DNA from: a virus
Lineage: Duplodnaviria; Caudoviricetes
Length of the DNA: 64,000 bases
Virus record (IMG/VR): IMGVR_UViG_3300005670_000019
Direction: 5' to 3' (one strand)
Shown here piece after piece: positions 1-64,000 of the stretch (position 1 is the stretch's first letter; every line of letters begins with the position of its first letter). The translations under genes and the position numbers were made by a program. The notes under the pieces were generated by a model. That model had not been told where the DNA came from and ran no database searches. It saw nothing but the letters and a program-made list of their open reading frames with translations.

Positions 1-1
1 T

Positions 2-442
2 ATCAACTCTCCGGGCGGAGATGTTTATGCTCTTCTAGAGATGGTGGATGCATTAGAAAACTGCGGGAAGAAGATTTTGACATATGTTAGCGGTCATGCA
101 ATGTCAGCCGGAGCTTTCCTTGCAGCATGTGGCGATCAGGGATTGAGATATGCATCAATAAACAGTGACATCATGGTTCACCAAATGTCTTCTGGTGTTA
201 TTGGTAAAACAGAAGACATTGTCTCTTTTGCTGACGGTGCCAAGAGAGTAAATGAACACCTGTTCAAACTTCTTGATAGAAAGACCGGACAAAAGGATGG
301 ATATTGGAAAGAGTTATTGAAAAATAATGACCATGCGGATATGTTTCTCTCACCATCTCAAGCAAAAGAACATAATCTCATAAATCAAATCGGTACTCCA
401 AAAATGACAGTGGACGTATCTGTAAAGATAACGGTGAAATGA
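2..442 (+). CDS. clpP: ClpP-like serine protease (5'-truncated by window)
   Basis: Frame open from base 2: INSPGGDV, then GHAMSAGAFL (catalytic Ser) and IMVHQ (catalytic His), typical S14 motifs. Confidence 0.9.
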   Translation: MNSPGGDVYALLEMVDALENCGKKILTYVSGHAMSAGAFLAACGDQGLRYASINSDIMVHQMSSGVIGKTEDIVSFADGAKRVNEHLFKLLDRKTGQKDGYWKELLKNNDHADMFLSPSQAKEHNLINQIGTPKMTVDVSVKITVK

Positions 443-443
443 T

Positions 444-731
444 ATGACGACTGCTTATGTTCAAGAGTGGAAAAAGAAAGTAAATGGAACCATGTATCCA
501 CTTGGTTTCTATGTTTACCCAACAATTGATATGTGTGTTTTTGATACACAAGCAAGGGTACAGGGACAGCAAATAAAATTGGTCGGAAACCAAAATCAAT
601 TTCATCCCGTAAGGGAATTTACAGCACCGGATGGTCCTATAAAAACGGTCGAAATTTCGAGGGAAATGTTCGAAAAAGTAAAGCAAACAAGGGGCTACTT
701 TGTCGAGTCACTTATTGATCTTAGAACCTGA
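444..731 (+). CDS. hypothetical protein
   Basis: 95 aa ORF starting 1 nt after clpP stop. Confidence 0.7.
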   Translation: MTTAYVQEWKKKVNGTMYPLGFYVYPTIDMCVFDTQARVQGQQIKLVGNQNQFHPVREFTAPDGPIKTVEISREMFEKVKQTRGYFVESLIDLRT

Positions 732-746
732 CGATTCCTGCATTCC

Positions 747-775
747 TTGAATTTCATCAAAATCTGTGCTATAGT
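747..775 (+). promoter_or_regulatory. sigma70-type promoter, leaderless start
   Basis: TTGAAT-N17-TATAGT, 6 nt before ATG 782. Confidence 0.7.
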
Positions 776-781
776 GGAAGT

Positions 782-1567
782 ATGAATAAAGAACACCTAC
801 TTCACCGGAAGCGCCATATCGTTGTGGGCGACATTCACGGGTGCTTTGACGAGTTTCAAGACCTTCTAAAGAAGGTGTCCTACGATGAGGACAGCGACCA
901 CCTTGTTTTGGTCGGCGACCTTGTTGACAGGGGACCAAAGAGTATGGAGGTCGTTGATTGGGCAATGAAGCGAAATGCCGTTGTCAACGTTGTTCAAGGA
1001 AATCATGAAGCGAAGCATCTTCGTTTCTTCCGACATGAACAAAAGAAGATTCATAATCGGCACTACAAGAACCCGATGAAGATGCCAGAATATATTCTGG
1101 AAGCTTACAACTCCTTGACGGATGACCATAGATGGTATCTAAAGAAGCTGCCATTTTATCTTCGACTCCCGGAGTTTAATTTGGTGGTTGTTCATGGAGG
1201 CTTGCTCCCTGGCAAGAAGGTTCAAGATCATACTCCAGAACAGATCATCTATACTCGTTATCTTGATAACGATAACTTTACGCAAGTTCAACTTGGACCT
1301 CCTCCGGATTTCAAGCCGAAGGAAAATACGTCTTTCTGGACGAACTTTTGGGATGGAGCAGAGAACGTAGCTTTTGGTCATCACGTTTTTGACCTTGAAA
1401 AGGTTCTTGAACTTCCATCCGCAAATCAGGGAATTTGCTACGCGCTTGACACCGGATGCTGTTTTGGTGGAAAGCTTACGGCAATGATTCTTGAACGTGG
1501 GACGCAAGCGCCCTCGTTTGAGCAAGTTGATGCAAGAAAGGAATATTTCAGTCATTCAAATGACTGA
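782..1567 (+). CDS. calcineurin-like metallophosphoesterase (PrpE/ApaH/Pnkp phosphatase-like)
   Basis: GDIHG, GDLVDRG, GNHE, VHGG, FGH, LDTGC motifs. Confidence 0.9.
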   Translation: MNKEHLLHRKRHIVVGDIHGCFDEFQDLLKKVSYDEDSDHLVLVGDLVDRGPKSMEVVDWAMKRNAVVNVVQGNHEAKHLRFFRHEQKKIHNRHYKNPMKMPEYILEAYNSLTDDHRWYLKKLPFYLRLPEFNLVVVHGGLLPGKKVQDHTPEQIIYTRYLDNDNFTQVQLGPPPDFKPKENTSFWTNFWDGAENVAFGHHVFDLEKVLELPSANQGICYALDTGCCFGGKLTAMILERGTQAPSFEQVDARKEYFSHSND

Positions 1568-1572
1568 ATGAA

Positions 1573-1953
1573 TTGATGACTTATATCAAATCAAAACCAT
1601 ACACCAAACATAGTAAACTAGCCATCGAGTTTTTCAACAAGCAAAAACCGGCTAGTTTAGTTTTATTTGAACTTTCCCTAATGAAAGGCGAAGTCTCTTT
1701 TAGGAGTTTCGACTATCTCAAATGGAAAGATTGCATGACTAAAAGTAATTCGGCAACATTACGCTTTGTGCAAAGTCCTTTTGGGAAACTTATAAAGTTT
1801 CCTCCAACGGAAAAAGAGCAAGATATTGCACTAATCTTTGTTGAACAACACAAAGATGAAGAAGTAACTTGTTTTTTCCTGCCTTCACACCAAACCTATG
1901 TGCTTATGAATTCAAAAGAAGCTTTTTTCTACCTAAAAAAGGTTATTGAATGA
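1573..1953 (+). CDS. hypothetical protein
   Basis: ORF in operon arrangement, overlaps next start (ATGA). Confidence 0.6.
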   Translation: MMTYIKSKPYTKHSKLAIEFFNKQKPASLVLFELSLMKGEVSFRSFDYLKWKDCMTKSNSATLRFVQSPFGKLIKFPPTEKEQDIALIFVEQHKDEEVTCFFLPSHQTYVLMNSKEAFFYLKKVIE

Positions 1954-2306
1954 CATTCGAAGAAAAATCTACCTTCATTTCCACCCTAAAGATTGGTGAA
2001 GTGATTCAGATATCTTCTGAAGATAAGATCAGTTTTATTGAAATTGATTACCATCAATGGGCAAGTCAAGAGCCAAGAATTGATCCTAGAGATATGCTAA
2101 GCGATAGCTATATTGTAATTGATCCACCATTCACCAGAAACATAATTCTGCTTGAAACGTTCAGTAGACACGTAGTGCAAATTCCTAGCTCAAATACAAC
2201 AAAAGTTCTTGTTATTGGAATTTTCCTTGATTGTGAAACAAAGAAAATCTTCTATGAGAACTCAAGAGCCATTTATGCAATGACTGATTTTACTTTACAG
2301 AAGTAA
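1950..2306 (+). CDS. hypothetical protein
   Basis: ATGA overlap with previous ORF. Confidence 0.6.
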   Translation: MTFEEKSTFISTLKIGEVIQISSEDKISFIEIDYHQWASQEPRIDPRDMLSDSYIVIDPPFTRNIILLETFSRHVVQIPSSNTTKVLVIGIFLDCETKKIFYENSRAIYAMTDFTLQK

Positions 2307-2460
2307 GTTGTTCTAAAGGATCTAAAACGCTTTCTGCGAAGTTATCACAAAGAGCCTGTAGGCTCTTTTCTATTTGTTCACGTTCATCTTTTGGAAGTTC
2401 TTCCAAGACTTTTTTGAACTGCTTTGTTGAGCGGATTTGATCCCAAACTTTATTTTTCAT
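2290..2460 (-). CDS. small helical protein downstream of tape measure (56 aa, MKNKVWDQIRSTKQF...)
   Basis: Read manually, below ORF-track cutoff; fills the gap after the TMP stop. Confidence 0.55.
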   Translation of the reverse strand: MKNKVWDQIRSTKQFKKVLEELPKDEREQIEKSLQALCDNFAESVLDPLEQLTSVK

Positions 2461-2473
2461 TGACTATACCCCA

Positions 2474-5400
2474 TTATGTTTCCCTGTAATCAGGGTCGAT
2501 TGTAAACCTTGTTCCCCCTGGTCTTCCAATCAAATGCTCCTCAAACTCATCTGCATCAAGTTTGACATTTACTGTCAAATCTACTTTGAAGCTTCTGTTC
2601 TTGATTGTGTATTCTTGTCTTTTCGTTGCTGAAAGACCAAGATCAGAAGCTAGACGTTTCAAGGAGACATTGACATTGTCAAATCTAACTCCCTTGAGCG
2701 CAGCAGAGATTTCATTCACACTCTCAATCATACTTTCAACTCTTGTAGCAATGGAGCCTTCTGGTCCTTTCAGTTGCTCAAACATTTCAACACTATCGTT
2801 GATTGCTCCAAACGCTTGTGGTATTTTCGTAATTGCATCCAAAGATTTTGAAAAACTTTCGACTTTTGTATTTATTCCTCTTGGAATTGCATTGAAGACT
2901 TCGAGTTTTGGAACAAGACCTTGGATGAAACTGATTACACTGAAGTTTCCATCTCCATAAATAAAGCCTTGAAAAGTCTTTAGCCTTTGCGCAACCTCTG
3001 AATAAGAGGCTTTTTCATTTCCTCCCTGACCGAAGTCTCGAAGGGATTTGAACATTTCAGGAATACGTGTTATAAGACCGAAAAAGTCACCAAGAGCTTC
3101 GAAACCAGCTTTCAAGTTCTTGACTTGATTTTGTTTCAAGTTCTTGAAACTTTCAACGGACACTTGAATTATACCTTGCACAGCACCTAACAAAGGTCCA
3201 AAGAAACCTTCACTAATAGCTCTCAATTCACTTGCAATCGTTGTTCCTTGAGGCAGATTTTTGAACATATCTTGAAATGCAAGGAGTTCTGCAAGAGTTC
3301 CGATTGCAAGGAATACTGATCCAATTGCTTTTGACACGTCTGCAACAACGCGAGCTTGTCCTTCACTCAAACCTTGTGTTTCTTGAGCGATTCTCTTTAC
3401 AAGATCAGATGCAGCAGAGAAGATTGATGGTTCACCAGCGCGTCCCATGATTCCTTGGACGAAAGCAGAAATAAATGTTCGAAGTCGTGGAGCAACATCT
3501 GCTAGATCCTCAGCATCATTTCCATATTGTCGACGGATTACGTTTGCCATACCAGAAGCAAGAGAAGAAATGCTTCTCAAAATTTCACTGATTACTGTTG
3601 CTGCTCTTTGCGCGTCTTCCCCAAAAACAAGTCCTCTTGAAAGAGTTGCAAACTGTTCACCAACAGTTTTGAAGGTTCCTGACAGAGCTGTAGAGATTTG
3701 GCTAATATAGTCTCCAAGAGCACGAATACGAGATGAAGCCGTGTCTCCTGATAGAGTATCAAGCCAGCCAGTATCGAAGAGTTCTGGTGGTGGTTGAAGT
3801 GCTTTGGCTGCTCCCATTACACTTCCAAGAGTATTTGCCAAAGTTTCAGCACCTTGAAGAGCTTGTGGACCTCTATTTGAAAGTGACTTCGCTTGATTGA
3901 CAAACTGATCAATCATTCCGGTCATCTCTCCTCCAAGAGATTTTACAAACTCCTTTGCTTGATTGAGTTTTTGGGTAAATGACGGACCTCCAAATAGAAG
4001 TTCTCCAAATGAAGGAGTTGCGGCTGTCATAATTGAAGAAATAGATCCAGCCATTTCTCCAACTGTTCCGAGAATAGAAGTGAAGGTTTGAGTTTGACGT
4101 TCAAATCCTGCATCCAAAGGGATCGTTTTGATGTTCTCAATGATAGCAAGGACTGTTCCTGTCATCTTCATGATAACACCCTGGATGGCGTCAAATCCTG
4201 CTGCCATTGCAACTCCACCGGCTCCAGCAGTTGCAAGAATGAAAGTTCCAACACCAGCAGCAACAGCAGTTACCGCGGATGCAGCTAAGAAAATACCACT
4301 AGTAGCAAACATTATTTTTGTTGCTTTATTGATATCACTTTCTTTATAACCCTTGAAAGCTTCAATCATTTCTTTTGCTGCATATCCCATTCCTAAAGCA
4401 ACCAAAGAAACAGCTCCAAGACCAAGAGCTATTTGAACTCCCATAGCTGGTGCTAGTTGACCCACAGAAGCAAGAATGTACATAATTCCAGCAACTTCAG
4501 CCATAACAAGACCAGATGCGATAAACAATCCGGCTGTTGCTGCCATGGTTCCTGGTTTGATGTTTTGTTGTTGAATGATTGTTGCAACGCCAGCCATTGC
4601 AAGAGCAATTGCAGAAATACCAACCGTTATGAGTGTTCCAATTAGAACCATTTTAGCAACGGCAGCTCCAGTGATTGGAGACTTCTGTGCAACTTCACCT
4701 GCCTTTGCAGCGGCTCCAGTCGCCTCTGTAATCCCCTTCAAAGATGCGGCGCTCTTAGGACCCGTCGAAACATCTTTCACGACATTGGAGAGCCCGTGGA
4801 GCCCTTGTTCGGCTGCTGCTTTGACTGCTCGTCCTGTAAACGCATTCTTCACGGCTCGTGCAACTGCTCCTCCGAGAGCAACAAGCAAAGCACCGCCAAA
4901 TCCACGAACAACGGCTCCGATTGCAGCAGGACCGAAGGCAGCTCCAAAAATCCAAGGCAGAGCCTTTTTCAAATAAGGTTCAAGTCTTTCACCAATTGCC
5001 CCAAACAGTTGTTTTGTTGCATCCCAAAGAGCAGGAAGGACATTTTTGATAAGTTCTGATCCCGCCGGAGCAAGAGCAGCAAATATTTCACCGAAGAAAC
5101 CACCAGCAGCTCCAGCGCCAGATTTCAGTCCAGCAATTGCAGCAGAAGGATCTTTGATAAAGTCAGCAAGGAACTTCACACCTTTTGTTACACCCTTTAC
5201 AGCAGCAAGTCCAATCTGTCCAAAGATTACCAACATACTCTTTGAGAAAGTTTTGAAACCATCAAGAACTTTTCTTCCTGTAGAGGATTGAGTGTCAAAG
5301 AAGTTGAAAAAGTTATCTTTCAGTTTCTTTAGAAGATTTGGCAATGCCGTTTGAGGGTTTGTTGTCATCTCCTTGAAGAAATCTTTGAAACTGTCTCGAA

Positions 5401-7063
5401 CAGAACCGAGCATCTTTCGCCAACGTCCTCTTTCAAACAGTTCAGCCATGCCTTTGAACATGTCAGCAACACCAGGGAAGAACTTCATGAAATCACGACC
5501 AACACGAATACCCGTATGGAACGTATCTTGCATTGCTCTTCGAAGGTTCATTATGACTTTTCGGAATTCCCATGAACGCTCAATTCCCTTTTCAAAACCT
5601 TTCAAGAAGATTTGAAGGAAACTTCCATTGAGTTGAGCACCTTGACGAACAAGACGCTCAATGGAGTTGGAAAGCTTCTGCATTGCTTCCGCTTGAGAAA
5701 GTTGTTGCTTCTGTGTTGCTTGAGCTTGTTTCTGAATGTCTGCATATGAAACAGCTTGACTTTTTTGGGAGAATGCAAGACTGAGTGTCGCATCATCAAG
5801 ATTTGTTTGTTGAGCAAGAAGGGCACGTTCCTGACGTGTCATTGTTTCAATGCTCTTTCCGGTTGCGAAGAATGCTTTTCTCATCCTTTCTATTCGAGAG
5901 GCAGGATCCTGATCTTTCAACTGTTCAAGAACATCAATATTCAAGCCGAATGCTTGATTGAGCTGAGCAACACTCTCAGCAGCACTTTCAAAGTTATCGA
6001 ACTTGTCAATAACTCCAAGAAGTCCTTTGACATCAATTCCCAATTTCTTCGCATAGACAGAGATTCCAGAAAGAACTTCAGGAGCAATGTTACCAAAGTT
6101 CTTGAAGTCTGTCATCATCTCTCCAACATCACGAGAAATGACTTTGCCATTGATACCAAATGCTTCACCCATTTGGTAAGCTGTTGATGTAACTCTTCTT
6201 CCTTGTTCTTGGAAAGTGGTTCCCATTGCAAGAGCTCTTTGTCCAAAAGCAACCATTGCCTGTTCACTCAAACCAAGACCCTTTTGATAAGCAAAGAACT
6301 CTTCAGCACTTGAAGCAAGTTCGTTTTTCAATTGATAGAAAGTCGGACCAAGCTCACGTGCCATACGATGAACTTCCTTCAATCTCTCAGCAAAGAAACC
6401 CATGGTTCGTGTTACAGACAAACCAGTATTTGAAAGTTCACCTTGAACACTTCTAAATCCATCAATGATCGCCTTGCTTTCGTTTCTTGCAAGGTCACCG
6501 AAGTTCTTACGGATTGCTTCAAGCTCTTGACGAAACTCATTTGAACCTTGCGTTACTTGATTCATCAAATGAGACAAGATTTTGAATGGAATAGAAATCA
6601 GAGACATGCCAAAATTGGCTACAGTCTTTACTCCCTGAGATATGACACCAAAGAACCTTTGAGCAGAGTGAATACTGAACTTGAAACCTTGAATAGCACC
6701 GTCAAGTCCGGCAACTAGTCCAAGAGCAAATGGAGAAGTGAGTTTGTCCAGTGTTGTAAGTGACTTTCCAAGAGCACCAGATTGTTTCACAGCGTTAGCA
6801 ATCTGTCCAGCCATCTTATCCATCCCTTGTCCACCTTGATCAGTTGCTTTTTGAGCAGCCATACCAAGTGCTTCAACCAAGGAGTTTGTTGTTTCAAGAC
6901 CTCTGTTGACTTCATCCGTATCAGTGATTTTTGAAATAGCGGCAGCAATGCTTCGAGCTGTAGCAATTGAACGACTTTCAAGATTTGAGATTTCTTGAAG
7001 CGTCTTCTTTCTTTCACTCAACAGTTCGTTGATTTTCTGTGCTGTTTCAATTGGATCAGCCAT
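2474..7063 (-). CDS. tail tape measure protein
   Basis: 1529 aa, Ala/Gly-rich helical, central hydrophobic stretches, in tail morphogenesis context. Confidence 0.85.
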   Translation of the reverse strand: MADPIETAQKINELLSERKKTLQEISNLESRSIATARSIAAAISKITDTDEVNRGLETTNSLVEALGMAAQKATDQGGQGMDKMAGQIANAVKQSGALGKSLTTLDKLTSPFALGLVAGLDGAIQGFKFSIHSAQRFFGVISQGVKTVANFGMSLISIPFKILSHLMNQVTQGSNEFRQELEAIRKNFGDLARNESKAIIDGFRSVQGELSNTGLSVTRTMGFFAERLKEVHRMARELGPTFYQLKNELASSAEEFFAYQKGLGLSEQAMVAFGQRALAMGTTFQEQGRRVTSTAYQMGEAFGINGKVISRDVGEMMTDFKNFGNIAPEVLSGISVYAKKLGIDVKGLLGVIDKFDNFESAAESVAQLNQAFGLNIDVLEQLKDQDPASRIERMRKAFFATGKSIETMTRQERALLAQQTNLDDATLSLAFSQKSQAVSYADIQKQAQATQKQQLSQAEAMQKLSNSIERLVRQGAQLNGSFLQIFLKGFEKGIERSWEFRKVIMNLRRAMQDTFHTGIRVGRDFMKFFPGVADMFKGMAELFERGRWRKMLGSVRDSFKDFFKEMTTNPQTALPNLLKKLKDNFFNFFDTQSSTGRKVLDGFKTFSKSMLVIFGQIGLAAVKGVTKGVKFLADFIKDPSAAIAGLKSGAGAAGGFFGEIFAALAPAGSELIKNVLPALWDATKQLFGAIGERLEPYLKKALPWIFGAAFGPAAIGAVVRGFGGALLVALGGAVARAVKNAFTGRAVKAAAEQGLHGLSNVVKDVSTGPKSAASLKGITEATGAAAKAGEVAQKSPITGAAVAKMVLIGTLITVGISAIALAMAGVATIIQQQNIKPGTMAATAGLFIASGLVMAEVAGIMYILASVGQLAPAMGVQIALGLGAVSLVALGMGYAAKEMIEAFKGYKESDINKATKIMFATSGIFLAASAVTAVAAGVGTFILATAGAGGVAMAAGFDAIQGVIMKMTGTVLAIIENIKTIPLDAGFERQTQTFTSILGTVGEMAGSISSIMTAATPSFGELLFGGPSFTQKLNQAKEFVKSLGGEMTGMIDQFVNQAKSLSNRGPQALQGAETLANTLGSVMGAAKALQPPPELFDTGWLDTLSGDTASSRIRALGDYISQISTALSGTFKTVGEQFATLSRGLVFGEDAQRAATVISEILRSISSLASGMANVIRRQYGNDAEDLADVAPRLRTFISAFVQGIMGRAGEPSIFSAASDLVKRIAQETQGLSEGQARVVADVSKAIGSVFLAIGTLAELLAFQDMFKNLPQGTTIASELRAISEGFFGPLLGAVQGIIQVSVESFKNLKQNQVKNLKAGFEALGDFFGLITRIPEMFKSLRDFGQGGNEKASYSEVAQRLKTFQGFIYGDGNFSVISFIQGLVPKLEVFNAIPRGINTKVESFSKSLDAITKIPQAFGAINDSVEMFEQLKGPEGSIATRVESMIESVNEISAALKGVRFDNVNVSLKRLASDLGLSATKRQEYTIKNRSFKVDLTVNVKLDADEFEEHLIGRPGGTRFTIDPDYRET

Positions 7064-7128
7064 ATTTTTGATATCTTTACCATCTTACAACAAATGGCAA
7101 TCATAATTACATCTTAGATCGAACTTCT

Positions 7129-7428
7129 GTGAAAGAAGTTGAAACAAAGGACAAAATAGTGGCATACAAACTAAGCACACTTGGAAAGATTTTTTTTGCT
7201 GGTCTTGCAACAAAAATGGCACGAGAAATCGCGATGCCACTGAAACTAAAAGCAAGACCTGAACAAATACAGGCAATCACCGATGCCATTATGGCTTCAA
7301 AAGAGTTTCAGGATGAAATCAATAAACCTGGAGCAACGATTGAAGATGTGATTCAAAAGATGAAATTGAAGAACGTCAACAAGCAGTCTTTTGAGAAGAT
7401 TACAGGCAAACCTTGGCCATTAGGATGA
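7129..7428 (+). CDS. hypothetical protein
   Basis: 99 aa ORF heading a plus-strand cluster. Confidence 0.65.
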   Translation: MKEVETKDKIVAYKLSTLGKIFFAGLATKMAREIAMPLKLKARPEQIQAITDAIMASKEFQDEINKPGATIEDVIQKMKLKNVNKQSFEKITGKPWPLG

Positions 7429-7432
7429 GACA

Positions 7433-8122
7433 ATGAATTTAGAAATGCTTGCAAAAAAAGTTGTGATGAGTGATCAGTTTGAAGAACTAAAAGAACTCAT
7501 GCCTCAACTTTATAGACTAACACAGAACCTTTACAAAGATGTTGAATATGGTTCTGTGTCGCCTGATCTTCAAGAAAGAGTTGAAAAACACTTCAAATAT
7601 CTTTGGAGATATTTGAATCTTGGCGACAACATTTCTTTGACAGGACCGGAGGCTGCGTTTGTTGGGGATATGCATAGAAATGCAAAAGCGATAAGAACAA
7701 TCCAAAGTGATAAAAGGAGAGCTTCAATGTTTGGTGAAAGTAAGAAAATTACAAAGAAACAAATCAACAAACTCATCGAGAGCATTGTTGCTGAAATGTG
7801 TGATGAAGAGTTGAACGAGAGTGAGCTTTCTCCTGATCCCGAATGGGATACAATTCAAGGAGCTCCAATGCATCAACGTTATCCAGGCTCCTTTGAAGAA
7901 GATGGACAAAGACCTGATTTGAAAGAAGGAACCAATATCCGTTGGGATAATGGAGTTTACAAGGCAGCAATCAGTGCAAATAAAACAGCAGAACTTATTG
8001 GCAATTTGATTAGTCACTCAAATGGACTAAATGAAGATCAACTTTTCAAATTGAAGCAAACTCATGAAAAAGCATCTCATCTTGCCAAACTTGTTGAGAT
8101 TATGAAAAATTGGAGAAGTTGA
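7433..8122 (+). CDS. putative internal head protein (internal KITKKQINKLIESIVAE tag)
   Basis: Shared tag motif. Confidence 0.6.
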   Translation: MNLEMLAKKVVMSDQFEELKELMPQLYRLTQNLYKDVEYGSVSPDLQERVEKHFKYLWRYLNLGDNISLTGPEAAFVGDMHRNAKAIRTIQSDKRRASMFGESKKITKKQINKLIESIVAEMCDEELNESELSPDPEWDTIQGAPMHQRYPGSFEEDGQRPDLKEGTNIRWDNGVYKAAISANKTAELIGNLISHSNGLNEDQLFKLKQTHEKASHLAKLVEIMKNWRS

Positions 8123-8123
8123 A

Positions 8124-8375
8124 ATGAAGATTACGAAGAAACAAATTCAAAAACTTGTTGAGAGTATCATCAAAGAGCAACAACTTGACATAAGCACTAG
8201 AGTTGAAAATCTTGAAGCGATGAGAAAAGCAATTGTGAGATATCATGCTCACGCAGAAACACTTTTTGAATTACCAACATTTCAAAGACAGTTTGAACGA
8301 GGACTGAGAGAAATTGAAGAGGCTGTAAGCAATCAAATCTTTGCTCTTCAACATCCATACACTGACAAAGACTGA
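8124..8375 (+). CDS. putative internal head protein (MKITKKQIQKLVESIIKE tag)
   Basis: Shared tag motif. Confidence 0.6.
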   Translation: MKITKKQIQKLVESIIKEQQLDISTRVENLEAMRKAIVRYHAHAETLFELPTFQRQFERGLREIEEAVSNQIFALQHPYTDKD

Positions 8376-8379
8376 AGTC

Positions 8380-9192
8380 ATGAAAATCTCTCCAAAACAA
8401 CTTGATCAATTGATTGAAAGCCTCGTTGAACAGGCTTTCAATTCTCGTTTCCCTTCTGGAGATCCATATAAGAAAACTGATGTGGATAAAGACGTAGTGA
8501 AACTGAACAAGTATATGGAGACAACTGGTTTGTTCTTTCATTTCAGTGAAACAGGAAAGATTGGTATCAATCCTAAATCTACTGACCATCCGGGAGTTCG
8601 TGGATTTTATGGTTTTCTTCTAACGCCAAAAGAGTTCTTTCAGGAAAGTCACCATGAATGGTTCACAAAAAGAAAGTATATTGTTGTCTTCAAACTAAAG
8701 CCTGGTTTGAATATTCTGGAGCTTCGTAATAGATATGATTTGGATAAGACCTTGAAAAGGGGTCAATTCACATTGCAAATAAGAAAAGAGCCTTTGGACA
8801 GGCATCTTACCAGCAAAGCTGAACAAACAAGACTTCTTCAAAAGATGAACTTTGATGGGGTGTTCTCTGGACAACAGTTCTTCATGACAGATATGAAAAA
8901 TGAACTGGTTGTCTTTCCGCCTTACCAAAATAAAATTGAAATCGTTGATATCGTAAAAAACCCTCTTCACACTTACAAACAAAACAGAGAGTTTTACGAT
9001 CCCGTACATGACGGACCTCCAGATGAAACACCTCCTGTAAGAGTTCCTCCAAAGTATCAAGATAGCAGAGCTTCAAAGAAAAGAAGTGCGAAGAACAAAC
9101 TTCAAACTAACAAAGAACCAAAGAGTCGTAGTGAAGCCGAGAAGAGAAGGAAGAAGTTTGTGGATGACAACAATAGGGATCCACTCGATTGA
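8380..9192 (+). CDS. tagged protein with possible ADP-ribosyltransferase-like domain
   Basis: Start reassigned to ATG 8380 (MKISPKQLDQLIE); FFHFS...GFYGF...FDGV...ELVVF pattern resembles H-Y-E clade ARTs. Confidence 0.5.
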   Translation: MKISPKQLDQLIESLVEQAFNSRFPSGDPYKKTDVDKDVVKLNKYMETTGLFFHFSETGKIGINPKSTDHPGVRGFYGFLLTPKEFFQESHHEWFTKRKYIVVFKLKPGLNILELRNRYDLDKTLKRGQFTLQIRKEPLDRHLTSKAEQTRLLQKMNFDGVFSGQQFFMTDMKNELVVFPPYQNKIEIVDIVKNPLHTYKQNREFYDPVHDGPPDETPPVRVPPKYQDSRASKKRSAKNKLQTNKEPKSRSEAEKRRKKFVDDNNRDPLD

Positions 9193-9202
9193 TCATACTC
9201 TC

Positions 9203-9224
9203 TTCTAATTGGTTATCTTCCACT
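9203..9224 (+). promoter_or_regulatory. 22-bp conserved upstream motif, copy 1 (TTCTAATTGGTTATCTTCCACT)
   Basis: Near-identical copies at 21469-21490 and 41295-41316. Confidence 0.6.
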
Positions 9225-9246
9225 TAAAGACACTAAAGGATAATAG

Positions 9247-9810
9247 ATGAGCTTCTTCAAAACAAAACCCCATGAAAAGATTGGTCAAGCGCGCATAAAT
9301 GTGAAAGACCAGTCTTCTGGTTATGGAACAAATATTATCATCAAAACAGTTCGTCTTCCTGATGGTGTCATTGAGAAGTTCTTTGTTACTGATGACGGCG
9401 ATAGTGTCCAGATATTTGCTATAACCCATATGAACGAAGTGATAATGGTAAGGCAGTGGCGTCCGGGAAATGAGTCGGAGGGGCTAGAACTGCCTGGTGG
9501 TGGCTTAGAGAAGGGTGAAGACCCACTTGACGCTGCCGAACGAGAACTTGTTGAAGAGACAATGTTCTCTGCCGGACGAATGGAATACCTTGGAAGTTGT
9601 CCTTATTCTCCATACTCTAATGGAAGACGTCATATGTTCTTTGCAAGAGACTGCGTTAGAACAGAGAAACACCTTGATTTAGATGACAATGAACACTTAC
9701 AGGTTGTGAAGATGCCTTTGGACATATTCGTTGCCAAAATCAAAGAAAGTCCCGCAAGTATTCGAGGATGGGATCTTGCACTTCTTGCATTGAATAAGTT
9801 TGGATATTGA
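9247..9810 (+). CDS. Nudix hydrolase (ADP-ribose pyrophosphatase-like)
   Basis: Nudix box GGGLEKGEDPLDAAERELVEET; VRQWR and LDDNE motifs as in ADPRases. Confidence 0.9.
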   Translation: MSFFKTKPHEKIGQARINVKDQSSGYGTNIIIKTVRLPDGVIEKFFVTDDGDSVQIFAITHMNEVIMVRQWRPGNESEGLELPGGGLEKGEDPLDAAERELVEETMFSAGRMEYLGSCPYSPYSNGRRHMFFARDCVRTEKHLDLDDNEHLQVVKMPLDIFVAKIKESPASIRGWDLALLALNKFGY

Positions 9811-9859
9811 GATATTAGAACTGTAAGAAGTGGTAAGCTATTTACCCAAAAGAGGAAAT

Positions 9860-10858
9860 ATGAAGATTACAAAGAAACAATTTGACCGCCTCGTTGAAGG
9901 TTTGGTAAAAGAACAATGGGCAGATTGGGAACTGGGTTTAGGAGAAAAACCTGATGAACAAGATGAAAAGTTCCCGTTTCCTAATGATCCTGATCTGCAT
10001 GACAATGACCTAGAAGACGAGGATCTCAACGAACAGTTCGAGTGGACTGATGAAGAACTTGCTTCAATGGGCGATGAAGAAAGTGACAAAGAAGAAGCAG
10101 ACCAATGGTTTTCTGACTTTACGGGAGAACTAACTGGAACTGAAGATGAAGATGATGATGACTATCCTTGGGATGATGAGTTTGTTGGCAAGGCAGACCG
10201 TTCAGAACGAGGAATGCAGGAAGCGAAAAAGAACAGATGTTGGGATGGTTACAAGCCTGTGAAGGACAAGAAGCCTTACTCGAAGGGCTCCTGTGAAAAA
10301 GTTGATGAAGCTGTTGGTGTAGAACAGGATGAGGAATTAGAACAGGCTAGAAGAAAATTTATTGGGAAAAAAATTACTGTAAAAGATGGTGATGTTGCAA
10401 GAATAGTTCAAGTAACAAGAGAAGAAAGAAGTGGTCGTTTGATGGCTTGGTACGAATATGAACGTGTCCAAGTTCACACTGGATGGGTATGGGTAGATAA
10501 ACTTGAGGAAAAACTTCAAGAAGCAAAAAAGAAAAAGAACAAATCTCCATCTGAAAAGGTTCGCAAACCAACAGCCCCTCCTTCACGTCAGCACAAAGAT
10601 CCAACCAAGTATGATCGTAAGAGAGACAAGAAGAACGTCGATTTGAATGAGATGCGTCCAATGAGCCGAAGAGGTTCGATGATGCAAGGAAAAGGAGAGA
10701 ATGTGTCTTCCTTTTTCGTCAACAAGATGATGGCAGAAATTAAGCGTCTTCTAAAAGGAAAGATGGATTGGGTAGACTTAGATTCAATTCAAAGACTTGA
10801 AAAAGCTCTAACTGATGTTGCACGCCAAGCTTATAGTGAACTTGATGAAGTTGATTGA
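9860..10858 (+). CDS. acidic putative internal head protein
   Basis: SD AGAGG + ATG 9860, MKITKKQFDRLVEGLVKE tag, multiple L-x-E sites. Confidence 0.65.
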   Translation: MKITKKQFDRLVEGLVKEQWADWELGLGEKPDEQDEKFPFPNDPDLHDNDLEDEDLNEQFEWTDEELASMGDEESDKEEADQWFSDFTGELTGTEDEDDDDYPWDDEFVGKADRSERGMQEAKKNRCWDGYKPVKDKKPYSKGSCEKVDEAVGVEQDEELEQARRKFIGKKITVKDGDVARIVQVTREERSGRLMAWYEYERVQVHTGWVWVDKLEEKLQEAKKKKNKSPSEKVRKPTAPPSRQHKDPTKYDRKRDKKNVDLNEMRPMSRRGSMMQGKGENVSSFFVNKMMAEIKRLLKGKMDWVDLDSIQRLEKALTDVARQAYSELDEVD

Positions 10859-10866
10859 GGTTTGCA

Positions 10867-11487
10867 ATGAAGGAGCAAAAGTTCAATACAGGCAAGGAAC
10901 GAAATCCGTACATTTCAAAACATCCAGATCATGAAGAATGGGAAATTGTCTTGGAGAAAAGAAATGGAACGTGGGTTTGGAATGGAGATGGATGGTCACA
11001 ACCATTTTTGTTTAGACGAACAAAAGAACCAAAAATATTCACATCTCCTGAAGAAGCAAAGCAAGAACTCAAAACCGTGGTCTTACCTTACATTCTCAAA
11101 TGGCAACCGGGAGTATGGGAAGATTATGTTGTTGGTCACGAACTTCCTGATGGATATCAACTAAAAACAGAAAGCAGAAAAATGAAGATTTCAAAGAGAC
11201 AGCTTGATAAACTTGTTGAGAATGTTGTAAAGAAACAACTTCAAGAAAGAGCTTCAAAAGACGAAAATATGAAGACTATCCAAATCATGAAGGAACTTCT
11301 TCTACGACTTCGTACATACGCTGATAAACTTACAGCTCCCGGCGAAACCACAATGAATGACAACACAGTCAAAGACATTCACAAATACCTTGAAGAGATT
11401 GAAGGATGGCTTGAAGGATATGAAGCATTTATTGATCTTGACGTCTTCTGGAATAGACTTGATAGTCCATATCGACCAGAGAAATGA
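10867..11487 (+). CDS. putative internal head protein (internal MKISKRQLDKLVENVV tag)
   Basis: Shared tag motif. Confidence 0.6.
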   Translation: MKEQKFNTGKERNPYISKHPDHEEWEIVLEKRNGTWVWNGDGWSQPFLFRRTKEPKIFTSPEEAKQELKTVVLPYILKWQPGVWEDYVVGHELPDGYQLKTESRKMKISKRQLDKLVENVVKKQLQERASKDENMKTIQIMKELLLRLRTYADKLTAPGETTMNDNTVKDIHKYLEEIEGWLEGYEAFIDLDVFWNRLDSPYRPEK

Positions 11488-11519
11488 AAAAGAAAAAGGC
11501 TCCTCACGGAGCCTTTCTT
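11488..11519. terminator. bidirectional intrinsic terminator
   Basis: AAAGGCTCC-TCAC-GGAGCCTTT hairpin with A/T tracts between convergent genes. Confidence 0.8.
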
Positions 11520-11790
11520 ATGTGAATCTTCTTAGTCGACCAGGAACTACATCTCTTGTTTTATTTGTGATTGCCCGAGCATCTGGTGTGTTATGATGAG
11601 CGCCTTTACTTGGTATATCGTTTCCATCCTCAACTCTTGACTTTATCTCTTTATCAATTCTTTGGATTAGCCAGTATCGATATTGAACTGGCATATGATA
11701 GAACTCTTTCCAAGTAAATCCTCCGTAGTACATCAGAAGGAAGAAATGTTCAAGCCATTCACTTTCTCTATGTTCACTCGTCAGGCCAAA
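11518..11790 (-). CDS. tail assembly chaperone second ORF (likely frameshift extension; gp51-like)
   Basis: Frame open from T7 run at 11788-11794: FGLTSEHRESEWLEHFFLLMYYGGFTWKEFYHMP. Confidence 0.6.
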   Translation of the reverse strand, partial: FGLTSEHRESEWLEHFFLLMYYGGFTWKEFYHMPVQYRYWLIQRIDKEIKSRVEDGNDIPSKGAHHNTPDARAITNKTRDVVPGRLRRFT

Positions 11791-12646
11791 AAAAGCCTAC
11801 TCCCATTGGAAGGGGAGCCTCCTTTTCAACATGTCCACAACCGGAACATTCAAAGAAGAATTGCATCTTGATATCTGGTTGATGCTTATTGATGTAGTTT
11901 CTCAAAGCCTTACTGTCTTGAATTGGAAGAGCTTGAACAAACTTTGAAAGAGCGCCCCTATCAGAAATACCATCAACTGATACGATTTGACGAAGAAGTC
12001 TTGATGTTGAAAGGTTTGTGTTTTGAAGACCTTTCTTTTTCTTGATCTCCATCTCTTCCAACATTTCTCTTTCATCGTGTCCTGTCAAAAGACGGAAAGA
12101 TACGACTTTCTTTGTTTGAGGAAGTGTAAAGGTAAAAAGATTTGTGTTTGGTTGAGCAGGTTCAATTTCAAGAGGTACAATGTCAAGCTCATTCAAATTG
12201 ATTTGAACAGGCTCCTGTTTTCCACAAGATGGACATTTCATTTCTGCTTTATACATTGCTCCATATCCGACGATACGGACACCGACCATTACAGCATTTC
12301 GGTCGCCGACGACCATGTCCATTGGATCAAATCCACGAAGCTGACATACAGATTTGATAAGTTCTGAGATGACAATGCCCTTCTTAGCGAAGTAATCATT
12401 CATCATGATATCTTCTTCTTTGGCTGTCATTGCTCTAATTGGAAGTGTTTCTCTATTTGCCAACATGCTTCCAAGAGGATATACCTTTCCATTACTTGGC
12501 AAAGGAACTTCTGCAACAGGGATTTCAATTCCAAACTCGTGCTTTACAGCCTCAGACATTGAAACTTCTTGAAGTCCAGCACCCTCCGCTGCTCGACGAG
12601 CAGCTTCAACCGACTCGAAAATACTATTTTTTTGTTCTCTATCCAC
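11774..12646 (-). CDS. tail/baseplate hub assembly chaperone (T4 gp26-like)
   Basis: LPSNG..YP, IRAMTAKEE, CxxC x2, C-terminal FFWP. Confidence 0.75.
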   Translation of the reverse strand: MDREQKNSIFESVEAARRAAEGAGLQEVSMSEAVKHEFGIEIPVAEVPLPSNGKVYPLGSMLANRETLPIRAMTAKEEDIMMNDYFAKKGIVISELIKSVCQLRGFDPMDMVVGDRNAVMVGVRIVGYGAMYKAEMKCPSCGKQEPVQINLNELDIVPLEIEPAQPNTNLFTFTLPQTKKVVSFRLLTGHDEREMLEEMEIKKKKGLQNTNLSTSRLLRQIVSVDGISDRGALSKFVQALPIQDSKALRNYINKHQPDIKMQFFFECSGCGHVEKEAPLPMGVGFFWPDE

Positions 12647-12672
12647 AGTTTTCCTTTATTCCTTTCAAAGCA

Positions 12673-12897
12673 TCATCCAAAAAAGACAACATCTGTAACT
12701 ATTCCACTATCCAATTTTACGTTTAGTCTACCTTCTTGATAGTCCATGGTGTAAATGTAGTCGTTTCCATCTTCACTCACAACACGAAGAAAGTATCCAT
12801 TGTCTTCTGCAATTGTTTGAGCATCTTCAAAAGATTGCCAAACTAGTTTGTGTTGCATTTCCTTTAGAGCTATCTCTTGTTTTACGTTCATGTTCAT
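12673..12897 (-). CDS. I78/potato inhibitor I-like serine protease inhibitor
   Basis: LRVV..DG...YTMDY...RLNV......V..V.FG consensus. Confidence 0.7.
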   Translation of the reverse strand: MNMNVKQEIALKEMQHKLVWQSFEDAQTIAEDNGYFLRVVSEDGNDYIYTMDYQEGRLNVKLDSGIVTDVVFFG

Positions 12898-13097
12898 CCT
12901 ACGGTTATTTGAAACACTATACCATTTTGAATGGAGAGGTTTAGACGATTTGTGTGATAATCTCTTGTACAGACAAAGTTCTTTCCATCTTCATGAACAA
13001 TTCTTGTTTGATACCCAGCATTCCTTGCAGCATCTCTGACAATTTGTTCTGGTTTTCCAAGCCAATCCAAAATTTTGAAGTTTTCATCTGTTCGCAT
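12894..13097 (-). CDS. I78/potato inhibitor I-like serine protease inhibitor
   Basis: WLGK...RIVHEDG...CTRDYHTNRLNLSIQNGIV..I.VG. Confidence 0.7.
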   Translation of the reverse strand: MRTDENFKILDWLGKPEQIVRDAARNAGYQTRIVHEDGKNFVCTRDYHTNRLNLSIQNGIVFQITVG

Positions 13098-13108
13098 TAT
13101 TCACTCTT

Positions 13109-13327
13109 TCAATAGACCAGGGCTTCAACTATTTTTCCACCCAATACCTCAAGATTAACACGATCGTTCATTTTATTCAATTGTTCGAACGACTTGTCTT
13201 TTCGATCAAAAACAACAATCCTCCAAGAAAGACCTTCGCTCTCAATTAAACGAACTCCTTCTTCAAGTTGTCTTCCAATCAAACCAGTAAGTCTGGTGTT
13301 TAGGGGATATACGATTTTGCCTTCCAT
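13109..13327 (-). CDS. divergent I78/potato inhibitor I-like protein
   Basis: LIGR...WRIV..D......MNDRVNLEV.GGKIVEA. Confidence 0.5.
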   Translation of the reverse strand: MEGKIVYPLNTRLTGLIGRQLEEGVRLIESEGLSWRIVVFDRKDKSFEQLNKMNDRVNLEVLGGKIVEALVY

Positions 13328-13413
13328 AGGATTTTCTTAGTTATTAGTCAACTTCAATTATACTTAGATTGTATAGGAAAGTCCAATTTGATAGGACGTT
13401 TTGGAGGAATATT

Positions 13414-13806
13414 ATGGCAAAAATTCGTACAAGAATTACAGACAAAGGTCTAATCTCAGAAAAAGTAGCTGATGATGCAGAAAATAGCTTTGAAGTCGCA
13501 GTTCAAGAGACTGTAAATGTTTCAGCGGTTACGACAGTTACTACGGCATCTGTTGGTGTTGGTGGCGTTACGCTCGTAGGCGCAGCAGCTATGATTGTTC
13601 TCCCAGCAATTGATGCATCCAACCTAAACCGCACCTTCACACTTGTCAACACTGGTTCAGCAGCATGCACAATCTCTGCTTCAAACCCAGTTGTTACACC
13701 TTCCGGCACATGGACAACATCCGTTGCAGGAAACTCTTCAATCTCAACAGTGATCGCATTGCCAGCAGCAAGCGGTTACTTCTGGGCACTTCGCACACAA
13801 GCTTGA
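13414..13806 (+). CDS. putative virion decoration/structural beta protein
   Basis: SD GGAGG + ATG 13414, upstream TACTTA motif, Thr/Ala/Val-rich, own terminator. Confidence 0.55.
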   Translation: MAKIRTRITDKGLISEKVADDAENSFEVAVQETVNVSAVTTVTTASVGVGGVTLVGAAAMIVLPAIDASNLNRTFTLVNTGSAACTISASNPVVTPSGTWTTSVAGNSSISTVIALPAASGYFWALRTQA

Positions 13807-13828
13807 ACTAATACGTTCCTATCAAAGG

Positions 13829-13854
13829 AAAGCCCTCAGTCGAGGGCTTTTTTT
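13829..13854 (+). terminator. intrinsic terminator
   Basis: AAAGCCCTC-AGTC-GAGGGCTTT followed by T tract. Confidence 0.85.
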
Positions 13855-14312
13855 GTTTTTCTTTTTCGCCAATTCGTTTCGAGTTTCCACTCATCTTGAA
13901 TTCGCTTCTCTTCGGAATAGTTTGGATTTACAATCAATACCATGCTTTCTGGTCGCATCCCAGCTAGAAATCCTCCCTCTGTTCCATGAAAAAAATAATG
14001 GAATACAAATTTGTTCCAAGGTTCTTTTTTGTATTTTTCTGCAACATCCAAATTAGTAACAAGATAGTATCTTGTTGACCAATCTTTAGTTTTATTTTCC
14101 ATCAAACCAACATTGTACATATCCCAAACAGATTTGCTGCCTTGTGCTTCTGGATTTGCCCAAAAGAAACGACCTGCTCCATGCAACCTTGACTTGGTTC
14201 TTACCACAATATCTCCGGGTTTCAAATCAGAAGCTCTTATAGCTTTCCATCTTCTGGCAGGAGGCATTCTTTGTGGTTTTGGTCTTTTCACTTCATTGGA
14301 TGAATGTAACAT
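13836..14312 (-). CDS. hypothetical protein
   Basis: ORF in minus-strand operon. Confidence 0.6.
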   Translation of the reverse strand: MLHSSNEVKRPKPQRMPPARRWKAIRASDLKPGDIVVRTKSRLHGAGRFFWANPEAQGSKSVWDMYNVGLMENKTKDWSTRYYLVTNLDVAEKYKKEPWNKFVFHYFFHGTEGGFLAGMRPESMVLIVNPNYSEEKRIQDEWKLETNWRKRKTKKALD

Positions 14313-14956
14313 AAAACAAACTCAAATCTTCCAATATTGTAATAGTTTCTGCCTTGAGCCATTATGCTAGAGAGGGTTTCTTGAACTTTCTTTTCAACGA
14401 TAAAATGAAAATTCTTTTGAATGCTTTGAGTGTCCACAACACACAGAGTTTTTTGAAAGTTTAGAATTCCGGAAAGAAACAATCTGTTATCAAGTGGTTC
14501 ATAAATTTGAAATTCGTTGAACAGATGGATGCTTCTCAAATCCTTTTCAAGGGATTTGAACATGACAAAAGTCTCACAATCTTTAATTCTTTCTTCACTT
14601 ACGTCAATAAAACGACATACAAGTGGATTAGCTACATTTTGAATAGCTTTGTTTGAGACGGGTCTTGGTGATTGATAAAATGATCTTTGTCTACCAAAAG
14701 TTGTTTGAGGCTGTGTTTTTGGACCATTTGGAACTGTGTGAGGAACTGAATATGGAGTAATTTGAATACCGTTACTCCATCCACGAACTGTTGTAGTGGT
14801 TTCATATGTGTAGTCCACACTGTTTGTGCCGATACTTGCTCCAAAAGGCGCTTCAACCCTTTGGTATTCCAAATCATCATCTTCAAGATTTAGCAAAATA
14901 ACTGCTTCACCTTCTCTAAAATTCTCTGGAGTTACAATCTCTAATCGATGCCTCAT
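14288..14956 (-). CDS. hypothetical protein
   Basis: 222 aa ORF. Confidence 0.65.
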   Translation of the reverse strand: MRHRLEIVTPENFREGEAVILLNLEDDDLEYQRVEAPFGASIGTNSVDYTYETTTTVRGWSNGIQITPYSVPHTVPNGPKTQPQTTFGRQRSFYQSPRPVSNKAIQNVANPLVCRFIDVSEERIKDCETFVMFKSLEKDLRSIHLFNEFQIYEPLDNRLFLSGILNFQKTLCVVDTQSIQKNFHFIVEKKVQETLSSIMAQGRNYYNIGRFEFVLCYIHPMK

Positions 14957-14959
14957 TGT

Positions 14960-15343
14960 TCACACCACCTCTTCCGCAAGATAGTAAACTGTATCAAGCG
15001 AACTTTCACCCATCATCATCGCTAATTTACATGATGCGGTTCCATCTTCATGAAACTCAAAATAGTCCTCACGTGGGTATAAAGCATTTCGCCAATAATC
15101 AAAATTCATGATCAGATAATATTGTCGAACTGTAGCAACATCACAAAGTTTCAATAAAGCTACATTGTATTCTGATCTTACAGGATAGTAATCAAGAAGG
15201 ATAAAATGAGTTTTTTCTTTTTTTGAAAGAAATGACGAGAAGTAGATTTCTCCACCAATCAGTTTTTCAATCCTTGTGTTTTTTGTCATCGGAAAAATGA
15301 ACTGTTTTTGATTTGATAACTTTCCAGTTTCCATCATAGTCAT
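14960..15343 (-). CDS. hypothetical protein
   Basis: ORF tiling the operon. Confidence 0.55.
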   Translation of the reverse strand: MTMMETGKLSNQKQFIFPMTKNTRIEKLIGGEIYFSSFLSKKEKTHFILLDYYPVRSEYNVALLKLCDVATVRQYYLIMNFDYWRNALYPREDYFEFHEDGTASCKLAMMMGESSLDTVYYLAEEVV

Positions 15344-15809
15344 ATTTTACTCTTGTCTTCAAAATCTTATCCCAAAATGGGTAAGACACGCACCAGTTTG
15401 CATCTTGATTTGATCCCATGTGATGATCAAAGTGATGAGGGAAATACTTCTTGCCAATCTCTGGATGAATATGAGAAATCGCGTGAGAGGAGTAGTAAAT
15501 GATCGCACCCAAGAAGAGGGCACCATACAGAACAGGAAAATAGAAAATGATTGGGAGGTGAAGAAGGGCAAGAAGAAGTAGACCGACAATCTCTTTTCCA
15601 GTGGTCTTCCATTTTAGAGGTTCAACATAATCAGAATCAAAGAAACCATATTTGCGGCAACGCGAATGATGTCTATGCCAATGAAATGAAAAGAAGGAAC
15701 CTTTTTTCTTACCCAATCCATGAAGAATATGTTTGTGTATTAGCCACTCAAGTAAGTTCACATAAAGAAGTCCAAGAACTAACTGAAAAAGAAAAGCCAA
15801 TACAAACAT
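15267..15809 (-). CDS. fatty acid hydroxylase / sterol desaturase family membrane protein
   Basis: His boxes EWLIHKHILH, HWHRHH, HAISH, HHFDHH with TM helices. Confidence 0.85.
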   Translation of the reverse strand: MFVLAFLFQLVLGLLYVNLLEWLIHKHILHGLGKKKGSFFSFHWHRHHSRCRKYGFFDSDYVEPLKWKTTGKEIVGLLLLALLHLPIIFYFPVLYGALFLGAIIYYSSHAISHIHPEIGKKYFPHHFDHHMGSNQDANWCVSYPFWDKILKTRVKYDYDGNWKVIKSKTVHFSDDKKHKD

Positions 15810-15833
15810 TTGATTACATCTCCATATCTCTAA

Positions 15834-16184
15834 CTATCTTTCCACAATTGAGAGTGCGACCCTGCTAATAAAAATAGCATCACCTTGTTCAAAAACAATT
15901 CTCAAAACACACAAATCTTTGTTGGCATCTGTGAATGCTAAATTGACAACATTCATTCTATGGTCTTGGTTTTCATTGTCACCGAAGTCGAAAATAACAA
16001 ACGTTGTTTCTCTAAACTGTTCAAAGTCATGAATGGTAAGTTGGACTGCTTTGCCACCTCGAATCTTTTCGACATACCCAGTTGAAAAGACCCATTTTCG
16101 CAAATAACTACCAATGGTAACCAAGTCACCGCGTTTTAGGTTTTGCTCTGCGAAAAGAGCTTCAGTCTTCTCCCACGGTTTCAT
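15834..16184 (-). CDS. hypothetical protein
   Basis: ORF tiling the operon. Confidence 0.55.
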   Translation of the reverse strand: MKPWEKTEALFAEQNLKRGDLVTIGSYLRKWVFSTGYVEKIRGGKAVQLTIHDFEQFRETTFVIFDFGDNENQDHRMNVVNLAFTDANKDLCVLRIVFEQGDAIFISRVALSIVER

Positions 16185-16497
16185 TCTTGGATTTCTTTCC
16201 GCGCTTTACCTTCTTATCCTCAACTTGTTCTTCAACTTTCTCTTCGGTTTCATCTTCCAATGTTTCAACCTCATTCTTTGAATGAGCATCGGCTGTAGGA
16301 ATTAATACAGCAATTTCTCTTTTCACAAGAAGTATAGATTGAACAAATTCTTCCTCTTCATCTGTAAAGGAGAAGTCCTTTTTCAATTCCTCAAGTGTTC
16401 CCTCTTCAAAAGTGTGCAAAACATAAGATTTGAAATCAATTTTTCTTCTTCGAAGAGTTTCTGCATAGTTTGGTTTTGATACATCACTTGATTTCAT
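16162..16497 (-). CDS. hypothetical protein
   Basis: ORF tiling the operon. Confidence 0.6.
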   Translation of the reverse strand: MKSSDVSKPNYAETLRRRKIDFKSYVLHTFEEGTLEELKKDFSFTDEEEEFVQSILLVKREIAVLIPTADAHSKNEVETLEDETEEKVEEQVEDKKVKRGKKSKNETVGED

Positions 16498-16781
16498 TTT
16501 ACTTCTCCAAAGTTTTCATGATAGACTTCATGAAGAACATCACCGAAAGCATGATGAATTTCCTGCTCTGAAAGAAGCTCAACAATTTGGTCTGTTGATA
16601 AACTTGTTCCAAGAGAGTTTCCAATTCCAGAAATCACTTTCTTCATTGAAGACATCAAAACATTCCTTGCTGTTGCATGGTTCATTTGGTAACCAGCATC
16701 AGTCATGAGTTTAGCAATCTGACGGAAGTCATTACCTTCGGTCAATGTCACGTATTTTTTACTTTTAGTTTCTACGGTCAT
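16494..16781 (-). CDS. putative HTH DNA-binding protein
   Basis: DFRQIAKLMTDAGYQMNHATARN resembles an HTH; in sigma factor operon. Confidence 0.5.
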   Translation of the reverse strand: MTVETKSKKYVTLTEGNDFRQIAKLMTDAGYQMNHATARNVLMSSMKKVISGIGNSLGTSLSTDQIVELLSEQEIHHAFGDVLHEVYHENFGEVK

Positions 16782-16788
16782 ATCATTC

Positions 16789-17412
16789 TCACAATTTGAA
16801 CTTTTTTGTCAACCAGTTTCCAATTCGAACTTTCAAATCTTTGGTAACGTCTTTGGCTGCGCTCTTTATGGTATCTTTCAACAAATCACCAGCAGCTTTC
16901 AAGTCTTGTGCAACATTTGATTTTGGTTCTGGTGTTTGTTCTGGTTCTTTGAACCCCGAGAAGTCCAACGATTCAAGTTCTTGATCAAGGTTTTCTTTTA
17001 TGTCCGATTGACCTTTTCCAGAAAGAACATCTTTCAAGGGCATTTGAGTTGTTGGTAACATCTTTGGATTTGCCCTCAATAGGTCACCAAGTAAAAGACT
17101 TGCAGGAGTAGGAATGAACAAAGCGTTTGTTACTCCGCCATCAGTAACGTAAAATGAATTCTCAGAACCAATGTCTCCAAGTTCTTCAAGAACCTTTTCT
17201 TTGAAAAGAGCCGGAAATTCTCCGGGTTGAAGCTTCATCTTGTCCTTGTGTTCATAAGCAACACGCCAAGTTTCTGACTTCTCTTTCTTTTCTTCTTGTG
17301 CATTTAGATGATGCTCAGTTATTTCAAGAAGGTCTTCATCATCAAGTTCTTTCTTGGCAAGAATAGAGAAAAAAAGTTTGTCACTGTATTTCTTTAGACT
17401 ATCTGAATTCAT
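16789..17412 (-). CDS. hypothetical protein
   Basis: ATGA-coupled to sigma gene. Confidence 0.65.
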   Translation of the reverse strand: MNSDSLKKYSDKLFFSILAKKELDDEDLLEITEHHLNAQEEKKEKSETWRVAYEHKDKMKLQPGEFPALFKEKVLEELGDIGSENSFYVTDGGVTNALFIPTPASLLLGDLLRANPKMLPTTQMPLKDVLSGKGQSDIKENLDQELESLDFSGFKEPEQTPEPKSNVAQDLKAAGDLLKDTIKSAAKDVTKDLKVRIGNWLTKKFKL

Positions 17413-18137
17413 TTATTCTCCTTGTCGTTCTTTAGACTATTTGGAACGTTTTTGATAACATCAAATCTTAGAAGTAAGATTGATAACTCTCTTTTAGTTA
17501 GAGAAGAAATCGCGGACTTCATAGCTGTTCTAACAATGTCTCTGTCTGGAAGAATGTCAAGACTGTCATTGTCTAATGATATTACTTCTTTCAATGTGCA
17601 GTTTTCATCATCTGCATAGTAAGATTGATCAAGAGAAAGTATGTTTTTTGTTTTGGATGCTGCCAAAACATTCCGTCTCATACTTTCACTAATCTCTTCG
17701 CCTTCTTGAAGTTTTTCAATTGCTTCATCCAGAGATGAATTCTCATTCTTCATCTCTTTAGCAATTTTACTTTGAGCTGCTCTGACATGAGAGGGAATTT
17801 TGATGACCTGAGAGGGATCATGGTTCATGATGTAGTTGTTGACTGCTTGTCTAATCCACCATGTCGCATATGTGGAGAACTTGAATCCACGAGAAGGATC
17901 AAATCCCCTAATTGCATCCATCAATCCAAATACACCCTCTTGAATAAGATCATCTTTGTGTTTCTCAAATGTCTTTTTCGAATAGTATTTGTTGATAATG
18001 AATGTAATCAATGGTTGATTGCGTTTTATGATTTCATTTCTAACTTTCAAACTTTCATTCTTCTTGAATTCAAGAAAGAGGTCTGCGTCTGCCATGTCAG
18101 AAAATTCATTTTTCGGGGATACTTTTTCAATAATCAT
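17409..18137 (-). CDS. phage-encoded sigma70-family factor
   Basis: Region 2 signature DLIQEG..GL..AI..FDP.RGFKFSTYATWWIRQA; SLD region 3; truncated region 4. Confidence 0.92.
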   Translation of the reverse strand: MIIEKVSPKNEFSDMADADLFLEFKKNESLKVRNEIIKRNQPLITFIINKYYSKKTFEKHKDDLIQEGVFGLMDAIRGFDPSRGFKFSTYATWWIRQAVNNYIMNHDPSQVIKIPSHVRAAQSKIAKEMKNENSSLDEAIEKLQEGEEISESMRRNVLAASKTKNILSLDQSYYADDENCTLKEVISLDNDSLDILPDRDIVRTAMKSAISSLTKRELSILLLRFDVIKNVPNSLKNDKENK

Positions 18138-18210
18138 TCACTGTCTCCATGTCTCATGTTAGCCATTTTGACCAACAATTTCAACAACAATAATTTTAGA
18201 TTATTGAATG

Positions 18211-18495
18211 TCAAGAAAAAATGTTTTGAAATTTTGCATCAAACTCTTCTTTGTCCATTTGGAGGGCTTCATGCGGTTCTCCATTTTTCGAAAGATACCA
18301 AGCGGCATACTGGTCGACAAAACTCTTTTCTGCCTCTGAGAGTTCTCTATTTTCGAAGTCAGCCAACACACCGAGGAAGAGCCCTTCTTCCGTTCGAATC
18401 GCAATCGTATTCTTTTTTATATGAACATATTTGATTGGTGTTAGCCCAACACAACGAAGCAAATACAAATTGTTCTTGTAAGTAACAATCTTCAT
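18211..18495 (-). CDS. hypothetical protein
   Basis: SD GGAGG upstream of MKIVTYK start. Confidence 0.55.
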   Translation of the reverse strand: MKIVTYKNNLYLLRCVGLTPIKYVHIKKNTIAIRTEEGLFLGVLADFENRELSEAEKSFVDQYAAWYLSKNGEPHEALQMDKEEFDAKFQNIFS

Positions 18496-18576
18496 AACCC
18501 ACCTCCAAAAAGAATAAAACCTTTGGAGGCAAGCCCCAAAGGTCAAATACTTGAACTGTTTCCGTCGTCCATGACT

Positions 18577-18759
18577 CTAAATATCTTTCTTTCTCAATCT
18601 ATTTGCTTGCTCTTCACAAATAGCTGTAAACATCTCAGCACTTTCTTTGAAATTCTTCGAAAGAAACAAAGGAACCAAAGCATTTCTCAAATCTGGATCA
18701 AGGCGATCCATCGCCGCAATCAAAAGAGTGTTTATGTCTTCTTCGTTTTTTATATCCAT
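18577..18759 (-). CDS. hypothetical protein
   Basis: SD GAGG; tiles operon. Confidence 0.55.
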   Translation of the reverse strand: MDIKNEEDINTLLIAAMDRLDPDLRNALVPLFLSKNFKESAEMFTAICEEQANRLRKKDI

Positions 18760-18760
18760 T

Positions 18761-19264
18761 TTACCTCAACAGTTGGAAATTCTTATTGAAAAACTCTTCA
18801 ATGACTCCGTCCCAATCTTCCTTTGCTTCTATTGTATCAGTTGTTGGAAGAGAAATCTGGCAATATATCAAATTACACTTTGGTGTTAGGCATTTCAAAA
18901 ACAAAGAACGACCTAGAATTTTTTGCGTTTTCTCAATCTCTGTTTCAACTTCAATTAGGTTTCGAAGTTCGTTGCCCGTAAGTCGAACAATACGAACTTC
19001 ATATACAAGCCCAAGATAAACAAGGTTTTTGTACTTTTCTTTTTTCTCTTCTTTGATGGGGGTGTGTGGAGCAAGTTTTAGAGTATTCCAATATTGAATT
19101 GGGGTTATGTTTACAAATACCTTACCAATCTCAAAAAACGGATGGTCTTCTTTTTCATAGAAAGCTTCATGGTGGTATGTTGAAACATCAAGACTTTCCA
19201 TAATTCGGATTGTCTCAATATCAAAACTTTCATCCAAGACATTCAAGTATTTTGTCAATCTCAT
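18761..19264 (-). CDS. hypothetical protein
   Basis: 167 aa ORF. Confidence 0.6.
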   Translation of the reverse strand: MRLTKYLNVLDESFDIETIRIMESLDVSTYHHEAFYEKEDHPFFEIGKVFVNITPIQYWNTLKLAPHTPIKEEKKEKYKNLVYLGLVYEVRIVRLTGNELRNLIEVETEIEKTQKILGRSLFLKCLTPKCNLIYCQISLPTTDTIEAKEDWDGVIEEFFNKNFQLLR

Positions 19265-19607
19265 CGCAAAGCTCTTTATTCTTAGAGCTTGCCGCGCTTC
19301 TTCTCAGAGATTTTAATTTTTCTTTGGCTTCGTAATGTTTCTTGGTTTTGTTTTCCAAATCTCCAAGAACCTTTTTTACGCCTCCGAGCAATGTAAGACC
19401 ATCGCAATCCATGCCTCTTTTTGAAAGTTCCAAAGTGGCAGCTCTAATCTGATTTCGCTGGAAAGCGTTTTCATTGGATAAACGAACAATTACTTCATCA
19501 TCCGTCCCAAGTTCTTTGCGCTGCTCAACATTCTTTGCTTCTGCATTACCAGGGAAAGAAGGAAGCATTGACTTTCCAGCCATATCAATAAGTATGATGG
19601 AAATCAT
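19230..19607 (-). CDS. hypothetical protein
   Basis: ORF; start uncertain. Confidence 0.5.
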   Translation of the reverse strand: MISIILIDMAGKSMLPSFPGNAEAKNVEQRKELGTDDEVIVRLSNENAFQRNQIRAATLELSKRGMDCDGLTLLGGVKKVLGDLENKTKKHYEAKEKLKSLRRSAASSKNKELCDEIDKILECLG

Positions 19608-19614
19608 GCAAAAG

Positions 19615-19650
19615 GAAAAAACAAAAACGAGAGGAGTTGCCTCCTCTCGT
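19615..19650 (-). terminator. intrinsic terminator after AAA ATPase
   Basis: ACGAGAGGAG-4nt-CTCCTCTCGT stem followed by U tract on minus strand. Confidence 0.8.
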
Positions 19651-19712
19651 CTTATTCACAAACAACCTATGTTGGTAAGCGGCTTTAGAGTGCCCCGCAG
19701 CCGCTTTTCAGT

Positions 19713-20945
19713 TCACTTACCTTCGGGAGCCTTCTTCGCGGACGGGCGAACCACGTTCACGAGGTGATCCTTACAAAGCGGCTGGAGCAAGAGAACCAAG
19801 TCTCGACGCGGAACCAGCGGCATGTAATAGGTCATGAAAAGCTCACCCGGAAGATCCTTGAGGAAGAGCGCGAGCTGCTCGACCTGCTCCTTCGTCACCG
19901 GACGCTCCTTCTTGGTCTTTGCATCCGGCTTCGTCAGGTAAGAAACGACCTTTTCGCCGCACTCACCGAGACGGTTGACCGTCGTATTTCCGAGCTTCTT
20001 CTTTGCCTTCTCCCAATCGCGCAGGATTTCCTCGGCGGAAACCTGACGGTCACGAGTCTTGCAGAAGTTGGTGAACTTGATTCCAGCCTCGACGCCGACC
20101 ATAGCCGTTGCCATGACGTAGAAAACGTGATTGTCCGGATGCTCGTAAAGGTTTGCTCCACGAAGCTGCTCGTCCAAACGGATCCAGGCACGGCGGTCCG
20201 GATACTTCTTCATCGGCTCGAACACACCCTTGTGCTCCAAGAACTGCTCGTTCTGACGAATGAACTCGATCAAAGCCTGATCGACCTGAATGCTTTCTGC
20301 GTACTTGATCCACTCGCTCGGAGTCGGATCCAGCTCGACCGTTGCGGTACGCGAGATTTCTGCCGGGTCCTGCTGCTGGACCGTGTACTCGTCGCCGACG
20401 TTCTCAGCCACGAAGACTCGCGTTCCCTCGTGAAGCAAAAGGCTGTAATAAGCCTTGCTGTCAGCGATCTGGAAGACTGCCTGCTTCACCTGCTCAAGAG
20501 CACGGTTTCGCTCGTCGAGGAAAAGAACGACCGGAAAGTCGCTCGCGTTCACGAGCCAATCGACCGGCTTGTAAGCCGTTGCGTGCTCACCGGAAGGACG
20601 AACCTCCATGAAAGGAAGACCGATCATGTCACCTTCCGTCATCTGCGAAAGACGACGCTCGACGACGGGAAGACCAAACTCGTACTTCCAGATTTCCGAG
20701 TTGTTTCGCTTGAGGATCTTCACGACCGAACGCTCCTTCGAGAGCGCCTTCGTTACCTTCGCGCAAAACTCGGGATCCTTGTACGCCTCGTGTCGGAGGT
20801 CTGCTGCGACCTGATAGACACCTTCGGACTTACCGACAGCGTGTCGACCACGAATACAGATGGAGATATCCGGCGAAAGGGTCTTCGCCATCTGCTTGAG
20901 CGATTCCATGGAAACGGTGATTGCTAGAGAGTTGTTATTTGCCAT
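19713..20945 (-). CDS. MoxR-like AAA+ ATPase
   Basis: Walker A GRHAVGKS, EGDMIGLP, Walker B LFLDERNR, DPAEISR, PDRRAW. Confidence 0.85.
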   Translation of the reverse strand: MANNNSLAITVSMESLKQMAKTLSPDISICIRGRHAVGKSEGVYQVAADLRHEAYKDPEFCAKVTKALSKERSVVKILKRNNSEIWKYEFGLPVVERRLSQMTEGDMIGLPFMEVRPSGEHATAYKPVDWLVNASDFPVVLFLDERNRALEQVKQAVFQIADSKAYYSLLLHEGTRVFVAENVGDEYTVQQQDPAEISRTATVELDPTPSEWIKYAESIQVDQALIEFIRQNEQFLEHKGVFEPMKKYPDRRAWIRLDEQLRGANLYEHPDNHVFYVMATAMVGVEAGIKFTNFCKTRDRQVSAEEILRDWEKAKKKLGNTTVNRLGECGEKVVSYLTKPDAKTKKERPVTKEQVEQLALFLKDLPGELFMTYYMPLVPRRDLVLLLQPLCKDHLVNVVRPSAKKAPEGK

Positions 20946-21026
20946 TTTATTCCTGTTTTTGGTTGTTTGTGTTTGTTGTTGAGGACAGTGCCTCGTCGTA
21001 GTTCGTTATCGTGTCTCGATGTATTC

Positions 21027-21055
21027 AATGTAGCAGGGTTGGAGTCGATTTTCAA
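21027..21055 (-). promoter_or_regulatory. sigma70-type early promoter
   Basis: TTGAAA-N17-TACATT. Confidence 0.7.
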
Positions 21056-21085
21056 GGTTATTTTCAAGAAAACTTTGGAAAATGG

Positions 21086-21448
21086 TTATTGGGTGCGGTG
21101 CGCGACTTGGGACCGACCCACAAACTTTACTTCTTCTCCATCCACAAAATACCGGAAGCGTTCGCGAACATTGTAAAGTGTGAATAGCTTGTACTTGATT
21201 TCAATATCAGTCGAAAGGTCCAAAACGTGAAGGACTCTCTTCGTTAGTTGAAGGACAAGAAAAGTTCGGGGATTTTCTTTTGAAATTCGAAAACTTTTCA
21301 AGCTTCGAAAATCCGGAAAAGGAAAACTGACATTTCCAACTGGAACCATTTCACCCGAGACGTCACGTACAATGTCCTGCACAGAAATCACAAAAAGAGA
21401 ACCATTCTCAATGGGACGGTCGGGTTCGATTCTTGAAATAATTCTCAT
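21086..21448 (-). CDS. hypothetical protein
   Basis: ORF preceded by 22-bp motif copy 2. Confidence 0.55.
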   Translation of the reverse strand: MRIISRIEPDRPIENGSLFVISVQDIVRDVSGEMVPVGNVSFPFPDFRSLKSFRISKENPRTFLVLQLTKRVLHVLDLSTDIEIKYKLFTLYNVRERFRYFVDGEEVKFVGRSQVAHRTQ

Positions 21449-21468
21449 TTTGTCTTTCTGAACCTATG

Positions 21469-21490
21469 AGTGGAAGATAACCAATTAGAG
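21469..21490 (-). promoter_or_regulatory. 22-bp conserved upstream motif, copy 2
   Basis: CTCTAATTGGTTATCTTCCACT, 21/22 identical to copy 1. Confidence 0.6.
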
Positions 21491-21498
21491 TATGTCTA

Positions 21499-21693
21499 TC
21501 ACTCAGACGCGCGATGAATAGAAATCACATGTCCGCAACATGGAAGTTTCAGGGTCCACGAATAGAAAGTTCGAGCTCCCTTGTAACCAATCATGTGCTT
21601 CTTAGCTTCACCATAGTTGTATGACACGGTTGATCCGCATTTGTCGCAAACCACCGAAGCGTGTTGATCCCCAAGTTTTGTTACTGTTGCCAT
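21499..21693 (-). CDS. small Zn-ribbon protein
   Basis: CDKC ... PCCGH. Confidence 0.55.
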   Translation of the reverse strand: MATVTKLGDQHASVVCDKCGSTVSYNYGEAKKHMIGYKGARTFYSWTLKLPCCGHVISIHRASE

Positions 21694-21965
21694 ATATTTC
21701 TCAATTTGTTAGCTGTGGAAGTTCGCGCGAATATATATCCCTCCGCAAGGAACAGAAGGAAATGATAAATGTCACCTCCTCGAATGTCAATCGTGCGTAG
21801 AATCTTTTCCGCCTTTTCAGCTTCTTCACCTACAGTCTGCTTGATTAGGTCGATGATGAAATCCGAGTCGATGAAATGGCTCGTCCCATCCACCACAATC
21901 TCCCAATGCTTAGTTTCGAGATTCTTTTCCTCGAAGAAAACCTCAAAAAATTCTTGACTCGTCAT
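21681..21965 (-). CDS. conserved phage hypothetical protein
   Basis: FFEEK...IDIRGGDIYHFL.FLA pattern recalled from phage early proteins. Confidence 0.6.
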   Translation of the reverse strand: MTSQEFFEVFFEEKNLETKHWEIVVDGTSHFIDSDFIIDLIKQTVGEEAEKAEKILRTIDIRGGDIYHFLLFLAEGYIFARTSTANKLRNIWQQ

Positions 21966-21986
21966 TTCAGTGTACCTCTTTCAGAG

Positions 21987-22466
21987 TCACGACGGAACAA
22001 TTTCCGTCGTGATTCCTTCCTTTGCAAGTTTTGCCGAATAGATCGATGCTGCGCGAGAGTCCAGTACAAAAGGAAGGTGAAGGTTTTCAAGTTTGTGAGA
22101 AATAATAGCCTCCATGAGGTCACGGGCGGCATGTACATCACCCCGACGGGCGACGTGCTCCGAAAAGAGTGGTTCGATTCGGACTGCAATCATAGAAATC
22201 TCACGAAGAAGTTCCACTATCCTTAGAATGTCATGTCCATTGTCGACATGACGAACGAAAAGTCGCATGCATCCCTGGTCACGCACAACGGGCTTCGTCG
22301 TCTCAACAGGAACCTCTCCAGGCTCAAGAACCTTTTCACAGAGGCTCTTGACCATTTCAAAAACGACTTCCATCAGAGGAGCGCCTGCTGGCTCTGGAAG
22401 CTTGCTGAGACTTTCGAGAGCTTCCAGAAGGTTTCGAAGCTCGCTGATCTGATTGTCATACTTCAT
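21987..22466 (-). CDS. protein with possible L7/L12-CTD/ClpS-fold C-terminus
   Basis: IVELLREI...AARDLME...A....AKLAKEGITTEI. Confidence 0.4.
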   Translation of the reverse strand: MKYDNQISELRNLLEALESLSKLPEPAGAPLMEVVFEMVKSLCEKVLEPGEVPVETTKPVVRDQGCMRLFVRHVDNGHDILRIVELLREISMIAVRIEPLFSEHVARRGDVHAARDLMEAIISHKLENLHLPFVLDSRAASIYSAKLAKEGITTEIVPS

Positions 22467-22651
22467 GATGATTTCTTTCGATTGGATTGTTCTGTGTACA
22501 GAACAGAGAGAGCTTCGTACAGCGCGTTAGCTTCCATGCCAACAAGTTTTGGGTCCCGAGTATCCAGCTCGGACTCGATAAACTCGACGAGTGCCGTAAG
22601 CGTGGAAATCCGCTCTTCAAGCTCTTCGTCTGTCATCGAGTTAGCGTACAT
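22463..22651 (-). CDS. hypothetical protein
   Basis: ATGA-coupled small ORF. Confidence 0.55.
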   Translation of the reverse strand: MYANSMTDEELEERISTLTALVEFIESELDTRDPKLVGMEANALYEALSVLYTEQSNRKKSS

Positions 22652-22656
22652 TGGTT

Positions 22657-22911
22657 TCAGTCCCTTGACATGAAAGATTGCCAGACACGCTCGATGGACG
22701 GTGCCTCACGCGCTTCCTGAATTTGGAGAGCCATGCGAGCAATGACACTCGCTCCAAAAAGGACACCGCAGAAGGACACCGAAGCTGTCGTTCCCGCTCC
22801 AGTGAAGGCGAGCGCGAGCTGATTGACGAGAGCCCACACAACCCAACCACCACCGAAGAGAATGAGTTGCGACACAGCGAAAGCGACGACGAAAAGAAAA
22901 AGGCGTTCCAT
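22657..22911 (-). CDS. small membrane protein
   Basis: Two hydrophobic segments. Confidence 0.55.
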   Translation of the reverse strand: MERLFLFVVAFAVSQLILFGGGWVVWALVNQLALAFTGAGTTASVSFCGVLFGASVIARMALQIQEAREAPSIERVWQSFMSRD

Positions 22912-22953
22912 GTTTTGTTCCTACGTGAAGGATTGTTCTGACTACGTTGTTTT

Positions 22954-23202
22954 TCAGAGTGTGGAGATTTCCAGAACGGTGATCTCGGTGTACTCTTCCG
23001 AGCGAAGACGCTTGTCCGTCTCCGAAATAAGATGACCGTCCTTATCGAGGCGAGCCTTCGAAACGCGAACCTCCGAAGGGTCCCAATGACGGTATGCCTC
23101 GTCGAGCCGGTTCCACTCACGAATGACGACACGCGTGTCGTCATCCAATCCTTCGATCAACTCTCGAAGCTCACCAACCGTTACCGTTCTGTCGTATGCC
23201 AT
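22954..23202 (-). CDS. small phage protein (TVGEL family)
   Basis: TVGELRELIEGLDDD start, similar to 25828-26090. Confidence 0.6.
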   Translation of the reverse strand: MAYDRTVTVGELRELIEGLDDDTRVVIREWNRLDEAYRHWDPSEVRVSKARLDKDGHLISETDKRLRSEEYTEITVLEISTL

Positions 23203-23217
23203 GTTTTGTTCTTCTGT

Positions 23218-23451
23218 TTAGTGTTCGTTATTTTCATCAAAAAGGTTGAACAGACATGCCTGTTCTCCGCGAGGAGTGTGGCTCTCCGTCCATTCCTTCA
23301 AATTTTCGAAGCGATCCTTTTGACGCGCGACTTTCTCCAACGCGTCCGCAAGTGCAGCTTCTAGCTCGCGTACCTTCGCGGACAGAGCAGCGATTTCTTC
23401 CTCAGAAACAACAATAGGACCAACGATGGTATTGAGAGACATGATGTTCAC
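23218..23451 (-). CDS. small coiled-coil protein
   Basis: Heptad pattern; start uncertain. Confidence 0.5.
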   Translation of the reverse strand: MNIMSLNTIVGPIVVSEEEIAALSAKVRELEAALADALEKVARQKDRFENLKEWTESHTPRGEQACLFNLFDENNEH

Positions 23452-23828
23452 TTCCCCTTCGAGGCACGGGTCTTCTTCTTCGAGGTACACTCGACGTTCA
23501 GCTCGGGAGCAAGCTCGGCGATCAGAACCTTCTCGCGAGCGTGGGCGTCAGCCTTGCCACGAACCTTTTCGAGAAGCTCGATCGTGAAGTTTTCGGCACC
23601 GTGGGTGCGGAAAGCCTCGTGAAGAAGGTACGGACGAAGCTCCGTGAAGGCGTGGTGCATGTGCTTCTGCCAGCGACGCTTGAGAGCGTACGCGACCGAA
23701 CGCGAGGGCATCGCAGTGATGCCGATGTAACGCTCGCCCGTCACCAGGCACGTGATCAGGTAGATCACGTGGTTCCGGTCGGTGCGGACCTTACGCTTGC
23801 GGCTGGTGCTCTTGCTTCCCTTATCCAT
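23448..23828 (-). CDS. stand-alone GIY-YIG nuclease
   Basis: VIY...YIG, RW..H, conserved E and LN. Confidence 0.85.
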   Translation of the reverse strand: MDKGSKSTSRKRKVRTDRNHVIYLITCLVTGERYIGITAMPSRSVAYALKRRWQKHMHHAFTELRPYLLHEAFRTHGAENFTIELLEKVRGKADAHAREKVLIAELAPELNVECTSKKKTRASKGK

Positions 23829-23834
23829 GCTCTA

Positions 23835-23863
23835 ACCATAACATGTCCGGAACCGATTTTCAA
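23835..23863 (-). promoter_or_regulatory. sigma70-type early promoter, leaderless start
   Basis: TTGAAA-N17-TATGGT, 6 nt before ATG 23828. Confidence 0.8.
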
Positions 23864-24214
23864 GAAATGCATGTCGAATTATGGATAACCCATCCTAGCC
23901 GAAAAAGAAGGGATTTTCAAGCAACAATTCCCCGGAAAAACAGGGCAATTATACTTAGTTTTTCCTCTAATTTTACGAATGGTACATAGTGTACCATTTT
24001 TGCACAGTTGGACCCATTTTGTACAGCTTGACTGGAATTCCAATTTGGCTGTAATTCCATCGTGGCTGGAATACAGTGACCTTGAATTATGCTGTCATTG
24101 GAATACAGTATACCTGTACTCCTCTGTAGTGCATGGTAACGTATGGTCATAGCCATACATTGTGCCAGGATGCATGTATGGTCAAAAAATTGTTGGGGCA
24201 TTTCTTGAAAATCG
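23854..24214. repeat. 17-bp perfect inverted repeat bracketing a palindrome/iteron-rich non-coding segment
   Basis: CGATTTTCAAGAAATGC (23854-23870) / GCATTTCTTGAAAATCG (24198-24214). Confidence 0.8.
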
Positions 24215-24233
24215 ATCCTAAATGTTGTATGGT
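24205..24233 (+). promoter_or_regulatory. sigma70-type early promoter
   Basis: TTGAAA-N17-TATGGT; SD AGGAG before ATG 24260. Confidence 0.8.
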
Positions 24234-24259
24234 AAGAGAGTAAGGAACAGGAGAAAACC

Positions 24260-25171
24260 ATGTTCATCAAGTTTGACGACGCGTTTGCGAGTTTCCAACT
24301 TTGGCTCCGTGCAAATCCCAATGCGGCTGCCAAGCTTCCGTCGAAGTCGTTTGCTGACGCGCACGACGGTCGAGCCTTCGTGCAGAAGTACGCGAAGGAA
24401 TGGACGAACGAAATGCTCTTTGCGTACCTGCTTGTGGCAGGTTGTGCCGAGGGGTCGACGTTCAACTGTGATGACCTTGTTGCCTGCGCGACCGAATCGC
24501 AGCAGGCTTGGCTAAATGGCGGCGACAAGACTGTTCGTTATCGGTTTCAGTCTCATTGGGATGGACACAATTTCGCGAATAGCCTCGAAGAAATGAAGGC
24601 TTCGACCATTCCATACATTCAAATTCACACTACTTCCAGCCCGAAGGGTGATGCCTACGTTTCGCTTGCGAAGGTGTCCGGCGTCGCCTACGGGGTCGAG
24701 CGTGGAGTTTTCAGTACGGGCATCTTGGAGAGGGTTATTCGTGGCGAGAAGAAGCTCTTCGTTTGGAAGAGCCTTTCGGAAGAAACGGCATATTTTCGGC
24801 GTTCGGAAAACGACCTCGGCACCGATTTCAGTAAGTACATGGCTCACTGCTTCGCCAAGCTCTATCGCATTTCGCTCAAGTCGAAGCCGAAGAAGGTCAA
24901 GCCGACCGTGGTGTCGAAGGCAGTCGAATTCCACACCGATCAGATGAAGCTGCTCGCGGTAGCGGACCAGCTCGCGGTGAAGCTTCAAGCTTTCCGAAGC
25001 GACCTCGAAAATGGAAATCTCAACAAGCAAGTGGTGACGGAACTTTACTGGCAGTTCGAGGAACTGCAACGGAACACCACGGAAACCAAGAAGACGCATA
25101 AGCGTTTTGTTGGTGAAACGGCGGAGGATACGCGGAAGCTCGCGGAGGCTGGTCTTACCAGCGAGAAGTGA
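24260..25171 (+). CDS. early protein, paralog family A
   Basis: Shares C-terminal helical domain with 26173 and 27063 ORFs. Confidence 0.75.
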   Translation: MFIKFDDAFASFQLWLRANPNAAAKLPSKSFADAHDGRAFVQKYAKEWTNEMLFAYLLVAGCAEGSTFNCDDLVACATESQQAWLNGGDKTVRYRFQSHWDGHNFANSLEEMKASTIPYIQIHTTSSPKGDAYVSLAKVSGVAYGVERGVFSTGILERVIRGEKKLFVWKSLSEETAYFRRSENDLGTDFSKYMAHCFAKLYRISLKSKPKKVKPTVVSKAVEFHTDQMKLLAVADQLAVKLQAFRSDLENGNLNKQVVTELYWQFEELQRNTTETKKTHKRFVGETAEDTRKLAEAGLTSEK

Positions 25172-25177
25172 CAAAAA

Positions 25178-25408
25178 ATGTCCAAGAAAGAACAACAGAA
25201 AAAGAAGAGGTTGAGTGAGGAGGAGTTTCTCCTACAGTCTCTTTATTTCCGCAAATATATCCTTCCGGATTTTCTGAACAAGAAGACGCCAGCAGCTTTT
25301 GCTTTTCTGGCAGAAATTCGAAAAGACCTTGAAGCCGAGGCGGACATTCAGTTCCACTTGGAAAAGGCACGCAAGGCAAACAACCCGCTCGTACCAGAAA
25401 AGAAGTGA
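25178..25408 (+). CDS. hypothetical protein
   Basis: Operon tiling. Confidence 0.55.
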   Translation: MSKKEQQKKKRLSEEEFLLQSLYFRKYILPDFLNKKTPAAFAFLAEIRKDLEAEADIQFHLEKARKANNPLVPEKK

Positions 25409-25803
25409 GAGAAGACATGTTTGGAATTGGAAACGAACAAAAGGCAGTCGAAGTTTCGCAAGCGGAAATTGCGGAAGACATTGAAGTGGTTCGGAAGTTG
25501 TTCTTGAAGCATGAGAAGTTTCTTCGTGTGGAAGAGTCCAACGAAGGCGGACATTTCATTCGTGCTCCGATGCTTCGAAACTTGCAAAAAGAAATTCTTG
25601 ATGCTCTTCCGGGACGGATTGTGATGAAGTTTGGTGGAAATCCACCCTTGGTTCATATCTTCTTCCGTGACCATCACTTTTTCGAGACGACTTATACCGA
25701 GCGAAAGCTTGTGACTCGCGTGCGTGAATTGGAGCGCGAAGTTGAATATCTTCGAAGTCTTGTTCGTGTGTACGAGGTTGCTCTTCACGGCAATGACCAT
25801 TGA
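25405..25803 (+). CDS. hypothetical protein
   Basis: Operon tiling. Confidence 0.6.
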   Translation: MREDMFGIGNEQKAVEVSQAEIAEDIEVVRKLFLKHEKFLRVEESNEGGHFIRAPMLRNLQKEILDALPGRIVMKFGGNPPLVHIFFRDHHFFETTYTERKLVTRVRELEREVEYLRSLVRVYEVALHGNDH

Positions 25804-25827
25804 CCCCGAGCTTGAAAGGAATTCCCA

Positions 25828-26090
25828 TGACTAGCGCAGTTCAAAAGGAAAGCACGGCTCGAACGTTTCTTACGGTTCGAGAGCTTATCGCGGAGCTTCA
25901 AAAGCTTCCAGAAGACCTTCAAAACGCTCCAGTTGCAAAGAGTGTCTATGACCTTGGAAGTCATTCTTGGGTTGTGACTGGAGTTGATGAGCTTGTTCCT
26001 TCGCCTGCGAAGGTTGTAAAGGAACGTTACCTCGTTGAGGTTGATAATCCTGTGGAAGGAAAGCTTGTAAAGGTTGTCATCCTTTACTGA
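25828..26090 (+). CDS. small phage protein (TVREL family)
   Basis: TVRELIAELQKLPED; SD AAGGA. Confidence 0.6.
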
Positions 26091-26137
26091 GATGCTTGAT
26101 GCTTGAGGCAGCACTTACTGGCATCAAGTGAATTTTC

Positions 26138-26166
26138 TTGAAATTCCGGTTGGAATCTGATATGGT
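26138..26166 (+). promoter_or_regulatory. sigma70-type early promoter, leaderless start
   Basis: TTGAAA-N17-TATGGT, 6 nt before ATG 26173. Confidence 0.8.
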
Positions 26167-26172
26167 GAAACC

Positions 26173-27066
26173 ATGCTAATCAACCTAGATAAGGCTCTTC
26201 GCTCATTCAAAAAGTGGGCAAAAGAAAATCCAGAAAACACCGTTGGATATAAGTACGATTATTACTCTTGTGTTGGCATCAAGAATATGGATGCCTGGAT
26301 GGAGAAACACTATAGTAAGTGGACAGAGGAACAAAGAGCTGCATATTTGTTGATTTCTTGGCAACGTTCACTTACTGCTCCGACGTTTCCGAATGGAAAG
26401 AGATATCCAGATGGAAGCGATTTCTTCCTCAAACACTACACTGGATTGTTTTTCAATGATCCAACCAAGAAGTCGATCAATCTTGGAACTCCTGAAAACA
26501 ACTTTCAAAGTTGTTCATTTTTAGTTGTTGAAACAACAGAAAATTCTTGGAAGGGCAAGATAACGAAATATCACATTCCAATCGTAAGCTCATATACGTC
26601 GGAATGGAGGGCTTTCAATGATGCGAAGGGCGCGTTCGAAGCGGGCGAATCTTGGTATCTTGAGAGAAGGAGAAAAGCCTTCGTGAAGGACTTTCAAAAG
26701 GTTGTGCAAGAGAACGCAGACATACTTTTGGAAAGTAAAGGTCCTGTTATCGATCCAAAGTTCATGGAAGCTGCCCTCAATTTTCAACAGGAGCAGTTGG
26801 AACTTCTTCCGGACATTTCAAAACTTGAAAGAGTTTTGAAAGAGCTTCGAGAAGATATTGATGAAAGTGGGATTTCGAAGAGAAAAATCAATGAAGTCCA
26901 AGGAATTTTGAATGACCTCAACTACTCCTTGAAGCATATAAAAGAACATAATCCTATCATCGGCAAAACCAAGGAAGAGAGCTTGAAGATTTTCGACAAG
27001 GCACTTCAAGGTGGCATTCCTCGACTTCTTCGTACGGACAAGAGGAAGAAGAAAGTTCAAGAATGA
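26173..27066 (+). CDS. early protein, paralog family A
   Basis: N- and C-terminal similarity to 24260 ORF. Confidence 0.75.
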   Translation: MLINLDKALRSFKKWAKENPENTVGYKYDYYSCVGIKNMDAWMEKHYSKWTEEQRAAYLLISWQRSLTAPTFPNGKRYPDGSDFFLKHYTGLFFNDPTKKSINLGTPENNFQSCSFLVVETTENSWKGKITKYHIPIVSSYTSEWRAFNDAKGAFEAGESWYLERRRKAFVKDFQKVVQENADILLESKGPVIDPKFMEAALNFQQEQLELLPDISKLERVLKELREDIDESGISKRKINEVQGILNDLNYSLKHIKEHNPIIGKTKEESLKIFDKALQGGIPRLLRTDKRKKKVQE

Positions 27067-27872
27067 TGGAAATAGAAACAATTGATGTTCTAAAAACTCT
27101 TGATGATCTCTATACCTTTATCCGTTTCAAGGGAAAGGAAAAGAGAAATCTTCTTCCACAAAAGATAAGTTGGATTGAACGGGGACAATGGTTCAAAGAA
27201 GAACAAAACATAGATCCTGTCCTGAAGGAAAAGATCAGAAAAATTTCTGTATTTTTTGATTGGTGCGCTGCACCTTATGGTCGAAATGACCTTCTTCCTT
27301 TTCTTCCTTGTCCATCATCCTTTGTTTTGGATGGCGAAAAACTGAAAGAGGAAATCATCAGTAAAAATATACCTGTGTTTGGTGTAGAGAAACAAGGGAA
27401 GCAATTCTATTTTACTTGGACCACACATTGTGGCATTTTTGCCTTTGATGAAAACCTTATACCAAGCACTCAAAGTGCTTCTGTTTTTTACGAACTAAAA
27501 GAAATCATCAAGAAGAAATGGAACAAGGTTCGAGTTCTTGCTTCTCGTCCTTCTCCTCTCAAAATATATGAAAAGAGAATGAAAGCTGCTATCAGCTTCC
27601 AAGAAAAGCAAATGAAGTTTGCTGGAGAACTGAGAAAACAAATTCGAGACTTGGAAGAAATTGCAAAACTTTGTGAACAGGGACGCATTCATCGTAAAGT
27701 AAATGATGGGCTTTACGATCGATGTATGAAGCTTTATCAAAGCATTCATGACATTACTTCTTGCGAACCGAGCCTCACGGGCAATACATCAGAAGAAACT
27801 GATGAAAAAATCAAGAAAGCAATTGATGGTTCTATCTTGGTAAAGAAGTCTTCGAAAAAGAAGAAAGACTGA
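27063..27872 (+). CDS. early protein, paralog family A
   Basis: AAISFQEKQM...G.TSEET.K C-terminal pattern. Confidence 0.7.
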   Translation: MMEIETIDVLKTLDDLYTFIRFKGKEKRNLLPQKISWIERGQWFKEEQNIDPVLKEKIRKISVFFDWCAAPYGRNDLLPFLPCPSSFVLDGEKLKEEIISKNIPVFGVEKQGKQFYFTWTTHCGIFAFDENLIPSTQSASVFYELKEIIKKKWNKVRVLASRPSPLKIYEKRMKAAISFQEKQMKFAGELRKQIRDLEEIAKLCEQGRIHRKVNDGLYDRCMKLYQSIHDITSCEPSLTGNTSEETDEKIKKAIDGSILVKKSSKKKKD

Positions 27873-27875
27873 CGT

Positions 27876-28466
27876 TCATTCGCTGAACAGTTCAGGTAGA
27901 ACAGATTTCAACCAGTTTCTAACTTCTCCTTGAGGCATTTCACCAAGGTCTTTATAGGGTTTTGGTGTGCTGATAGACATAGAAGCAACAGACTTTAGTT
28001 TATTTCCAGCATCGTCATTGTCGGCAACGGCAATGACTTTTTTATTCATGGCAGCAAACCATGGTTTTAGCATCTTAGGATGATTTGCTAGAACAGCAAT
28101 TGCAGGCATTCCAATGTTGTGCAGCTTGACAGCATCAAAGATACCCTCTGTGACAAATAGGAAATCTTGGTTGTCAAAGACAGTTTCCAAGCCCCAAACA
28201 CCAATGGTCTTTTCTGGATGTTTTGTAATATACGTCCAGTATTTTGCCTTATCCCTGTCTCTGCTGTCGTTACCTGTCTTGGTTCCTTTTGGATTGTATT
28301 GTTGATATCCAACGAGTTGACCGGAAAGGTTGAAAAGAAGGAAAACGGCAAGGTTGTTTTCCTTGTCCATAATCACCCGTGTCTTTGATAGATCAACATC
28401 ACGCGATCGAAGATGGGATTCAATGTCATCATTCTCACATAAAAGAATTTGTTTTAGAGAAAACAT
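27876..28466 (-). CDS. Toprim-domain (primase-like) protein lacking zinc-binding domain
   Basis: VTEGIFDA, VIAVADNDDAG, KDLGE motifs. Confidence 0.8.
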   Translation of the reverse strand: MFSLKQILLCENDDIESHLRSRDVDLSKTRVIMDKENNLAVFLLFNLSGQLVGYQQYNPKGTKTGNDSRDRDKAKYWTYITKHPEKTIGVWGLETVFDNQDFLFVTEGIFDAVKLHNIGMPAIAVLANHPKMLKPWFAAMNKKVIAVADNDDAGNKLKSVASMSISTPKPYKDLGEMPQGEVRNWLKSVLPELFSE

Positions 28467-28481
28467 TTGAGTTTATCTTTC

Positions 28482-29201
28482 TCACAAGTTTGCGAACATG
28501 TCCTTGAAAAGGAATTTTGAATTAGCACGAGGTTCCCCAGTTTGTTTTGATTCTTCTGGATTGATCCAAATGATCATTTTCTCATAACGAACAGGACCAT
28601 AAGAAATTACTTCGTTCTCTTTCTTATAAAGTTTTGGCATCTTTACCTTTGAGTTCAACTCATCAGGATTTAGCAGAAACTTACCATTCTTCTTTATTGG
28701 CATTGTCTTGAACAAAACAACATATTCTTGGAAAGAATATGCAAATTCTTTCAGAATTTCTTTTTTTGTAGTCCATGACAATATAGGAGAATGCTCTGTT
28801 TCCAATACACCATTTTCAAAAACCCAAAGACGTTCGTCGCCAGGATTTCTTGCAAGGTCTTCTTTTGATAGTCCAGTCGTATTGAAAAACAAATCTAAAT
28901 TTACAGAACTAAAAGAAATTCCTCTATAAATCGGTTCATTTTCCGGAACAAGTAAGTTTGAATACTTGCCTTTCTGTGCCAGTTTGTAAACGTCCGGAAA
29001 TTCCTGAGCTATTTTGTCCGCCACCTGACTATTGATCCATTGAAAAAGTCCTTTCTTGAAATCTTCTTCTTCTGGAGTCTCTGGTTGTTTCTCTGTTTTT
29101 GAAATGTCTTTTCTGTCTCTATCAAAGAGATACTTGCCAAAAACATCATTTGGTTTGGCTTCGGACGGAGCGTCTTCAAATATTAATTTTTTGATGCTCA
29201 T
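28482..29201 (-). CDS. putative R-S-E ADP-ribosyltransferase, tagged (MSIKKLIFE)
   Basis: IYRG, LSWTT, ENEVI motifs. Confidence 0.65.
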   Translation of the reverse strand: MSIKKLIFEDAPSEAKPNDVFGKYLFDRDRKDISKTEKQPETPEEEDFKKGLFQWINSQVADKIAQEFPDVYKLAQKGKYSNLLVPENEPIYRGISFSSVNLDLFFNTTGLSKEDLARNPGDERLWVFENGVLETEHSPILSWTTKKEILKEFAYSFQEYVVLFKTMPIKKNGKFLLNPDELNSKVKMPKLYKKENEVISYGPVRYEKMIIWINPEESKQTGEPRANSKFLFKDMFANL

Positions 29202-30106
29202 GACTCTTCTGTCTTTTCTGGATAGTTTACACGACCGCCACTCATCGTTGCACCAGAGAAAAGGTCATTGAAGAACGGAATGACAAACTTTCTTCCTTTG
29301 TAAATCGAATAAAAATCATCTTGATCTTGCGCAACAGGAAGAACAACACTTCTTGGTTCCGTGGCATTTCCAGAGCCATCTGTGTAAAGAAGTTCTGCTT
29401 TCATTTGACCATCTTCTTGTCTCTCAACGAAGATTACACTTTCTTGTTCAAACTTCTTTCCAAGGAAAAGTAGATCATCTTTCGAAATGTTTGGAATAAC
29501 TAAAGGCTTTTCAACGTTTCCATATTTGCCTTGTATTTGGTAGAAACCATAACCAGCTTGACGTAGAGATTGTGCAAGCATCTTGTTTCTCTTCTTGTTT
29601 TCTTCTGGAGGCAGTTCCTTCGCAAATGGATTTTCTGCTGTCACAATTCCGATTGATGAAATGTTTTTTTCTTGTCCTGTGAGGCTTCTCATCAGTTTTG
29701 AATATCCACCCTCTGCAAGGTCCCCTTCATTTATTTGCACAGCCTCAGAGAGCCTTCTAGGTGCCTTGCCGTTGAAGCCAAATAGATGAGGTGAGACAAG
29801 AGCAGGACGAACAGAAAGAAGGTCACGAAGTCGAAGTTTACCTTCACCATAAAGGTCAACAATTTCAATTCCTCGTTTCTCTTCATCTTCATTTTCTTTG
29901 CTTGATTTATCATCCCAATACCAAGGTGCTTCATCATTTGGATTTGGAAGTTGAAGTTCATCCTGCTTCTGCTGATTTCTTTCGTCTTCTTCTTTCTTTT
30001 GACGATCAATCTCCCAAGGAGACGGAACCCAATCTTGTTCACTTAGGGTTTCTGAACTTGAGATGTTTTCTTTGATTGTGAACTTTTTCTTCTTACTCAT
30101 TTTCAT
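29198..30106 (-). CDS. DUF3293-like domain protein with acidic N-terminus
   Basis: IVTAENP...EN..RN..L...L...G.Y...E......LGKKFEQES. Confidence 0.6.
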   Translation of the reverse strand: MKMSKKKKFTIKENISSSETLSEQDWVPSPWEIDRQKKEEDERNQQKQDELQLPNPNDEAPWYWDDKSSKENEDEEKRGIEIVDLYGEGKLRLRDLLSVRPALVSPHLFGFNGKAPRRLSEAVQINEGDLAEGGYSKLMRSLTGQEKNISSIGIVTAENPFAKELPPEENKKRNKMLAQSLRQAGYGFYQIQGKYGNVEKPLVIPNISKDDLLFLGKKFEQESVIFVERQEDGQMKAELLYTDGSGNATEPRSVVLPVAQDQDDFYSIYKGRKFVIPFFNDLFSGATMSGGRVNYPEKTEES

Positions 30107-31031
30107 TCTCCATCAGATCATACATGCTTCGGATGATCCTTCTTAGGGATACGGTACCAAACTCATTTGATATAAATACTGCTGTCGCAGCTTGAACTTT
30201 CACATCTCCGAAAGAAATAACTTCACCTTCAGTCGAAAGCATGTTGATCATTGCCACATGATCGCTGTCCTTCGGTCGTAAGTTCGAGGTCATTTCATAA
30301 GGGTTTAGAAGGAATTTTCCATTTGATGGATTGGGCACTGTCTTCATCAAGATATTCACTTCTCCCCCTTTTAGGAAATTCTGCAATATAAGAGGCTCAA
30401 TTCCCCAAGACTGAAGTTTTTTGTTTGGCGGCGGATAAGAAATAGGAATATCGACTTTGAAAGGAATATTATCAAGAACTTTTTGGAGCTCAATACCATT
30501 CTTCAAATCTTCAATCTTTTTCTGAAAGGTTGGATTTGATGTTAGTCCAAGGGCTTTTGCCACATTGAAACCATGAACAATCCGATAAACAGGACGTTCT
30601 TCATCTGGCTTTAGAAACTTTTCATACTTTCCTTGACGAACAAGTTTCCAAGCTTCTTCAAAATTGGATGAAAGGGCAGTGTGATGAGTGTCGTTTATCC
30701 AAGACGCTAAGGAATCAAGAAGTTCATCTTCTTCGGGGGTATTCTTTTCTTTTGAAGCCCTAGTTTCAGCTCGCTGATCACCAAACAAAAACTCTCCAAA
30801 GATATCATCTTTGGAGGCTTCGACTTCTTGTTCAACAATCATATCAACAATGCCTTCAAGGACCGATTGAAGTTGTTCTTTTTCCTTTGAGGAAGCTACA
30901 TCTTCAAGACCTTTCAAAGCCTGTTTCTTGGCATCGAGTTTCTTTTGTTTCTGACGTTCTGCATAGGACTTTGCATCAGTACCTAAAGCTGTGTCAGTTG
31001 AACCGACTTTCGTTGGTTTCGTAGGAATCAT
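30093..31031 (-). CDS. putative R-S-E ADP-ribosyltransferase paralog
   Basis: VYR, QSW, EGEVISFG; clear paralog of 28482 ORF (DxFGxxLF, GKY, NGKFLLNP). Confidence 0.6.
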   Translation of the reverse strand: MIPTKPTKVGSTDTALGTDAKSYAERQKQKKLDAKKQALKGLEDVASSKEKEQLQSVLEGIVDMIVEQEVEASKDDIFGEFLFGDQRAETRASKEKNTPEEDELLDSLASWINDTHHTALSSNFEEAWKLVRQGKYEKFLKPDEERPVYRIVHGFNVAKALGLTSNPTFQKKIEDLKNGIELQKVLDNIPFKVDIPISYPPPNKKLQSWGIEPLILQNFLKGGEVNILMKTVPNPSNGKFLLNPYEMTSNLRPKDSDHVAMINMLSTEGEVISFGDVKVQAATAVFISNEFGTVSLRRIIRSMYDLMENENE

Positions 31032-31048
31032 GAGGATAAATAGAGAAA

Positions 31049-31414
31049 TTATTCATCATCATCCCAAATACTTACAACCCCAGGAGCGGGAATAGGTGAA
31101 AAGAAATTTTTTGTAAACTCCAAATCTCCAACAATCCAGTCAGGTCTACTTTTCTCATTCTCTTCTGTTCGAGGATTTGCTTTATTCAAACCATGAACAA
31201 ACGTCCATCTACAATCTTCACATGAATATCGAATGGCACTATCACATGGATGACAAGACAGAAATCTTGGTGTTCCATCTGGATTTGTTCCGGATTTATA
31301 TGTGTGGCAATCATAAGCCCAATAAAGATTGGTCGATGAACAATTTGGACATTTCTGTTTCATAGCTTGAGTATGACATTTCAGTGCTAATTTTTCAAAG
31401 ATTGTGTTTGTCAT
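31049..31414 (-). CDS. Zn-finger protein
   Basis: CPNC, CHPC, CEDC; start uncertain. Confidence 0.55.
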   Translation of the reverse strand: MTNTIFEKLALKCHTQAMKQKCPNCSSTNLYWAYDCHTYKSGTNPDGTPRFLSCHPCDSAIRYSCEDCRWTFVHGLNKANPRTEENEKSRPDWIVGDLEFTKNFFSPIPAPGVVSIWDDDE

Positions 31415-32249
31415 GTTCTTCTTTGTGGCAGGATTTACAAAGAACAATTCCTGAGACGTTGTTGTCAATATGATATTGAGCGACTTCATTAGAGATTTTT
31501 TGTTTTAGAGCAAATGTTTCCTCTGTTGTTGGAAGACCAAAATAATCTTTCCAATTGTTAGAGATAGCTATACGTCTTACAATTTCACTCATTTGTTCTT
31601 TGTTGTGATGAACTTCAAGGTCTGCTCTTGGAGTATCATTTCTACTTGCTTTACACTTTTCACAAGAAAAATTTGATGCTGCAAGTTTTGGATATTTCCA
31701 TTTTTCAAAAAGTTTTTTACTCGCATGACACGTGGCTAAAAGAGATGAAGTTCCACCTTTCCATTGTGAATGGTCCTTGCCTGACAAAGTTGGAATAGTT
31801 CCATTCAAGCGATTTTCTTTCATTCGTTTTGAACGCTTTTCCTTTTCTGGACCTTTTACAATGGACTGAGACATTTTGGCAATGCGTTTATCAGTTTCTT
31901 TTGTAAGACCCTTCGCCCAATGTTCACCAGTTTCATTCAAATGAAAAGGTTTCCAAGTCCCATCTTCAACCATTTTTCTTCGTGTTGAAGCACTCTTTTG
32001 CTGTATCTTCTCTGATACGAAGTTATTCTTGACCCGAGACTGATGTCCTTGAATAAAGTCTCGATAACCTCTTGTAATATCAAGAAATTTTGGCTCCTCA
32101 TCACAACCACATTTACACTTCGGAGCAATGTCATTCAAAAAGTATTTGGTATAAAACTCTTTTGATGAAACCTTGTGTCCTTTTCTGCAATGAGCAGAAA
32201 GAGAAATGAGTGATGGATAACTGTTTTGACAATATGGACAAATAAACAT
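31395..32249 (-). mobile_element. free-standing HNH homing endonuclease with Zn-finger/NUMOD-like modules
   Basis: C2H2 (CPYC..H..H), CKCGC..GH, WKGG, CEKC..LEVHH..LCKSCH. Confidence 0.8.
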
Positions 32250-32278
32250 GGCTACAACCTCTTAATTGAAGTGTAGCC
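32250..32278 (-). promoter_or_regulatory. RBS-sequestering hairpin upstream of HNH gene
   Basis: GGCTACA-CTTC-AATTAA-GAGG-T-TGTAGCC directly before ATG. Confidence 0.6.
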
Positions 32279-32308
32279 ACTCAAGACTGCATTGTCTAAA
32301 GATATAGT

Positions 32309-32797
32309 CTAAAACTGCAAAACCGCGTTGTCAAATCGGATTGTAAGAGAAATTTCAACAAGGTCAGAACCTTCCATTGCCAAGTCACCAAAGGTTGCGT
32401 TTGTAATGAAAGCACCCTTGATATCCCAAAGTTGAATGACTGTTCCAACAGGATCAAGCATCTTGATTTGAATGTCGCGCTTGTAGAAATCAGCATAGCC
32501 GGAACGACCTGAGACGCTTTCAAAGCAAAGACGAACCCATTCCATAACCTGCTGAGCGCCTGATGGAGCGATGGCGTCATGAAGCGTAACAGTCATTGTT
32601 TCAAAGGTTGTTTTTCCTGCAATGTAGCGAGTGCTGTTGATCCAAGGAATAGCAACTTCCTCTGTTGCCATTGTTGGACGAGCTGCTGTCTTGATAAGGA
32701 AACTGTCAATTCCCTCAATTGCAAGAACAAATCGACGCTTTGCGATTGGTTCAAATTTCGTAGGAAGCATTTCGGTTACGCCTAATGTAGTTGCCAT
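32309..32797 (-). CDS. gp19: tail tube protein (T4 gp19-like)
   Basis: FEP...RF, RP, YIAGK, EW, GY..FYK, W.IKGAF, L.IRFD. Confidence 0.9.
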   Translation of the reverse strand: MATTLGVTEMLPTKFEPIAKRRFVLAIEGIDSFLIKTAARPTMATEEVAIPWINSTRYIAGKTTFETMTVTLHDAIAPSGAQQVMEWVRLCFESVSGRSGYADFYKRDIQIKMLDPVGTVIQLWDIKGAFITNATFGDLAMEGSDLVEISLTIRFDNAVLQF

Positions 32798-32845
32798 CTT
32801 TTATCTCCAAATATCAGCTATTCTGATTTCTTTGTTTAATTAGTC

Positions 32846-32983
32846 TTATTTTTTCTTTTTTCGAAAGTTGCTTATCAGTTGATGAAACTTTGGTTGAATG
32901 TTCAAAATCAAATACAGAAGTCCACCAATGAACAAGGTATTGGCAATAGAAAGAACCAATACCATTATGAGAAAGTAAACCAT
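32846..32983 (-). CDS. small single-pass membrane protein
   Basis: Hydrophobic stretch with basic tail; start uncertain. Confidence 0.35.
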   Translation of the reverse strand: MVYFLIMVLVLSIANTLFIGGLLYLILNIQPKFHQLISNFRKKKK

Positions 32984-32993
32984 CCAAACGAGA

Positions 32994-33272
32994 TCAGAAA
33001 TCACGTTCCATGCCCATGCCTGGATTATCTTTCCAAGCGGCATCAGAAACTCTCTTTTCTAAATCCTCAACTTCAATTAGAAGAACTTCTAATTCTTTTA
33101 TAACTGGCTCAACTATATCTCTTGCCCATCCAAGAGGACGATTTCCCATTTTATCCAAAAGTTTTTGAAGTACAGAAATAATCTTCTTTATTTTTACAGT
33201 TGGACTCGTTTTCAAATGATCACTGACAACTTGCTCAACCAATTTACTAAGTTGTTTCTTTGTAATTTTCAT
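32994..33272 (-). CDS. putative internal head protein (MKITKKQLSKLVE tag)
   Basis: Shared tag. Confidence 0.6.
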   Translation of the reverse strand: MKITKKQLSKLVEQVVSDHLKTSPTVKIKKIISVLQKLLDKMGNRPLGWARDIVEPVIKELEVLLIEVEDLEKRVSDAAWKDNPGMGMERDF

Positions 33273-33273
33273 C

Positions 33274-33879
33274 TCATCCTACCTTATATCCGTATTTGTT
33301 CTTCAATCCACGAACAAGATACTTCCAAACAGTTTCATTTCCCTGGCAAATTTCTGCAATGTCTTCAAGAAGTTCTTCGTTTGAAAGACCATTCTCTGCT
33401 CTGAAACGAAATAACCAAGCAAGTTTACCATCAGTTTCCGGCTCGATTTGTTCCTCAAGTTTTTCGTCGCAACCTTCATCTAGTCCGCCGAATGAAATGC
33501 CGTGTTCACCACTCTTTTTCTTGGCAAGCTCTTTTGCATCCCAAACAATGTCATCATCATACAATGTTCCATATTCAAAAACAACGTCATCAAGCTGTTT
33601 TCGAATTTCTGGATCCAGACTTTCAATATCGATTTCGTCTTCGTATGAAGTTGACATGAGAAGTGGAACAACCTTAGAATGTTCCAAATCCATATCAAAG
33701 TTGGCTGGATCGATATTACGAGTCAAAAGTGAATAAGCAAGAGCCAGTTCATCACGTGAACGTCCTTTTGGACCAGACATTTCAGGCGAACTATCAAGCT
33801 GTTCTTTCATGACCTGCTTCAAAGAAGACAAAGTCAACTTCTCCGCTAGTTTATTTATTTGTTTCGAAGTTAACTTCAT
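33274..33879 (-). CDS. putative internal head protein (MKLTSKQINKLAE tag)
   Basis: Shared tag, acidic. Confidence 0.6.
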   Translation of the reverse strand: MKLTSKQINKLAEKLTLSSLKQVMKEQLDSSPEMSGPKGRSRDELALAYSLLTRNIDPANFDMDLEHSKVVPLLMSTSYEDEIDIESLDPEIRKQLDDVVFEYGTLYDDDIVWDAKELAKKKSGEHGISFGGLDEGCDEKLEEQIEPETDGKLAWLFRFRAENGLSNEELLEDIAEICQGNETVWKYLVRGLKNKYGYKVG

Positions 33880-33885
33880 CTTCTA

Positions 33886-36873
33886 TCATCCTGCAATAAA
33901 GTTGCCTCTGTTGTTGAGAACAAAGGAGATATCCAAGAATTCCAAAGTCTTCGTTGGTAGAATCATGATTCTTCCACGAATGGTGTTATTTTCGATATCT
34001 GCCAACGTGGTCGTTGTTGTATCGATTTGAACAAGATACTTGTCAACACCCTTGTTATCTTGCACGCGCTTCAAGATTGGTTTTACCAAGTTTGAGAAAC
34101 GCTCAAGTGTTGCTTCTCTGTTTTGCTCAAAGATGATTCGGTCAGCAATCTGTTTGACTTGACGACGAAGAGAAATCAAGAGACGACGAACGTTTACACG
34201 ATCAAATGCACTTTCAGTTTGAAGAAGTGTTCTTTGACCCCAAACAACCGTTCCTTCAGAACCTGCAAATACAGCCAATGGATTGATGTTTGCGGACTGC
34301 AAGTCATCCAAGTTGTCTCGTGAAAGACGAACCGCTGGACGAACTGTTGTTTCAAGAGCGCCCCTTGTGAAACCTGCTGGAGCAAACCATGGGTATCCAA
34401 CGCTGTCATTCTTAGCAAATGCACCAAGAACTGCTGCGGTTGAAGCTGCTGTTCTAGTTGTGTTGTTGAAGTCGTCACGGATAACAACGTCAGGGAAGTA
34501 TGCAGCACCGAAAGATGAATTCAATCCTCTGTTGTTGAAGTTGTTTGCAGTGTTGACAACAGAAAGAGTTTGTGAAGAACTTGAAACTTCTGTGCTGTTT
34601 ACATCGATGTTTTGAATATCCATCAAATACAAAGCATCATAACGGTTCTCAACCATATTCAATGCGTTGTCTGTAACGTAGGTGTTTCGAATTCCTGGAA
34701 GTGCAAGAAGTTGAATATCAACTTCTGTTACATCTGACAAGATGTTCAAAGCTGTAAGATATGAACTTACCGTTGGACCATCCACCGTTCCGCGGTTTGT
34801 GTTATCCATTTCTTCTTCAACAGCAACGTTCGTAAAGTAACGTGTTCCTTGATTGAAGATATTGACTCCATCAAATCCACCGAAAAGAGGTACTGTGAAC
34901 TTAGCCAACTGTCTTACAGAGCTGTCTGTAAGGTCTGAAGTTGCAAGAGCACGGAAACCGTTTGTTGAGTCATTTGAGATATTTCCTTGACGAACATAAG
35001 ACCATGTAACAGCATTCACAGTATCAACAAGACCTGTTGAAGGAGTGTACTTGATCTTGACTTTATTCAAAGTGAAATAGTTGTTATTGTATGCATCTGC
35101 ATCAACAATACCATTTTCAGTTGTTGCTTGAGCGCCTTGGTTGTCATAAACAACAAAGTCTGCCCAATTCGTTTGGAAATCTGGATAGTATTGAACGAAG
35201 CTTCCAATGCCTGTCTCAATCTCTGTCGATTTGTTTGGTTCAGTTACAGAGGTTTGACGCTCAAATTGAACACCCCAATACAAGCTGCGGTCAACTGTTT
35301 GGTTAGGTGAAGCTCCTCTTGAAAGAGACTTTCTGTAAGGAATTGGTGGCTGAACAAAGCGATAAGTGATTGGATCTGTACCCGAACCAGTTACGTAATA
35401 TGTTCCATCATCATTCTGATTTCCGAACGGCGCAGAGCCCGAAACTTGAAAATGTTGAACACCACGGAAACCAAATGGAAGTGCTGTTGGATCAATCTCA
35501 GCATCTTCAACTTGAGCGTCCATCTCTACACGAATGTAAGAGGAAGCATTTGGGTAGTTTCCTTGAGTGATGAGCTTTTGACGATCGGATGAGTTATCAA
35601 AGTTCCAGAATGTGTGGAAGTCTCCAATCACTTTTGCAACATAGTTTTGTGCATTTGGATTGAGGGACAAACCTCTCCATTGTTCAAGAACTTTTTTGTT
35701 CTTATCTGTGTCGTTGTAATCACGAACAATAAGGTCAAATGTACCATATTGGTCAACAGTGCTTACAGATGGTGTAATGTTCTCAATGGAGAACTTCACA
35801 CGCTTATTTGCATATTCACCGTCATCCAAAGACCAAACTCTAAAGAGATTTTGTGGTGAACCACCAAAGTTCTGAGACACAACCCAAGGGCTCTTTGGAG
35901 TCTTGTATCTGTCCTCGAAGTTTTCAAAGTTTGGCGTTACGGTTGAACCTGAGTTTCTGCTAAGAGAAGAAGAAACAAGGAAAGCAATCTGTTCTGTAAG
36001 GTATGTGCTTCCGGAAACAACACCTGAACCAGTTACGGTTGCAAGTGCTGGGTGAACAGGGAAATCCGCATAAAGGAAATGACCCTTTTCTTCAATCTTG
36101 AAAGGATCTGTATTGAAGACCTTTCCAAAATAGTTTGGAGCAGTTACATCGAAAGAAGCAGAAATAACATTTGGCTCATTCGAGTTTTTGAAACCGTTCA
36201 ACAGAAGAACGAACTCTTGTAGACTTCCCGAGATGTTTACAGAACCCGTTACCTGACCTCCAGCGTTCGTCCATGTTCCGGAAGAAGATGCTGGGGTGTT
36301 CCATGGGGATGCAGAAGATGAGAGCGTTAGAAGAACGCCTGATGGCGCGAAAACTACACCTCGAACAACTGGCGTTCCTTCGGTTGGAAGTCCTGCGGAA
36401 GAGAAGAAATCGCTTCCTGAAGTTTCTTTCATGATTGAAGCAAGAAAGTATGTTCTTCCTTCATCTCCACCTGCATATGCATATGGATTGTCATTGAAAG
36501 CACCACCTGATGCATTTTGTGGAAGGTCTGAACCGACAACAAATCCAGCATTTACAACCTTACCGGAGTTACTTCCGTCTGTTGTTCTTGCAAGTGCATT
36601 ACCTGCTCCAAGAACACGAAGATATGTAAGAGACTGAGCGTTCCTTAGCCATTCACTTGCTGCGATTGGACCATTGAAAATGTAGTCATTTGGACCACCA
36701 AAGACCTGATTGAAATCTTGAGTTGTCGGAACTGTAACAGGAACAAATGCCGGACCTCTTTGCGCAGCACCGACTACACCAGCAGGAATGCCAGTTGGTC
36801 GTGTTGCAGTTGGACCAGTTAGATTTTGAACTCTTACAGAGACACCTGCTGATTTGAAGCTGATTGTTGTCAT
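33886..36873 (-). CDS. gp18: tail sheath protein 2 (gp18-like)
   Basis: SAGV, GPAFVP, PWFAPAGFTRG, INP, WGQRTL, RVNVRRLL, EF motifs. Confidence 0.92.
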   Translation of the reverse strand: MTTISFKSAGVSVRVQNLTGPTATRPTGIPAGVVGAAQRGPAFVPVTVPTTQDFNQVFGGPNDYIFNGPIAASEWLRNAQSLTYLRVLGAGNALARTTDGSNSGKVVNAGFVVGSDLPQNASGGAFNDNPYAYAGGDEGRTYFLASIMKETSGSDFFSSAGLPTEGTPVVRGVVFAPSGVLLTLSSSASPWNTPASSSGTWTNAGGQVTGSVNISGSLQEFVLLLNGFKNSNEPNVISASFDVTAPNYFGKVFNTDPFKIEEKGHFLYADFPVHPALATVTGSGVVSGSTYLTEQIAFLVSSSLSRNSGSTVTPNFENFEDRYKTPKSPWVVSQNFGGSPQNLFRVWSLDDGEYANKRVKFSIENITPSVSTVDQYGTFDLIVRDYNDTDKNKKVLEQWRGLSLNPNAQNYVAKVIGDFHTFWNFDNSSDRQKLITQGNYPNASSYIRVEMDAQVEDAEIDPTALPFGFRGVQHFQVSGSAPFGNQNDDGTYYVTGSGTDPITYRFVQPPIPYRKSLSRGASPNQTVDRSLYWGVQFERQTSVTEPNKSTEIETGIGSFVQYYPDFQTNWADFVVYDNQGAQATTENGIVDADAYNNNYFTLNKVKIKYTPSTGLVDTVNAVTWSYVRQGNISNDSTNGFRALATSDLTDSSVRQLAKFTVPLFGGFDGVNIFNQGTRYFTNVAVEEEMDNTNRGTVDGPTVSSYLTALNILSDVTEVDIQLLALPGIRNTYVTDNALNMVENRYDALYLMDIQNIDVNSTEVSSSSQTLSVVNTANNFNNRGLNSSFGAAYFPDVVIRDDFNNTTRTAASTAAVLGAFAKNDSVGYPWFAPAGFTRGALETTVRPAVRLSRDNLDDLQSANINPLAVFAGSEGTVVWGQRTLLQTESAFDRVNVRRLLISLRRQVKQIADRIIFEQNREATLERFSNLVKPILKRVQDNKGVDKYLVQIDTTTTTLADIENNTIRGRIMILPTKTLEFLDISFVLNNRGNFIAG

Positions 36874-36901
36874 TTTTTACCCTATTCTAACTATTGTTCA
36901 A

Positions 36902-39900
36902 TCACTGAAACTCAACACCGGAGTTTGTAACAATGAAGTCGATTGCAATAAATTCAACTGCCTTCACTGGTACAAGTCTGATTTGACAGTTCAAACGATT
37001 TGCATCTGCATCTGCTTGTGTATTGTTTCTGTTATCACAGATTACATCAAAGAACTCAATTCCACCATTTGTTTGAACTTCTGACAAAAGTCTACGAAGT
37101 TGTTCACTCAAACGCTGTCTAAGTTCTGGAGTGATCTGTTCCCAAATCAAACTATTTCCAATTCCGATGACTTGGCGCTTTAGGTCAAGAAGAAGACGCT
37201 TCACGTTGATACGTTGAAGAGCCGTTCTCTCATTGTCCAATGTATTTTGTGAGAAGATAACGTAACCTTCACGAGGGAACTTGACGATTGGGTTAATTCT
37301 AACATCGGCAAGTCTTTCCTGATCTGGTTGGTTGATACGGACAGTCGTTCTTTCAACAAAGGAAAGTGCTGCACGGTTGAAACCTGCTGGTGCATACCAA
37401 GGATATGCAACCTTGTCATTGAATCCGATTGCAGCAAATGCAGCGACGGAGGCAGGAACAACAACACGGCGTTGAGTGTTCATATCTGTAATGATGATGT
37501 TTGGGAAGTAAGGAGCAACATATGAGTTGTCCAATGCTCGAAGCTCAAACTGATCTGCTGTGTTTTGAACGTCAGCACGTGTTGAAGCCGAAGCATCACC
37601 TTCTCCATCGAAAACTCTTTCAATGTCAACGTTGTAAGATGGAACGTCCATCGTGTAAAGGATAAGTCCATTTGTCGCAACAGCGTCAGCAACATAATCC
37701 GTCACAAGAGGCTCTCTTTGTCCAGGCACAGCAAGAAGATTGATTGAAGATGCCAAAGGATCTGTCATAATGTCCGTTGCTGTACGGAATGCAAAGATAC
37801 TGTTGTTCAAGATACCTGTTGCATTTTGGTTGAAACCAAATCCTGGCGAAGTGAACGCAGCGTTTGCATTTCCAATGGTTGTTCCACGAGCTTCAGTTGA
37901 AGTTGAACGGTCATTGAATGTCGCAGCATTTTTATCAAGAATGTTTGTTCCATCAAATCCACCTGCCATAAGAGCTGTGAACTTCGTGAAATCAGAGAAC
38001 TTGTTGAAGTCGGCTGCGCTTGTTCCCTTATTCAAAAGAGTTGCAAATGTGACTCTTTGAAGAGTTCCGTCCGTAATCTTGTAAGATGAAACATCTGGTT
38101 CACCATCACGAATGTAAGCTGCCTGTCGAATGTGTGTTTCAACAGATGAAGTTACGTCTGCAAGATTTTGGTTGTAAAGAGCAACACGAGCAAGAGTGAA
38201 CTTGTTGCTATTGAATCTGTTCACAAAAGCTCCAGTTACAACTGTATCAAGCTTTGAAATACCGGCAAACTTGGTGTAACTCTCAACCAATGGGTTTGGT
38301 TCAGAGGAAACATTTGGGTTTACAACGTTATTGTTTCTGCTGTCCTTGACGCCCCAAAAGAGACGACGGTCTACAACTTCAAGATTGCCAGGCGCACCTC
38401 TCCAAGTTCCAGTTGTATCAACTGAACCACGAGTTAGTTTGAAACGATATGGCAATGGAGGAACAATTGCTCCAAGAAGTCTTCCTTCGCCTGAACCGGA
38501 AGCTCCAAGACGAATCGAGCCTGCTGAACCTGTGTTGTCAAGCAACGTTGGGTTAGTTGAAAGAACTTCGTATCCCTCATAACCAAAAGGCAAAGCCTCT
38601 GGTGGAGTAAATCCTGAGTTTAGGCTCTCATCCATCTCTACACGAATGTATTTGGACTGTCCTTGATGAATTCCATATTGTTGAAGTCTCTTGTCTCTTT
38701 CATCAACAACATCGAAGTTGAAAGAAGCGTAACTGTCACCAACAACTTTTGCAATGTAGTTGTCATCTGATGGATTCAATGAGAGATTATTGAACTGCTC
38801 AACGACTTGAGGTTCATAGTCGTTATCATCAAATGCACGAACAACCAAAGAGAAAGTTCCATACTTGTTTCTCAAATCTGTAGATTTCTTGACGTTTACA
38901 ATAGAAACTTTGTATTTGTTGTTTGCGTAAGCACCATCATCTTTTGAGAAAATCTTGAAAAGACGATACTCATTCTTACCGAATGGTTGAGAAATGAACC
39001 ATGGGGTTGATGGCGTTGTAAATCTTGTGTCGAAACGTCCAAAGAGCTGACGGAATGGAGAAGAAGTATCTCCACCTGTTGTGGTTGTATTTGCTGAACC
39101 TGATGCAAGGAAAAGGTCAGCCGAACCTGTGTTGATTGAAGCAAGTTCTGCATCAACAGCGTAATCTCCGTAAAGAACGTGATATTCCGTGCCAAACTTC
39201 TCTGGATTTGTGTTCAAAACTTTTGCGATGTAGTTTACACTTGTTGGATCAAGAGAAGCAGTAACAATTCTTACACCTGCAAATCCATCACTATTGGCGA
39301 ATGAAGTTCCAACGGATGTTGAAATTGCCAACTTGAATGAACGGTCAAATGCCCCTGATGGAGCTGCAAAGCTATCAAGGTCTTCACTGTAGCTTTGGTT
39401 CCAATCAAGAACTTGAAGTCTTGTGCCCGAAGCTGCAAAGAGAACACCACGAACCAAGAACACTTCGTCGCTTGCACCTGAAGAAAGGAACGAAGCATTA
39501 TCTGTGAACATTGGCATGCCGTATGCCTCAGAACCAGTTAGAACGTGCTTACCGCCGATGAAGTAAACAGATCCTTCGGCATCACCAGGGAAACGTGAAG
39601 AGAAAGATGAAGAAACCTTGAAACCGGCATTAGTTACAGTTCCTTGAGTTCTGGTTGTGTCAATATCAGCAATAGTTGTATTTGCACCAGCACCAAGAAC
39701 ACGAACGAAAGAAACAGCGTTCTTACTTTCAAGGAATTTTTGCACAGTATAAGTTGATGGATGTTTGCTATCCAACTCACCGAAAGTGGTTACGAAATCT
39801 GAGAAAGTTCCAACTACAACTGGAACAAATGCTGGACCTTTCAAAGAAGATCCGATCACACCTGCTGGAACGCCTGTTGGTTGTTGTGAGGTTCTTGTAA

Positions 39901-39952
39901 GGTCAATCTCTCTTGGATAAAATCCTGGAGTTTTGAAAATCTGGTCTGCCAT
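36902..39952 (-). CDS. gp18: tail sheath protein 1 (gp18-like)
   Basis: TPGFYPREID, GPAFVP, PWYAPAGFNR, RINVKRL, AVEFI. Confidence 0.92.
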   Translation of the reverse strand: MADQIFKTPGFYPREIDLTRTSQQPTGVPAGVIGSSLKGPAFVPVVVGTFSDFVTTFGELDSKHPSTYTVQKFLESKNAVSFVRVLGAGANTTIADIDTTRTQGTVTNAGFKVSSSFSSRFPGDAEGSVYFIGGKHVLTGSEAYGMPMFTDNASFLSSGASDEVFLVRGVLFAASGTRLQVLDWNQSYSEDLDSFAAPSGAFDRSFKLAISTSVGTSFANSDGFAGVRIVTASLDPTSVNYIAKVLNTNPEKFGTEYHVLYGDYAVDAELASINTGSADLFLASGSANTTTTGGDTSSPFRQLFGRFDTRFTTPSTPWFISQPFGKNEYRLFKIFSKDDGAYANNKYKVSIVNVKKSTDLRNKYGTFSLVVRAFDDNDYEPQVVEQFNNLSLNPSDDNYIAKVVGDSYASFNFDVVDERDKRLQQYGIHQGQSKYIRVEMDESLNSGFTPPEALPFGYEGYEVLSTNPTLLDNTGSAGSIRLGASGSGEGRLLGAIVPPLPYRFKLTRGSVDTTGTWRGAPGNLEVVDRRLFWGVKDSRNNNVVNPNVSSEPNPLVESYTKFAGISKLDTVVTGAFVNRFNSNKFTLARVALYNQNLADVTSSVETHIRQAAYIRDGEPDVSSYKITDGTLQRVTFATLLNKGTSAADFNKFSDFTKFTALMAGGFDGTNILDKNAATFNDRSTSTEARGTTIGNANAAFTSPGFGFNQNATGILNNSIFAFRTATDIMTDPLASSINLLAVPGQREPLVTDYVADAVATNGLILYTMDVPSYNVDIERVFDGEGDASASTRADVQNTADQFELRALDNSYVAPYFPNIIITDMNTQRRVVVPASVAAFAAIGFNDKVAYPWYAPAGFNRAALSFVERTTVRINQPDQERLADVRINPIVKFPREGYVIFSQNTLDNERTALQRINVKRLLLDLKRQVIGIGNSLIWEQITPELRQRLSEQLRRLLSEVQTNGGIEFFDVICDNRNNTQADADANRLNCQIRLVPVKAVEFIAIDFIVTNSGVEFQ

Positions 39953-40029
39953 TCTTGGGTTCCTTTTTCACGAAGACTAAATCTTGTCTTCCTTCTAATT
40001 AGGACTTGAATTGTCGTAATACTGCCGCT

Positions 40030-41247
40030 TCACTTATTCTTCAATACTATTTGCTGGATAAGTTCAAAATCGTTTGTGTAGAAAATCGACTCACCCTTTA
40101 GATTGAAACGTTGAAGAACTGGCACATATCGGAAAAACGTCTTTCCTGTCCTTTTATCTACAAATTCTTTCTTGACTAAATACTTCCTATCAGTTGTATC
40201 TTTCTGTTTAGTTTTCGGATTTTCTTGAATATCAGAAAGAATGAACTTGTCCTCAACTCCGAGAGCAACGGGCTCCCTCTCAAGGTTTTCTGATTTGTGT
40301 ACGTCATTCTCCATATTGTGGAAGTCAAATACAATGTCTGGAGCACTGATCCATTTTCTAACAGGCACAGGCTGCCCTGGGGCGTTCGTAGCAAGGATGT
40401 AGCCCTTTACTTTCATATTGATGGTGTATCTTAGGACACGGCGGTTATCTTTGAAGTCATCAAAGTTGTCACCACTTGCCATCTGATCTTCAACGTAAGC
40501 CAAGAACCAATAGCCTTTATCAGTATTTATTCGAAACATCTTGTCTTGAGGAAGATAAGAAGACATGAATGTTTCAATCATATAGGTCATGTGCTCTGTA
40601 AATGAAGTCCAAAACACAATCTCATAAGTTGCTGTAAAAAACTGAGGTTGTGGTATCGTATAGATTTCATAGATGTTTGCTGTTGATTTCAACTTCGGTT
40701 GAAGAAGTCCCCCTTGAATAACATCTTCTTCATACTGATCGATTCCCGTCTCTCTTGACGTTTCAGGAAGGTTCATATTTTCCAAGGCAAACTTGTTCAA
40801 ATAGTTTTGAAAGTCTCTGTCCTTGTCGGAAAGTTTCTTTGAAATCGTCAATGTACCTGTCTGTTGGTTTATTCCTCGACCATTGATATCCTCAGTGGTC
40901 TGTTCAATGCCGCGGCGTCTAATTGAGATAGCTGGAAGAATTATTCTTCCATCCTTATCTTTCAAAGGTTTCAGTTGTTTTGCTGTAGCAAATCTTTCTC
41001 CAGTTGCAAAGATAACACTTGGTTTCTTTACATCAACAGCTCCATTTGATGTCCGAACCTTAGCAATTGTAAATGGAATTTCACGATTGAATAGGTTAAA
41101 CATTCCTTCATCTGCATCAGTGATTCCGCATGGAGGAATGGTAAAATCAGTTGATGGAATATCCTCATATCCCGAATTCAAATGAGGTTTAGGGTCTGAA
41201 GGATCCCTTTCGATATTGAAACGAGTTGAGTTTTTGTTTTGAGACAT
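40030..41247 (-). CDS. tail terminator / sheath stabiliser (gp15-like)
   Basis: GERF, DKDGRIILPAISI, P....YE, position upstream of sheath. Confidence 0.7.
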   Translation of the reverse strand: MSQNKNSTRFNIERDPSDPKPHLNSGYEDIPSTDFTIPPCGITDADEGMFNLFNREIPFTIAKVRTSNGAVDVKKPSVIFATGERFATAKQLKPLKDKDGRIILPAISIRRRGIEQTTEDINGRGINQQTGTLTISKKLSDKDRDFQNYLNKFALENMNLPETSRETGIDQYEEDVIQGGLLQPKLKSTANIYEIYTIPQPQFFTATYEIVFWTSFTEHMTYMIETFMSSYLPQDKMFRINTDKGYWFLAYVEDQMASGDNFDDFKDNRRVLRYTINMKVKGYILATNAPGQPVPVRKWISAPDIVFDFHNMENDVHKSENLEREPVALGVEDKFILSDIQENPKTKQKDTTDRKYLVKKEFVDKRTGKTFFRYVPVLQRFNLKGESIFYTNDFELIQQIVLKNK

Positions 41248-41294
41248 ATCAATAAATAGATAAACCCCAAGAGGAATATCGATTTAGGATAATG

Positions 41295-41316
41295 AATGGA
41301 ACATAACCAATTAGAG
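41295..41316 (-). promoter_or_regulatory. 22-bp conserved upstream motif, copy 3
   Basis: CTCTAATTGGTTATGTTCCATT, 20/22 identical to copy 2. Confidence 0.55.
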
Positions 41317-41348
41317 AAGAGCTCAGACCCATGAGGGGTCATTCATTC

Positions 41349-42110
41349 TTATTGAGCCTGTTTCTTGGGAGGAGCAACAGTTGGAGCTTGATTTCCAGGG
41401 GTTTGTGCTGATGTTTTTGTTTTCACAGGTTTTCTAGTAGCACTGTCAGAACCAATCGACTTACCATCTTTTGCATACTCTGTATTTGCTGTGTTTTTGT
41501 CAAAACCATAATCCAAAAGAACAACACGACCATCTGGAGTTTTGCCCCAATGATCATGGAACTTCATATCACCACGAATAAGACCCTTCTTGACAAGGTT
41601 GTTGATAGCATTCAAGAAAATCAAGTCTTGTTTTGCTTTGACTTTCTGTTCAGGTGTTGACATTTTAGATTGATCAATGTCTGATGGTTCCCATTGATCA
41701 CCCATTGCATATCCGATAATCTCAGAAGAATATCCTTTGATTTTCTCAAACTCATTCCAAGATGTAAGAGGACGAACAAGTTGAGCCATGACCCAGTTAC
41801 CTTTTGGGTCACTGTTTTGAATTAAAGCAAGAGCAGGTTGCAGTGTTTTATCTTGAGCAAACTGAACTTCTGTTTTGTTTTGTGCAATGCCCTTTGAATT
41901 GGTTGCAAACTTCATAACAAAGCGATTACTCAAAAGAAAAACTTTTCTTGAAGATCCTTCTCCTAATACTTGAAACTGTTGTTCTAATTGCCGAAGCTGA
42001 TCAACGAAGGGCAAATTTTTCCATTGTTGGAAATTGAACTGTCCTTTGCTTTTCAGTTTCTCCATCAGAACCTCACTCTCGATTTTTTCGAATTCACGAA
42101 GGAACATCAA
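41349..42110 (-). CDS. protein kinase-like, paralog 3
   Basis: LGEGSSR, VMK, QN..E, RGD....HWG, LLDYG. Confidence 0.8.
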   Translation of the reverse strand: MMFLREFEKIESEVLMEKLKSKGQFNFQQWKNLPFVDQLRQLEQQFQVLGEGSSRKVFLLSNRFVMKFATNSKGIAQNKTEVQFAQDKTLQPALALIQNSDPKGNWVMAQLVRPLTSWNEFEKIKGYSSEIIGYAMGDQWEPSDIDQSKMSTPEQKVKAKQDLIFLNAINNLVKKGLIRGDMKFHDHWGKTPDGRVVLLDYGFDKNTANTEYAKDGKSIGSDSATRKPVKTKTSAQTPGNQAPTVAPPKKQAQ

Positions 42111-42146
42111 AACCTCTTTTGTAAATATTTTCTTTTATTTGCTGCG

Positions 42147-42977
42147 TCAGGCATTGAATGCATAAAAGTTGATATAAACTTCATCGTTCAAACCATAATC
42201 AAGAAGAACAACTCTTCCGTCTGGTGTCTTGCCCCAATGTTCAATTTTCCCCGCGTCGCCCTCTGACAATCCATACTTCTTTCTTGCATATTCAACAGCT
42301 TCTTTATATTTTTTGAACTGTTCAGTTTCTTCTCCGAGATCAGCACGGAGCATTTCAATGTTCAGTTCCAAACTTTTTATATTTTTTTGATAATGTTGAA
42401 TATTCTTTTGTATTTCTTTGATATCTTTGGGATTTTCTGTCAGTTCTAAACTCTTTTGCAAACTGATGATCATTTGTTTTATCATTTCAAGATCATCAAG
42501 ATATGTTTCAAGGCGTCCAAATCGATCCGAACCATCAAAGAGGTCGTAAAAATCAAATCCGGCAATCTTGATGAATTCTTTCGTGGAATTATCAAATTGG
42601 TCCATTGGTTTCACCAAATCGGAAACAAGCCACATCCCTTCAGGATTGTGTTTGTAAACCTTGGCAAGAATGTGAGAAACTTCAGGATCCTGTGACATTT
42701 GTGTTTCGAGTTTGTTTTGGGCGAAACCTGCTTTATTCATTGCAATTTTCAAAACATATCTAGATGATAAAATGTAAACGGCTCGTGAAGATCCTTGACC
42801 TATCTTTTCAAGACTTTCTTTTGCATAATGATTTGCTACTGACCACTTTTCGCTATCAATCTGTTGGAATTCTTTGAAATTGAAGGAACTGTTTTGAGTG
42901 CCTTTTCTGCCTCTCAACTTCTCTTCAATGTCAGTTTGTTCCATTAGTTGCTTAAATCTTTTATCGATAAAATTCAT
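42147..42977 (-). CDS. protein kinase-like, paralog 2 (coiled-coil insertion)
   Basis: IGQGSSR, VLK, QN..E, EGD....HWG, LLDYG; start set at MNFIDK. Confidence 0.8.
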   Translation of the reverse strand: MNFIDKRFKQLMEQTDIEEKLRGRKGTQNSSFNFKEFQQIDSEKWSVANHYAKESLEKIGQGSSRAVYILSSRYVLKIAMNKAGFAQNKLETQMSQDPEVSHILAKVYKHNPEGMWLVSDLVKPMDQFDNSTKEFIKIAGFDFYDLFDGSDRFGRLETYLDDLEMIKQMIISLQKSLELTENPKDIKEIQKNIQHYQKNIKSLELNIEMLRADLGEETEQFKKYKEAVEYARKKYGLSEGDAGKIEHWGKTPDGRVVLLDYGLNDEVYINFYAFNA

Positions 42978-42979
42978 TG

Positions 42980-43678
42980 CTACATTCCTAGATAGTGTTC
43001 GTCCCAAACGTCAAGAGAAAGACCATAGTCTAATAATACAATTCTACCAGAAGCAGTAATTCCCCAATGGTCATCATATGCGATATCGCCTCCATGTAAA
43101 CCGTATTTGATTGCTTCTTGAACGCCCTTGAACGTTTCAAAAAGTTTTTTGAAGTTTATTTTGTTTACATTTTCGCGATATCCTTGTGCCAACTCTTTCA
43201 AAACCGCCTCAGTTGGTACAGTTTTTTTAAAAAGGATTTTGTTCAAAACATAAAAGAAGAAAGTTTTGGTACATCCAAAAGCTCGAAGATAATCTCTGTT
43301 ATGCGCTTCTTTCACAATCTCGCAAACAAGCCATCTATAGTTGCTATCAAAGTCATAAATTTCTGTAAAGATTGACTTCAAATCTGGATTTGTGAAAACT
43401 TCAACTTCATTTTTGTTTTGAGCTACACCCTTCAAAGAAGCTAATCCTATTGGACCTGCTCCAAGAGCGGATTTCAACACAAAACGTGAGGATAAAACGA
43501 AGGCACATCTGGAAGATCCCGCTCCGAGCCATTGAAGCCGTTTTTGAGCATAGGTGTTCGCTTCTTCCATATTGTTTTTTTCTGCAAGTTTTTTGAACTC
43601 ATTCCAATTGAAAGACTTTGAACGAATTTTTTCTAAAAGCGTGTTCTTTTGAACTTGTTTGTAAATCTCATCAAACAT
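42980..43678 (-). CDS. protein kinase-like, paralog 1
   Basis: LGAGSSR, VLK, QN..E, HGGD....HWG, LLDYG. Confidence 0.8.
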   Translation of the reverse strand: MFDEIYKQVQKNTLLEKIRSKSFNWNEFKKLAEKNNMEEANTYAQKRLQWLGAGSSRCAFVLSSRFVLKSALGAGPIGLASLKGVAQNKNEVEVFTNPDLKSIFTEIYDFDSNYRWLVCEIVKEAHNRDYLRAFGCTKTFFFYVLNKILFKKTVPTEAVLKELAQGYRENVNKINFKKLFETFKGVQEAIKYGLHGGDIAYDDHWGITASGRIVLLDYGLSLDVWDEHYLGM

Positions 43679-43679
43679 G

Positions 43680-45068
43680 TCATGCTTTCTTTACGATTGA
43701 TACAGCATCAACAATGCCTGTTGCAATTTCAACTGCCTTTACAGTAGAGGCTGCACCTTCTGCTGTTGCAAGTGCTGCTGATGTTGAGTGCAACAAACCC
43801 GAAATACCTTCTGCCGCAAAATAAACAAGAAGAAGTTTGTAAATGAGTGATTCAACTTTTTGTTTTGCGTGTTGTTTGTTTTGTGAGTAGTCTGCAAATT
43901 CAAGGAATGTCTTTGACGTCTTGAAGCCCTTTGCCCAAGCTTTCTTGTAGATAACATAAGAAAGTCTGTCAGGAATAATTATGTCAATTCCTTTTTCCTC
44001 AATCTTGTGAGCCACATGATATGCATGTTCAATCGCATGAGAAGTTTTTTCAAGACCTAGGAACTTTGAAAACTTGTAAAGACCTTTCAAAAGTAATGGA
44101 ATTCCTCCCATTATTCCAAGAACCAATCCAACAACAGTCGTTACTCCAAGTGCTTCATTCAGCGGTTGTGAAGCTTTGTCTGCGGAGTATTCAGCGATTG
44201 TTTCGTTTAGAATTCCTGTAAGTTGAATTGCAAAAGCTTCTTGAACACCTCTTTGGTTCTGAGGAACTTGCTGTCCTTGATTTACAACGTTACTTACCTG
44301 AGCTTTCAATCCATTTATTTCTTGTGAAGCTTCTTTGACTTTATTTGTAAGGTTTTGAGCAATTTGCATTGTGTTATCAATGGGAAACTTTTCACCCGTT
44401 TCCTTTTCAGCTTCATTTTTTATATCAACAATGAATTGAAGTTGAGGTTTCAACTTTGCAAGTTCAGGAGCTTTCTTTTGAATAATGCCTGATAGATTTG
44501 CGACAGCCGAACGCAACGCTCCTTGAACTTTCTCCCAACCTTGGCTTACACCTTGTTTTGCAGAAGCAACAGCTTTTTTGATTAGGTCAACAAGACCTTC
44601 ATTTAGATTTTCTTTCTTTGTCATTGTGCCTCCTACCAATTTCAAACTCTTTATCGCTGATGGATCCCAAATGCATCCTGATGCAACGTCCCAAGGATAG
44701 TACCATGACATTTCCAGTCTCATACTGTGAATATATGGGCAAATTTCAATGCCTGAATATTGACTAGCTACTTTTTTCCAATCTGGCGTCAGAGCATATT
44801 TTGGAATTTTAGATCCAGAATTCATTCCAAAATTTCTTACAAAATCTTTTAGTTCTTTCTCACTGCGAATCGTCAGTATTTTTGAATAATCAACTTCAAT
44901 TTGATAGATGTATTTTTTTGGGATTTTGTAACCTTCTGCTTTTGCCCAGTTTTCCCAATCATCTCCACAAGAATACCAAAAACCATCCGGTTTAGGTGGA
45001 AAATTATTTGTTTGCTCCGCAGCGCGGACCCGTTCAATAGGTTTTGGTGAAAAGTGTAAAAGTTTCAT
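43680..45068 (-). CDS. fusion: ART-like N-domain + helical/membrane C-domain
   Basis: LLHFS..PKPDGFWYS..YSGIE..WDVASGCIW; internal AGGAGG+ATG 44624; LNE sites. Confidence 0.55.
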   Translation of the reverse strand: MKLLHFSPKPIERVRAAEQTNNFPPKPDGFWYSCGDDWENWAKAEGYKIPKKYIYQIEVDYSKILTIRSEKELKDFVRNFGMNSGSKIPKYALTPDWKKVASQYSGIEICPYIHSMRLEMSWYYPWDVASGCIWDPSAIKSLKLVGGTMTKKENLNEGLVDLIKKAVASAKQGVSQGWEKVQGALRSAVANLSGIIQKKAPELAKLKPQLQFIVDIKNEAEKETGEKFPIDNTMQIAQNLTNKVKEASQEINGLKAQVSNVVNQGQQVPQNQRGVQEAFAIQLTGILNETIAEYSADKASQPLNEALGVTTVVGLVLGIMGGIPLLLKGLYKFSKFLGLEKTSHAIEHAYHVAHKIEEKGIDIIIPDRLSYVIYKKAWAKGFKTSKTFLEFADYSQNKQHAKQKVESLIYKLLLVYFAAEGISGLLHSTSAALATAEGAASTVKAVEIATGIVDAVSIVKKA

Positions 45069-45074
45069 TTTTCC

Positions 45075-45785
45075 TCAATCATCGCTGTAAATAAATGGAG
45101 TTGACTCATTGTCAAATGTATTTGTTTCATCTGGCTTTTCATCATCCAGAACAATTTCTCTTGGACCTTCACCGAGAGCAATAGGAGCCATTTCTCCTGC
45201 AAGTCTATCTCTGATTTGTCTGAAGTCATTTGTTTCTTCATTGTTTGGAGTTACAGGAAGACCTCTTTGCTGACTCCAAGTTTTTTCAACGTCACTATTT
45301 GCAAACTCCTTGGCATCGACAGAAGGTCCATTGAAGTTTTTAGGATTGAAGACGTCAGAAGAAACAGTTTTTGCAATAATCTTATATCCGTTCTCATACT
45401 CTTCTTGACCATACAAATTAGAGAGTTGAACATAAGAAACGATTTCAAATGCACTATCACCATAAGTGAAGAAATCTCCCTCACTTATTTTTATATCTTT
45501 GTCCATCAAATCTCTTGCTTGTAAAAACAGTTCAAGAGTTGTATCAATGGAAGAACCAAAGATATCAGCAACACTTTCCTTTTTTGGTTGTCCGATCAAA
45601 CAATCAAGTTTGACTGGAGACTTGAAAACCTTTTTGATAGCTTCCTGATAAACAGGATGTGTTTGTGTTCGTTCAACATCAACAGCGTAATAGTAGATGT
45701 ATTGACCAATAACATCCTTGATCAATTCTTTTGTGATATCATTGATGAATGCAATCTCTTTACGTGTTATGAATAAACGAGCCAT
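45075..45785 (-). CDS. neck / head closure protein (gp14-like)
   Basis: ELIKDVIGQ, Y.EA..K.F..P, EGDFF.YG...FEI. Confidence 0.75.
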   Translation of the reverse strand: MARLFITRKEIAFINDITKELIKDVIGQYIYYYAVDVERTQTHPVYQEAIKKVFKSPVKLDCLIGQPKKESVADIFGSSIDTTLELFLQARDLMDKDIKISEGDFFTYGDSAFEIVSYVQLSNLYGQEEYENGYKIIAKTVSSDVFNPKNFNGPSVDAKEFANSDVEKTWSQQRGLPVTPNNEETNDFRQIRDRLAGEMAPIALGEGPREIVLDDEKPDETNTFDNESTPFIYSDD

Positions 45786-45799
45786 GACATTTCAACCTA

Positions 45800-46231
45800 T
45801 CAGTGAACAGGTGTTGTATTGTAGTGGAGATTCAAAAGTCTTCTTGAAGCAGAACCAACTGATCCACCAACGATTTGAAGAATTGCAATCAATCCTCTTT
45901 CATCAATACCTTGTTTTTTTGCTTCGTCTTCAATTGCACGAAATAGATGACCAAGTTTTGCGTCGTCATGGAAATTTTCCTGATTGACAAACTGCTGCAT
46001 TGGTTTCTTCATTTTTGCACGAAGTTCAACAGCTTTTTGTCCCTTTGGGTCTTGTCCCTTGGTTATGTTTACCAACATTCTTGCTGCTTCTCTATAAGGA
46101 GCCAATTCTTTTTCTTTGGCTGCACCTGGCACTGGAGCAGGTTGTTTTCCTTGAGGACTTTGAGGTTGAGCTTGAGGAGAAGTTGGTTGAACTTCTCTTT
46201 CAAAGATTAATTGTTTGATTGTTTTCATCAC
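45800..46231 (-). CDS. putative internal head protein (MKTIKQLIFE tag)
   Basis: Second tag type. Confidence 0.55.
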   Translation of the reverse strand: MMKTIKQLIFEREVQPTSPQAQPQSPQGKQPAPVPGAAKEKELAPYREAARMLVNITKGQDPKGQKAVELRAKMKKPMQQFVNQENFHDDAKLGHLFRAIEDEAKKQGIDERGLIAILQIVGGSVGSASRRLLNLHYNTTPVH

Positions 46232-47496
46232 TCTCTCCTAATTGCATATTTTGCAGGAAATGGAAGATACTGCAATTGCTTTTGAATGTTCTCTGCCTTT
46301 TGAGCTTCTCTTTCGGCAAGCTTGTCGTATGTAAGTTCATTCAATCTTCCATACAATCCAGTTGTGTCAGAATTCAACAACTTATCTTTGTCTTCTCTGC
46401 CTTGTTGGACAAGATCACTTCCATCCAAATCTACTTGACTTTCTGGAATTGGAATAGTCTTCATCTTTGAACGAACGCGTCCAAGCATTTCTGTACAAAT
46501 TGCCAAAGCATATTGAAAAATCCAATTTCTTGCCCAAGGGTTCAATGACTTGTAATCTATCAAACCAAATGGAATATTGGCAGGGTTGTTTGCTCCATAA
46601 AGTGTGTCAAGCTCTATTGGATTACTTCCTGAAATACCAATACCCACTCCAGAGCCGGAAAGAGGCATTCCAATGATGCCAGGAGCAACAGATGAAGGAA
46701 AGGAGACACGAATCCACAATTTGTCATTGAAGGTTGGCACCAGATTGTTTGGAACTGGGTAAATCCTAATCTTTCTTCCTGTGACACGGAAACTGTAATG
46801 AGATCGTCTTATTTTTTGTGCAGTTTCAAGCATTCCACCACGAAGAGCGTCTTCGAAAACTGGGAGGACATAGAAACGTGTATCTGGAATATAACTTTCA
46901 ACAGGCATACCAGAAGCAATGAAGTTGCTTGCAAGATTTGAATTGAAAGCATATTGAACAGGTGTGTCATGAAAGACTTCCAATATTTTCATTCTTCCAA
47001 CACTTTCACTTGGTTGGTAGTTGGTAAGAGGAATATTGTTTTGATCCACAAGGTCAGTGTATAAATCGTAATCTTGTTGACCTGTTCTAAGAGTTATAGA
47101 ACCAGAATAACTTTCTTGACTTTGACCATAACCAATTTCAGCAGCATAAGGTTCAGCAAGTCTTGTAAGAAATTCGAAGTTCGGAAAAGTGTAAACGTTT
47201 GTAAGGTTGATAGTTGAATAATAGTTGTTTGAACTATCAAGGGAACCAGTATTTGTACCAAGAAGACTGGTGAGGTCAGATTTGGCTCTATATTCAATAA
47301 TGGCAGCATTGAATGCCATGGTAGCTTCTTCTAAAGCTGACCAAATCATCTTCTTTGTAAGCTCAACGGAAAGAACATCTTCACCTAAACGTCTCAAAAC
47401 AAAGATGACCAACTTATCAGCATCATTTTGATAAGCTGGATCGGAGTCCCAGTAGCCGAACGGACACGGATTTTGTGTTTGAATAAACGAAGGCAT
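46228..47496 (-). CDS. neck protein (gp13-like head-tail adaptor)
   Basis: RRLG...VEL, WI..Y.LA...EMLG.VRSK...IP.P...LDG; true start ATG 47496. Confidence 0.85.
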   Translation of the reverse strand: MPSFIQTQNPCPFGYWDSDPAYQNDADKLVIFVLRRLGEDVLSVELTKKMIWSALEEATMAFNAAIIEYRAKSDLTSLLGTNTGSLDSSNNYYSTINLTNVYTFPNFEFLTRLAEPYAAEIGYGQSQESYSGSITLRTGQQDYDLYTDLVDQNNIPLTNYQPSESVGRMKILEVFHDTPVQYAFNSNLASNFIASGMPVESYIPDTRFYVLPVFEDALRGGMLETAQKIRRSHYSFRVTGRKIRIYPVPNNLVPTFNDKLWIRVSFPSSVAPGIIGMPLSGSGVGIGISGSNPIELDTLYGANNPANIPFGLIDYKSLNPWARNWIFQYALAICTEMLGRVRSKMKTIPIPESQVDLDGSDLVQQGREDKDKLLNSDTTGLYGRLNELTYDKLAEREAQKAENIQKQLQYLPFPAKYAIRRE

Positions 47497-48209
47497 TATA
47501 ACAATCTCCATCCTTTGTGAGAATTCGCTTTACCACATAAAACTCTACCCAAATTTGCTTTATCTAATCCATGCATTTTGCAAAATTCAGAAAGGTTCCT
47601 TTGTAAAATCACTTTTTCACCCTCTGGATTTACTAGCCAGATGTTGTATTCTTTTGCTCGGATCAAAGACACTCGTTCATATAACCATTTCACGTATTCT
47701 GGATTTTCTCTTTGTTTCTTTGCGCTTTCTGACTTTATTTTTCGCGCCCTTTCACTTTTATTCCACTCTATAACTTTTTCATGTCCAAACCTTTTCTCTT
47801 TGTGTTGTTTCTTTGCACATTCTTTCAATTTTGAAAGTCCACTTTCGCTCATTGATGGCACAATTGCGATAGAAGAAAGATTTAGACAGTTTGTGTCTTT
47901 GTAGTGAAAATCTAAAAGTTCTTGCTCTTTTTCGAAAGCTTCCTGACGATTAGAACAATAAATGAAAAACTCCTTTATCTCGTCTTTATATTTTTGACAA
48001 ACTCTTGAAAACCATGAATTGTTATGTTTGTTCTTTTTGACGTCACAAAAATGTTGATTTATTCTATGGGAACATTTGTTGCTTGAACCAATATAGAAAT
48101 ATTTTTTAGCAAATACAAGTATGTATACACCTGGTAGATTGCACCTGTCCAAAGAGACATTCCAATATCCCCAAGGTGTCGGGTTCATTGTTTGGATGAA
48201 TGTAGGCAT
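47496..48209 (-). mobile_element. GIY-YIG homing endonuclease fused to a copy of the neck-gene N-terminus
   Basis: GVY..YIGSS..R..H..E..LN plus C-terminal HTH (FC..HGL...L...KGW); first 16 aa 12/16 identical to neck protein. Confidence 0.85.
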
Positions 48210-48253
48210 ACGATAGATAAATAGCTATGAATTTCTTAGCCATGTCGCTTTAT

Positions 48254-48282
48254 TTGAGAAAAATGCCCAGGTGTGCTATCCT
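48254..48282 (+). promoter_or_regulatory. sigma70-type promoter, leaderless start
   Basis: TTGAGA-N17-TATCCT, 6 nt before ATG 48289. Confidence 0.6.
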
Positions 48283-48288
48283 TGTTAC

Positions 48289-48807
48289 ATGAGGAGATTG
48301 CACATATTTGATTTTGATGATACCTTGGCGAAAACCTCGAACATTGTGCGTGTTCGGAAGGGTAATGGCTCAGTCATCGAACTAAATTCACAAGACTATC
48401 TCACTTATCAAAAAGAAGAAGAAGATATTTTTGATTTCACTGACTTTAGAGAGCCCCGCGATGCAGACAAGATTGATGAAATTGTAAACATCCTTGTACA
48501 GGCTGTAAAGAAAGATGGAATTAACTCCGTTGTCATTCTAACAGCGAGAACTACGGATGTGCCTGTAGTTCACTTTCTAAAACAACATGACCTTCCACCT
48601 GTGCAAATCATGCCTGTGGGAAGGGAGCATATGCATTCTCATCCTACAGATAAAGCCATTTGGATTTCGTGGGTTATCGAAAAGTTCAAAATAAATGAGG
48701 TCATCTTTTATGATGACCATCCAGGGAATATTGAAGCTGTAAAAAAGTTGTGTCACTCAAACACTAAGATTGTGACTCATCTCATCAAAACAAAATCGCC
48801 AATTTGA
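48289..48807 (+). CDS. HAD-superfamily phosphatase (RNA-repair/PNKP-like)
   Basis: FDFDDTL, ILTAR, K, FYDD..N. Confidence 0.8.
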   Translation: MRRLHIFDFDDTLAKTSNIVRVRKGNGSVIELNSQDYLTYQKEEEDIFDFTDFREPRDADKIDEIVNILVQAVKKDGINSVVILTARTTDVPVVHFLKQHDLPPVQIMPVGREHMHSHPTDKAIWISWVIEKFKINEVIFYDDHPGNIEAVKKLCHSNTKIVTHLIKTKSPI

Positions 48808-49124
48808 ATGGAATTTCTTTTACACCAACCACTTCGAACCTCAAGAACATATTTTGAGTTTGGAACAAGGTGACTTTTTTCGTTATTTGCTTTCAAAGTT
48901 CCAATATGAACAACATCAAGTGTTGCTGAAAGTCCTATAACATCTAGGTCAAATGGAACGTTTTTCATCCAAAAAGAATGGGTTTCTTGACTTGGGAATA
49001 CGAACATCAACCCTTCATGATCTTTGGGCTCTGTTCCAAACATAAAACCCTTTGTTCTTTCTTCTGGCGAAAGAAGAAGTTTTAGTTTGAGAGGATTACC
49101 ATTGATAGATACTTCAATCTTCAT
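48777..49124 (-). CDS. DUF192 family protein
   Basis: R..G.M......GLMFVF......FWMKNV.F.LD...YVLEV. Confidence 0.85.
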   Translation of the reverse strand: MKIEVSINGNPLKLKLLLSPEERTKGFMFGTEPKDHEGLMFVFPSQETHSFWMKNVPFDLDVIGLSATLDVVHIGTLKANNEKSHLVPNSKYVLEVRSGWCKRNSIQIGDFVLMR

Positions 49125-49135
49125 AAGAGTAAGTA

Positions 49136-49237
49136 TCACTTCATCTTCTTTGAATGACCTCGAATGAGCCACCTAAAAATGTGTGCATACCAAGGCTCAG
49201 GTTTTCCAATCCTTCTTACAAGTTCTTGTTCTTCCAT
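49136..49237 (-). CDS. 33-aa peptide (MEEQELVRRIGKPEPWY...)
   Basis: Read manually; TACTTT motif 5 nt before ATG. Confidence 0.3.
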   Translation of the reverse strand: MEEQELVRRIGKPEPWYAHIFRWLIRGHSKKMK

Positions 49238-49261
49238 ACAATAAAGTATAAGAAAAATCTC

Positions 49262-49290
49262 TTGAAATTCCAACCAAAACCCAGTATTCT
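49262..49290 (+). promoter_or_regulatory. sigma70-type early promoter, near-leaderless start
   Basis: TTGAAA-N17-TATTCT, 8 nt before ATG 49299. Confidence 0.7.
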
Positions 49291-49298
49291 ATATCTAT

Positions 49299-50015
49299 AT
49301 GGCTAACAGAATTCAAACATCATTCGACAAACAAATTTTCTTCTTATTTCCGAAGGATGCTGATGAAGTTGAACTTGAAACATTCAAAATCTCAGCAACC
49401 CAAAAAGAGAGATCCAGTTCATATTGGCGAACAAAATATAACCAATTTACGATTTTTGAAAAAGAATCTTTGGATCAAGAGGGTAATCCTATTTGGAGAT
49501 CAATTGGAATAATTGATGAAGGTTATTTTAGTGAATACTTTTTGTCGGACACGACGAGGCTTTATGCTCGACAAGACGAGAATACCGGAGCCAGTATTCT
49601 TCCTGAAAAGAAGAAGAAGTTGATTGCGGAAATCAATCAACATATCGAAAAGCAACGAAGGGAGAGGAACAAAATCCTTCAAAAGGAACGTAAACAAAAG
49701 AACGAAGCACTTGCTAAGTCGAAGGGTCTTTCGGTTGAAGATTTCATGTTCCAAAAGAAAGTCCAGAGAATGTCAAAAACTCAGGACAAGAATGTGGAAA
49801 AGTTGAAGAAGCAGGTTTCTCTTGTATTCAAATACAATGATGAGCTTGATAAGCTAGAAAAAGAAATCGCAAAGGCAAGAGAAGTTCTTGGAACAATTGA
49901 ACTTGAAAAACTTGCACTTCGCGATAATATGCACCAGTTTCAATGGAAAATTCGTGACATGAAAAATGCTTTGAGTTACTATATCAAACTCAAAAATGAC
50001 GAGGAAAAGAAATGA
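49299..50015 (+). CDS. early protein, paralog family B
   Basis: A..GLSVED...K segment plus coiled coil shared with next ORF. Confidence 0.7.
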   Translation: MANRIQTSFDKQIFFLFPKDADEVELETFKISATQKERSSSYWRTKYNQFTIFEKESLDQEGNPIWRSIGIIDEGYFSEYFLSDTTRLYARQDENTGASILPEKKKKLIAEINQHIEKQRRERNKILQKERKQKNEALAKSKGLSVEDFMFQKKVQRMSKTQDKNVEKLKKQVSLVFKYNDELDKLEKEIAKAREVLGTIELEKLALRDNMHQFQWKIRDMKNALSYYIKLKNDEEKK

Positions 50016-50767
50016 GTCATTATTCTAGCGGATATGATACCTATTCCTCAGCTTTGTTGCCTGACCTGAACTTTGGAGAATATGAAATTGTTAGAGTTTC
50101 TCCAAAATATCTTCTCCTTTGTACAAAGGAAGGAAGTTGGTATGGTCAATCGTACAACCTCGAAAAAGAAGAGTTTGTAACTCTTCCAAAAGAACTTTCA
50201 GCAATCAGGTCGAAGCTCGGTGCGGACTATCAAATAATTGTTATCAAATCAGAAGAAGACCCAACACTGAGAGATTTAGCAAGTCTCAAATGGCAAAACA
50301 AATTCGTTGGAACAGTTTATGATTCTTACAGCATATTTTGGAGTCTGAAACGTGGCAACAGCCAACAGCAAGAAGTTCATGAACACATTTTAGAATATGT
50401 TCGTGAAAAAGCAAAGAAAGTTCAAAGAGAAGCTGCAAAACAAAAGCGTCTTGCAGATAAAGTCGAAGCAAATAGACTTGGGATTACTGTAAGTGAACTT
50501 CGTTTCCGTCGCAAATCAGCAAAAGTTGATCAGGTAAATGAAGTTGTAAGAGCACGACTTACAGCAGAGCTTTCACGCTCAATGAGTATTTGTGAAGCAA
50601 TGAGAAAAACAATTTCTCAACTTGAAAAAACTTGTGAAAAGTTGGAAACTGCTGATTGGAATGAACTTCAAGTTCGTTGGGACGATAAACTAAAAGAACA
50701 ATTACAAGCAGTTGAAAAACTACTTCCAAAAGTTTCCAAGTTGAAGAGTGAAAGAAAGAATAAATGA
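50012..50767 (+). CDS. early protein, paralog family B
   Basis: A..LGITVSE...RK segment plus coiled coil. Confidence 0.7.
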   Translation: MSHYSSGYDTYSSALLPDLNFGEYEIVRVSPKYLLLCTKEGSWYGQSYNLEKEEFVTLPKELSAIRSKLGADYQIIVIKSEEDPTLRDLASLKWQNKFVGTVYDSYSIFWSLKRGNSQQQEVHEHILEYVREKAKKVQREAAKQKRLADKVEANRLGITVSELRFRRKSAKVDQVNEVVRARLTAELSRSMSICEAMRKTISQLEKTCEKLETADWNELQVRWDDKLKEQLQAVEKLLPKVSKLKSERKNK

Positions 50768-51591
50768 GTAAAACTGACAGGCTATCTCTCGGAGATAGAA
50801 TGAAATCTTATGAAAGAGTTTGGACACAAACTCTTCCTATGCGAATGCCTCTTATTATCCGTTTGGATGGCAAAGCTTTTCATTCCTATACGACTCATGC
50901 TGAGAAACCTTTTGATGATCACTTAATGAAGGTTCTCGATGAAACAACTCAGATCCTTATGAAAGAAATCTCTGGAGCGATGATTGCATACGTTCAGAGT
51001 GATGAAGTTTCAATTCTTGTAAACTCATATAGAAACCATGAGGAACAGCCATGGTTTGCAAATGAACTTCCAAAGATTCTTTCTGTTTCAGCCGGAATGA
51101 TGTCAGCTCATTTTACGGCTAAAAGCTATCAGATTTGGCAAAAGAACTCAGAAATGATTGAGTCAATCAAGAAGACATATCCCGAAGATCAAAGAAACGG
51201 AGTTCTTATTTCAGACCTTTATCGTCCCGCTGTTTTTGATTCTAGAGCATTTGTAATGCCAGAGAATGATGTTTCAAACTATTTTCTTTGGAGACAAAGA
51301 GACTGTATTCGAAACAGTGTCAATACCGTTGCGAGAGAATACTTTTCTCAAAAACAACTCTTCAAAAAGAGCACAGACGAAGTAAAGAAGATGCTCCTTG
51401 AGAAGGATGTTGATTTGGATGACCAAGAAGCTTGGGAGCCTTATTACACCAGAGGGCGTTGTATCTTTAGAACACCTTCTCAAATCTCAGACAATGTTTA
51501 TCGTAATGTTCTATCTGTTGATAGAAAAATCCCGGTCTTTTCAGAAAACCGGGATTACATAAACAGATTTCTTTCGATGAAAGATGAGTGA
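50764..51591 (+). CDS. thg1: Thg1-like tRNA(His) guanylyltransferase / 3'-5' polymerase
   Basis: RMK.YE, RLDGKAFH, KPFD, QSDE, FDSR, WRQ.D..RNS. Confidence 0.92.
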   Translation: MSKTDRLSLGDRMKSYERVWTQTLPMRMPLIIRLDGKAFHSYTTHAEKPFDDHLMKVLDETTQILMKEISGAMIAYVQSDEVSILVNSYRNHEEQPWFANELPKILSVSAGMMSAHFTAKSYQIWQKNSEMIESIKKTYPEDQRNGVLISDLYRPAVFDSRAFVMPENDVSNYFLWRQRDCIRNSVNTVAREYFSQKQLFKKSTDEVKKMLLEKDVDLDDQEAWEPYYTRGRCIFRTPSQISDNVYRNVLSVDRKIPVFSENRDYINRFLSMKDE

Positions 51592-51593
51592 AA

Positions 51594-52283
51594 TTATCTT
51601 ACGCGCTTTCTGAGAGCGTTTAGGGCAGCTCCAAGCTGTTCTGAGTGATACTCCACAGCGCCTCGAATATTTTCAGTCCCAGGTGTACCCGAAAGAGCCG
51701 TTTCAAGTTGACGGCTCTTTTCTAGTATTGAGCTTACCTGTGGAAGTAGCTCTTGAAGAAGTTGTTTAGCTTCATCTGTTCTATCGTAGTCTTCACAAAG
51801 CTCGTCTTCTTCTCGAAGGTCTTTCTTGATGGCAGCTCTTTTTCTTTGAGCATCCATTCTCATTTTCTTTTCCTTCTGTCTTTGAAGAGCTGCGTTTAAT
51901 TCGTCTTTTGAAAGTGCAGAGCTGTCCGGGGCAAATAAAGGATGACTGTCATGCCTTCCGCGGTCTTCATTTTGAAGTTCTGCTTCAACAATACTTTCAA
52001 CAAGTTTCTTCAATTCTTTTTTCGTCATACGTCTTTCCTCTATTTTTGAAAGCCTGGAATAATAATCCGGAAGTTCTTTTAGATGAGCAAGAGCTATTCT
52101 TGCTGTTTTTTCCAAATCATTACCTGTTACGTTTGTTTGAGGTCCAAGTTCTGTTCCATGTTCAAGTTCAACCTTGATGCCTTTTCTGAACTGTTCAAGG
52201 TCGACTTCATTCCAATCAACTCCAATAGCATCTCCAATTTTTCTTGCGGCTGATGCACTTATTGATTTCGGAACCTTCATCAT
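51594..52283 (-). CDS. DUF5661-like domain + internal tag
   Basis: QF..G..VELEH...IALAHL.E.PDYY..L, then MTKKELKKLVESIVEAE. Confidence 0.7.
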   Translation of the reverse strand: MMKVPKSISASAARKIGDAIGVDWNEVDLEQFRKGIKVELEHGTELGPQTNVTGNDLEKTARIALAHLKELPDYYSRLSKIEERRMTKKELKKLVESIVEAELQNEDRGRHDSHPLFAPDSSALSKDELNAALQRQKEKKMRMDAQRKRAAIKKDLREEDELCEDYDRTDEAKQLLQELLPQVSSILEKSRQLETALSGTPGTENIRGAVEYHSEQLGAALNALRKRVR

Positions 52284-52528
52284 AACCTATCAATCGTTTG
52301 TTTGAGTTTCTCAGCAACTTTCAAAAGCTTTTCAAGGTCATACCCAGGACTTCCGCCTGAAAGTTCAATCATATCTTGAAGGTTAGCTACAACTCTTTCC
52401 ATATGAGCCTTTGTGCTCTCAACCATGCCAAGATATTCTTCATCAGGAAAGACTTCTCCAAATGGACCAGTTTCTTCTTGAATGATTTGCTCAATGAGAG
52501 CTCCTAGTTTTTTCTTTGAAAGTTTCAT
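52280..52528 (-). CDS. putative internal head protein (MKLSKKKLGALIEQIIQEE)
   Basis: Shared tag; TACTTA 6 nt before ATG. Confidence 0.6.
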   Translation of the reverse strand: MKLSKKKLGALIEQIIQEETGPFGEVFPDEEYLGMVESTKAHMERVVANLQDMIELSGGSPGYDLEKLLKVAEKLKQTIDRL

Positions 52529-52550
52529 AATGAATAAGTATAGTCCTCGG

Positions 52551-54359
52551 CTATCGTCTAAGGTAATAGTTGTTCCAAACTTGTTTATTCAAACCAAAAT
52601 CCACAAGAACAAGTTTTTCTTTTCCATTTCTCTTCACAACACCCCAAGAAGAAATTCTTGTAATGTCTCCATGAGTCATATCAAGGTCAGCCATAATTTG
52701 AACAATTGTTTTGAACGATTCATTCTCTGAAAGACTTGGATCAATTGTGCTATTACTTCCCCATCCATGAAGTCTATTGCTAATGACCTTCAAACTATCA
52801 AAGAAGACTTCCATTGGAAACCCAATCAAATTTGGAAAATCAGATGGCTTCGCTTTTCTTGCAAGTTCCATTTCTACCCACAAATTATCTTCATCATGGT
52901 CAAAGACTTTTGCGGTTATGACACCATCGCTATCATATTGGGAAACTTCAATCTCTAGCTCGTTTTGAGCTAAGCCTTTTTTATTTTTAGCTACCTTTAT
53001 AGCTGTTTGATCATCTGCAACAAAAACAACTCTGGAAGATCCAGCTCCAATACGTGCAAGATGTTTCATTGCATATCCAGTTTTCTGCGCATATGAAGGA
53101 AGAGATTTGAGTTTCTCAAGCGAGAAGCCTTCCGGATAGTTTGCTATCTCTTCAATGTCACCTTCACTTAGATCCAACTGCTCGTTGAGTCCATTTCCGA
53201 CAAGTGAAATACTGCTAGCTGGTATTGAATGTTTGATGGCAAGGTTAGCCGGAAGGTTGAACTTTGCTGCCGTCTCCAACTCTTTCGCTGCTGTTGGCTC
53301 TACGCCATCTTCTGGGTCAGAAATCAAGTCAGATAGCCTGACCTTGATAGCAATAACGGCATCAGATCCCTTTTCTTCTGCATACCACTGAGCACTCTCG
53401 GCATAGTTGGTCACATAGAGATATTTTGGGTTGCCTTGTTGAGAACCACGAAAACCAGAATAAGGTTGCCAACCATTTTTCAACATGTTTTCCGCTGATG
53501 AGCGCGTTGTTCCATGATAGACGGTAAGTTCCGGATCGCCGTCTTCTAGTTCTTCAAAAATAAGAGATTTCAACAACATGTTCTTCCCAACACTTTCCTC
53601 TAATTTCTTTTGAAGAATTTTCAGCATCTCATCTCTTTTGTTTTTGAGTTTTTGTCTTTGTTCTTCTATGTCTTTATTTCGAAGGTTATTCAAAATCCTT
53701 TGCATTTCTGGATTTCTATGAGAAACAACTCTGTGAAGATCAGGATGTGCCAATCTCAACATCTTTTCAAAATCAACCTTTTGAAGACTTTCAATCATTT
53801 TTTGAATTTCTTCTTTTGAAAGAAGTTTGATGGACGAAGCAAGTTTTTCTGGTTCTAACTTTAGAATGACATTGGCGTCAAACATTCTTGGAGATGAGGG
53901 TTTCATTCCAATTGTTGGATGATTGAATTGAGGACCTTGAATTTCTTTTTTGTGGTCTGTTCTCTTTCCAATGATCTTTAGATTTTTCATCAAATCTTCT
54001 GGGATGAATGTCTCTTCATCCCAAAAGAAAGCTCCATGCAGGTTCTTGACACCCGCAGCTTGAAGCTCATCAAAACGCTTCCAGTGCCTCTCTACGGCTT
54101 GTTGATAATCTTCCATAGGAAGACTGAGGGTATAAAGAGTTATGGTTTTGAACGAACCCTGGGGGCGTTTGTGATAGGGTAAATCACGTCTTCCTGGGGC
54201 TCTGTCTTTTGAACTTGCCCATCCAACCCAAGAGTTTTGCATTGCTGATGGTTTTGAAGAAACAAAAAGACCCTTCATGCCAAACTTTGGTGAATAACGT
54301 GGACGAAGAACATTCACGTTCTCTGGTGAAGCATGATAAAGGGTCTTTAGCCTTGGCAT
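52551..54359 (-). CDS. polyprotein: ART-like + ART-like + kinase
   Basis: LYHAS..GLFVS..E; linker MLLKSLIFEE; VYHGT..YLYVT; linker LNE/IEE; IGAGSSR..HGD..WG..DFG. Confidence 0.7.
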   Translation of the reverse strand: MPRLKTLYHASPENVNVLRPRYSPKFGMKGLFVSSKPSAMQNSWVGWASSKDRAPGRRDLPYHKRPQGSFKTITLYTLSLPMEDYQQAVERHWKRFDELQAAGVKNLHGAFFWDEETFIPEDLMKNLKIIGKRTDHKKEIQGPQFNHPTIGMKPSSPRMFDANVILKLEPEKLASSIKLLSKEEIQKMIESLQKVDFEKMLRLAHPDLHRVVSHRNPEMQRILNNLRNKDIEEQRQKLKNKRDEMLKILQKKLEESVGKNMLLKSLIFEELEDGDPELTVYHGTTRSSAENMLKNGWQPYSGFRGSQQGNPKYLYVTNYAESAQWYAEEKGSDAVIAIKVRLSDLISDPEDGVEPTAAKELETAAKFNLPANLAIKHSIPASSISLVGNGLNEQLDLSEGDIEEIANYPEGFSLEKLKSLPSYAQKTGYAMKHLARIGAGSSRVVFVADDQTAIKVAKNKKGLAQNELEIEVSQYDSDGVITAKVFDHDEDNLWVEMELARKAKPSDFPNLIGFPMEVFFDSLKVISNRLHGWGSNSTIDPSLSENESFKTIVQIMADLDMTHGDITRISSWGVVKRNGKEKLVLVDFGLNKQVWNNYYLRR

Positions 54360-54377
54360 ATTTTGGTCAAAGTTTGT

Positions 54378-55253
54378 TTAGAGATTTCTTATCTCTTCTT
54401 CAATAAGAGCACCGACAATTTGTCGAATTCTTCTTTCATAAGTGACACCACCCTCAACTTCTTTTGGTTTTGAAAGCGGTTTCTTTACACGAACTTTGCC
54501 CTTCGGAGAAGGAGGAGCATCTGTTACATATTTCCAAATGAACCATGTGATAGCTTGAACTTGTTGTGGTGTCAAACCGACAATGTCTGCAACTTTCTTA
54601 TAGTCCTGAATGACTGCGATGCGTTCTCTCTTTGTTAGACCCTTCAAGTTCTTCAAAGCAGCCTTCTGTCCTCTCCAAACATTGATTGCATGTCCATCAA
54701 GAACAAGATCACGTTGAAGTTGTTGTGGATTTGCAAGAGACTGAAAGAATACCGTAACTTTTGGTCCATTTACAATTGAAAGGTCACCTGTATCCAAAAT
54801 TGCATAAGCTTTATTTACATTGCTCTTATATGCAGGGATCTTATCATAATGTTGGGCTGTTTCATCACCATTCATTCTCTTCCAATTTGAGATTGTACGG
54901 TCTGCTGCCATCAAGTTCATCTTCCAACCAAGGTTAGGAGAAAGAACAGCACAAACACCAGCACAAACCTCAACAGGAATATCCCATTTCTGTGCAAGTT
55001 GCTTCACATGATTGTGAGCATGTTCATACCAGTTTCCCCAATAGTCAATCTCTGCTTTTGTTGCTTTCTTCAAGACAGCAAGGATGTTGTGATATCCTTC
55101 ATTCTTGTGAAGATTGAGAGACTGAGAGTGGATCTTCTCTCTCTTTGGTTCATTCATGACATAATCGATGCTGCTTACATCAACATCTTCTTGTTCGTTC
55201 AAGAATGGAAGTTTGTGAAACAGGAAATTTTGTAGTTGTTCAAAGATATTCAT
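54378..55253 (-). CDS. DNA glycosylase-like (HhH-related) protein with C-terminal tag
   Basis: WY, A.LSP..W..N, GPKV..F, V.DGH, QA.TW; ends IRQIVGALIEEE. Confidence 0.55.
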   Translation of the reverse strand: MNIFEQLQNFLFHKLPFLNEQEDVDVSSIDYVMNEPKREKIHSQSLNLHKNEGYHNILAVLKKATKAEIDYWGNWYEHAHNHVKQLAQKWDIPVEVCAGVCAVLSPNLGWKMNLMAADRTISNWKRMNGDETAQHYDKIPAYKSNVNKAYAILDTGDLSIVNGPKVTVFFQSLANPQQLQRDLVLDGHAINVWRGQKAALKNLKGLTKRERIAVIQDYKKVADIVGLTPQQVQAITWFIWKYVTDAPPSPKGKVRVKKPLSKPKEVEGGVTYERRIRQIVGALIEEEIRNL

Positions 55254-55311
55254 ATTTTATTGATCTCTAGGCAATAAATAGTGTTTGTTATTTTGTTGTC
55301 AAACACTAATA

Positions 55312-55647
55312 TCAAATTTGAATGTATAAACTACAAAATTCGGCTGGAATTGGAATTTTTGACCAAAATTCATGAGGACAGATTACAGGTTTTCCTGTTG
55401 CCCATGATATTTTTGCACCAATCTCTTCTTTGAAACTGCTTACGTCTACAGCAATCACTTTTGGTTGATGTTGTTCTATCCACCTTGTTCCACATTGAGT
55501 TTCCAAGATGAATTTGGGATTGTCTGTCAACCAAACTACAGGCTTCGGGTTTATTGTAGTTATTCCTTTTGTCTTACATGGAATAAGACCTTCATTTAGA
55601 ATGTTTTCAACTGTACATGCCTTGGCAACATGATAAAGGTATATCAT
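55312..55647 (-). CDS. small ART/PARP-like fold protein
   Basis: LYH......IL.EGL.P....VWLT....IP pattern. Confidence 0.5.
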   Translation of the reverse strand: MIYLYHVAKACTVENILNEGLIPCKTKGITTINPKPVVWLTDNPKFILETQCGTRWIEQHQPKVIAVDVSSFKEEIGAKISWATGKPVICPHEFWSKIPIPAEFCSLYIQI

Positions 55648-55725
55648 AATTTCATTGTCTTTACCTTTCTAGTTAGAAAGCATCGATAAGGGAAAAGTGT
55701 ATAACCCATGTCAAGTGGAGAAGAC

Positions 55726-55759
55726 AAGAAAAAGAGGGCGATTTCTCGCCCTCTTTCTT
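55726..55759 (-). terminator. intrinsic terminator after major capsid gene
   Basis: AAAGAGGGCGA-4nt-TCGCCCTCTTT with U tract. Confidence 0.85.
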
Positions 55760-55782
55760 AGTTTAGTAGACTATAAGGTCCG

Positions 55783-57690
55783 TCAGATGATTCCCATATC
55801 AAGAACCGTAACGGTTGCGTAGAAGTCCGAACGAACCATCTTCTTACCGTAACGTGTCATGATACCCTTACGAGGCGTGAAATCCTCCTGTGCGTAGATC
55901 ACAGGTGTAAGGATAAGAGGAATGTATGGAGCGTAGATATAACCACTCTCAAGGAAAGTGTTACCCTTCAATCCGATAAGAATCTTGTTCGCTGGGAAGT
56001 AAGGATCCTTATAGACTGTGTAGCGGCTGTTAAGTTGACCTGCTGGCTCTGCACCAACTGTCATTCCATCACGAACCTGTCCATCGCTATCGATCTTGTA
56101 CTGAGGCTTGTAAGCAACCATGTGCTCAAAGATTGTGCAGACCTGTGGTGAGGTCACAATGAAGTTACCTGAACCACGGAGCGTCTTTGTGTGAATGGTG
56201 TTTGCAGCGTCAGAGATTGTCTCGACAAGTGTCTGGTACCACTGTTGAACGTCAGCGTAGACCATTGGTCCTGGGCTGAGGGTGTTGTTCTGAAGAGCTT
56301 CACCACCAGTGTACTTGTTGACCAAACGTCCTGGAGCACGGCTCCAGAAGAGGTTTGCAGCGTTTGCCTGCGTAAGAAGGTCATTCAAGATTTCACGGTC
56401 GATTTCCAACGTGATCATTTCGCTGAGGATGTTGGTCAACTCAACTTCAATGTCAATGTTGTAGAAAGCCGTAAGGTCTTGAGCCATTTCTGGCGACCAC
56501 TTAGCACGAAGCTTACGGGTCTTTGCAGTCACAGAGGTTGACTCAATCTTGATATCAACATCTGGAATCTTTGGTGATGGCTCATCAACAGCGAAGTTAG
56601 ACTCGAACGATGGGATCGTAAGAGTTGCACCGTCGTTGTTTACTGAGAGTGCGTCTGTGATAACAGCCGAACCAGTTACGAACTCACCCGATGGAACTGC
56701 ACCAGTGTTGCTCAAACGAACAACGAACTGAATGTGGCTTCCGTTGAATGGATCTGGAACGAAGGTTCCGTTTACAGGATCGAAGTTACCGCGCTTGTTC
56801 AACTTACGAAGGTTGAGAACGCCTGCTCCGCCTTGGTAGTTTTCACCCCATGCGACAGCGCCTCCTGGCGTTGGTTGACCTGCGGTTGCAGCGAAACGTG
56901 AAAGAACGATTTGGTCAAGAGCAGAGCTGTCGAAACCGCCAACTGCTGAGGTCCAAAGAGAAGCTGAAACGTGAACGAAAGCGTAGTCAAGGACTGCGGT
57001 TTCAACGTCACGCTCAACATTCGAATCGTAATCTACGAAACGTGCATTGAAGCCTGTGAAATCTGCTGAAGAACCAACGGTTGCAGCAGGGGTCCAAGTT
57101 GAACCTGAAACCCAAGCACCGATGGAGTTTGAAAGAACAGCTACAACACCTGTCTTATGAACACGGCTGTATCCTGTACCAACGTTGTCATACATACCAC
57201 CTGTTGCAAGTGAACCGGAGCGAACTCCTGCGCCTGCTGGGTTGTTGTAGACTGATTGACCACGAGCGTATCCGTAGACTCCGCCTGTTCCGGAAAGGTC
57301 AACACCAGCGTCGCCACCAACGTTGTTTCCGTATGTGTAATCAAGATAGAACAAAAGTCCTGATGGAAGGCTCATTGGCTGAACGCTAACGACCTCATTT
57401 GCAATCAATCCTGCGAATACTCGACGGACGATTGGGAATGCGACGTTAGAGAAACCAACAACCTGACCACTTGAAACAAGACTTGCTCCACCCGTTGAAA
57501 GGGAGTTTGCTTCGCGAAGAAGCTCTGCTGTCTGGTTCTCAAGAAGGATAGCAAGGTTGTCTCGCTTCAAACCACGAAGACCCTCAAGCAAGCCATGCTC
57601 TTTCCATTTCTTTACAAGACGAGGTGCATCTGCTGCAACCTTCGATCTGTGAAGATTTTCCGCTAACTGCGATAGTGTAAATTTACTCAT
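55783..57690 (-). CDS. gp23: major capsid protein (T4 gp23-like) with large insertion
   Basis: LLENQ, VQPM..PSGL.F, TRKLRAKW..E.AQDL, EIDRE, YAPYIPL, TRYG. Confidence 0.96.
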   Translation of the reverse strand: MSKFTLSQLAENLHRSKVAADAPRLVKKWKEHGLLEGLRGLKRDNLAILLENQTAELLREANSLSTGGASLVSSGQVVGFSNVAFPIVRRVFAGLIANEVVSVQPMSLPSGLLFYLDYTYGNNVGGDAGVDLSGTGGVYGYARGQSVYNNPAGAGVRSGSLATGGMYDNVGTGYSRVHKTGVVAVLSNSIGAWVSGSTWTPAATVGSSADFTGFNARFVDYDSNVERDVETAVLDYAFVHVSASLWTSAVGGFDSSALDQIVLSRFAATAGQPTPGGAVAWGENYQGGAGVLNLRKLNKRGNFDPVNGTFVPDPFNGSHIQFVVRLSNTGAVPSGEFVTGSAVITDALSVNNDGATLTIPSFESNFAVDEPSPKIPDVDIKIESTSVTAKTRKLRAKWSPEMAQDLTAFYNIDIEVELTNILSEMITLEIDREILNDLLTQANAANLFWSRAPGRLVNKYTGGEALQNNTLSPGPMVYADVQQWYQTLVETISDAANTIHTKTLRGSGNFIVTSPQVCTIFEHMVAYKPQYKIDSDGQVRDGMTVGAEPAGQLNSRYTVYKDPYFPANKILIGLKGNTFLESGYIYAPYIPLILTPVIYAQEDFTPRKGIMTRYGKKMVRSDFYATVTVLDMGII

Positions 57691-57724
57691 ATTTCACCTT
57701 TGTAACTTATCAACCAAATTTTAT

Positions 57725-59917
57725 TCAGTCGGCATCCTTTTTCTTAATTCCTGAAAGGACCTGCCAACGTTCGAAGGAACCAATTGCTGGTTCATACGAG
57801 CTTTCGCGGAGGGCTGCCGATGGAGATCCCGACTTGGTTGTCGCAGATGTAGAACCTGGCATTTTCTGTCCTTTGCTTGCCTTCTCGTTAAGAACCTTCT
57901 CAACTTTAAGATAAACATCTTTTGCTTCGGCGAGAGATTTTGCGTTATCCAAGAACTCTGCGATCTTAATCTTTTGAGTTTTTGTAACATCCTCACGAGC
58001 GAACAAACGGTTTGCATATACAAGCTTAGCCGTTGTTAGTCTTTCTTCTTGTAGCTTCTTCTCAAGATTCTTCTTCTCAAGAAGTGCTTTTTGAACCATC
58101 TTCTTAGCTTGTTCGCTAACTACTGGTTTACGAACTGGTGCTGGAGCTGGTTTGCGTGCTTGTGGCTTTGAAGGAGCCTTCTTTGAGGTCTTTGACTCTT
58201 GAAGTTTCTTAAGTTGTGAAACAACCTTACGACGGATGGACTCAACCAACTCATCATCAAGGAGCATTTCCTCACCCTCGTCACCAAGGTCTGAACCACC
58301 AAGTTCATCTCCACCAAGCTCTGAATCAAGGTCATCTCCACCAAAATCATCTGATGCACCAAGACCCTCGGCGTCATCAACAACCTCAAGCTCTTCATCG
58401 TCGCCAAGGTCAGACAGGTCAAGATCCATTCCATTTACTGTAAGAAGGAATTCGTCCTCGCCTTCCATATCAGAATCCATGTCGTGATCAATGTCAATAG
58501 CAAGGTCACCCTCACCCATGTCACTGTACTCACCAAGATCCATGTCTTCTGCCATAGCCATTTTCTTCTTGTCGGTATTTCCGATCTTTGCTCCGCCCTC
58601 TTCCCACTCAAGGTCAAGTGCGTGACCGCCTTCATCAGCTTCTTTCAAAGCCTTCTTGAGACGTGCAATATTTTCTTTCTTTAGACGACGGAAGACTTCA
58701 CGAAGCTCTTCTTCTTCAACTTCGAACTCCTCGGACTCGGCAACAGTCTTTGCAGCAAGAGACTTTGATTTGTCGTGTACATCTTTTGAAGCAGTCTCAG
58801 CACCGGAAGCTTCTGAACCATCACCGAATGGTGAGCCAGCATCTTCAAGATCACTGTTTGTGCTTTCTTCTTTCATAAGATCAACATCGTCTGCACCATC
58901 TACTGATTGTGCGTGTGAAGTTGCCTTGTCATCTGTTGGTACTCCTGTATCACCTGTTGAATCGGAGTCTTGCGCGAGGTTCTCTTCCTCGAACAATTTT
59001 GCTGCCATTTCTTTAAGAGTTGCCATCGTTGTCTTACCCTTTTCTTCTCCATAACTATTGCTGGATTTTGCTTCTTTCAATTTCAAATTGAGAAATTCTA
59101 ACTTATTCTCTTCATTTTTTTGTTTTTTGGCATTAATTTCACCCGTTTCTCGAAGATAATCGAGTGTTTCTACCAAAGAGAATAATTGATTTTTCAAACT
59201 ATCAAACACAATTCTTGGAGTATTTTTTCTAAAGAAAGCTCTGTCAATTTTGTTTGATACTTCGGAAAGCTTTGTTTTATAGCCTTCATAAGTACGTGTT
59301 TCTGGAAGTGTTGGCTCTGTTTGTTCTGCCTCAACACCTGCAAGTGCATCAAGAGATGTGTCAAGACCGGCTTCTGCTCCAGGCTCTTGTCCTGCTGCTG
59401 CATTTACGTCTTGACTCTCTGGTGTGTTTGTTGATGGCAATGCTGGTTGTTCTGCTGGAGCACCAACATCCAATGAGGATGCATCAACTGAAGATGGAAG
59501 AGCTTCTGGATCGTTGTCATCTGTTTGAACAAACAATTGATCAAAATCAACAACAATCTTTCCGTCTTCATCTGGAAGTTGAAGTCCTGCAATATCATTT
59601 TGCGGTTGTACTGGGGCTGGTGAAGCATCTCCACCCATTGAAGCTGGTGTCGTTTCAACCGAAGCTGCATTCATATCTGCTCCAGTGTTTCCAGCATCAA
59701 GTCCTGTATCAAGACCAAGATCCCCTGTACCGTCTTCAGTTTCATCAAACTGAAGTTCTTCCTGCTCAAGGAGTGTCTTTCCAGAAGAAATCTCTGCTGA
59801 AATTGCTCTTCGAATTACAGGAGTAATCTGTTCCAAGATTTTATTTCTTGCTTCCTGAACAGCCAATTCTCTAATTTTGTTGGCATCTGCCAACGCTTCA
59901 TCATATAGTTTACTCAT
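57725..59917 (-). CDS. prohead scaffold/core protein
   Basis: Very acidic, EALADA start, KL.Y.N.LF, C-terminal RWQ.L.GI; directly upstream of MCP. Confidence 0.75.
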   Translation of the reverse strand: MSKLYDEALADANKIRELAVQEARNKILEQITPVIRRAISAEISSGKTLLEQEELQFDETEDGTGDLGLDTGLDAGNTGADMNAASVETTPASMGGDASPAPVQPQNDIAGLQLPDEDGKIVVDFDQLFVQTDDNDPEALPSSVDASSLDVGAPAEQPALPSTNTPESQDVNAAAGQEPGAEAGLDTSLDALAGVEAEQTEPTLPETRTYEGYKTKLSEVSNKIDRAFFRKNTPRIVFDSLKNQLFSLVETLDYLRETGEINAKKQKNEENKLEFLNLKLKEAKSSNSYGEEKGKTTMATLKEMAAKLFEEENLAQDSDSTGDTGVPTDDKATSHAQSVDGADDVDLMKEESTNSDLEDAGSPFGDGSEASGAETASKDVHDKSKSLAAKTVAESEEFEVEEEELREVFRRLKKENIARLKKALKEADEGGHALDLEWEEGGAKIGNTDKKKMAMAEDMDLGEYSDMGEGDLAIDIDHDMDSDMEGEDEFLLTVNGMDLDLSDLGDDEELEVVDDAEGLGASDDFGGDDLDSELGGDELGGSDLGDEGEEMLLDDELVESIRRKVVSQLKKLQESKTSKKAPSKPQARKPAPAPVRKPVVSEQAKKMVQKALLEKKNLEKKLQEERLTTAKLVYANRLFAREDVTKTQKIKIAEFLDNAKSLAEAKDVYLKVEKVLNEKASKGQKMPGSTSATTKSGSPSAALRESSYEPAIGSFERWQVLSGIKKKDAD

Positions 59918-59924
59918 GTTCTAA

Positions 59925-60440
59925 TCACTCGCTGCTTGAACGTCCGTAAATCAATCTGCCAATCTTTTGGCTACTAATTTTCTCTGCTGTATCTTTTGGA
60001 ACAGCGAACCCATCAGTGTTTGCGCCTGGAGGAGTATTGAATGCTCCGCCACCACCGCGCTTACGTTGAGTTGCTTCAACACCTGCTGCTGGAATGTTTG
60101 CTGGGTTGTGTGGATCCTCAGCTGCCACTGCAATGTTAGGAGCATAAGGACTTCCCGGAAGACCTCCGCCACCAACTTCAACATCTGCAAAATCAGGAGC
60201 ACCATCAGGGTTACTTGTAGAAGGACCGTAATCCAAATTTACTGTACCAAACGTATGTCCCTCATCACTAATTGTTCCATCTTGGAAGCTTTGTGCCAAA
60301 GCAGTAACTTGGGCGTCTTTGTATTCACCAGAATACACAGGAGAGCCTGGATAGAGAATTTGCATATCTCTTGTATCACTGGATCCCATTCCGAATGTTC
60401 TTACTGGTGGTTCGACTTTGATTTGTTTGTGTGAAGGCAT
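59925..60440 (-). CDS. head-module protein (Gly/Pro-rich)
   Basis: SD AGGAG, TATTTA motif, between protease and scaffold. Confidence 0.65.
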   Translation of the reverse strand: MPSHKQIKVEPPVRTFGMGSSDTRDMQILYPGSPVYSGEYKDAQVTALAQSFQDGTISDEGHTFGTVNLDYGPSTSNPDGAPDFADVEVGGGGLPGSPYAPNIAVAAEDPHNPANIPAAGVEATQRKRGGGGAFNTPPGANTDGFAVPKDTAEKISSQKIGRLIYGRSSSE

Positions 60441-60485
60441 TGAATAGCTCCTTAGCTTTTTCTAAATATACGTTCAAAATCAAAA

Positions 60486-60986
60486 TCAACGAGGTCTTTG
60501 AGACTTAGAGAATGCAAGCTCTGCCCAACGAGAAGCAAACTGTCCTTCTTGACGAGGAGGAGCAACTGGCGTTGGCATTTCTTGTTGTTCTTGAAGCATG
60601 TGAGGCTGTTGATAGTTTTCTTGATAACTTTGGTGCATTCCTTGTTGAAGAACGCCCATGTGTTGAGCGTGCCTATCTCCCAAAACGTGAGGATGGTTTG
60701 CAGCCGTGTCTGAAAATATTTCGTAGAGAGCACTCATTTGATTTGGATTGCCTTTTGCCATATTCGAAGCCAATGTTGAAATAGCTCCTGCGGCTGGGTG
60801 TCCGTGCATCATTTGGTTATAGTGAGGCTGCGGGAAACCGTTTTGTGGAGGCATTATTTGAGGATTAGAAGGCATTGAAACTTGCTTCATGCTTTCCATC
60901 ATCATTTGTTGAAAATGACCTTCTTGAATTAATTCTTTCAAACACTCTTTGATTAGTGATTTGAATTGCTTACCTGACATTTTCAT
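60486..60986 (-). CDS. tagged Q/M/P-rich low-complexity head-module protein
   Basis: MKMSGKQFKSLIKECLKE start. Confidence 0.65.
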   Translation of the reverse strand: MKMSGKQFKSLIKECLKELIQEGHFQQMMMESMKQVSMPSNPQIMPPQNGFPQPHYNQMMHGHPAAGAISTLASNMAKGNPNQMSALYEIFSDTAANHPHVLGDRHAQHMGVLQQGMHQSYQENYQQPHMLQEQQEMPTPVAPPRQEGQFASRWAELAFSKSQRPR

Positions 60987-61627
60987 TTTTTATTACCCTT
61001 TTTGATCTGTTCGTGAAAGTCGAGAACTTCATTTGCTACACGATCAATCATGTCACTCTTTTTGAAGAAACCTTGAAGTGAGCTAACATCAACTTCCTTT
61101 CCTTCTTTAAACATGAAGGCGCCCGGAGTGGAAGGTTCAGAGACAAAATCCCAACAAATAAGTTGAAGGTCGTCTTGAACAACATTTACATCTCCATGTC
61201 GTTCGACAGAGCCCAATGCACGAGAAGAAATTCCGACCTTGATGTCATTCTCAAACAGAACCTTCAATTGTCTTCCTTGGTCCATGTTTTCAAGAATTTC
61301 AACTTCACCATAAACAACATCGTCTTCCCACCAAACATCTGTAATGACGTGAGAAACAAACTTTAGGTTTACAGTTGGTTCGTCTGCATGATCAAGTTCT
61401 CCTGTTGCTCGGCGTTCATCGATTAGTTTCTTATAGTTTGAAACTTCGCGCCTAAGAACATCAAGTGGATAAACTCGTCCATTTGCATTTTGAGTATTTG
61501 CTCTTTGAAGGACTCCACGTACAAGCATGTTTCCGTATTTTGAACGACGAACCTTTTTTTGTCCTTCGGTTTCGTCATACAACTTCTCATATTCAAACTC
61601 AGCAAACTCTTTTAGAAATTTAGCCAT
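60983..61627 (-). CDS. gp21: prohead protease (T4 gp21-like, S77)
   Basis: N.NGRVYP, GELDH, VSH, VGISSRA.GS, WDFVSEPSTPGA. Confidence 0.95.
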   Translation of the reverse strand: MAKFLKEFAEFEYEKLYDETEGQKKVRRSKYGNMLVRGVLQRANTQNANGRVYPLDVLRREVSNYKKLIDERRATGELDHADEPTVNLKFVSHVITDVWWEDDVVYGEVEILENMDQGRQLKVLFENDIKVGISSRALGSVERHGDVNVVQDDLQLICWDFVSEPSTPGAFMFKEGKEVDVSSLQGFFKKSDMIDRVANEVLDFHEQIKKGNKK

Positions 61628-62483
61628 TGAAATACTCCTTTTCGAACTTGCTGACAATCATATACATTTTGATGGTTGCTTCATTGATAGATGATGTGTC
61701 ATACTCATCTAAGATAGATTTGATAGAAGAGAGTTTTTCAAGAAGTGGTTTCTTGAATTCTTCATTAGATTTTGCATCTTCAAAAATACGAAGTGCTTTG
61801 CTTTTGATTTCTTCAAGCTTTGAAACAAGTTGTTTTTGATGTTCTTGTGAGCCTCCAAAAAACAACTTGATAATCTGCTTTTGATCTTCGTTCAAACTAG
61901 TTTCATATTTGCTGTTGAACTTGTTTGTCATAATCTGATAAGCAAGTCCGTTTATGTCATCTTGTGTCATTGACAAACAAGATGGATCTCCTTCGTTCTC
62001 TTTCTTCTCTCGAAGAAGCCATGACAAAACAGTTTCTTCTAGTGAGGCAACATCAGAAGCACTTTCCAGAAGAGTTTCATTTGACTTCCAATAATTCAAA
62101 AGAATTTGAATGCTAGCAAGTTCTTTGTATTCATTGATGGAACGATTCCAAAACTCTGGATCATTTAGTTTGAAGTTGACGTTTTGAATGAAGGCATTCT
62201 TTTCAGTTTCCAACTTTTTGTTGTCCAACTTCTTCACATGAGATTTGACTTGTTCCATTAGTTTCAAAGCAATCTCTTTGTTTTTGAATTTTGAACCATG
62301 AAGTGCTTTGAAGGCAAGAAATTCTTTATTCATTTCAGTGCCAGGTCTTAGAGCATTCTTCCAAAGAACAATAGCCTTATCAACTCCTTTCTCATCCTGT
62401 GCAAGGACACAGTGAGAAATGTGTTGTGAGACAAACTCAGTCAATAATCCAATGTTTCTTTTTTTGTTGTGTTTAAAAGCCAT
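61620..62483 (-). CDS. conserved head-module protein
   Basis: KHNKKRN.G start, FN.KY...LNE.QK; between portal and protease. Confidence 0.7.
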   Translation of the reverse strand: MAFKHNKKRNIGLLTEFVSQHISHCVLAQDEKGVDKAIVLWKNALRPGTEMNKEFLAFKALHGSKFKNKEIALKLMEQVKSHVKKLDNKKLETEKNAFIQNVNFKLNDPEFWNRSINEYKELASIQILLNYWKSNETLLESASDVASLEETVLSWLLREKKENEGDPSCLSMTQDDINGLAYQIMTNKFNSKYETSLNEDQKQIIKLFFGGSQEHQKQLVSKLEEIKSKALRIFEDAKSNEEFKKPLLEKLSSIKSILDEYDTSSINEATIKMYMIVSKFEKEYFNG

Positions 62484-62531
62484 TTGGGCTATTCCTTCAG
62501 CCAAATCTTTGTTTAATTATAGAAGAGTTTT

Positions 62532-64000
62532 TCAAGAAGACGAATTTTCCAATTCTTCTTTTATTTTTTGCTCCATTTCATCAGTTTCACTAAGTTCTAA
62601 GCCCTCAAAGTCTACTTCTTCAAGTAGTTGTTCAACGGAAGACTTTTCATCGGTCAAAGTGAAATCGATTTCTTGCTCTTCATTCAAAACCTTTGATACT
62701 TTGTGGTGTCTGTCAAAGCTATCAAAGATTGATCTCATACTCTTGGAGATTATGGCTGACGGCTTCAAAACAGAACGGATTTCACTTTCCAAATCTGCCC
62801 TTAGAAGATCCTTGATTGTGATACTTTCTTTTCTTAGAGGGTTTCTAAGATATTCCAAATCATACGGATCTTCAGCGTCTCTATTTGATGGTGACAACAT
62901 AGAAGCAAAGTCTGGATTTAGATTTTGAATTGAACCGGCTCTTCTTTGGTAGTTTTTCTTGTTTCTGTCAAGAATTGGTGTAGCAGAAGCTCCGATTGGA
63001 AGTTGACCACGTTCACCTGAACCCAAAAGAGGTGCAGTGTCCCCATCTTGGTTTTTTGGTGTAGGATTGAGGGCTGCAAGATAATCAACTTCTCCTTGTG
63101 TTTGAGGTTGATTTACAATTTGTTTTGAAGGCTCTCTTTCTACAGAAGTTTGAGAGTATGCAGAAGGATCAAACGGATCAACATCACGTTGCTGTTGTTG
63201 AGGAAGGTTTTCTGCGGTAATAGTCTCGATTTCAGCCTCAGAAATCTTGTCTCTTCTAAGACCAATCTCAATATCTGCCATTTCTTGTGAAGTCAATCCG
63301 AGAATGTTCTTTTTGATCCAATTCTCATCAACAAGCTTGGTTTCTTTTGCTGCTCCACCAATTTCAAATCTGTTCTTCCACAAATCCAACTTTTGTTGAA
63401 CTGCCACAGATGAAGGATTTGACAATTTGATTTCAAAATTAACAAGGTCTTCTCCATCAAAACCTCTTGCATAAAGATGAAGCATTGCAATTTTGTTCAA
63501 CTCTGCAATAACCATCTTTTGAAAGATCGAAACTGTTCTGCTGAAACGAATATCTTCTTGTGCTAGTGTTGCTTTACCACCAAGAGCTTCATCGAAACCA
63601 AGGTAAGCTTTTGGAACTTGCAAAGCAGAAAACAATTTACGTTGAATGTATTCAACGTCTTCAATCGCTGTATTGTTAGTACCCCCAGGAAGAGTTTCGA
63701 TCTTTGTAGCTTCGTTAGCACCTCTTTTTGGAACCCAATAGTCTTCAAGAACAGAAACAGGATTCCATCGTCGGTCTTCACGACCTGACATTTTTTCAAC
63801 CATGTTCTTTGAAGAAAGTTGGCTCTTTACACCTTCCATGTAACTTGGAATGTCGTTTGGAGCAATGTTTGCTACGTCAACATAGAATACTCGGCGTTCA
63901 GGGCTTCTAACAATTCTATAAACCAACATGGCATCTTCAAGCATTCCAAGTTGATGCCAAACTCTTCGAGCTGGGTCCAAGATTGAGGAACCGTATGGAA
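62532..64000 (-). CDS. gp20: portal protein (T4 gp20-like), 5'-truncated by window
   Basis: PYG.S.L, EDAM..YRI.R.PERRVFYVDV, EDYW.P.R, TLPG, L.VP. Confidence 0.95.
   Translation of the reverse strand, partial: PYGSSILDPARRVWHQLGMLEDAMLVYRIVRSPERRVFYVDVANIAPNDIPSYMEGVKSQLSSKNMVEKMSGREDRRWNPVSVLEDYWVPKRGANEATKIETLPGGTNNTAIEDVEYIQRKLFSALQVPKAYLGFDEALGGKATLAQEDIRFSRTVSIFQKMVIAELNKIAMLHLYARGFDGEDLVNFEIKLSNPSSVAVQQKLDLWKNRFEIGGAAKETKLVDENWIKKNILGLTSQEMADIEIGLRRDKISEAEIETITAENLPQQQQRDVDPFDPSAYSQTSVEREPSKQIVNQPQTQGEVDYLAALNPTPKNQDGDTAPLLGSGERGQLPIGASATPILDRNKKNYQRRAGSIQNLNPDFASMLSPSNRDAEDPYDLEYLRNPLRKESITIKDLLRADLESEIRSVLKPSAIISKSMRSIFDSFDRHHKVSKVLNEEQEIDFTLTDEKSSVEQLLEEVDFEGLELSETDEMEQKIKEELENSSS

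Follow-up and report, generated by a model that had tools for sequence, protein, structure and literature searches.

The capsid targeting sequence (CTS) on internal proteins of bacteriophage T4 was reportedly described by Mullaney and Black in 1996. The CTS of the internal proteins IPI, IPII and IPIII and of Alt is removed by the gp21 prohead protease (PMC9026906, PMC3012670, PMC5694885), which cuts after L/I-X-E (PMC9026906). Alt is a packaged ADP-ribosyltransferase (ART) that loses six N-terminal residues at ITE (PMC5694885), and T-even phages have plastic internal-protein loci (PMC9026906). Hydrophobic-x-Glu N-termini are also present in T4 gp67 (MEGLIE), gp68 (MLLIPE), gp22 (MLKEQLIAE) and gp21 (MNEPQLLIE), and the T4 core proteins are cut at several L/I-x-E sites. 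The phiKZ-like giant phages (SPN3US, 201phi2-1 and phiKZ) pack many proteins and remove propeptides after x-x-Glu with a gp21-related protease, some paralogs having conserved N-termini (PMC5694885, PMC10052503); they differ from the system described here in their A/S/G-x-E motif, in propeptides often longer than 100 residues, in the lack of a single short tag on many cargoes and in a different head gene set. The Dar anti-restriction proteins of phage P1 counter host defences; they are packaged in the head and enter the host together with the DNA (PMC9024508). Capsid targeting has been discussed in their case, yet loading follows a hierarchy of partner proteins rather than one short leader with a protease site.

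The DNA analysed here (the window, a 64,000-nucleotide stretch of the IMG/VR record IMGVR_UViG_3300005670_000019) encodes a T4-type head gene set consisting of portal, S77 protease, an acidic scaffold-like protein and gp23:

55783..57690, minus strand, gp23-type major capsid protein (PF07068, 3e-73)
57725..59917, minus strand, very acidic, coiled-coil protein of 730 aa, a gp22-like scaffold candidate by position and composition only
60983..61657, minus strand, gp21-type prohead serine protease (Peptidase_S77; PF03420, E 2.4e-20, score 73 bits, cut-off 27)
62532..63998, minus strand, gp20-type portal protein, running off the window (PF07230, 5e-57)

The PF03420 match confirms the gp21-like protease that had been proposed from the letters of the DNA, and its GELDH and GISSRALGS segments align with the catalytic His and Ser motifs of T4 gp21, GELNH and GVSSRGLGS. 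The scaffold candidate is encoded directly upstream of the capsid gene and contains 21 [LI]xE sites, with no Pfam match. The capsid protein begins MSKFTLSQLAE, and its propeptide is likely to be cut at residue 61, where LLRE is followed by A. The phage is an uncultured giant T4-type phage and a distant relative of T4; the nearest cultured phage, Mel-JY01, has only 46% protease identity, and a megablast search of cultured phages with the head module gave no match.

Ten ORFs of the window carry a discrete long tag, MK[IL][TS]KKQ[LIF]xxL[VI]E[SQGN][IV][VI], which measures 16-20 residues as a motif and 13-20 as a leader. The sequence-only reading had counted at least 10 such ORFs, and a regular expression run over all six frames bears it out, since the matches fall in real coding frames only and where that reading had placed them, seven at N-termini and three internally:

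8124..8375, plus strand, 83 aa, N-terminal long tag MKITKKQIQKLVE, next residue after the putative cut site S, helical region after
8380..9192, plus strand, 270 aa, N-terminal long tag MKISPKQLDQLIE, then S, basic cargo of no known family
9860..10858, plus strand, 332 aa, N-terminal long tag MKITKKQFDRLVE, then G, acidic low-complexity cargo
32994..33272, minus strand, 92 aa, N-terminal long tag MKITKKQLSKLVE, then Q
33274..33879, minus strand, 201 aa, acidic, directly 3' of the tail sheath gene, weaker N-terminal long tag MKLTSKQINKLAE, then K
52280..52528, minus strand, 82 aa, acidic, N-terminal long tag MKLSKKKLGALIE, then Q
60486..60986, minus strand, 166 aa, Gln/Met-rich, directly after the protease gene, N-terminal cousin tag MKMSGKQFKSLIKECLKE
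7433..8122, plus strand, 229 aa, internal long tag (residue 105) at 7742-7801 KKITKKQINKLIE, then S
10867..11487, plus strand, 206 aa, internal long tag (residue 106; 110 in the open frame) at 11182-11241 MKISKRQLDKLVE, then N
51594..52283, minus strand, 229 aa, DUF5661 domain followed by an internal long tag (residue 85) at 51975-52034 RRMTKKELKKLVE, then S and a helical region

The tag of 7433 has no Met and is therefore truly internal, the layout of 10867 is identical in the near-identical strain L009, and the internal ATG of 51594 has a GAGG ribosome-binding-like site ahead of it. An HMM built from the ten tags gives its members 25-37 bits, as against 7.3 bits for the best background six-frame match. 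When each tag is left out in turn, seven score 21-29 bits and those of 51594, 52280 and 33274 score 18, 14 and 11, while 60486 drops to background (6.9 bits) and stands outside the tight family; its tag is a cousin, that of a conserved MKxSxxQFKxLIKEC protein found 3' of the protease gene in relatives. BLASTP of all pairs of the ten proteins with the tags masked revealed no similarity (every E > 0.01), the synonymous codons vary between the tags in the ten-protein comparison, and 19 N-terminal pairs reach at least 30 BLOSUM units compared with one among internal control segments. Judged from these comparisons, the long tag is selected at the amino-acid level and sits on unrelated cargo. The tag motif strings were not found in the literature searched. 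The tag was also considered as a copy of the scaffold, with which it shares LVESI, but this was rejected as insignificant, since five other untagged proteins share a 5-mer with the tags.

A shared start of this kind could be non-functional, either as an expression feature (A-rich, Lys-rich 5' coding sequence) or as the remnant of one duplicated family of small proteins. Translation initiation benefits from MK starts with AAA/AAG codons, and several of the tagged proteins are small, helical and alike in size; neither version, however, fits three internal tags, one of them without a Met, or hydrophobic and Glu positions (8-16) that are conserved while synonymous codons vary, or tagged proteins that are otherwise unrelated, or different leader types on one cargo family. 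We regard it as unlikely in the extreme.

The short tag, [KR][KQS][LI][LI][FC]E, occurs three times in the window against 0.05 expected from shuffles (consensus K[KQS]LIFE). It is N-terminal in 28482 and 45800 and internal in 52551 (residue 264), and I-F-E ends all three. These are three of the four ORFs to which a short form had been ascribed earlier; the fourth, 27876, falls outside the regular expression, and its MFSLKQ(L/I)L start is also the leader of P0033, a relative of 28482. These and further candidate cargo genes are:

27876..28466, minus strand, Toprim-domain protein of 196 aa, leader MFSLKQILLCE, then N
28482..29201, minus strand, predicted R-S-E ADP-ribosyltransferase of 239 aa, 9-aa short leader MSIKKLIFE, then D
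29198..30106, minus strand, 302 aa, DUF3293 / S-AdoMet-lyase-family domain, candidate degenerate leader MKMSKKKKFTIKE (judged by eye)
41349..43678, minus strand, three tandem small protein-kinase-like paralogs of 252, 276 and 232 aa
45800..46228, minus strand, 142 aa, short tag MKTIKQLIFE, then R, within the neck/tail operon
52551..54359, minus strand, multi-module protein of 602 aa (phrog_4301), inter-module short tag LLKSLIFEE at 53553-53570

Overall, we think it probable, on a comparison with T4, that the tags are T4-like leaders for capsid targeting, i.e. prohead-core addressing, and for processing. As with the T4 CTS, a short N-terminal leader ending in L/I-x-Glu is common to unrelated proteins, and a gp21-family S77 protease, a gp22-like scaffold and gp23 are encoded alongside; as with the T4 internal proteins, the cargo genes are plastic between relatives, the inserted tagged genes of the window resembling the T-even loci; and as with Alt, one cargo (28482) is an R-S-E ADP-ribosyltransferase by prediction. 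The same targeting had been inferred from the letters of the DNA, and the S77 protease, the [LI]-x-E ends, the amino-acid-level selection of the tag on unrelated cargo, the protease-adjacent genes, the swapped leaders and the Alt-like ART speak for it indirectly. There are also differences from T4. The long tag is longer (13-20 residues versus 6-10 for the internal proteins and Alt, or 10-19 for CTSs; PMC9026906), at least two leader types coexist and are interchangeable, and some tags (three of ten long, one of three short) lie internally, as linkers in multi-module proteins, whereas the T4 CTS is strictly N-terminal, a point against the T4-like reading. Tagged genes, known here from sequence alone, amount to 10-14 for the 64-kb window and to about 31 for a complete 284-kb relative, T4 having about 4-5. 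Comparison with the T4 CTS MKTYQEFIAE was by eye only, over a length too short to decide homology.

The putative cleavage site carries part of this argument. L-[VIA]-E occupies positions 11-13 in nine of the ten long tags, 60486 having I-K-E one residue later; in the window phage the tag ends L-V-E, and its hydrophobic residues form a heptad-like pattern (positions 8, 11, 12, 15 and 16), the long form being predicted to be helical and amphipathic. In relatives the tag Glu shifts by one residue with [IV]-x-E kept, as in MKITKKQLKQIIKEE on environmental contigs and, for the 320-kb relative G001, M[IV]xE. In favour of capsid targeting, [LI]xE occurs within the first 20 residues of 29 of 82 window ORFs, against 11 of 65 at residues 40-60. 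It is important to point out that the motif is weak and frequent in helical proteins rich in Glu, which counts against capsid targeting.

The best-characterized cargo is 28482, an R-S-E (cholera-toxin-like) ADP-ribosyltransferase by modelled fold, with activity predicted. In 74 sequences of its family R93, W143 (S-W-T) and E197 (E-N-E; the E-x-E motif) are invariant. The model has a pLDDT of 89.5 (57 for the leader alone, the 9-residue short form being flexible in the model), and a comparison with 48,161 chains using an exhaustive aligner returned ARTs as nearly all of the best 28 matches, at modest Z-scores (Vis 5.4, XopAI 5.3, then C3, ExoS and ART2.2). There was no Pfam ART match, and Foldseek of the model against the PDB gave no match at E <= 0.001. 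Among the 150 relatives listed, of 173, leaders are long, short, internal or absent, and interchangeable, with long-type and short-type leaders both found on this one family. Among the 125 listed relatives whose domain lies close to the N-terminus, an h-x-E leader occurs in 113, 11 are leaderless and one has a leader without h-x-E; in this set 113 of 114 leaders thus have h-x-E ahead of the conserved PEA..FGxYLF start. Tag-like linkers precede internal modules in multi-module ART relatives.

Such an arrangement might also be expected if the leader were a safety catch on harmful enzymes, removable by the protease, with targeting left to other parts of the protein. The producing cell could suffer from ART, Toprim and kinase-like cargo, the leader lies directly ahead of the conserved start of the ART domain, and for Alt of T4 the role of the propeptides at its two ends is still discussed in such terms (PMC5694885). 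We nevertheless consider a safety catch very unlikely, given that most tagged proteins are small and helical without sign of enzyme activity, that a flexible 9-residue leader (pLDDT 57) is ill-suited to blocking an active site, and that the first 10 residues alone suffice for targeting in T4 (PMC9026906).

The sequence-only reading went further and spoke of a large effector arsenal. Several of its named domains find support in the ART of 28482, in Toprim_2 in 27876 (PF13155, 24.5 bits, cut-off 22.1), in DUF5661 in 51594 (PF18905, E 1e-19, 70.7 bits against 27), in DUF3293 and S-AdoMet_lyase in 29198 (46.9 against 25 and 30.9 against 28) and in a protein-kinase-like fold shared by 41349, 42147, 42980 and the C-terminal module of 52551 (residues 426-601). 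The kinase-like set has invariant GxGSSR, K69 and D217-[YF]-G219, corresponding to a Gly-rich loop, a strand-3 Lys and a DFG-type Asp; its model (pLDDT 84) matches WbdD, PRPK, Rio2 and APH with a Foldseek probability of 1.00, with no Pfam match for any of the four, and the G001 counterparts of the three paralogs begin with tag-like leaders. Pfam, PHROGs and PDB sequence searches gave no match for 8380, 9860, 33274, 28482 and most of 52551. The arsenal as a whole is only partly supported, because most of the long-tag cargo consists of small acidic helical proteins. In 8124, 32994, 52280, 33274, 9860, 7433, 10867 and 51594 the mature part is small or has an acidic pI (4.5-5.8), is helical-looking and contains 1-6 further [LI]xE sites. 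This cargo looks at least as much like the T4 core proteins gp67 and gp68 as like injected enzymes.

These properties lend some weight to an alternative in which the tag does address the prohead core and most of the cargo consists of extra scaffold or core parts, cut and expelled before DNA packaging like T4 gp67, gp68 and gp22. Small acidic helical proteins are encoded beside the protease gene here as are gp67, gp68 and gp22 in T4, gp67 (80 aa) and gp68 (141 aa) start with hydrophobic-x-Glu sequences of their own, relatives have tagged genes where T4 has genes 67/68, the eight cargoes above have the expected composition and extra cleavage motifs, and no enzyme family was found for long-tag cargo. 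Nonetheless, some cargo is plainly enzymatic by assignment (ART, Toprim, SAM-lyase family, kinase-like), and tagged genes, 60486 excepted, are unconserved between the window phage and G001, which is unexpected of essential core parts and unlike the T4 core proteins. Expelled core parts as the fate of most cargo have a modest chance of being correct, and we tend to doubt it.

Relatives provide a broader view of T4-like targeting. More than 109 stretches in IMG/VR encode MKI[ST]KKQL, the tag continuing in 55 of 88 examined, and 45 distinct proteins with an MKITKKQL leader divide among 39 unrelated cargo groups. Of the tag loci, 26 (each of at most 15 kb) hold portal, protease, capsid or sheath genes of the clade, and three of four large tag-bearing contigs encode the S77 protease, the exception being only 32% complete. 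A tagged gene often immediately precedes the protease gene in relatives, in the place taken by genes 67/68 in T4, and a conserved one follows it, the position and N-terminus of 60486 being kept in G001, G007, L007, L037, L041 and L073. Relatives of 8380 at 56-63% identity retain the tag, and internal tags recur in multi-module proteins of relatives. Relative to G001, the tagged genes of the window are insertions between syntenic conserved genes; the window tag HMM found no convincing match in that genome, and de novo clustering of N-termini reveals a diverged tag set of its own in G001. Word-based homologue searches recovered only close relatives, no such tag is present in the head module of cyanophage P-HM2, and a tblastn search of cultured phages with an environmental tag of 25 residues gave no match, probably because the query was short and low-complexity sequence is filtered. 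The complete relative G007 has most of its tagged genes in arrays that lie 100-200 kb away from the head genes, which counts against capsid targeting.

The G007 arrays, the internal position of some tags and the heptad-like pattern would suit a general interaction helix, for example a coiled coil or a peptide that docks onto a hub protein of phage or host, unrelated to the capsid and uncleaved. Such a helix would leave unexplained why the Glu after [LI]-x is kept despite the register shift, why h-x-E stands just before the domain in nearly all listed ART leaders, why conserved tagged genes flank the protease gene and why a flexible 9-residue leader replaces a long one on the same cargo; we consider it improbable.

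For T4-like leaders, we infer core binding, packaging, cleavage and ejection of the tagged proteins. A short leader, of the long or the short form, would bind the assembling scaffold core, and any protein bearing it would be enclosed when the gp23-type shell closes. The S77 protease would then cut after the Glu of [LI]-x-E, namely L-V-E, I-x-E in relatives and I-F-E in the short form, and internal tags would act as linkers whose cleavage releases the modules of fusion proteins. A few enzymes (Alt-like ADP-ribosyltransferase, Toprim, SAM-lyase-family and kinase-like modules) probably travel with the DNA into the host, and many of the small acidic helical proteins may be extra core or internal proteins. 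More tentatively, and with more doubt than confidence on our part, an uncultured, mostly aquatic T4-type clade may use a portable address code in which several interchangeable leader types, serving also as cleavable linkers in polyproteins, load dozens of unrelated proteins per genome (up to about 9% of genes), including Alt-like ARTs, SAM-lyase-family proteins, nucleases and kinases, to be injected as a first-strike kit.

If the tags do act like the T4 CTS, capsid-borne and first-arriving proteins of uncultured giant phages could be predicted from sequence, a large class of unknown phage genes, including candidates for anti-defence and host takeover, would become tractable, capsid cargo could be swapped by changing the sequence after a 10-20-residue leader, and new, longer leaders would be at hand for protein-packaging vectors; with a true address code, the packaged proteome would be directly readable. 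Since the T4 mechanism has long been known, the advance lies in scale, diversity and distribution and not in principle.

The timing of expression was approached via promoter-like motifs. The canonical T4 late promoter TATAAATA has a single occurrence in the window, and CTATTTAT was used instead:

55274..55281, minus strand, promoter-like motif CTATTTAT, before the operon 54378-52551-52280-51594
48217-48224, 41252-41259 and 31036-31043, further copies of CTATTTAT

A restriction of tags to late or structural operons fails as a general rule, most tagged genes of the complete relative being far from the head module. The TAxTTA late motif reported earlier for the operons of most tagged ORFs is better read as CTATTTAT; it is absent ahead of the tagged cluster 7433-11487, which counts against capsid targeting and leaves late timing of that cluster unsupported. 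All four copies in the window are intergenic, 12-28 nt ahead of an ATG, and head the operons with 28482/27876, 45800, 52551/52280/51594 and 40030; 33274 and 32994, downstream of 40030 and the sheath genes, would also be under CTATTTAT if there is no intervening start. The motif is conserved before two G001 counterparts.

The source phage is uncultured, roughly 300 kb in size and a distant relation of T4. No close cultured phage emerged from a megablast comparison with cultured phages, which gave no match, and the best cultured match is Microcystis phage Mel-JY01, with 35% identity in the capsid protein and 46% in the protease. The minus strand carries the following features:

62532-63998, minus strand, gp20-type portal
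minus strand, 294-aa protein
60983-61657, minus strand, Peptidase_S77 (gp21-type) protease
minus strand, 166-aa protein and 171-aa protein
minus strand, scaffold-like protein, very acidic, 730 aa
55783-57690, minus strand, gp23-type capsid protein
33886-39952, minus strand, two tail-sheath paralogs

In the protease, both the His motif and the Ser motif of T4 gp21 are conserved. The tail-sheath paralogs stand in tandem (~1000 aa each); they show 55-56% identity in a 320-kb relative, G001, and are also present in a complete 284-kb relative, G007.

Ten proteins of the window, named here by the start coordinates of their ORFs, share a long tag. The sequence-only reading had located this motif correctly: regular-expression matches are confined to true coding frames, and with an HMM built from the ten copies the tags score 25-37 bits, the next six-frame match reaching 7.3 bits. 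When each copy is left out in turn, seven tags keep 21-29 bits, 51594, 52280 and 33274 retain 18, 14 and 11, and 60486 falls to background; the last belongs to a conserved family, MKxSxxQ[FL]KxLIKEC, whose gene lies 3′ of the protease in every relative examined. No mutual similarity was found among the ten proteins once the tags were masked, and synonymous codons differ between the tags, so it is the peptide that is under selection. Eight tagged proteins contain the core L[VI]E[SQGNE][ILV][VI], which is missing from all the others among the 84 called ORFs. Three long tags are internal (7433, 10867 and 51594), and the copy in 7433 cannot be a separate start because it has no Met. A short form, K[KQS]LIFE, is seen three times where 0.05 occurrences are expected; 27876 belongs to it more loosely, and its MFSLKQ(L/I)L start recurs as the leader on one relative of 28482, the ADP-ribosyltransferase discussed below. 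Among cultured phages, Mel-JY01 has a 125-aa protein (locus L011, 1047-1424) that begins MKIKKIIFED. A DUF7178 protein (54378-55253, minus strand) carries a tag-like RRIRQIVGALIEEEIRNL at its C-terminus; T4 Alt and gp21 undergo processing at the C-terminus as well as the N-terminus.

G001, whose protease is 68% identical to that of the window, has no homologues of nine tagged genes despite syntenic flanking genes, which marks the tagged genes as plastic insertions. In G001 itself, 13 other proteins start with related tags, MQITKAQLQQMISEAV and MKVTKTQLQKMVNEAV among them, and nine of these proteins are encoded within the structural region (95-132 kb). In G007, 31 of the 348 ORFs encode proteins with related N-termini, for which the two principal patterns are M[KR]IT[KR][KR]QLRRIIKEE and M[KN]LLREYIRxLLxE; one tagged gene lies 3′ of the protease, the rest form arrays distant from the head module. 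On a wider scale, the DNA pattern for MKI[ST]KKQL matched more than 109 IMG/VR stretches, and the tag continues in 55 of the 88 translated matches, giving the consensus MKITKKQL[KR]xIIKEE[IL]. Relative to the window tags, the Glu here is shifted by one residue towards the C-terminus, and the [LI]-x-Glu rule holds in both registers. By cargo, the 45 distinct environmental tagged proteins divide into 39 unrelated groups. Of the short environmental loci, 26 include portal, protease, capsid or sheath genes that belong to the same clade; the tagged gene is often immediately 5′ of the protease gene, where T4 has genes 67/68. An S77 protease is encoded on three of the four large tag-bearing contigs, and the fourth is just 32% complete.

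In marine relatives (L037 9186-9431, L041 11625-11870 and L073 1980-2216) a head-module gene of ~80 aa lies immediately 3′ of the tagged post-protease gene; in Mel-JY01 the gene at the equivalent position bears the annotation RpsU (ribosomal protein S21). At 249-298 kb of G001, and scattered beyond it (L013-L029), is a 21-member family of proteins of 70-150 aa with an N-terminal motif around (I/V)GD(L/I)(I/V/F), a large paralog expansion with no relation to the tags.

The short tag is best followed on 28482, a 239-aa ADP-ribosyltransferase with the leader MSIKKLIFE. An exhaustive profile-free search found 173 relatives; among the best 150 of these, all share the domain start PEAxxDxFGxYLF, and the part upstream of it is variable. 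Some carry short leaders (MKIKKLIFE, MISLQRLLFEE and MIKLKKLILE among them) or long ones (such as MKKSILKEYIKILAEQE, MKLTLGQLRRLIREA and MNKIKKLIESIVNEE); others are leaderless, or have other modules before the domain in proteins of 450-760 residues. Where the domain is near the N-terminus, a hydrophobic-x-Glu leader shortly precedes it in 113 of 125 relatives, the remainder being 11 leaderless proteins and one whose leader is without the motif. A tag-like linker also precedes the internal modules of the family; some proteins carry two of these modules, with one linker each. Arg93, Ser-Trp-Thr and Glu-x-Glu197 are kept in the family. The AlphaFold model of 28482 is confident (pLDDT 89.5; 57 over the first ten residues), and nearly all of its top 28 hits among 48,161 representative chains are R-S-E ADP-ribosyltransferases, with modest Z-scores (best 5.4). 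T4 Alt, a head-packed R-S-E ADP-ribosyltransferase from which gp21 trims six N-terminal residues at ITE (PMC5694885), is the closest parallel found; the nine-residue leader of 28482 ends in IFE.

In T4, entry into the prohead core depends, for every core and internal protein, on a short N-terminal sequence (10-19 residues); gp21 cleaves after L/I-X-E, and among T-even phages these capsid targeting sequences (CTS) are constant while the cargo genes vary (PMC9026906, PMC3012670). The hydrophobic-x-Glu pattern of the window tags is also seen at the start of T4 gp67, gp68, gp21 and gp22, and every testable feature agrees with the CTS except strict N-terminal position. By this analogy, we lean towards reading the tags as capsid-targeting and processing leaders; we infer each step, from binding through packaging and cleavage to ejection. 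A cut after the tag Glu would leave 8124 beginning with SIIKEQQ (after Glu13) and 28482 with DAPSEAK (after Glu9); in T4 IPIII, changing the Glu to Asp prevents cleavage. No paper on the motif, or on such tag sets in uncultured T4-type phages, was found in the literature searched.

The further proposal that these tags load an effector arsenal into the head is borne out in part. In its favour are a DUF5661 protein (51594), a Toprim protein (27876), a member of the DUF3293/S-AdoMet-lyase family (29198) and a protein-kinase-like fold. Most long-tag proteins have a small or acidic mature part with additional [LI]xE sites, and the small acidic ones may be injected or may be no more than transient parts of the core, which is why the support is partial. 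No enzyme family was found for 8380, 9860, 33274 or the first two modules of 52551, although ART-like folds (YH[AG][ST]) are suspected in these two modules and in 55312. The gene 29198-30106 (minus strand) shares one operon with the ADP-ribosyltransferase and the Toprim protein, and may encode a T3 SAMase-like anti-restriction enzyme. Three protein-kinase-like paralogs of 230-280 aa stand in tandem inside the neck/tail gene block (41349-43678, minus strand), and a fourth copy is fused as the C-terminus of 52551; the family is PHROG 4301, of previously unknown function.

Two intergenic motifs recur in the window:

55274-55281, minus strand, CTATTTAT
48217-48224, minus strand, CTATTTAT
41252-41259, minus strand, CTATTTAT
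31036-31043, minus strand, CTATTTAT
9205-9224, plus strand, CTAATTGGTTATCTTCCACT, upstream of a gene
21469-21488, minus strand, CTAATTGGTTATCTTCCACT, upstream of a gene
41295-41314, minus strand, CTAATTGGTTATCTTCCACT, upstream of a gene

All four CTATTTAT copies lie 12-28 nt 5′ of a start codon, heading operons that start at 54378, 47496, 40030 and 30093, and the motif is kept ahead of two G001 counterparts; it is absent ahead of the 7433-11487 cluster. It is probably a late promoter, differs from that of T4 (TATAAATA) and would yield very short leaders. The 20-nt CTAATTGGTTATCTTCCACT occurs in two exact copies plus a copy that has 2 mismatches, where chance predicts none; they lie upstream of 9247 (Nudix), 21086 and 40030, the copy ahead of 40030 being ~36 nt upstream of one CTATTTAT. 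The motif may be a regulatory site. The segment 20001-24000 has a GC content of 0.50, against 0.37-0.44 elsewhere in the window, and small minus-strand ORFs without G001 homologues; it may be foreign DNA. Finally, 47496-48209 (minus strand) encodes a GIY-YIG domain protein whose first ~20 residues, MPTFIQTMNPTPWGYWN, resemble MPSFIQTQNPCPFGYWD, with which 46228, a conserved gene further downstream (46228-47511, minus strand), begins; 47496 looks like a homing-endonuclease insertion with duplication of the 5′ end of its target gene.
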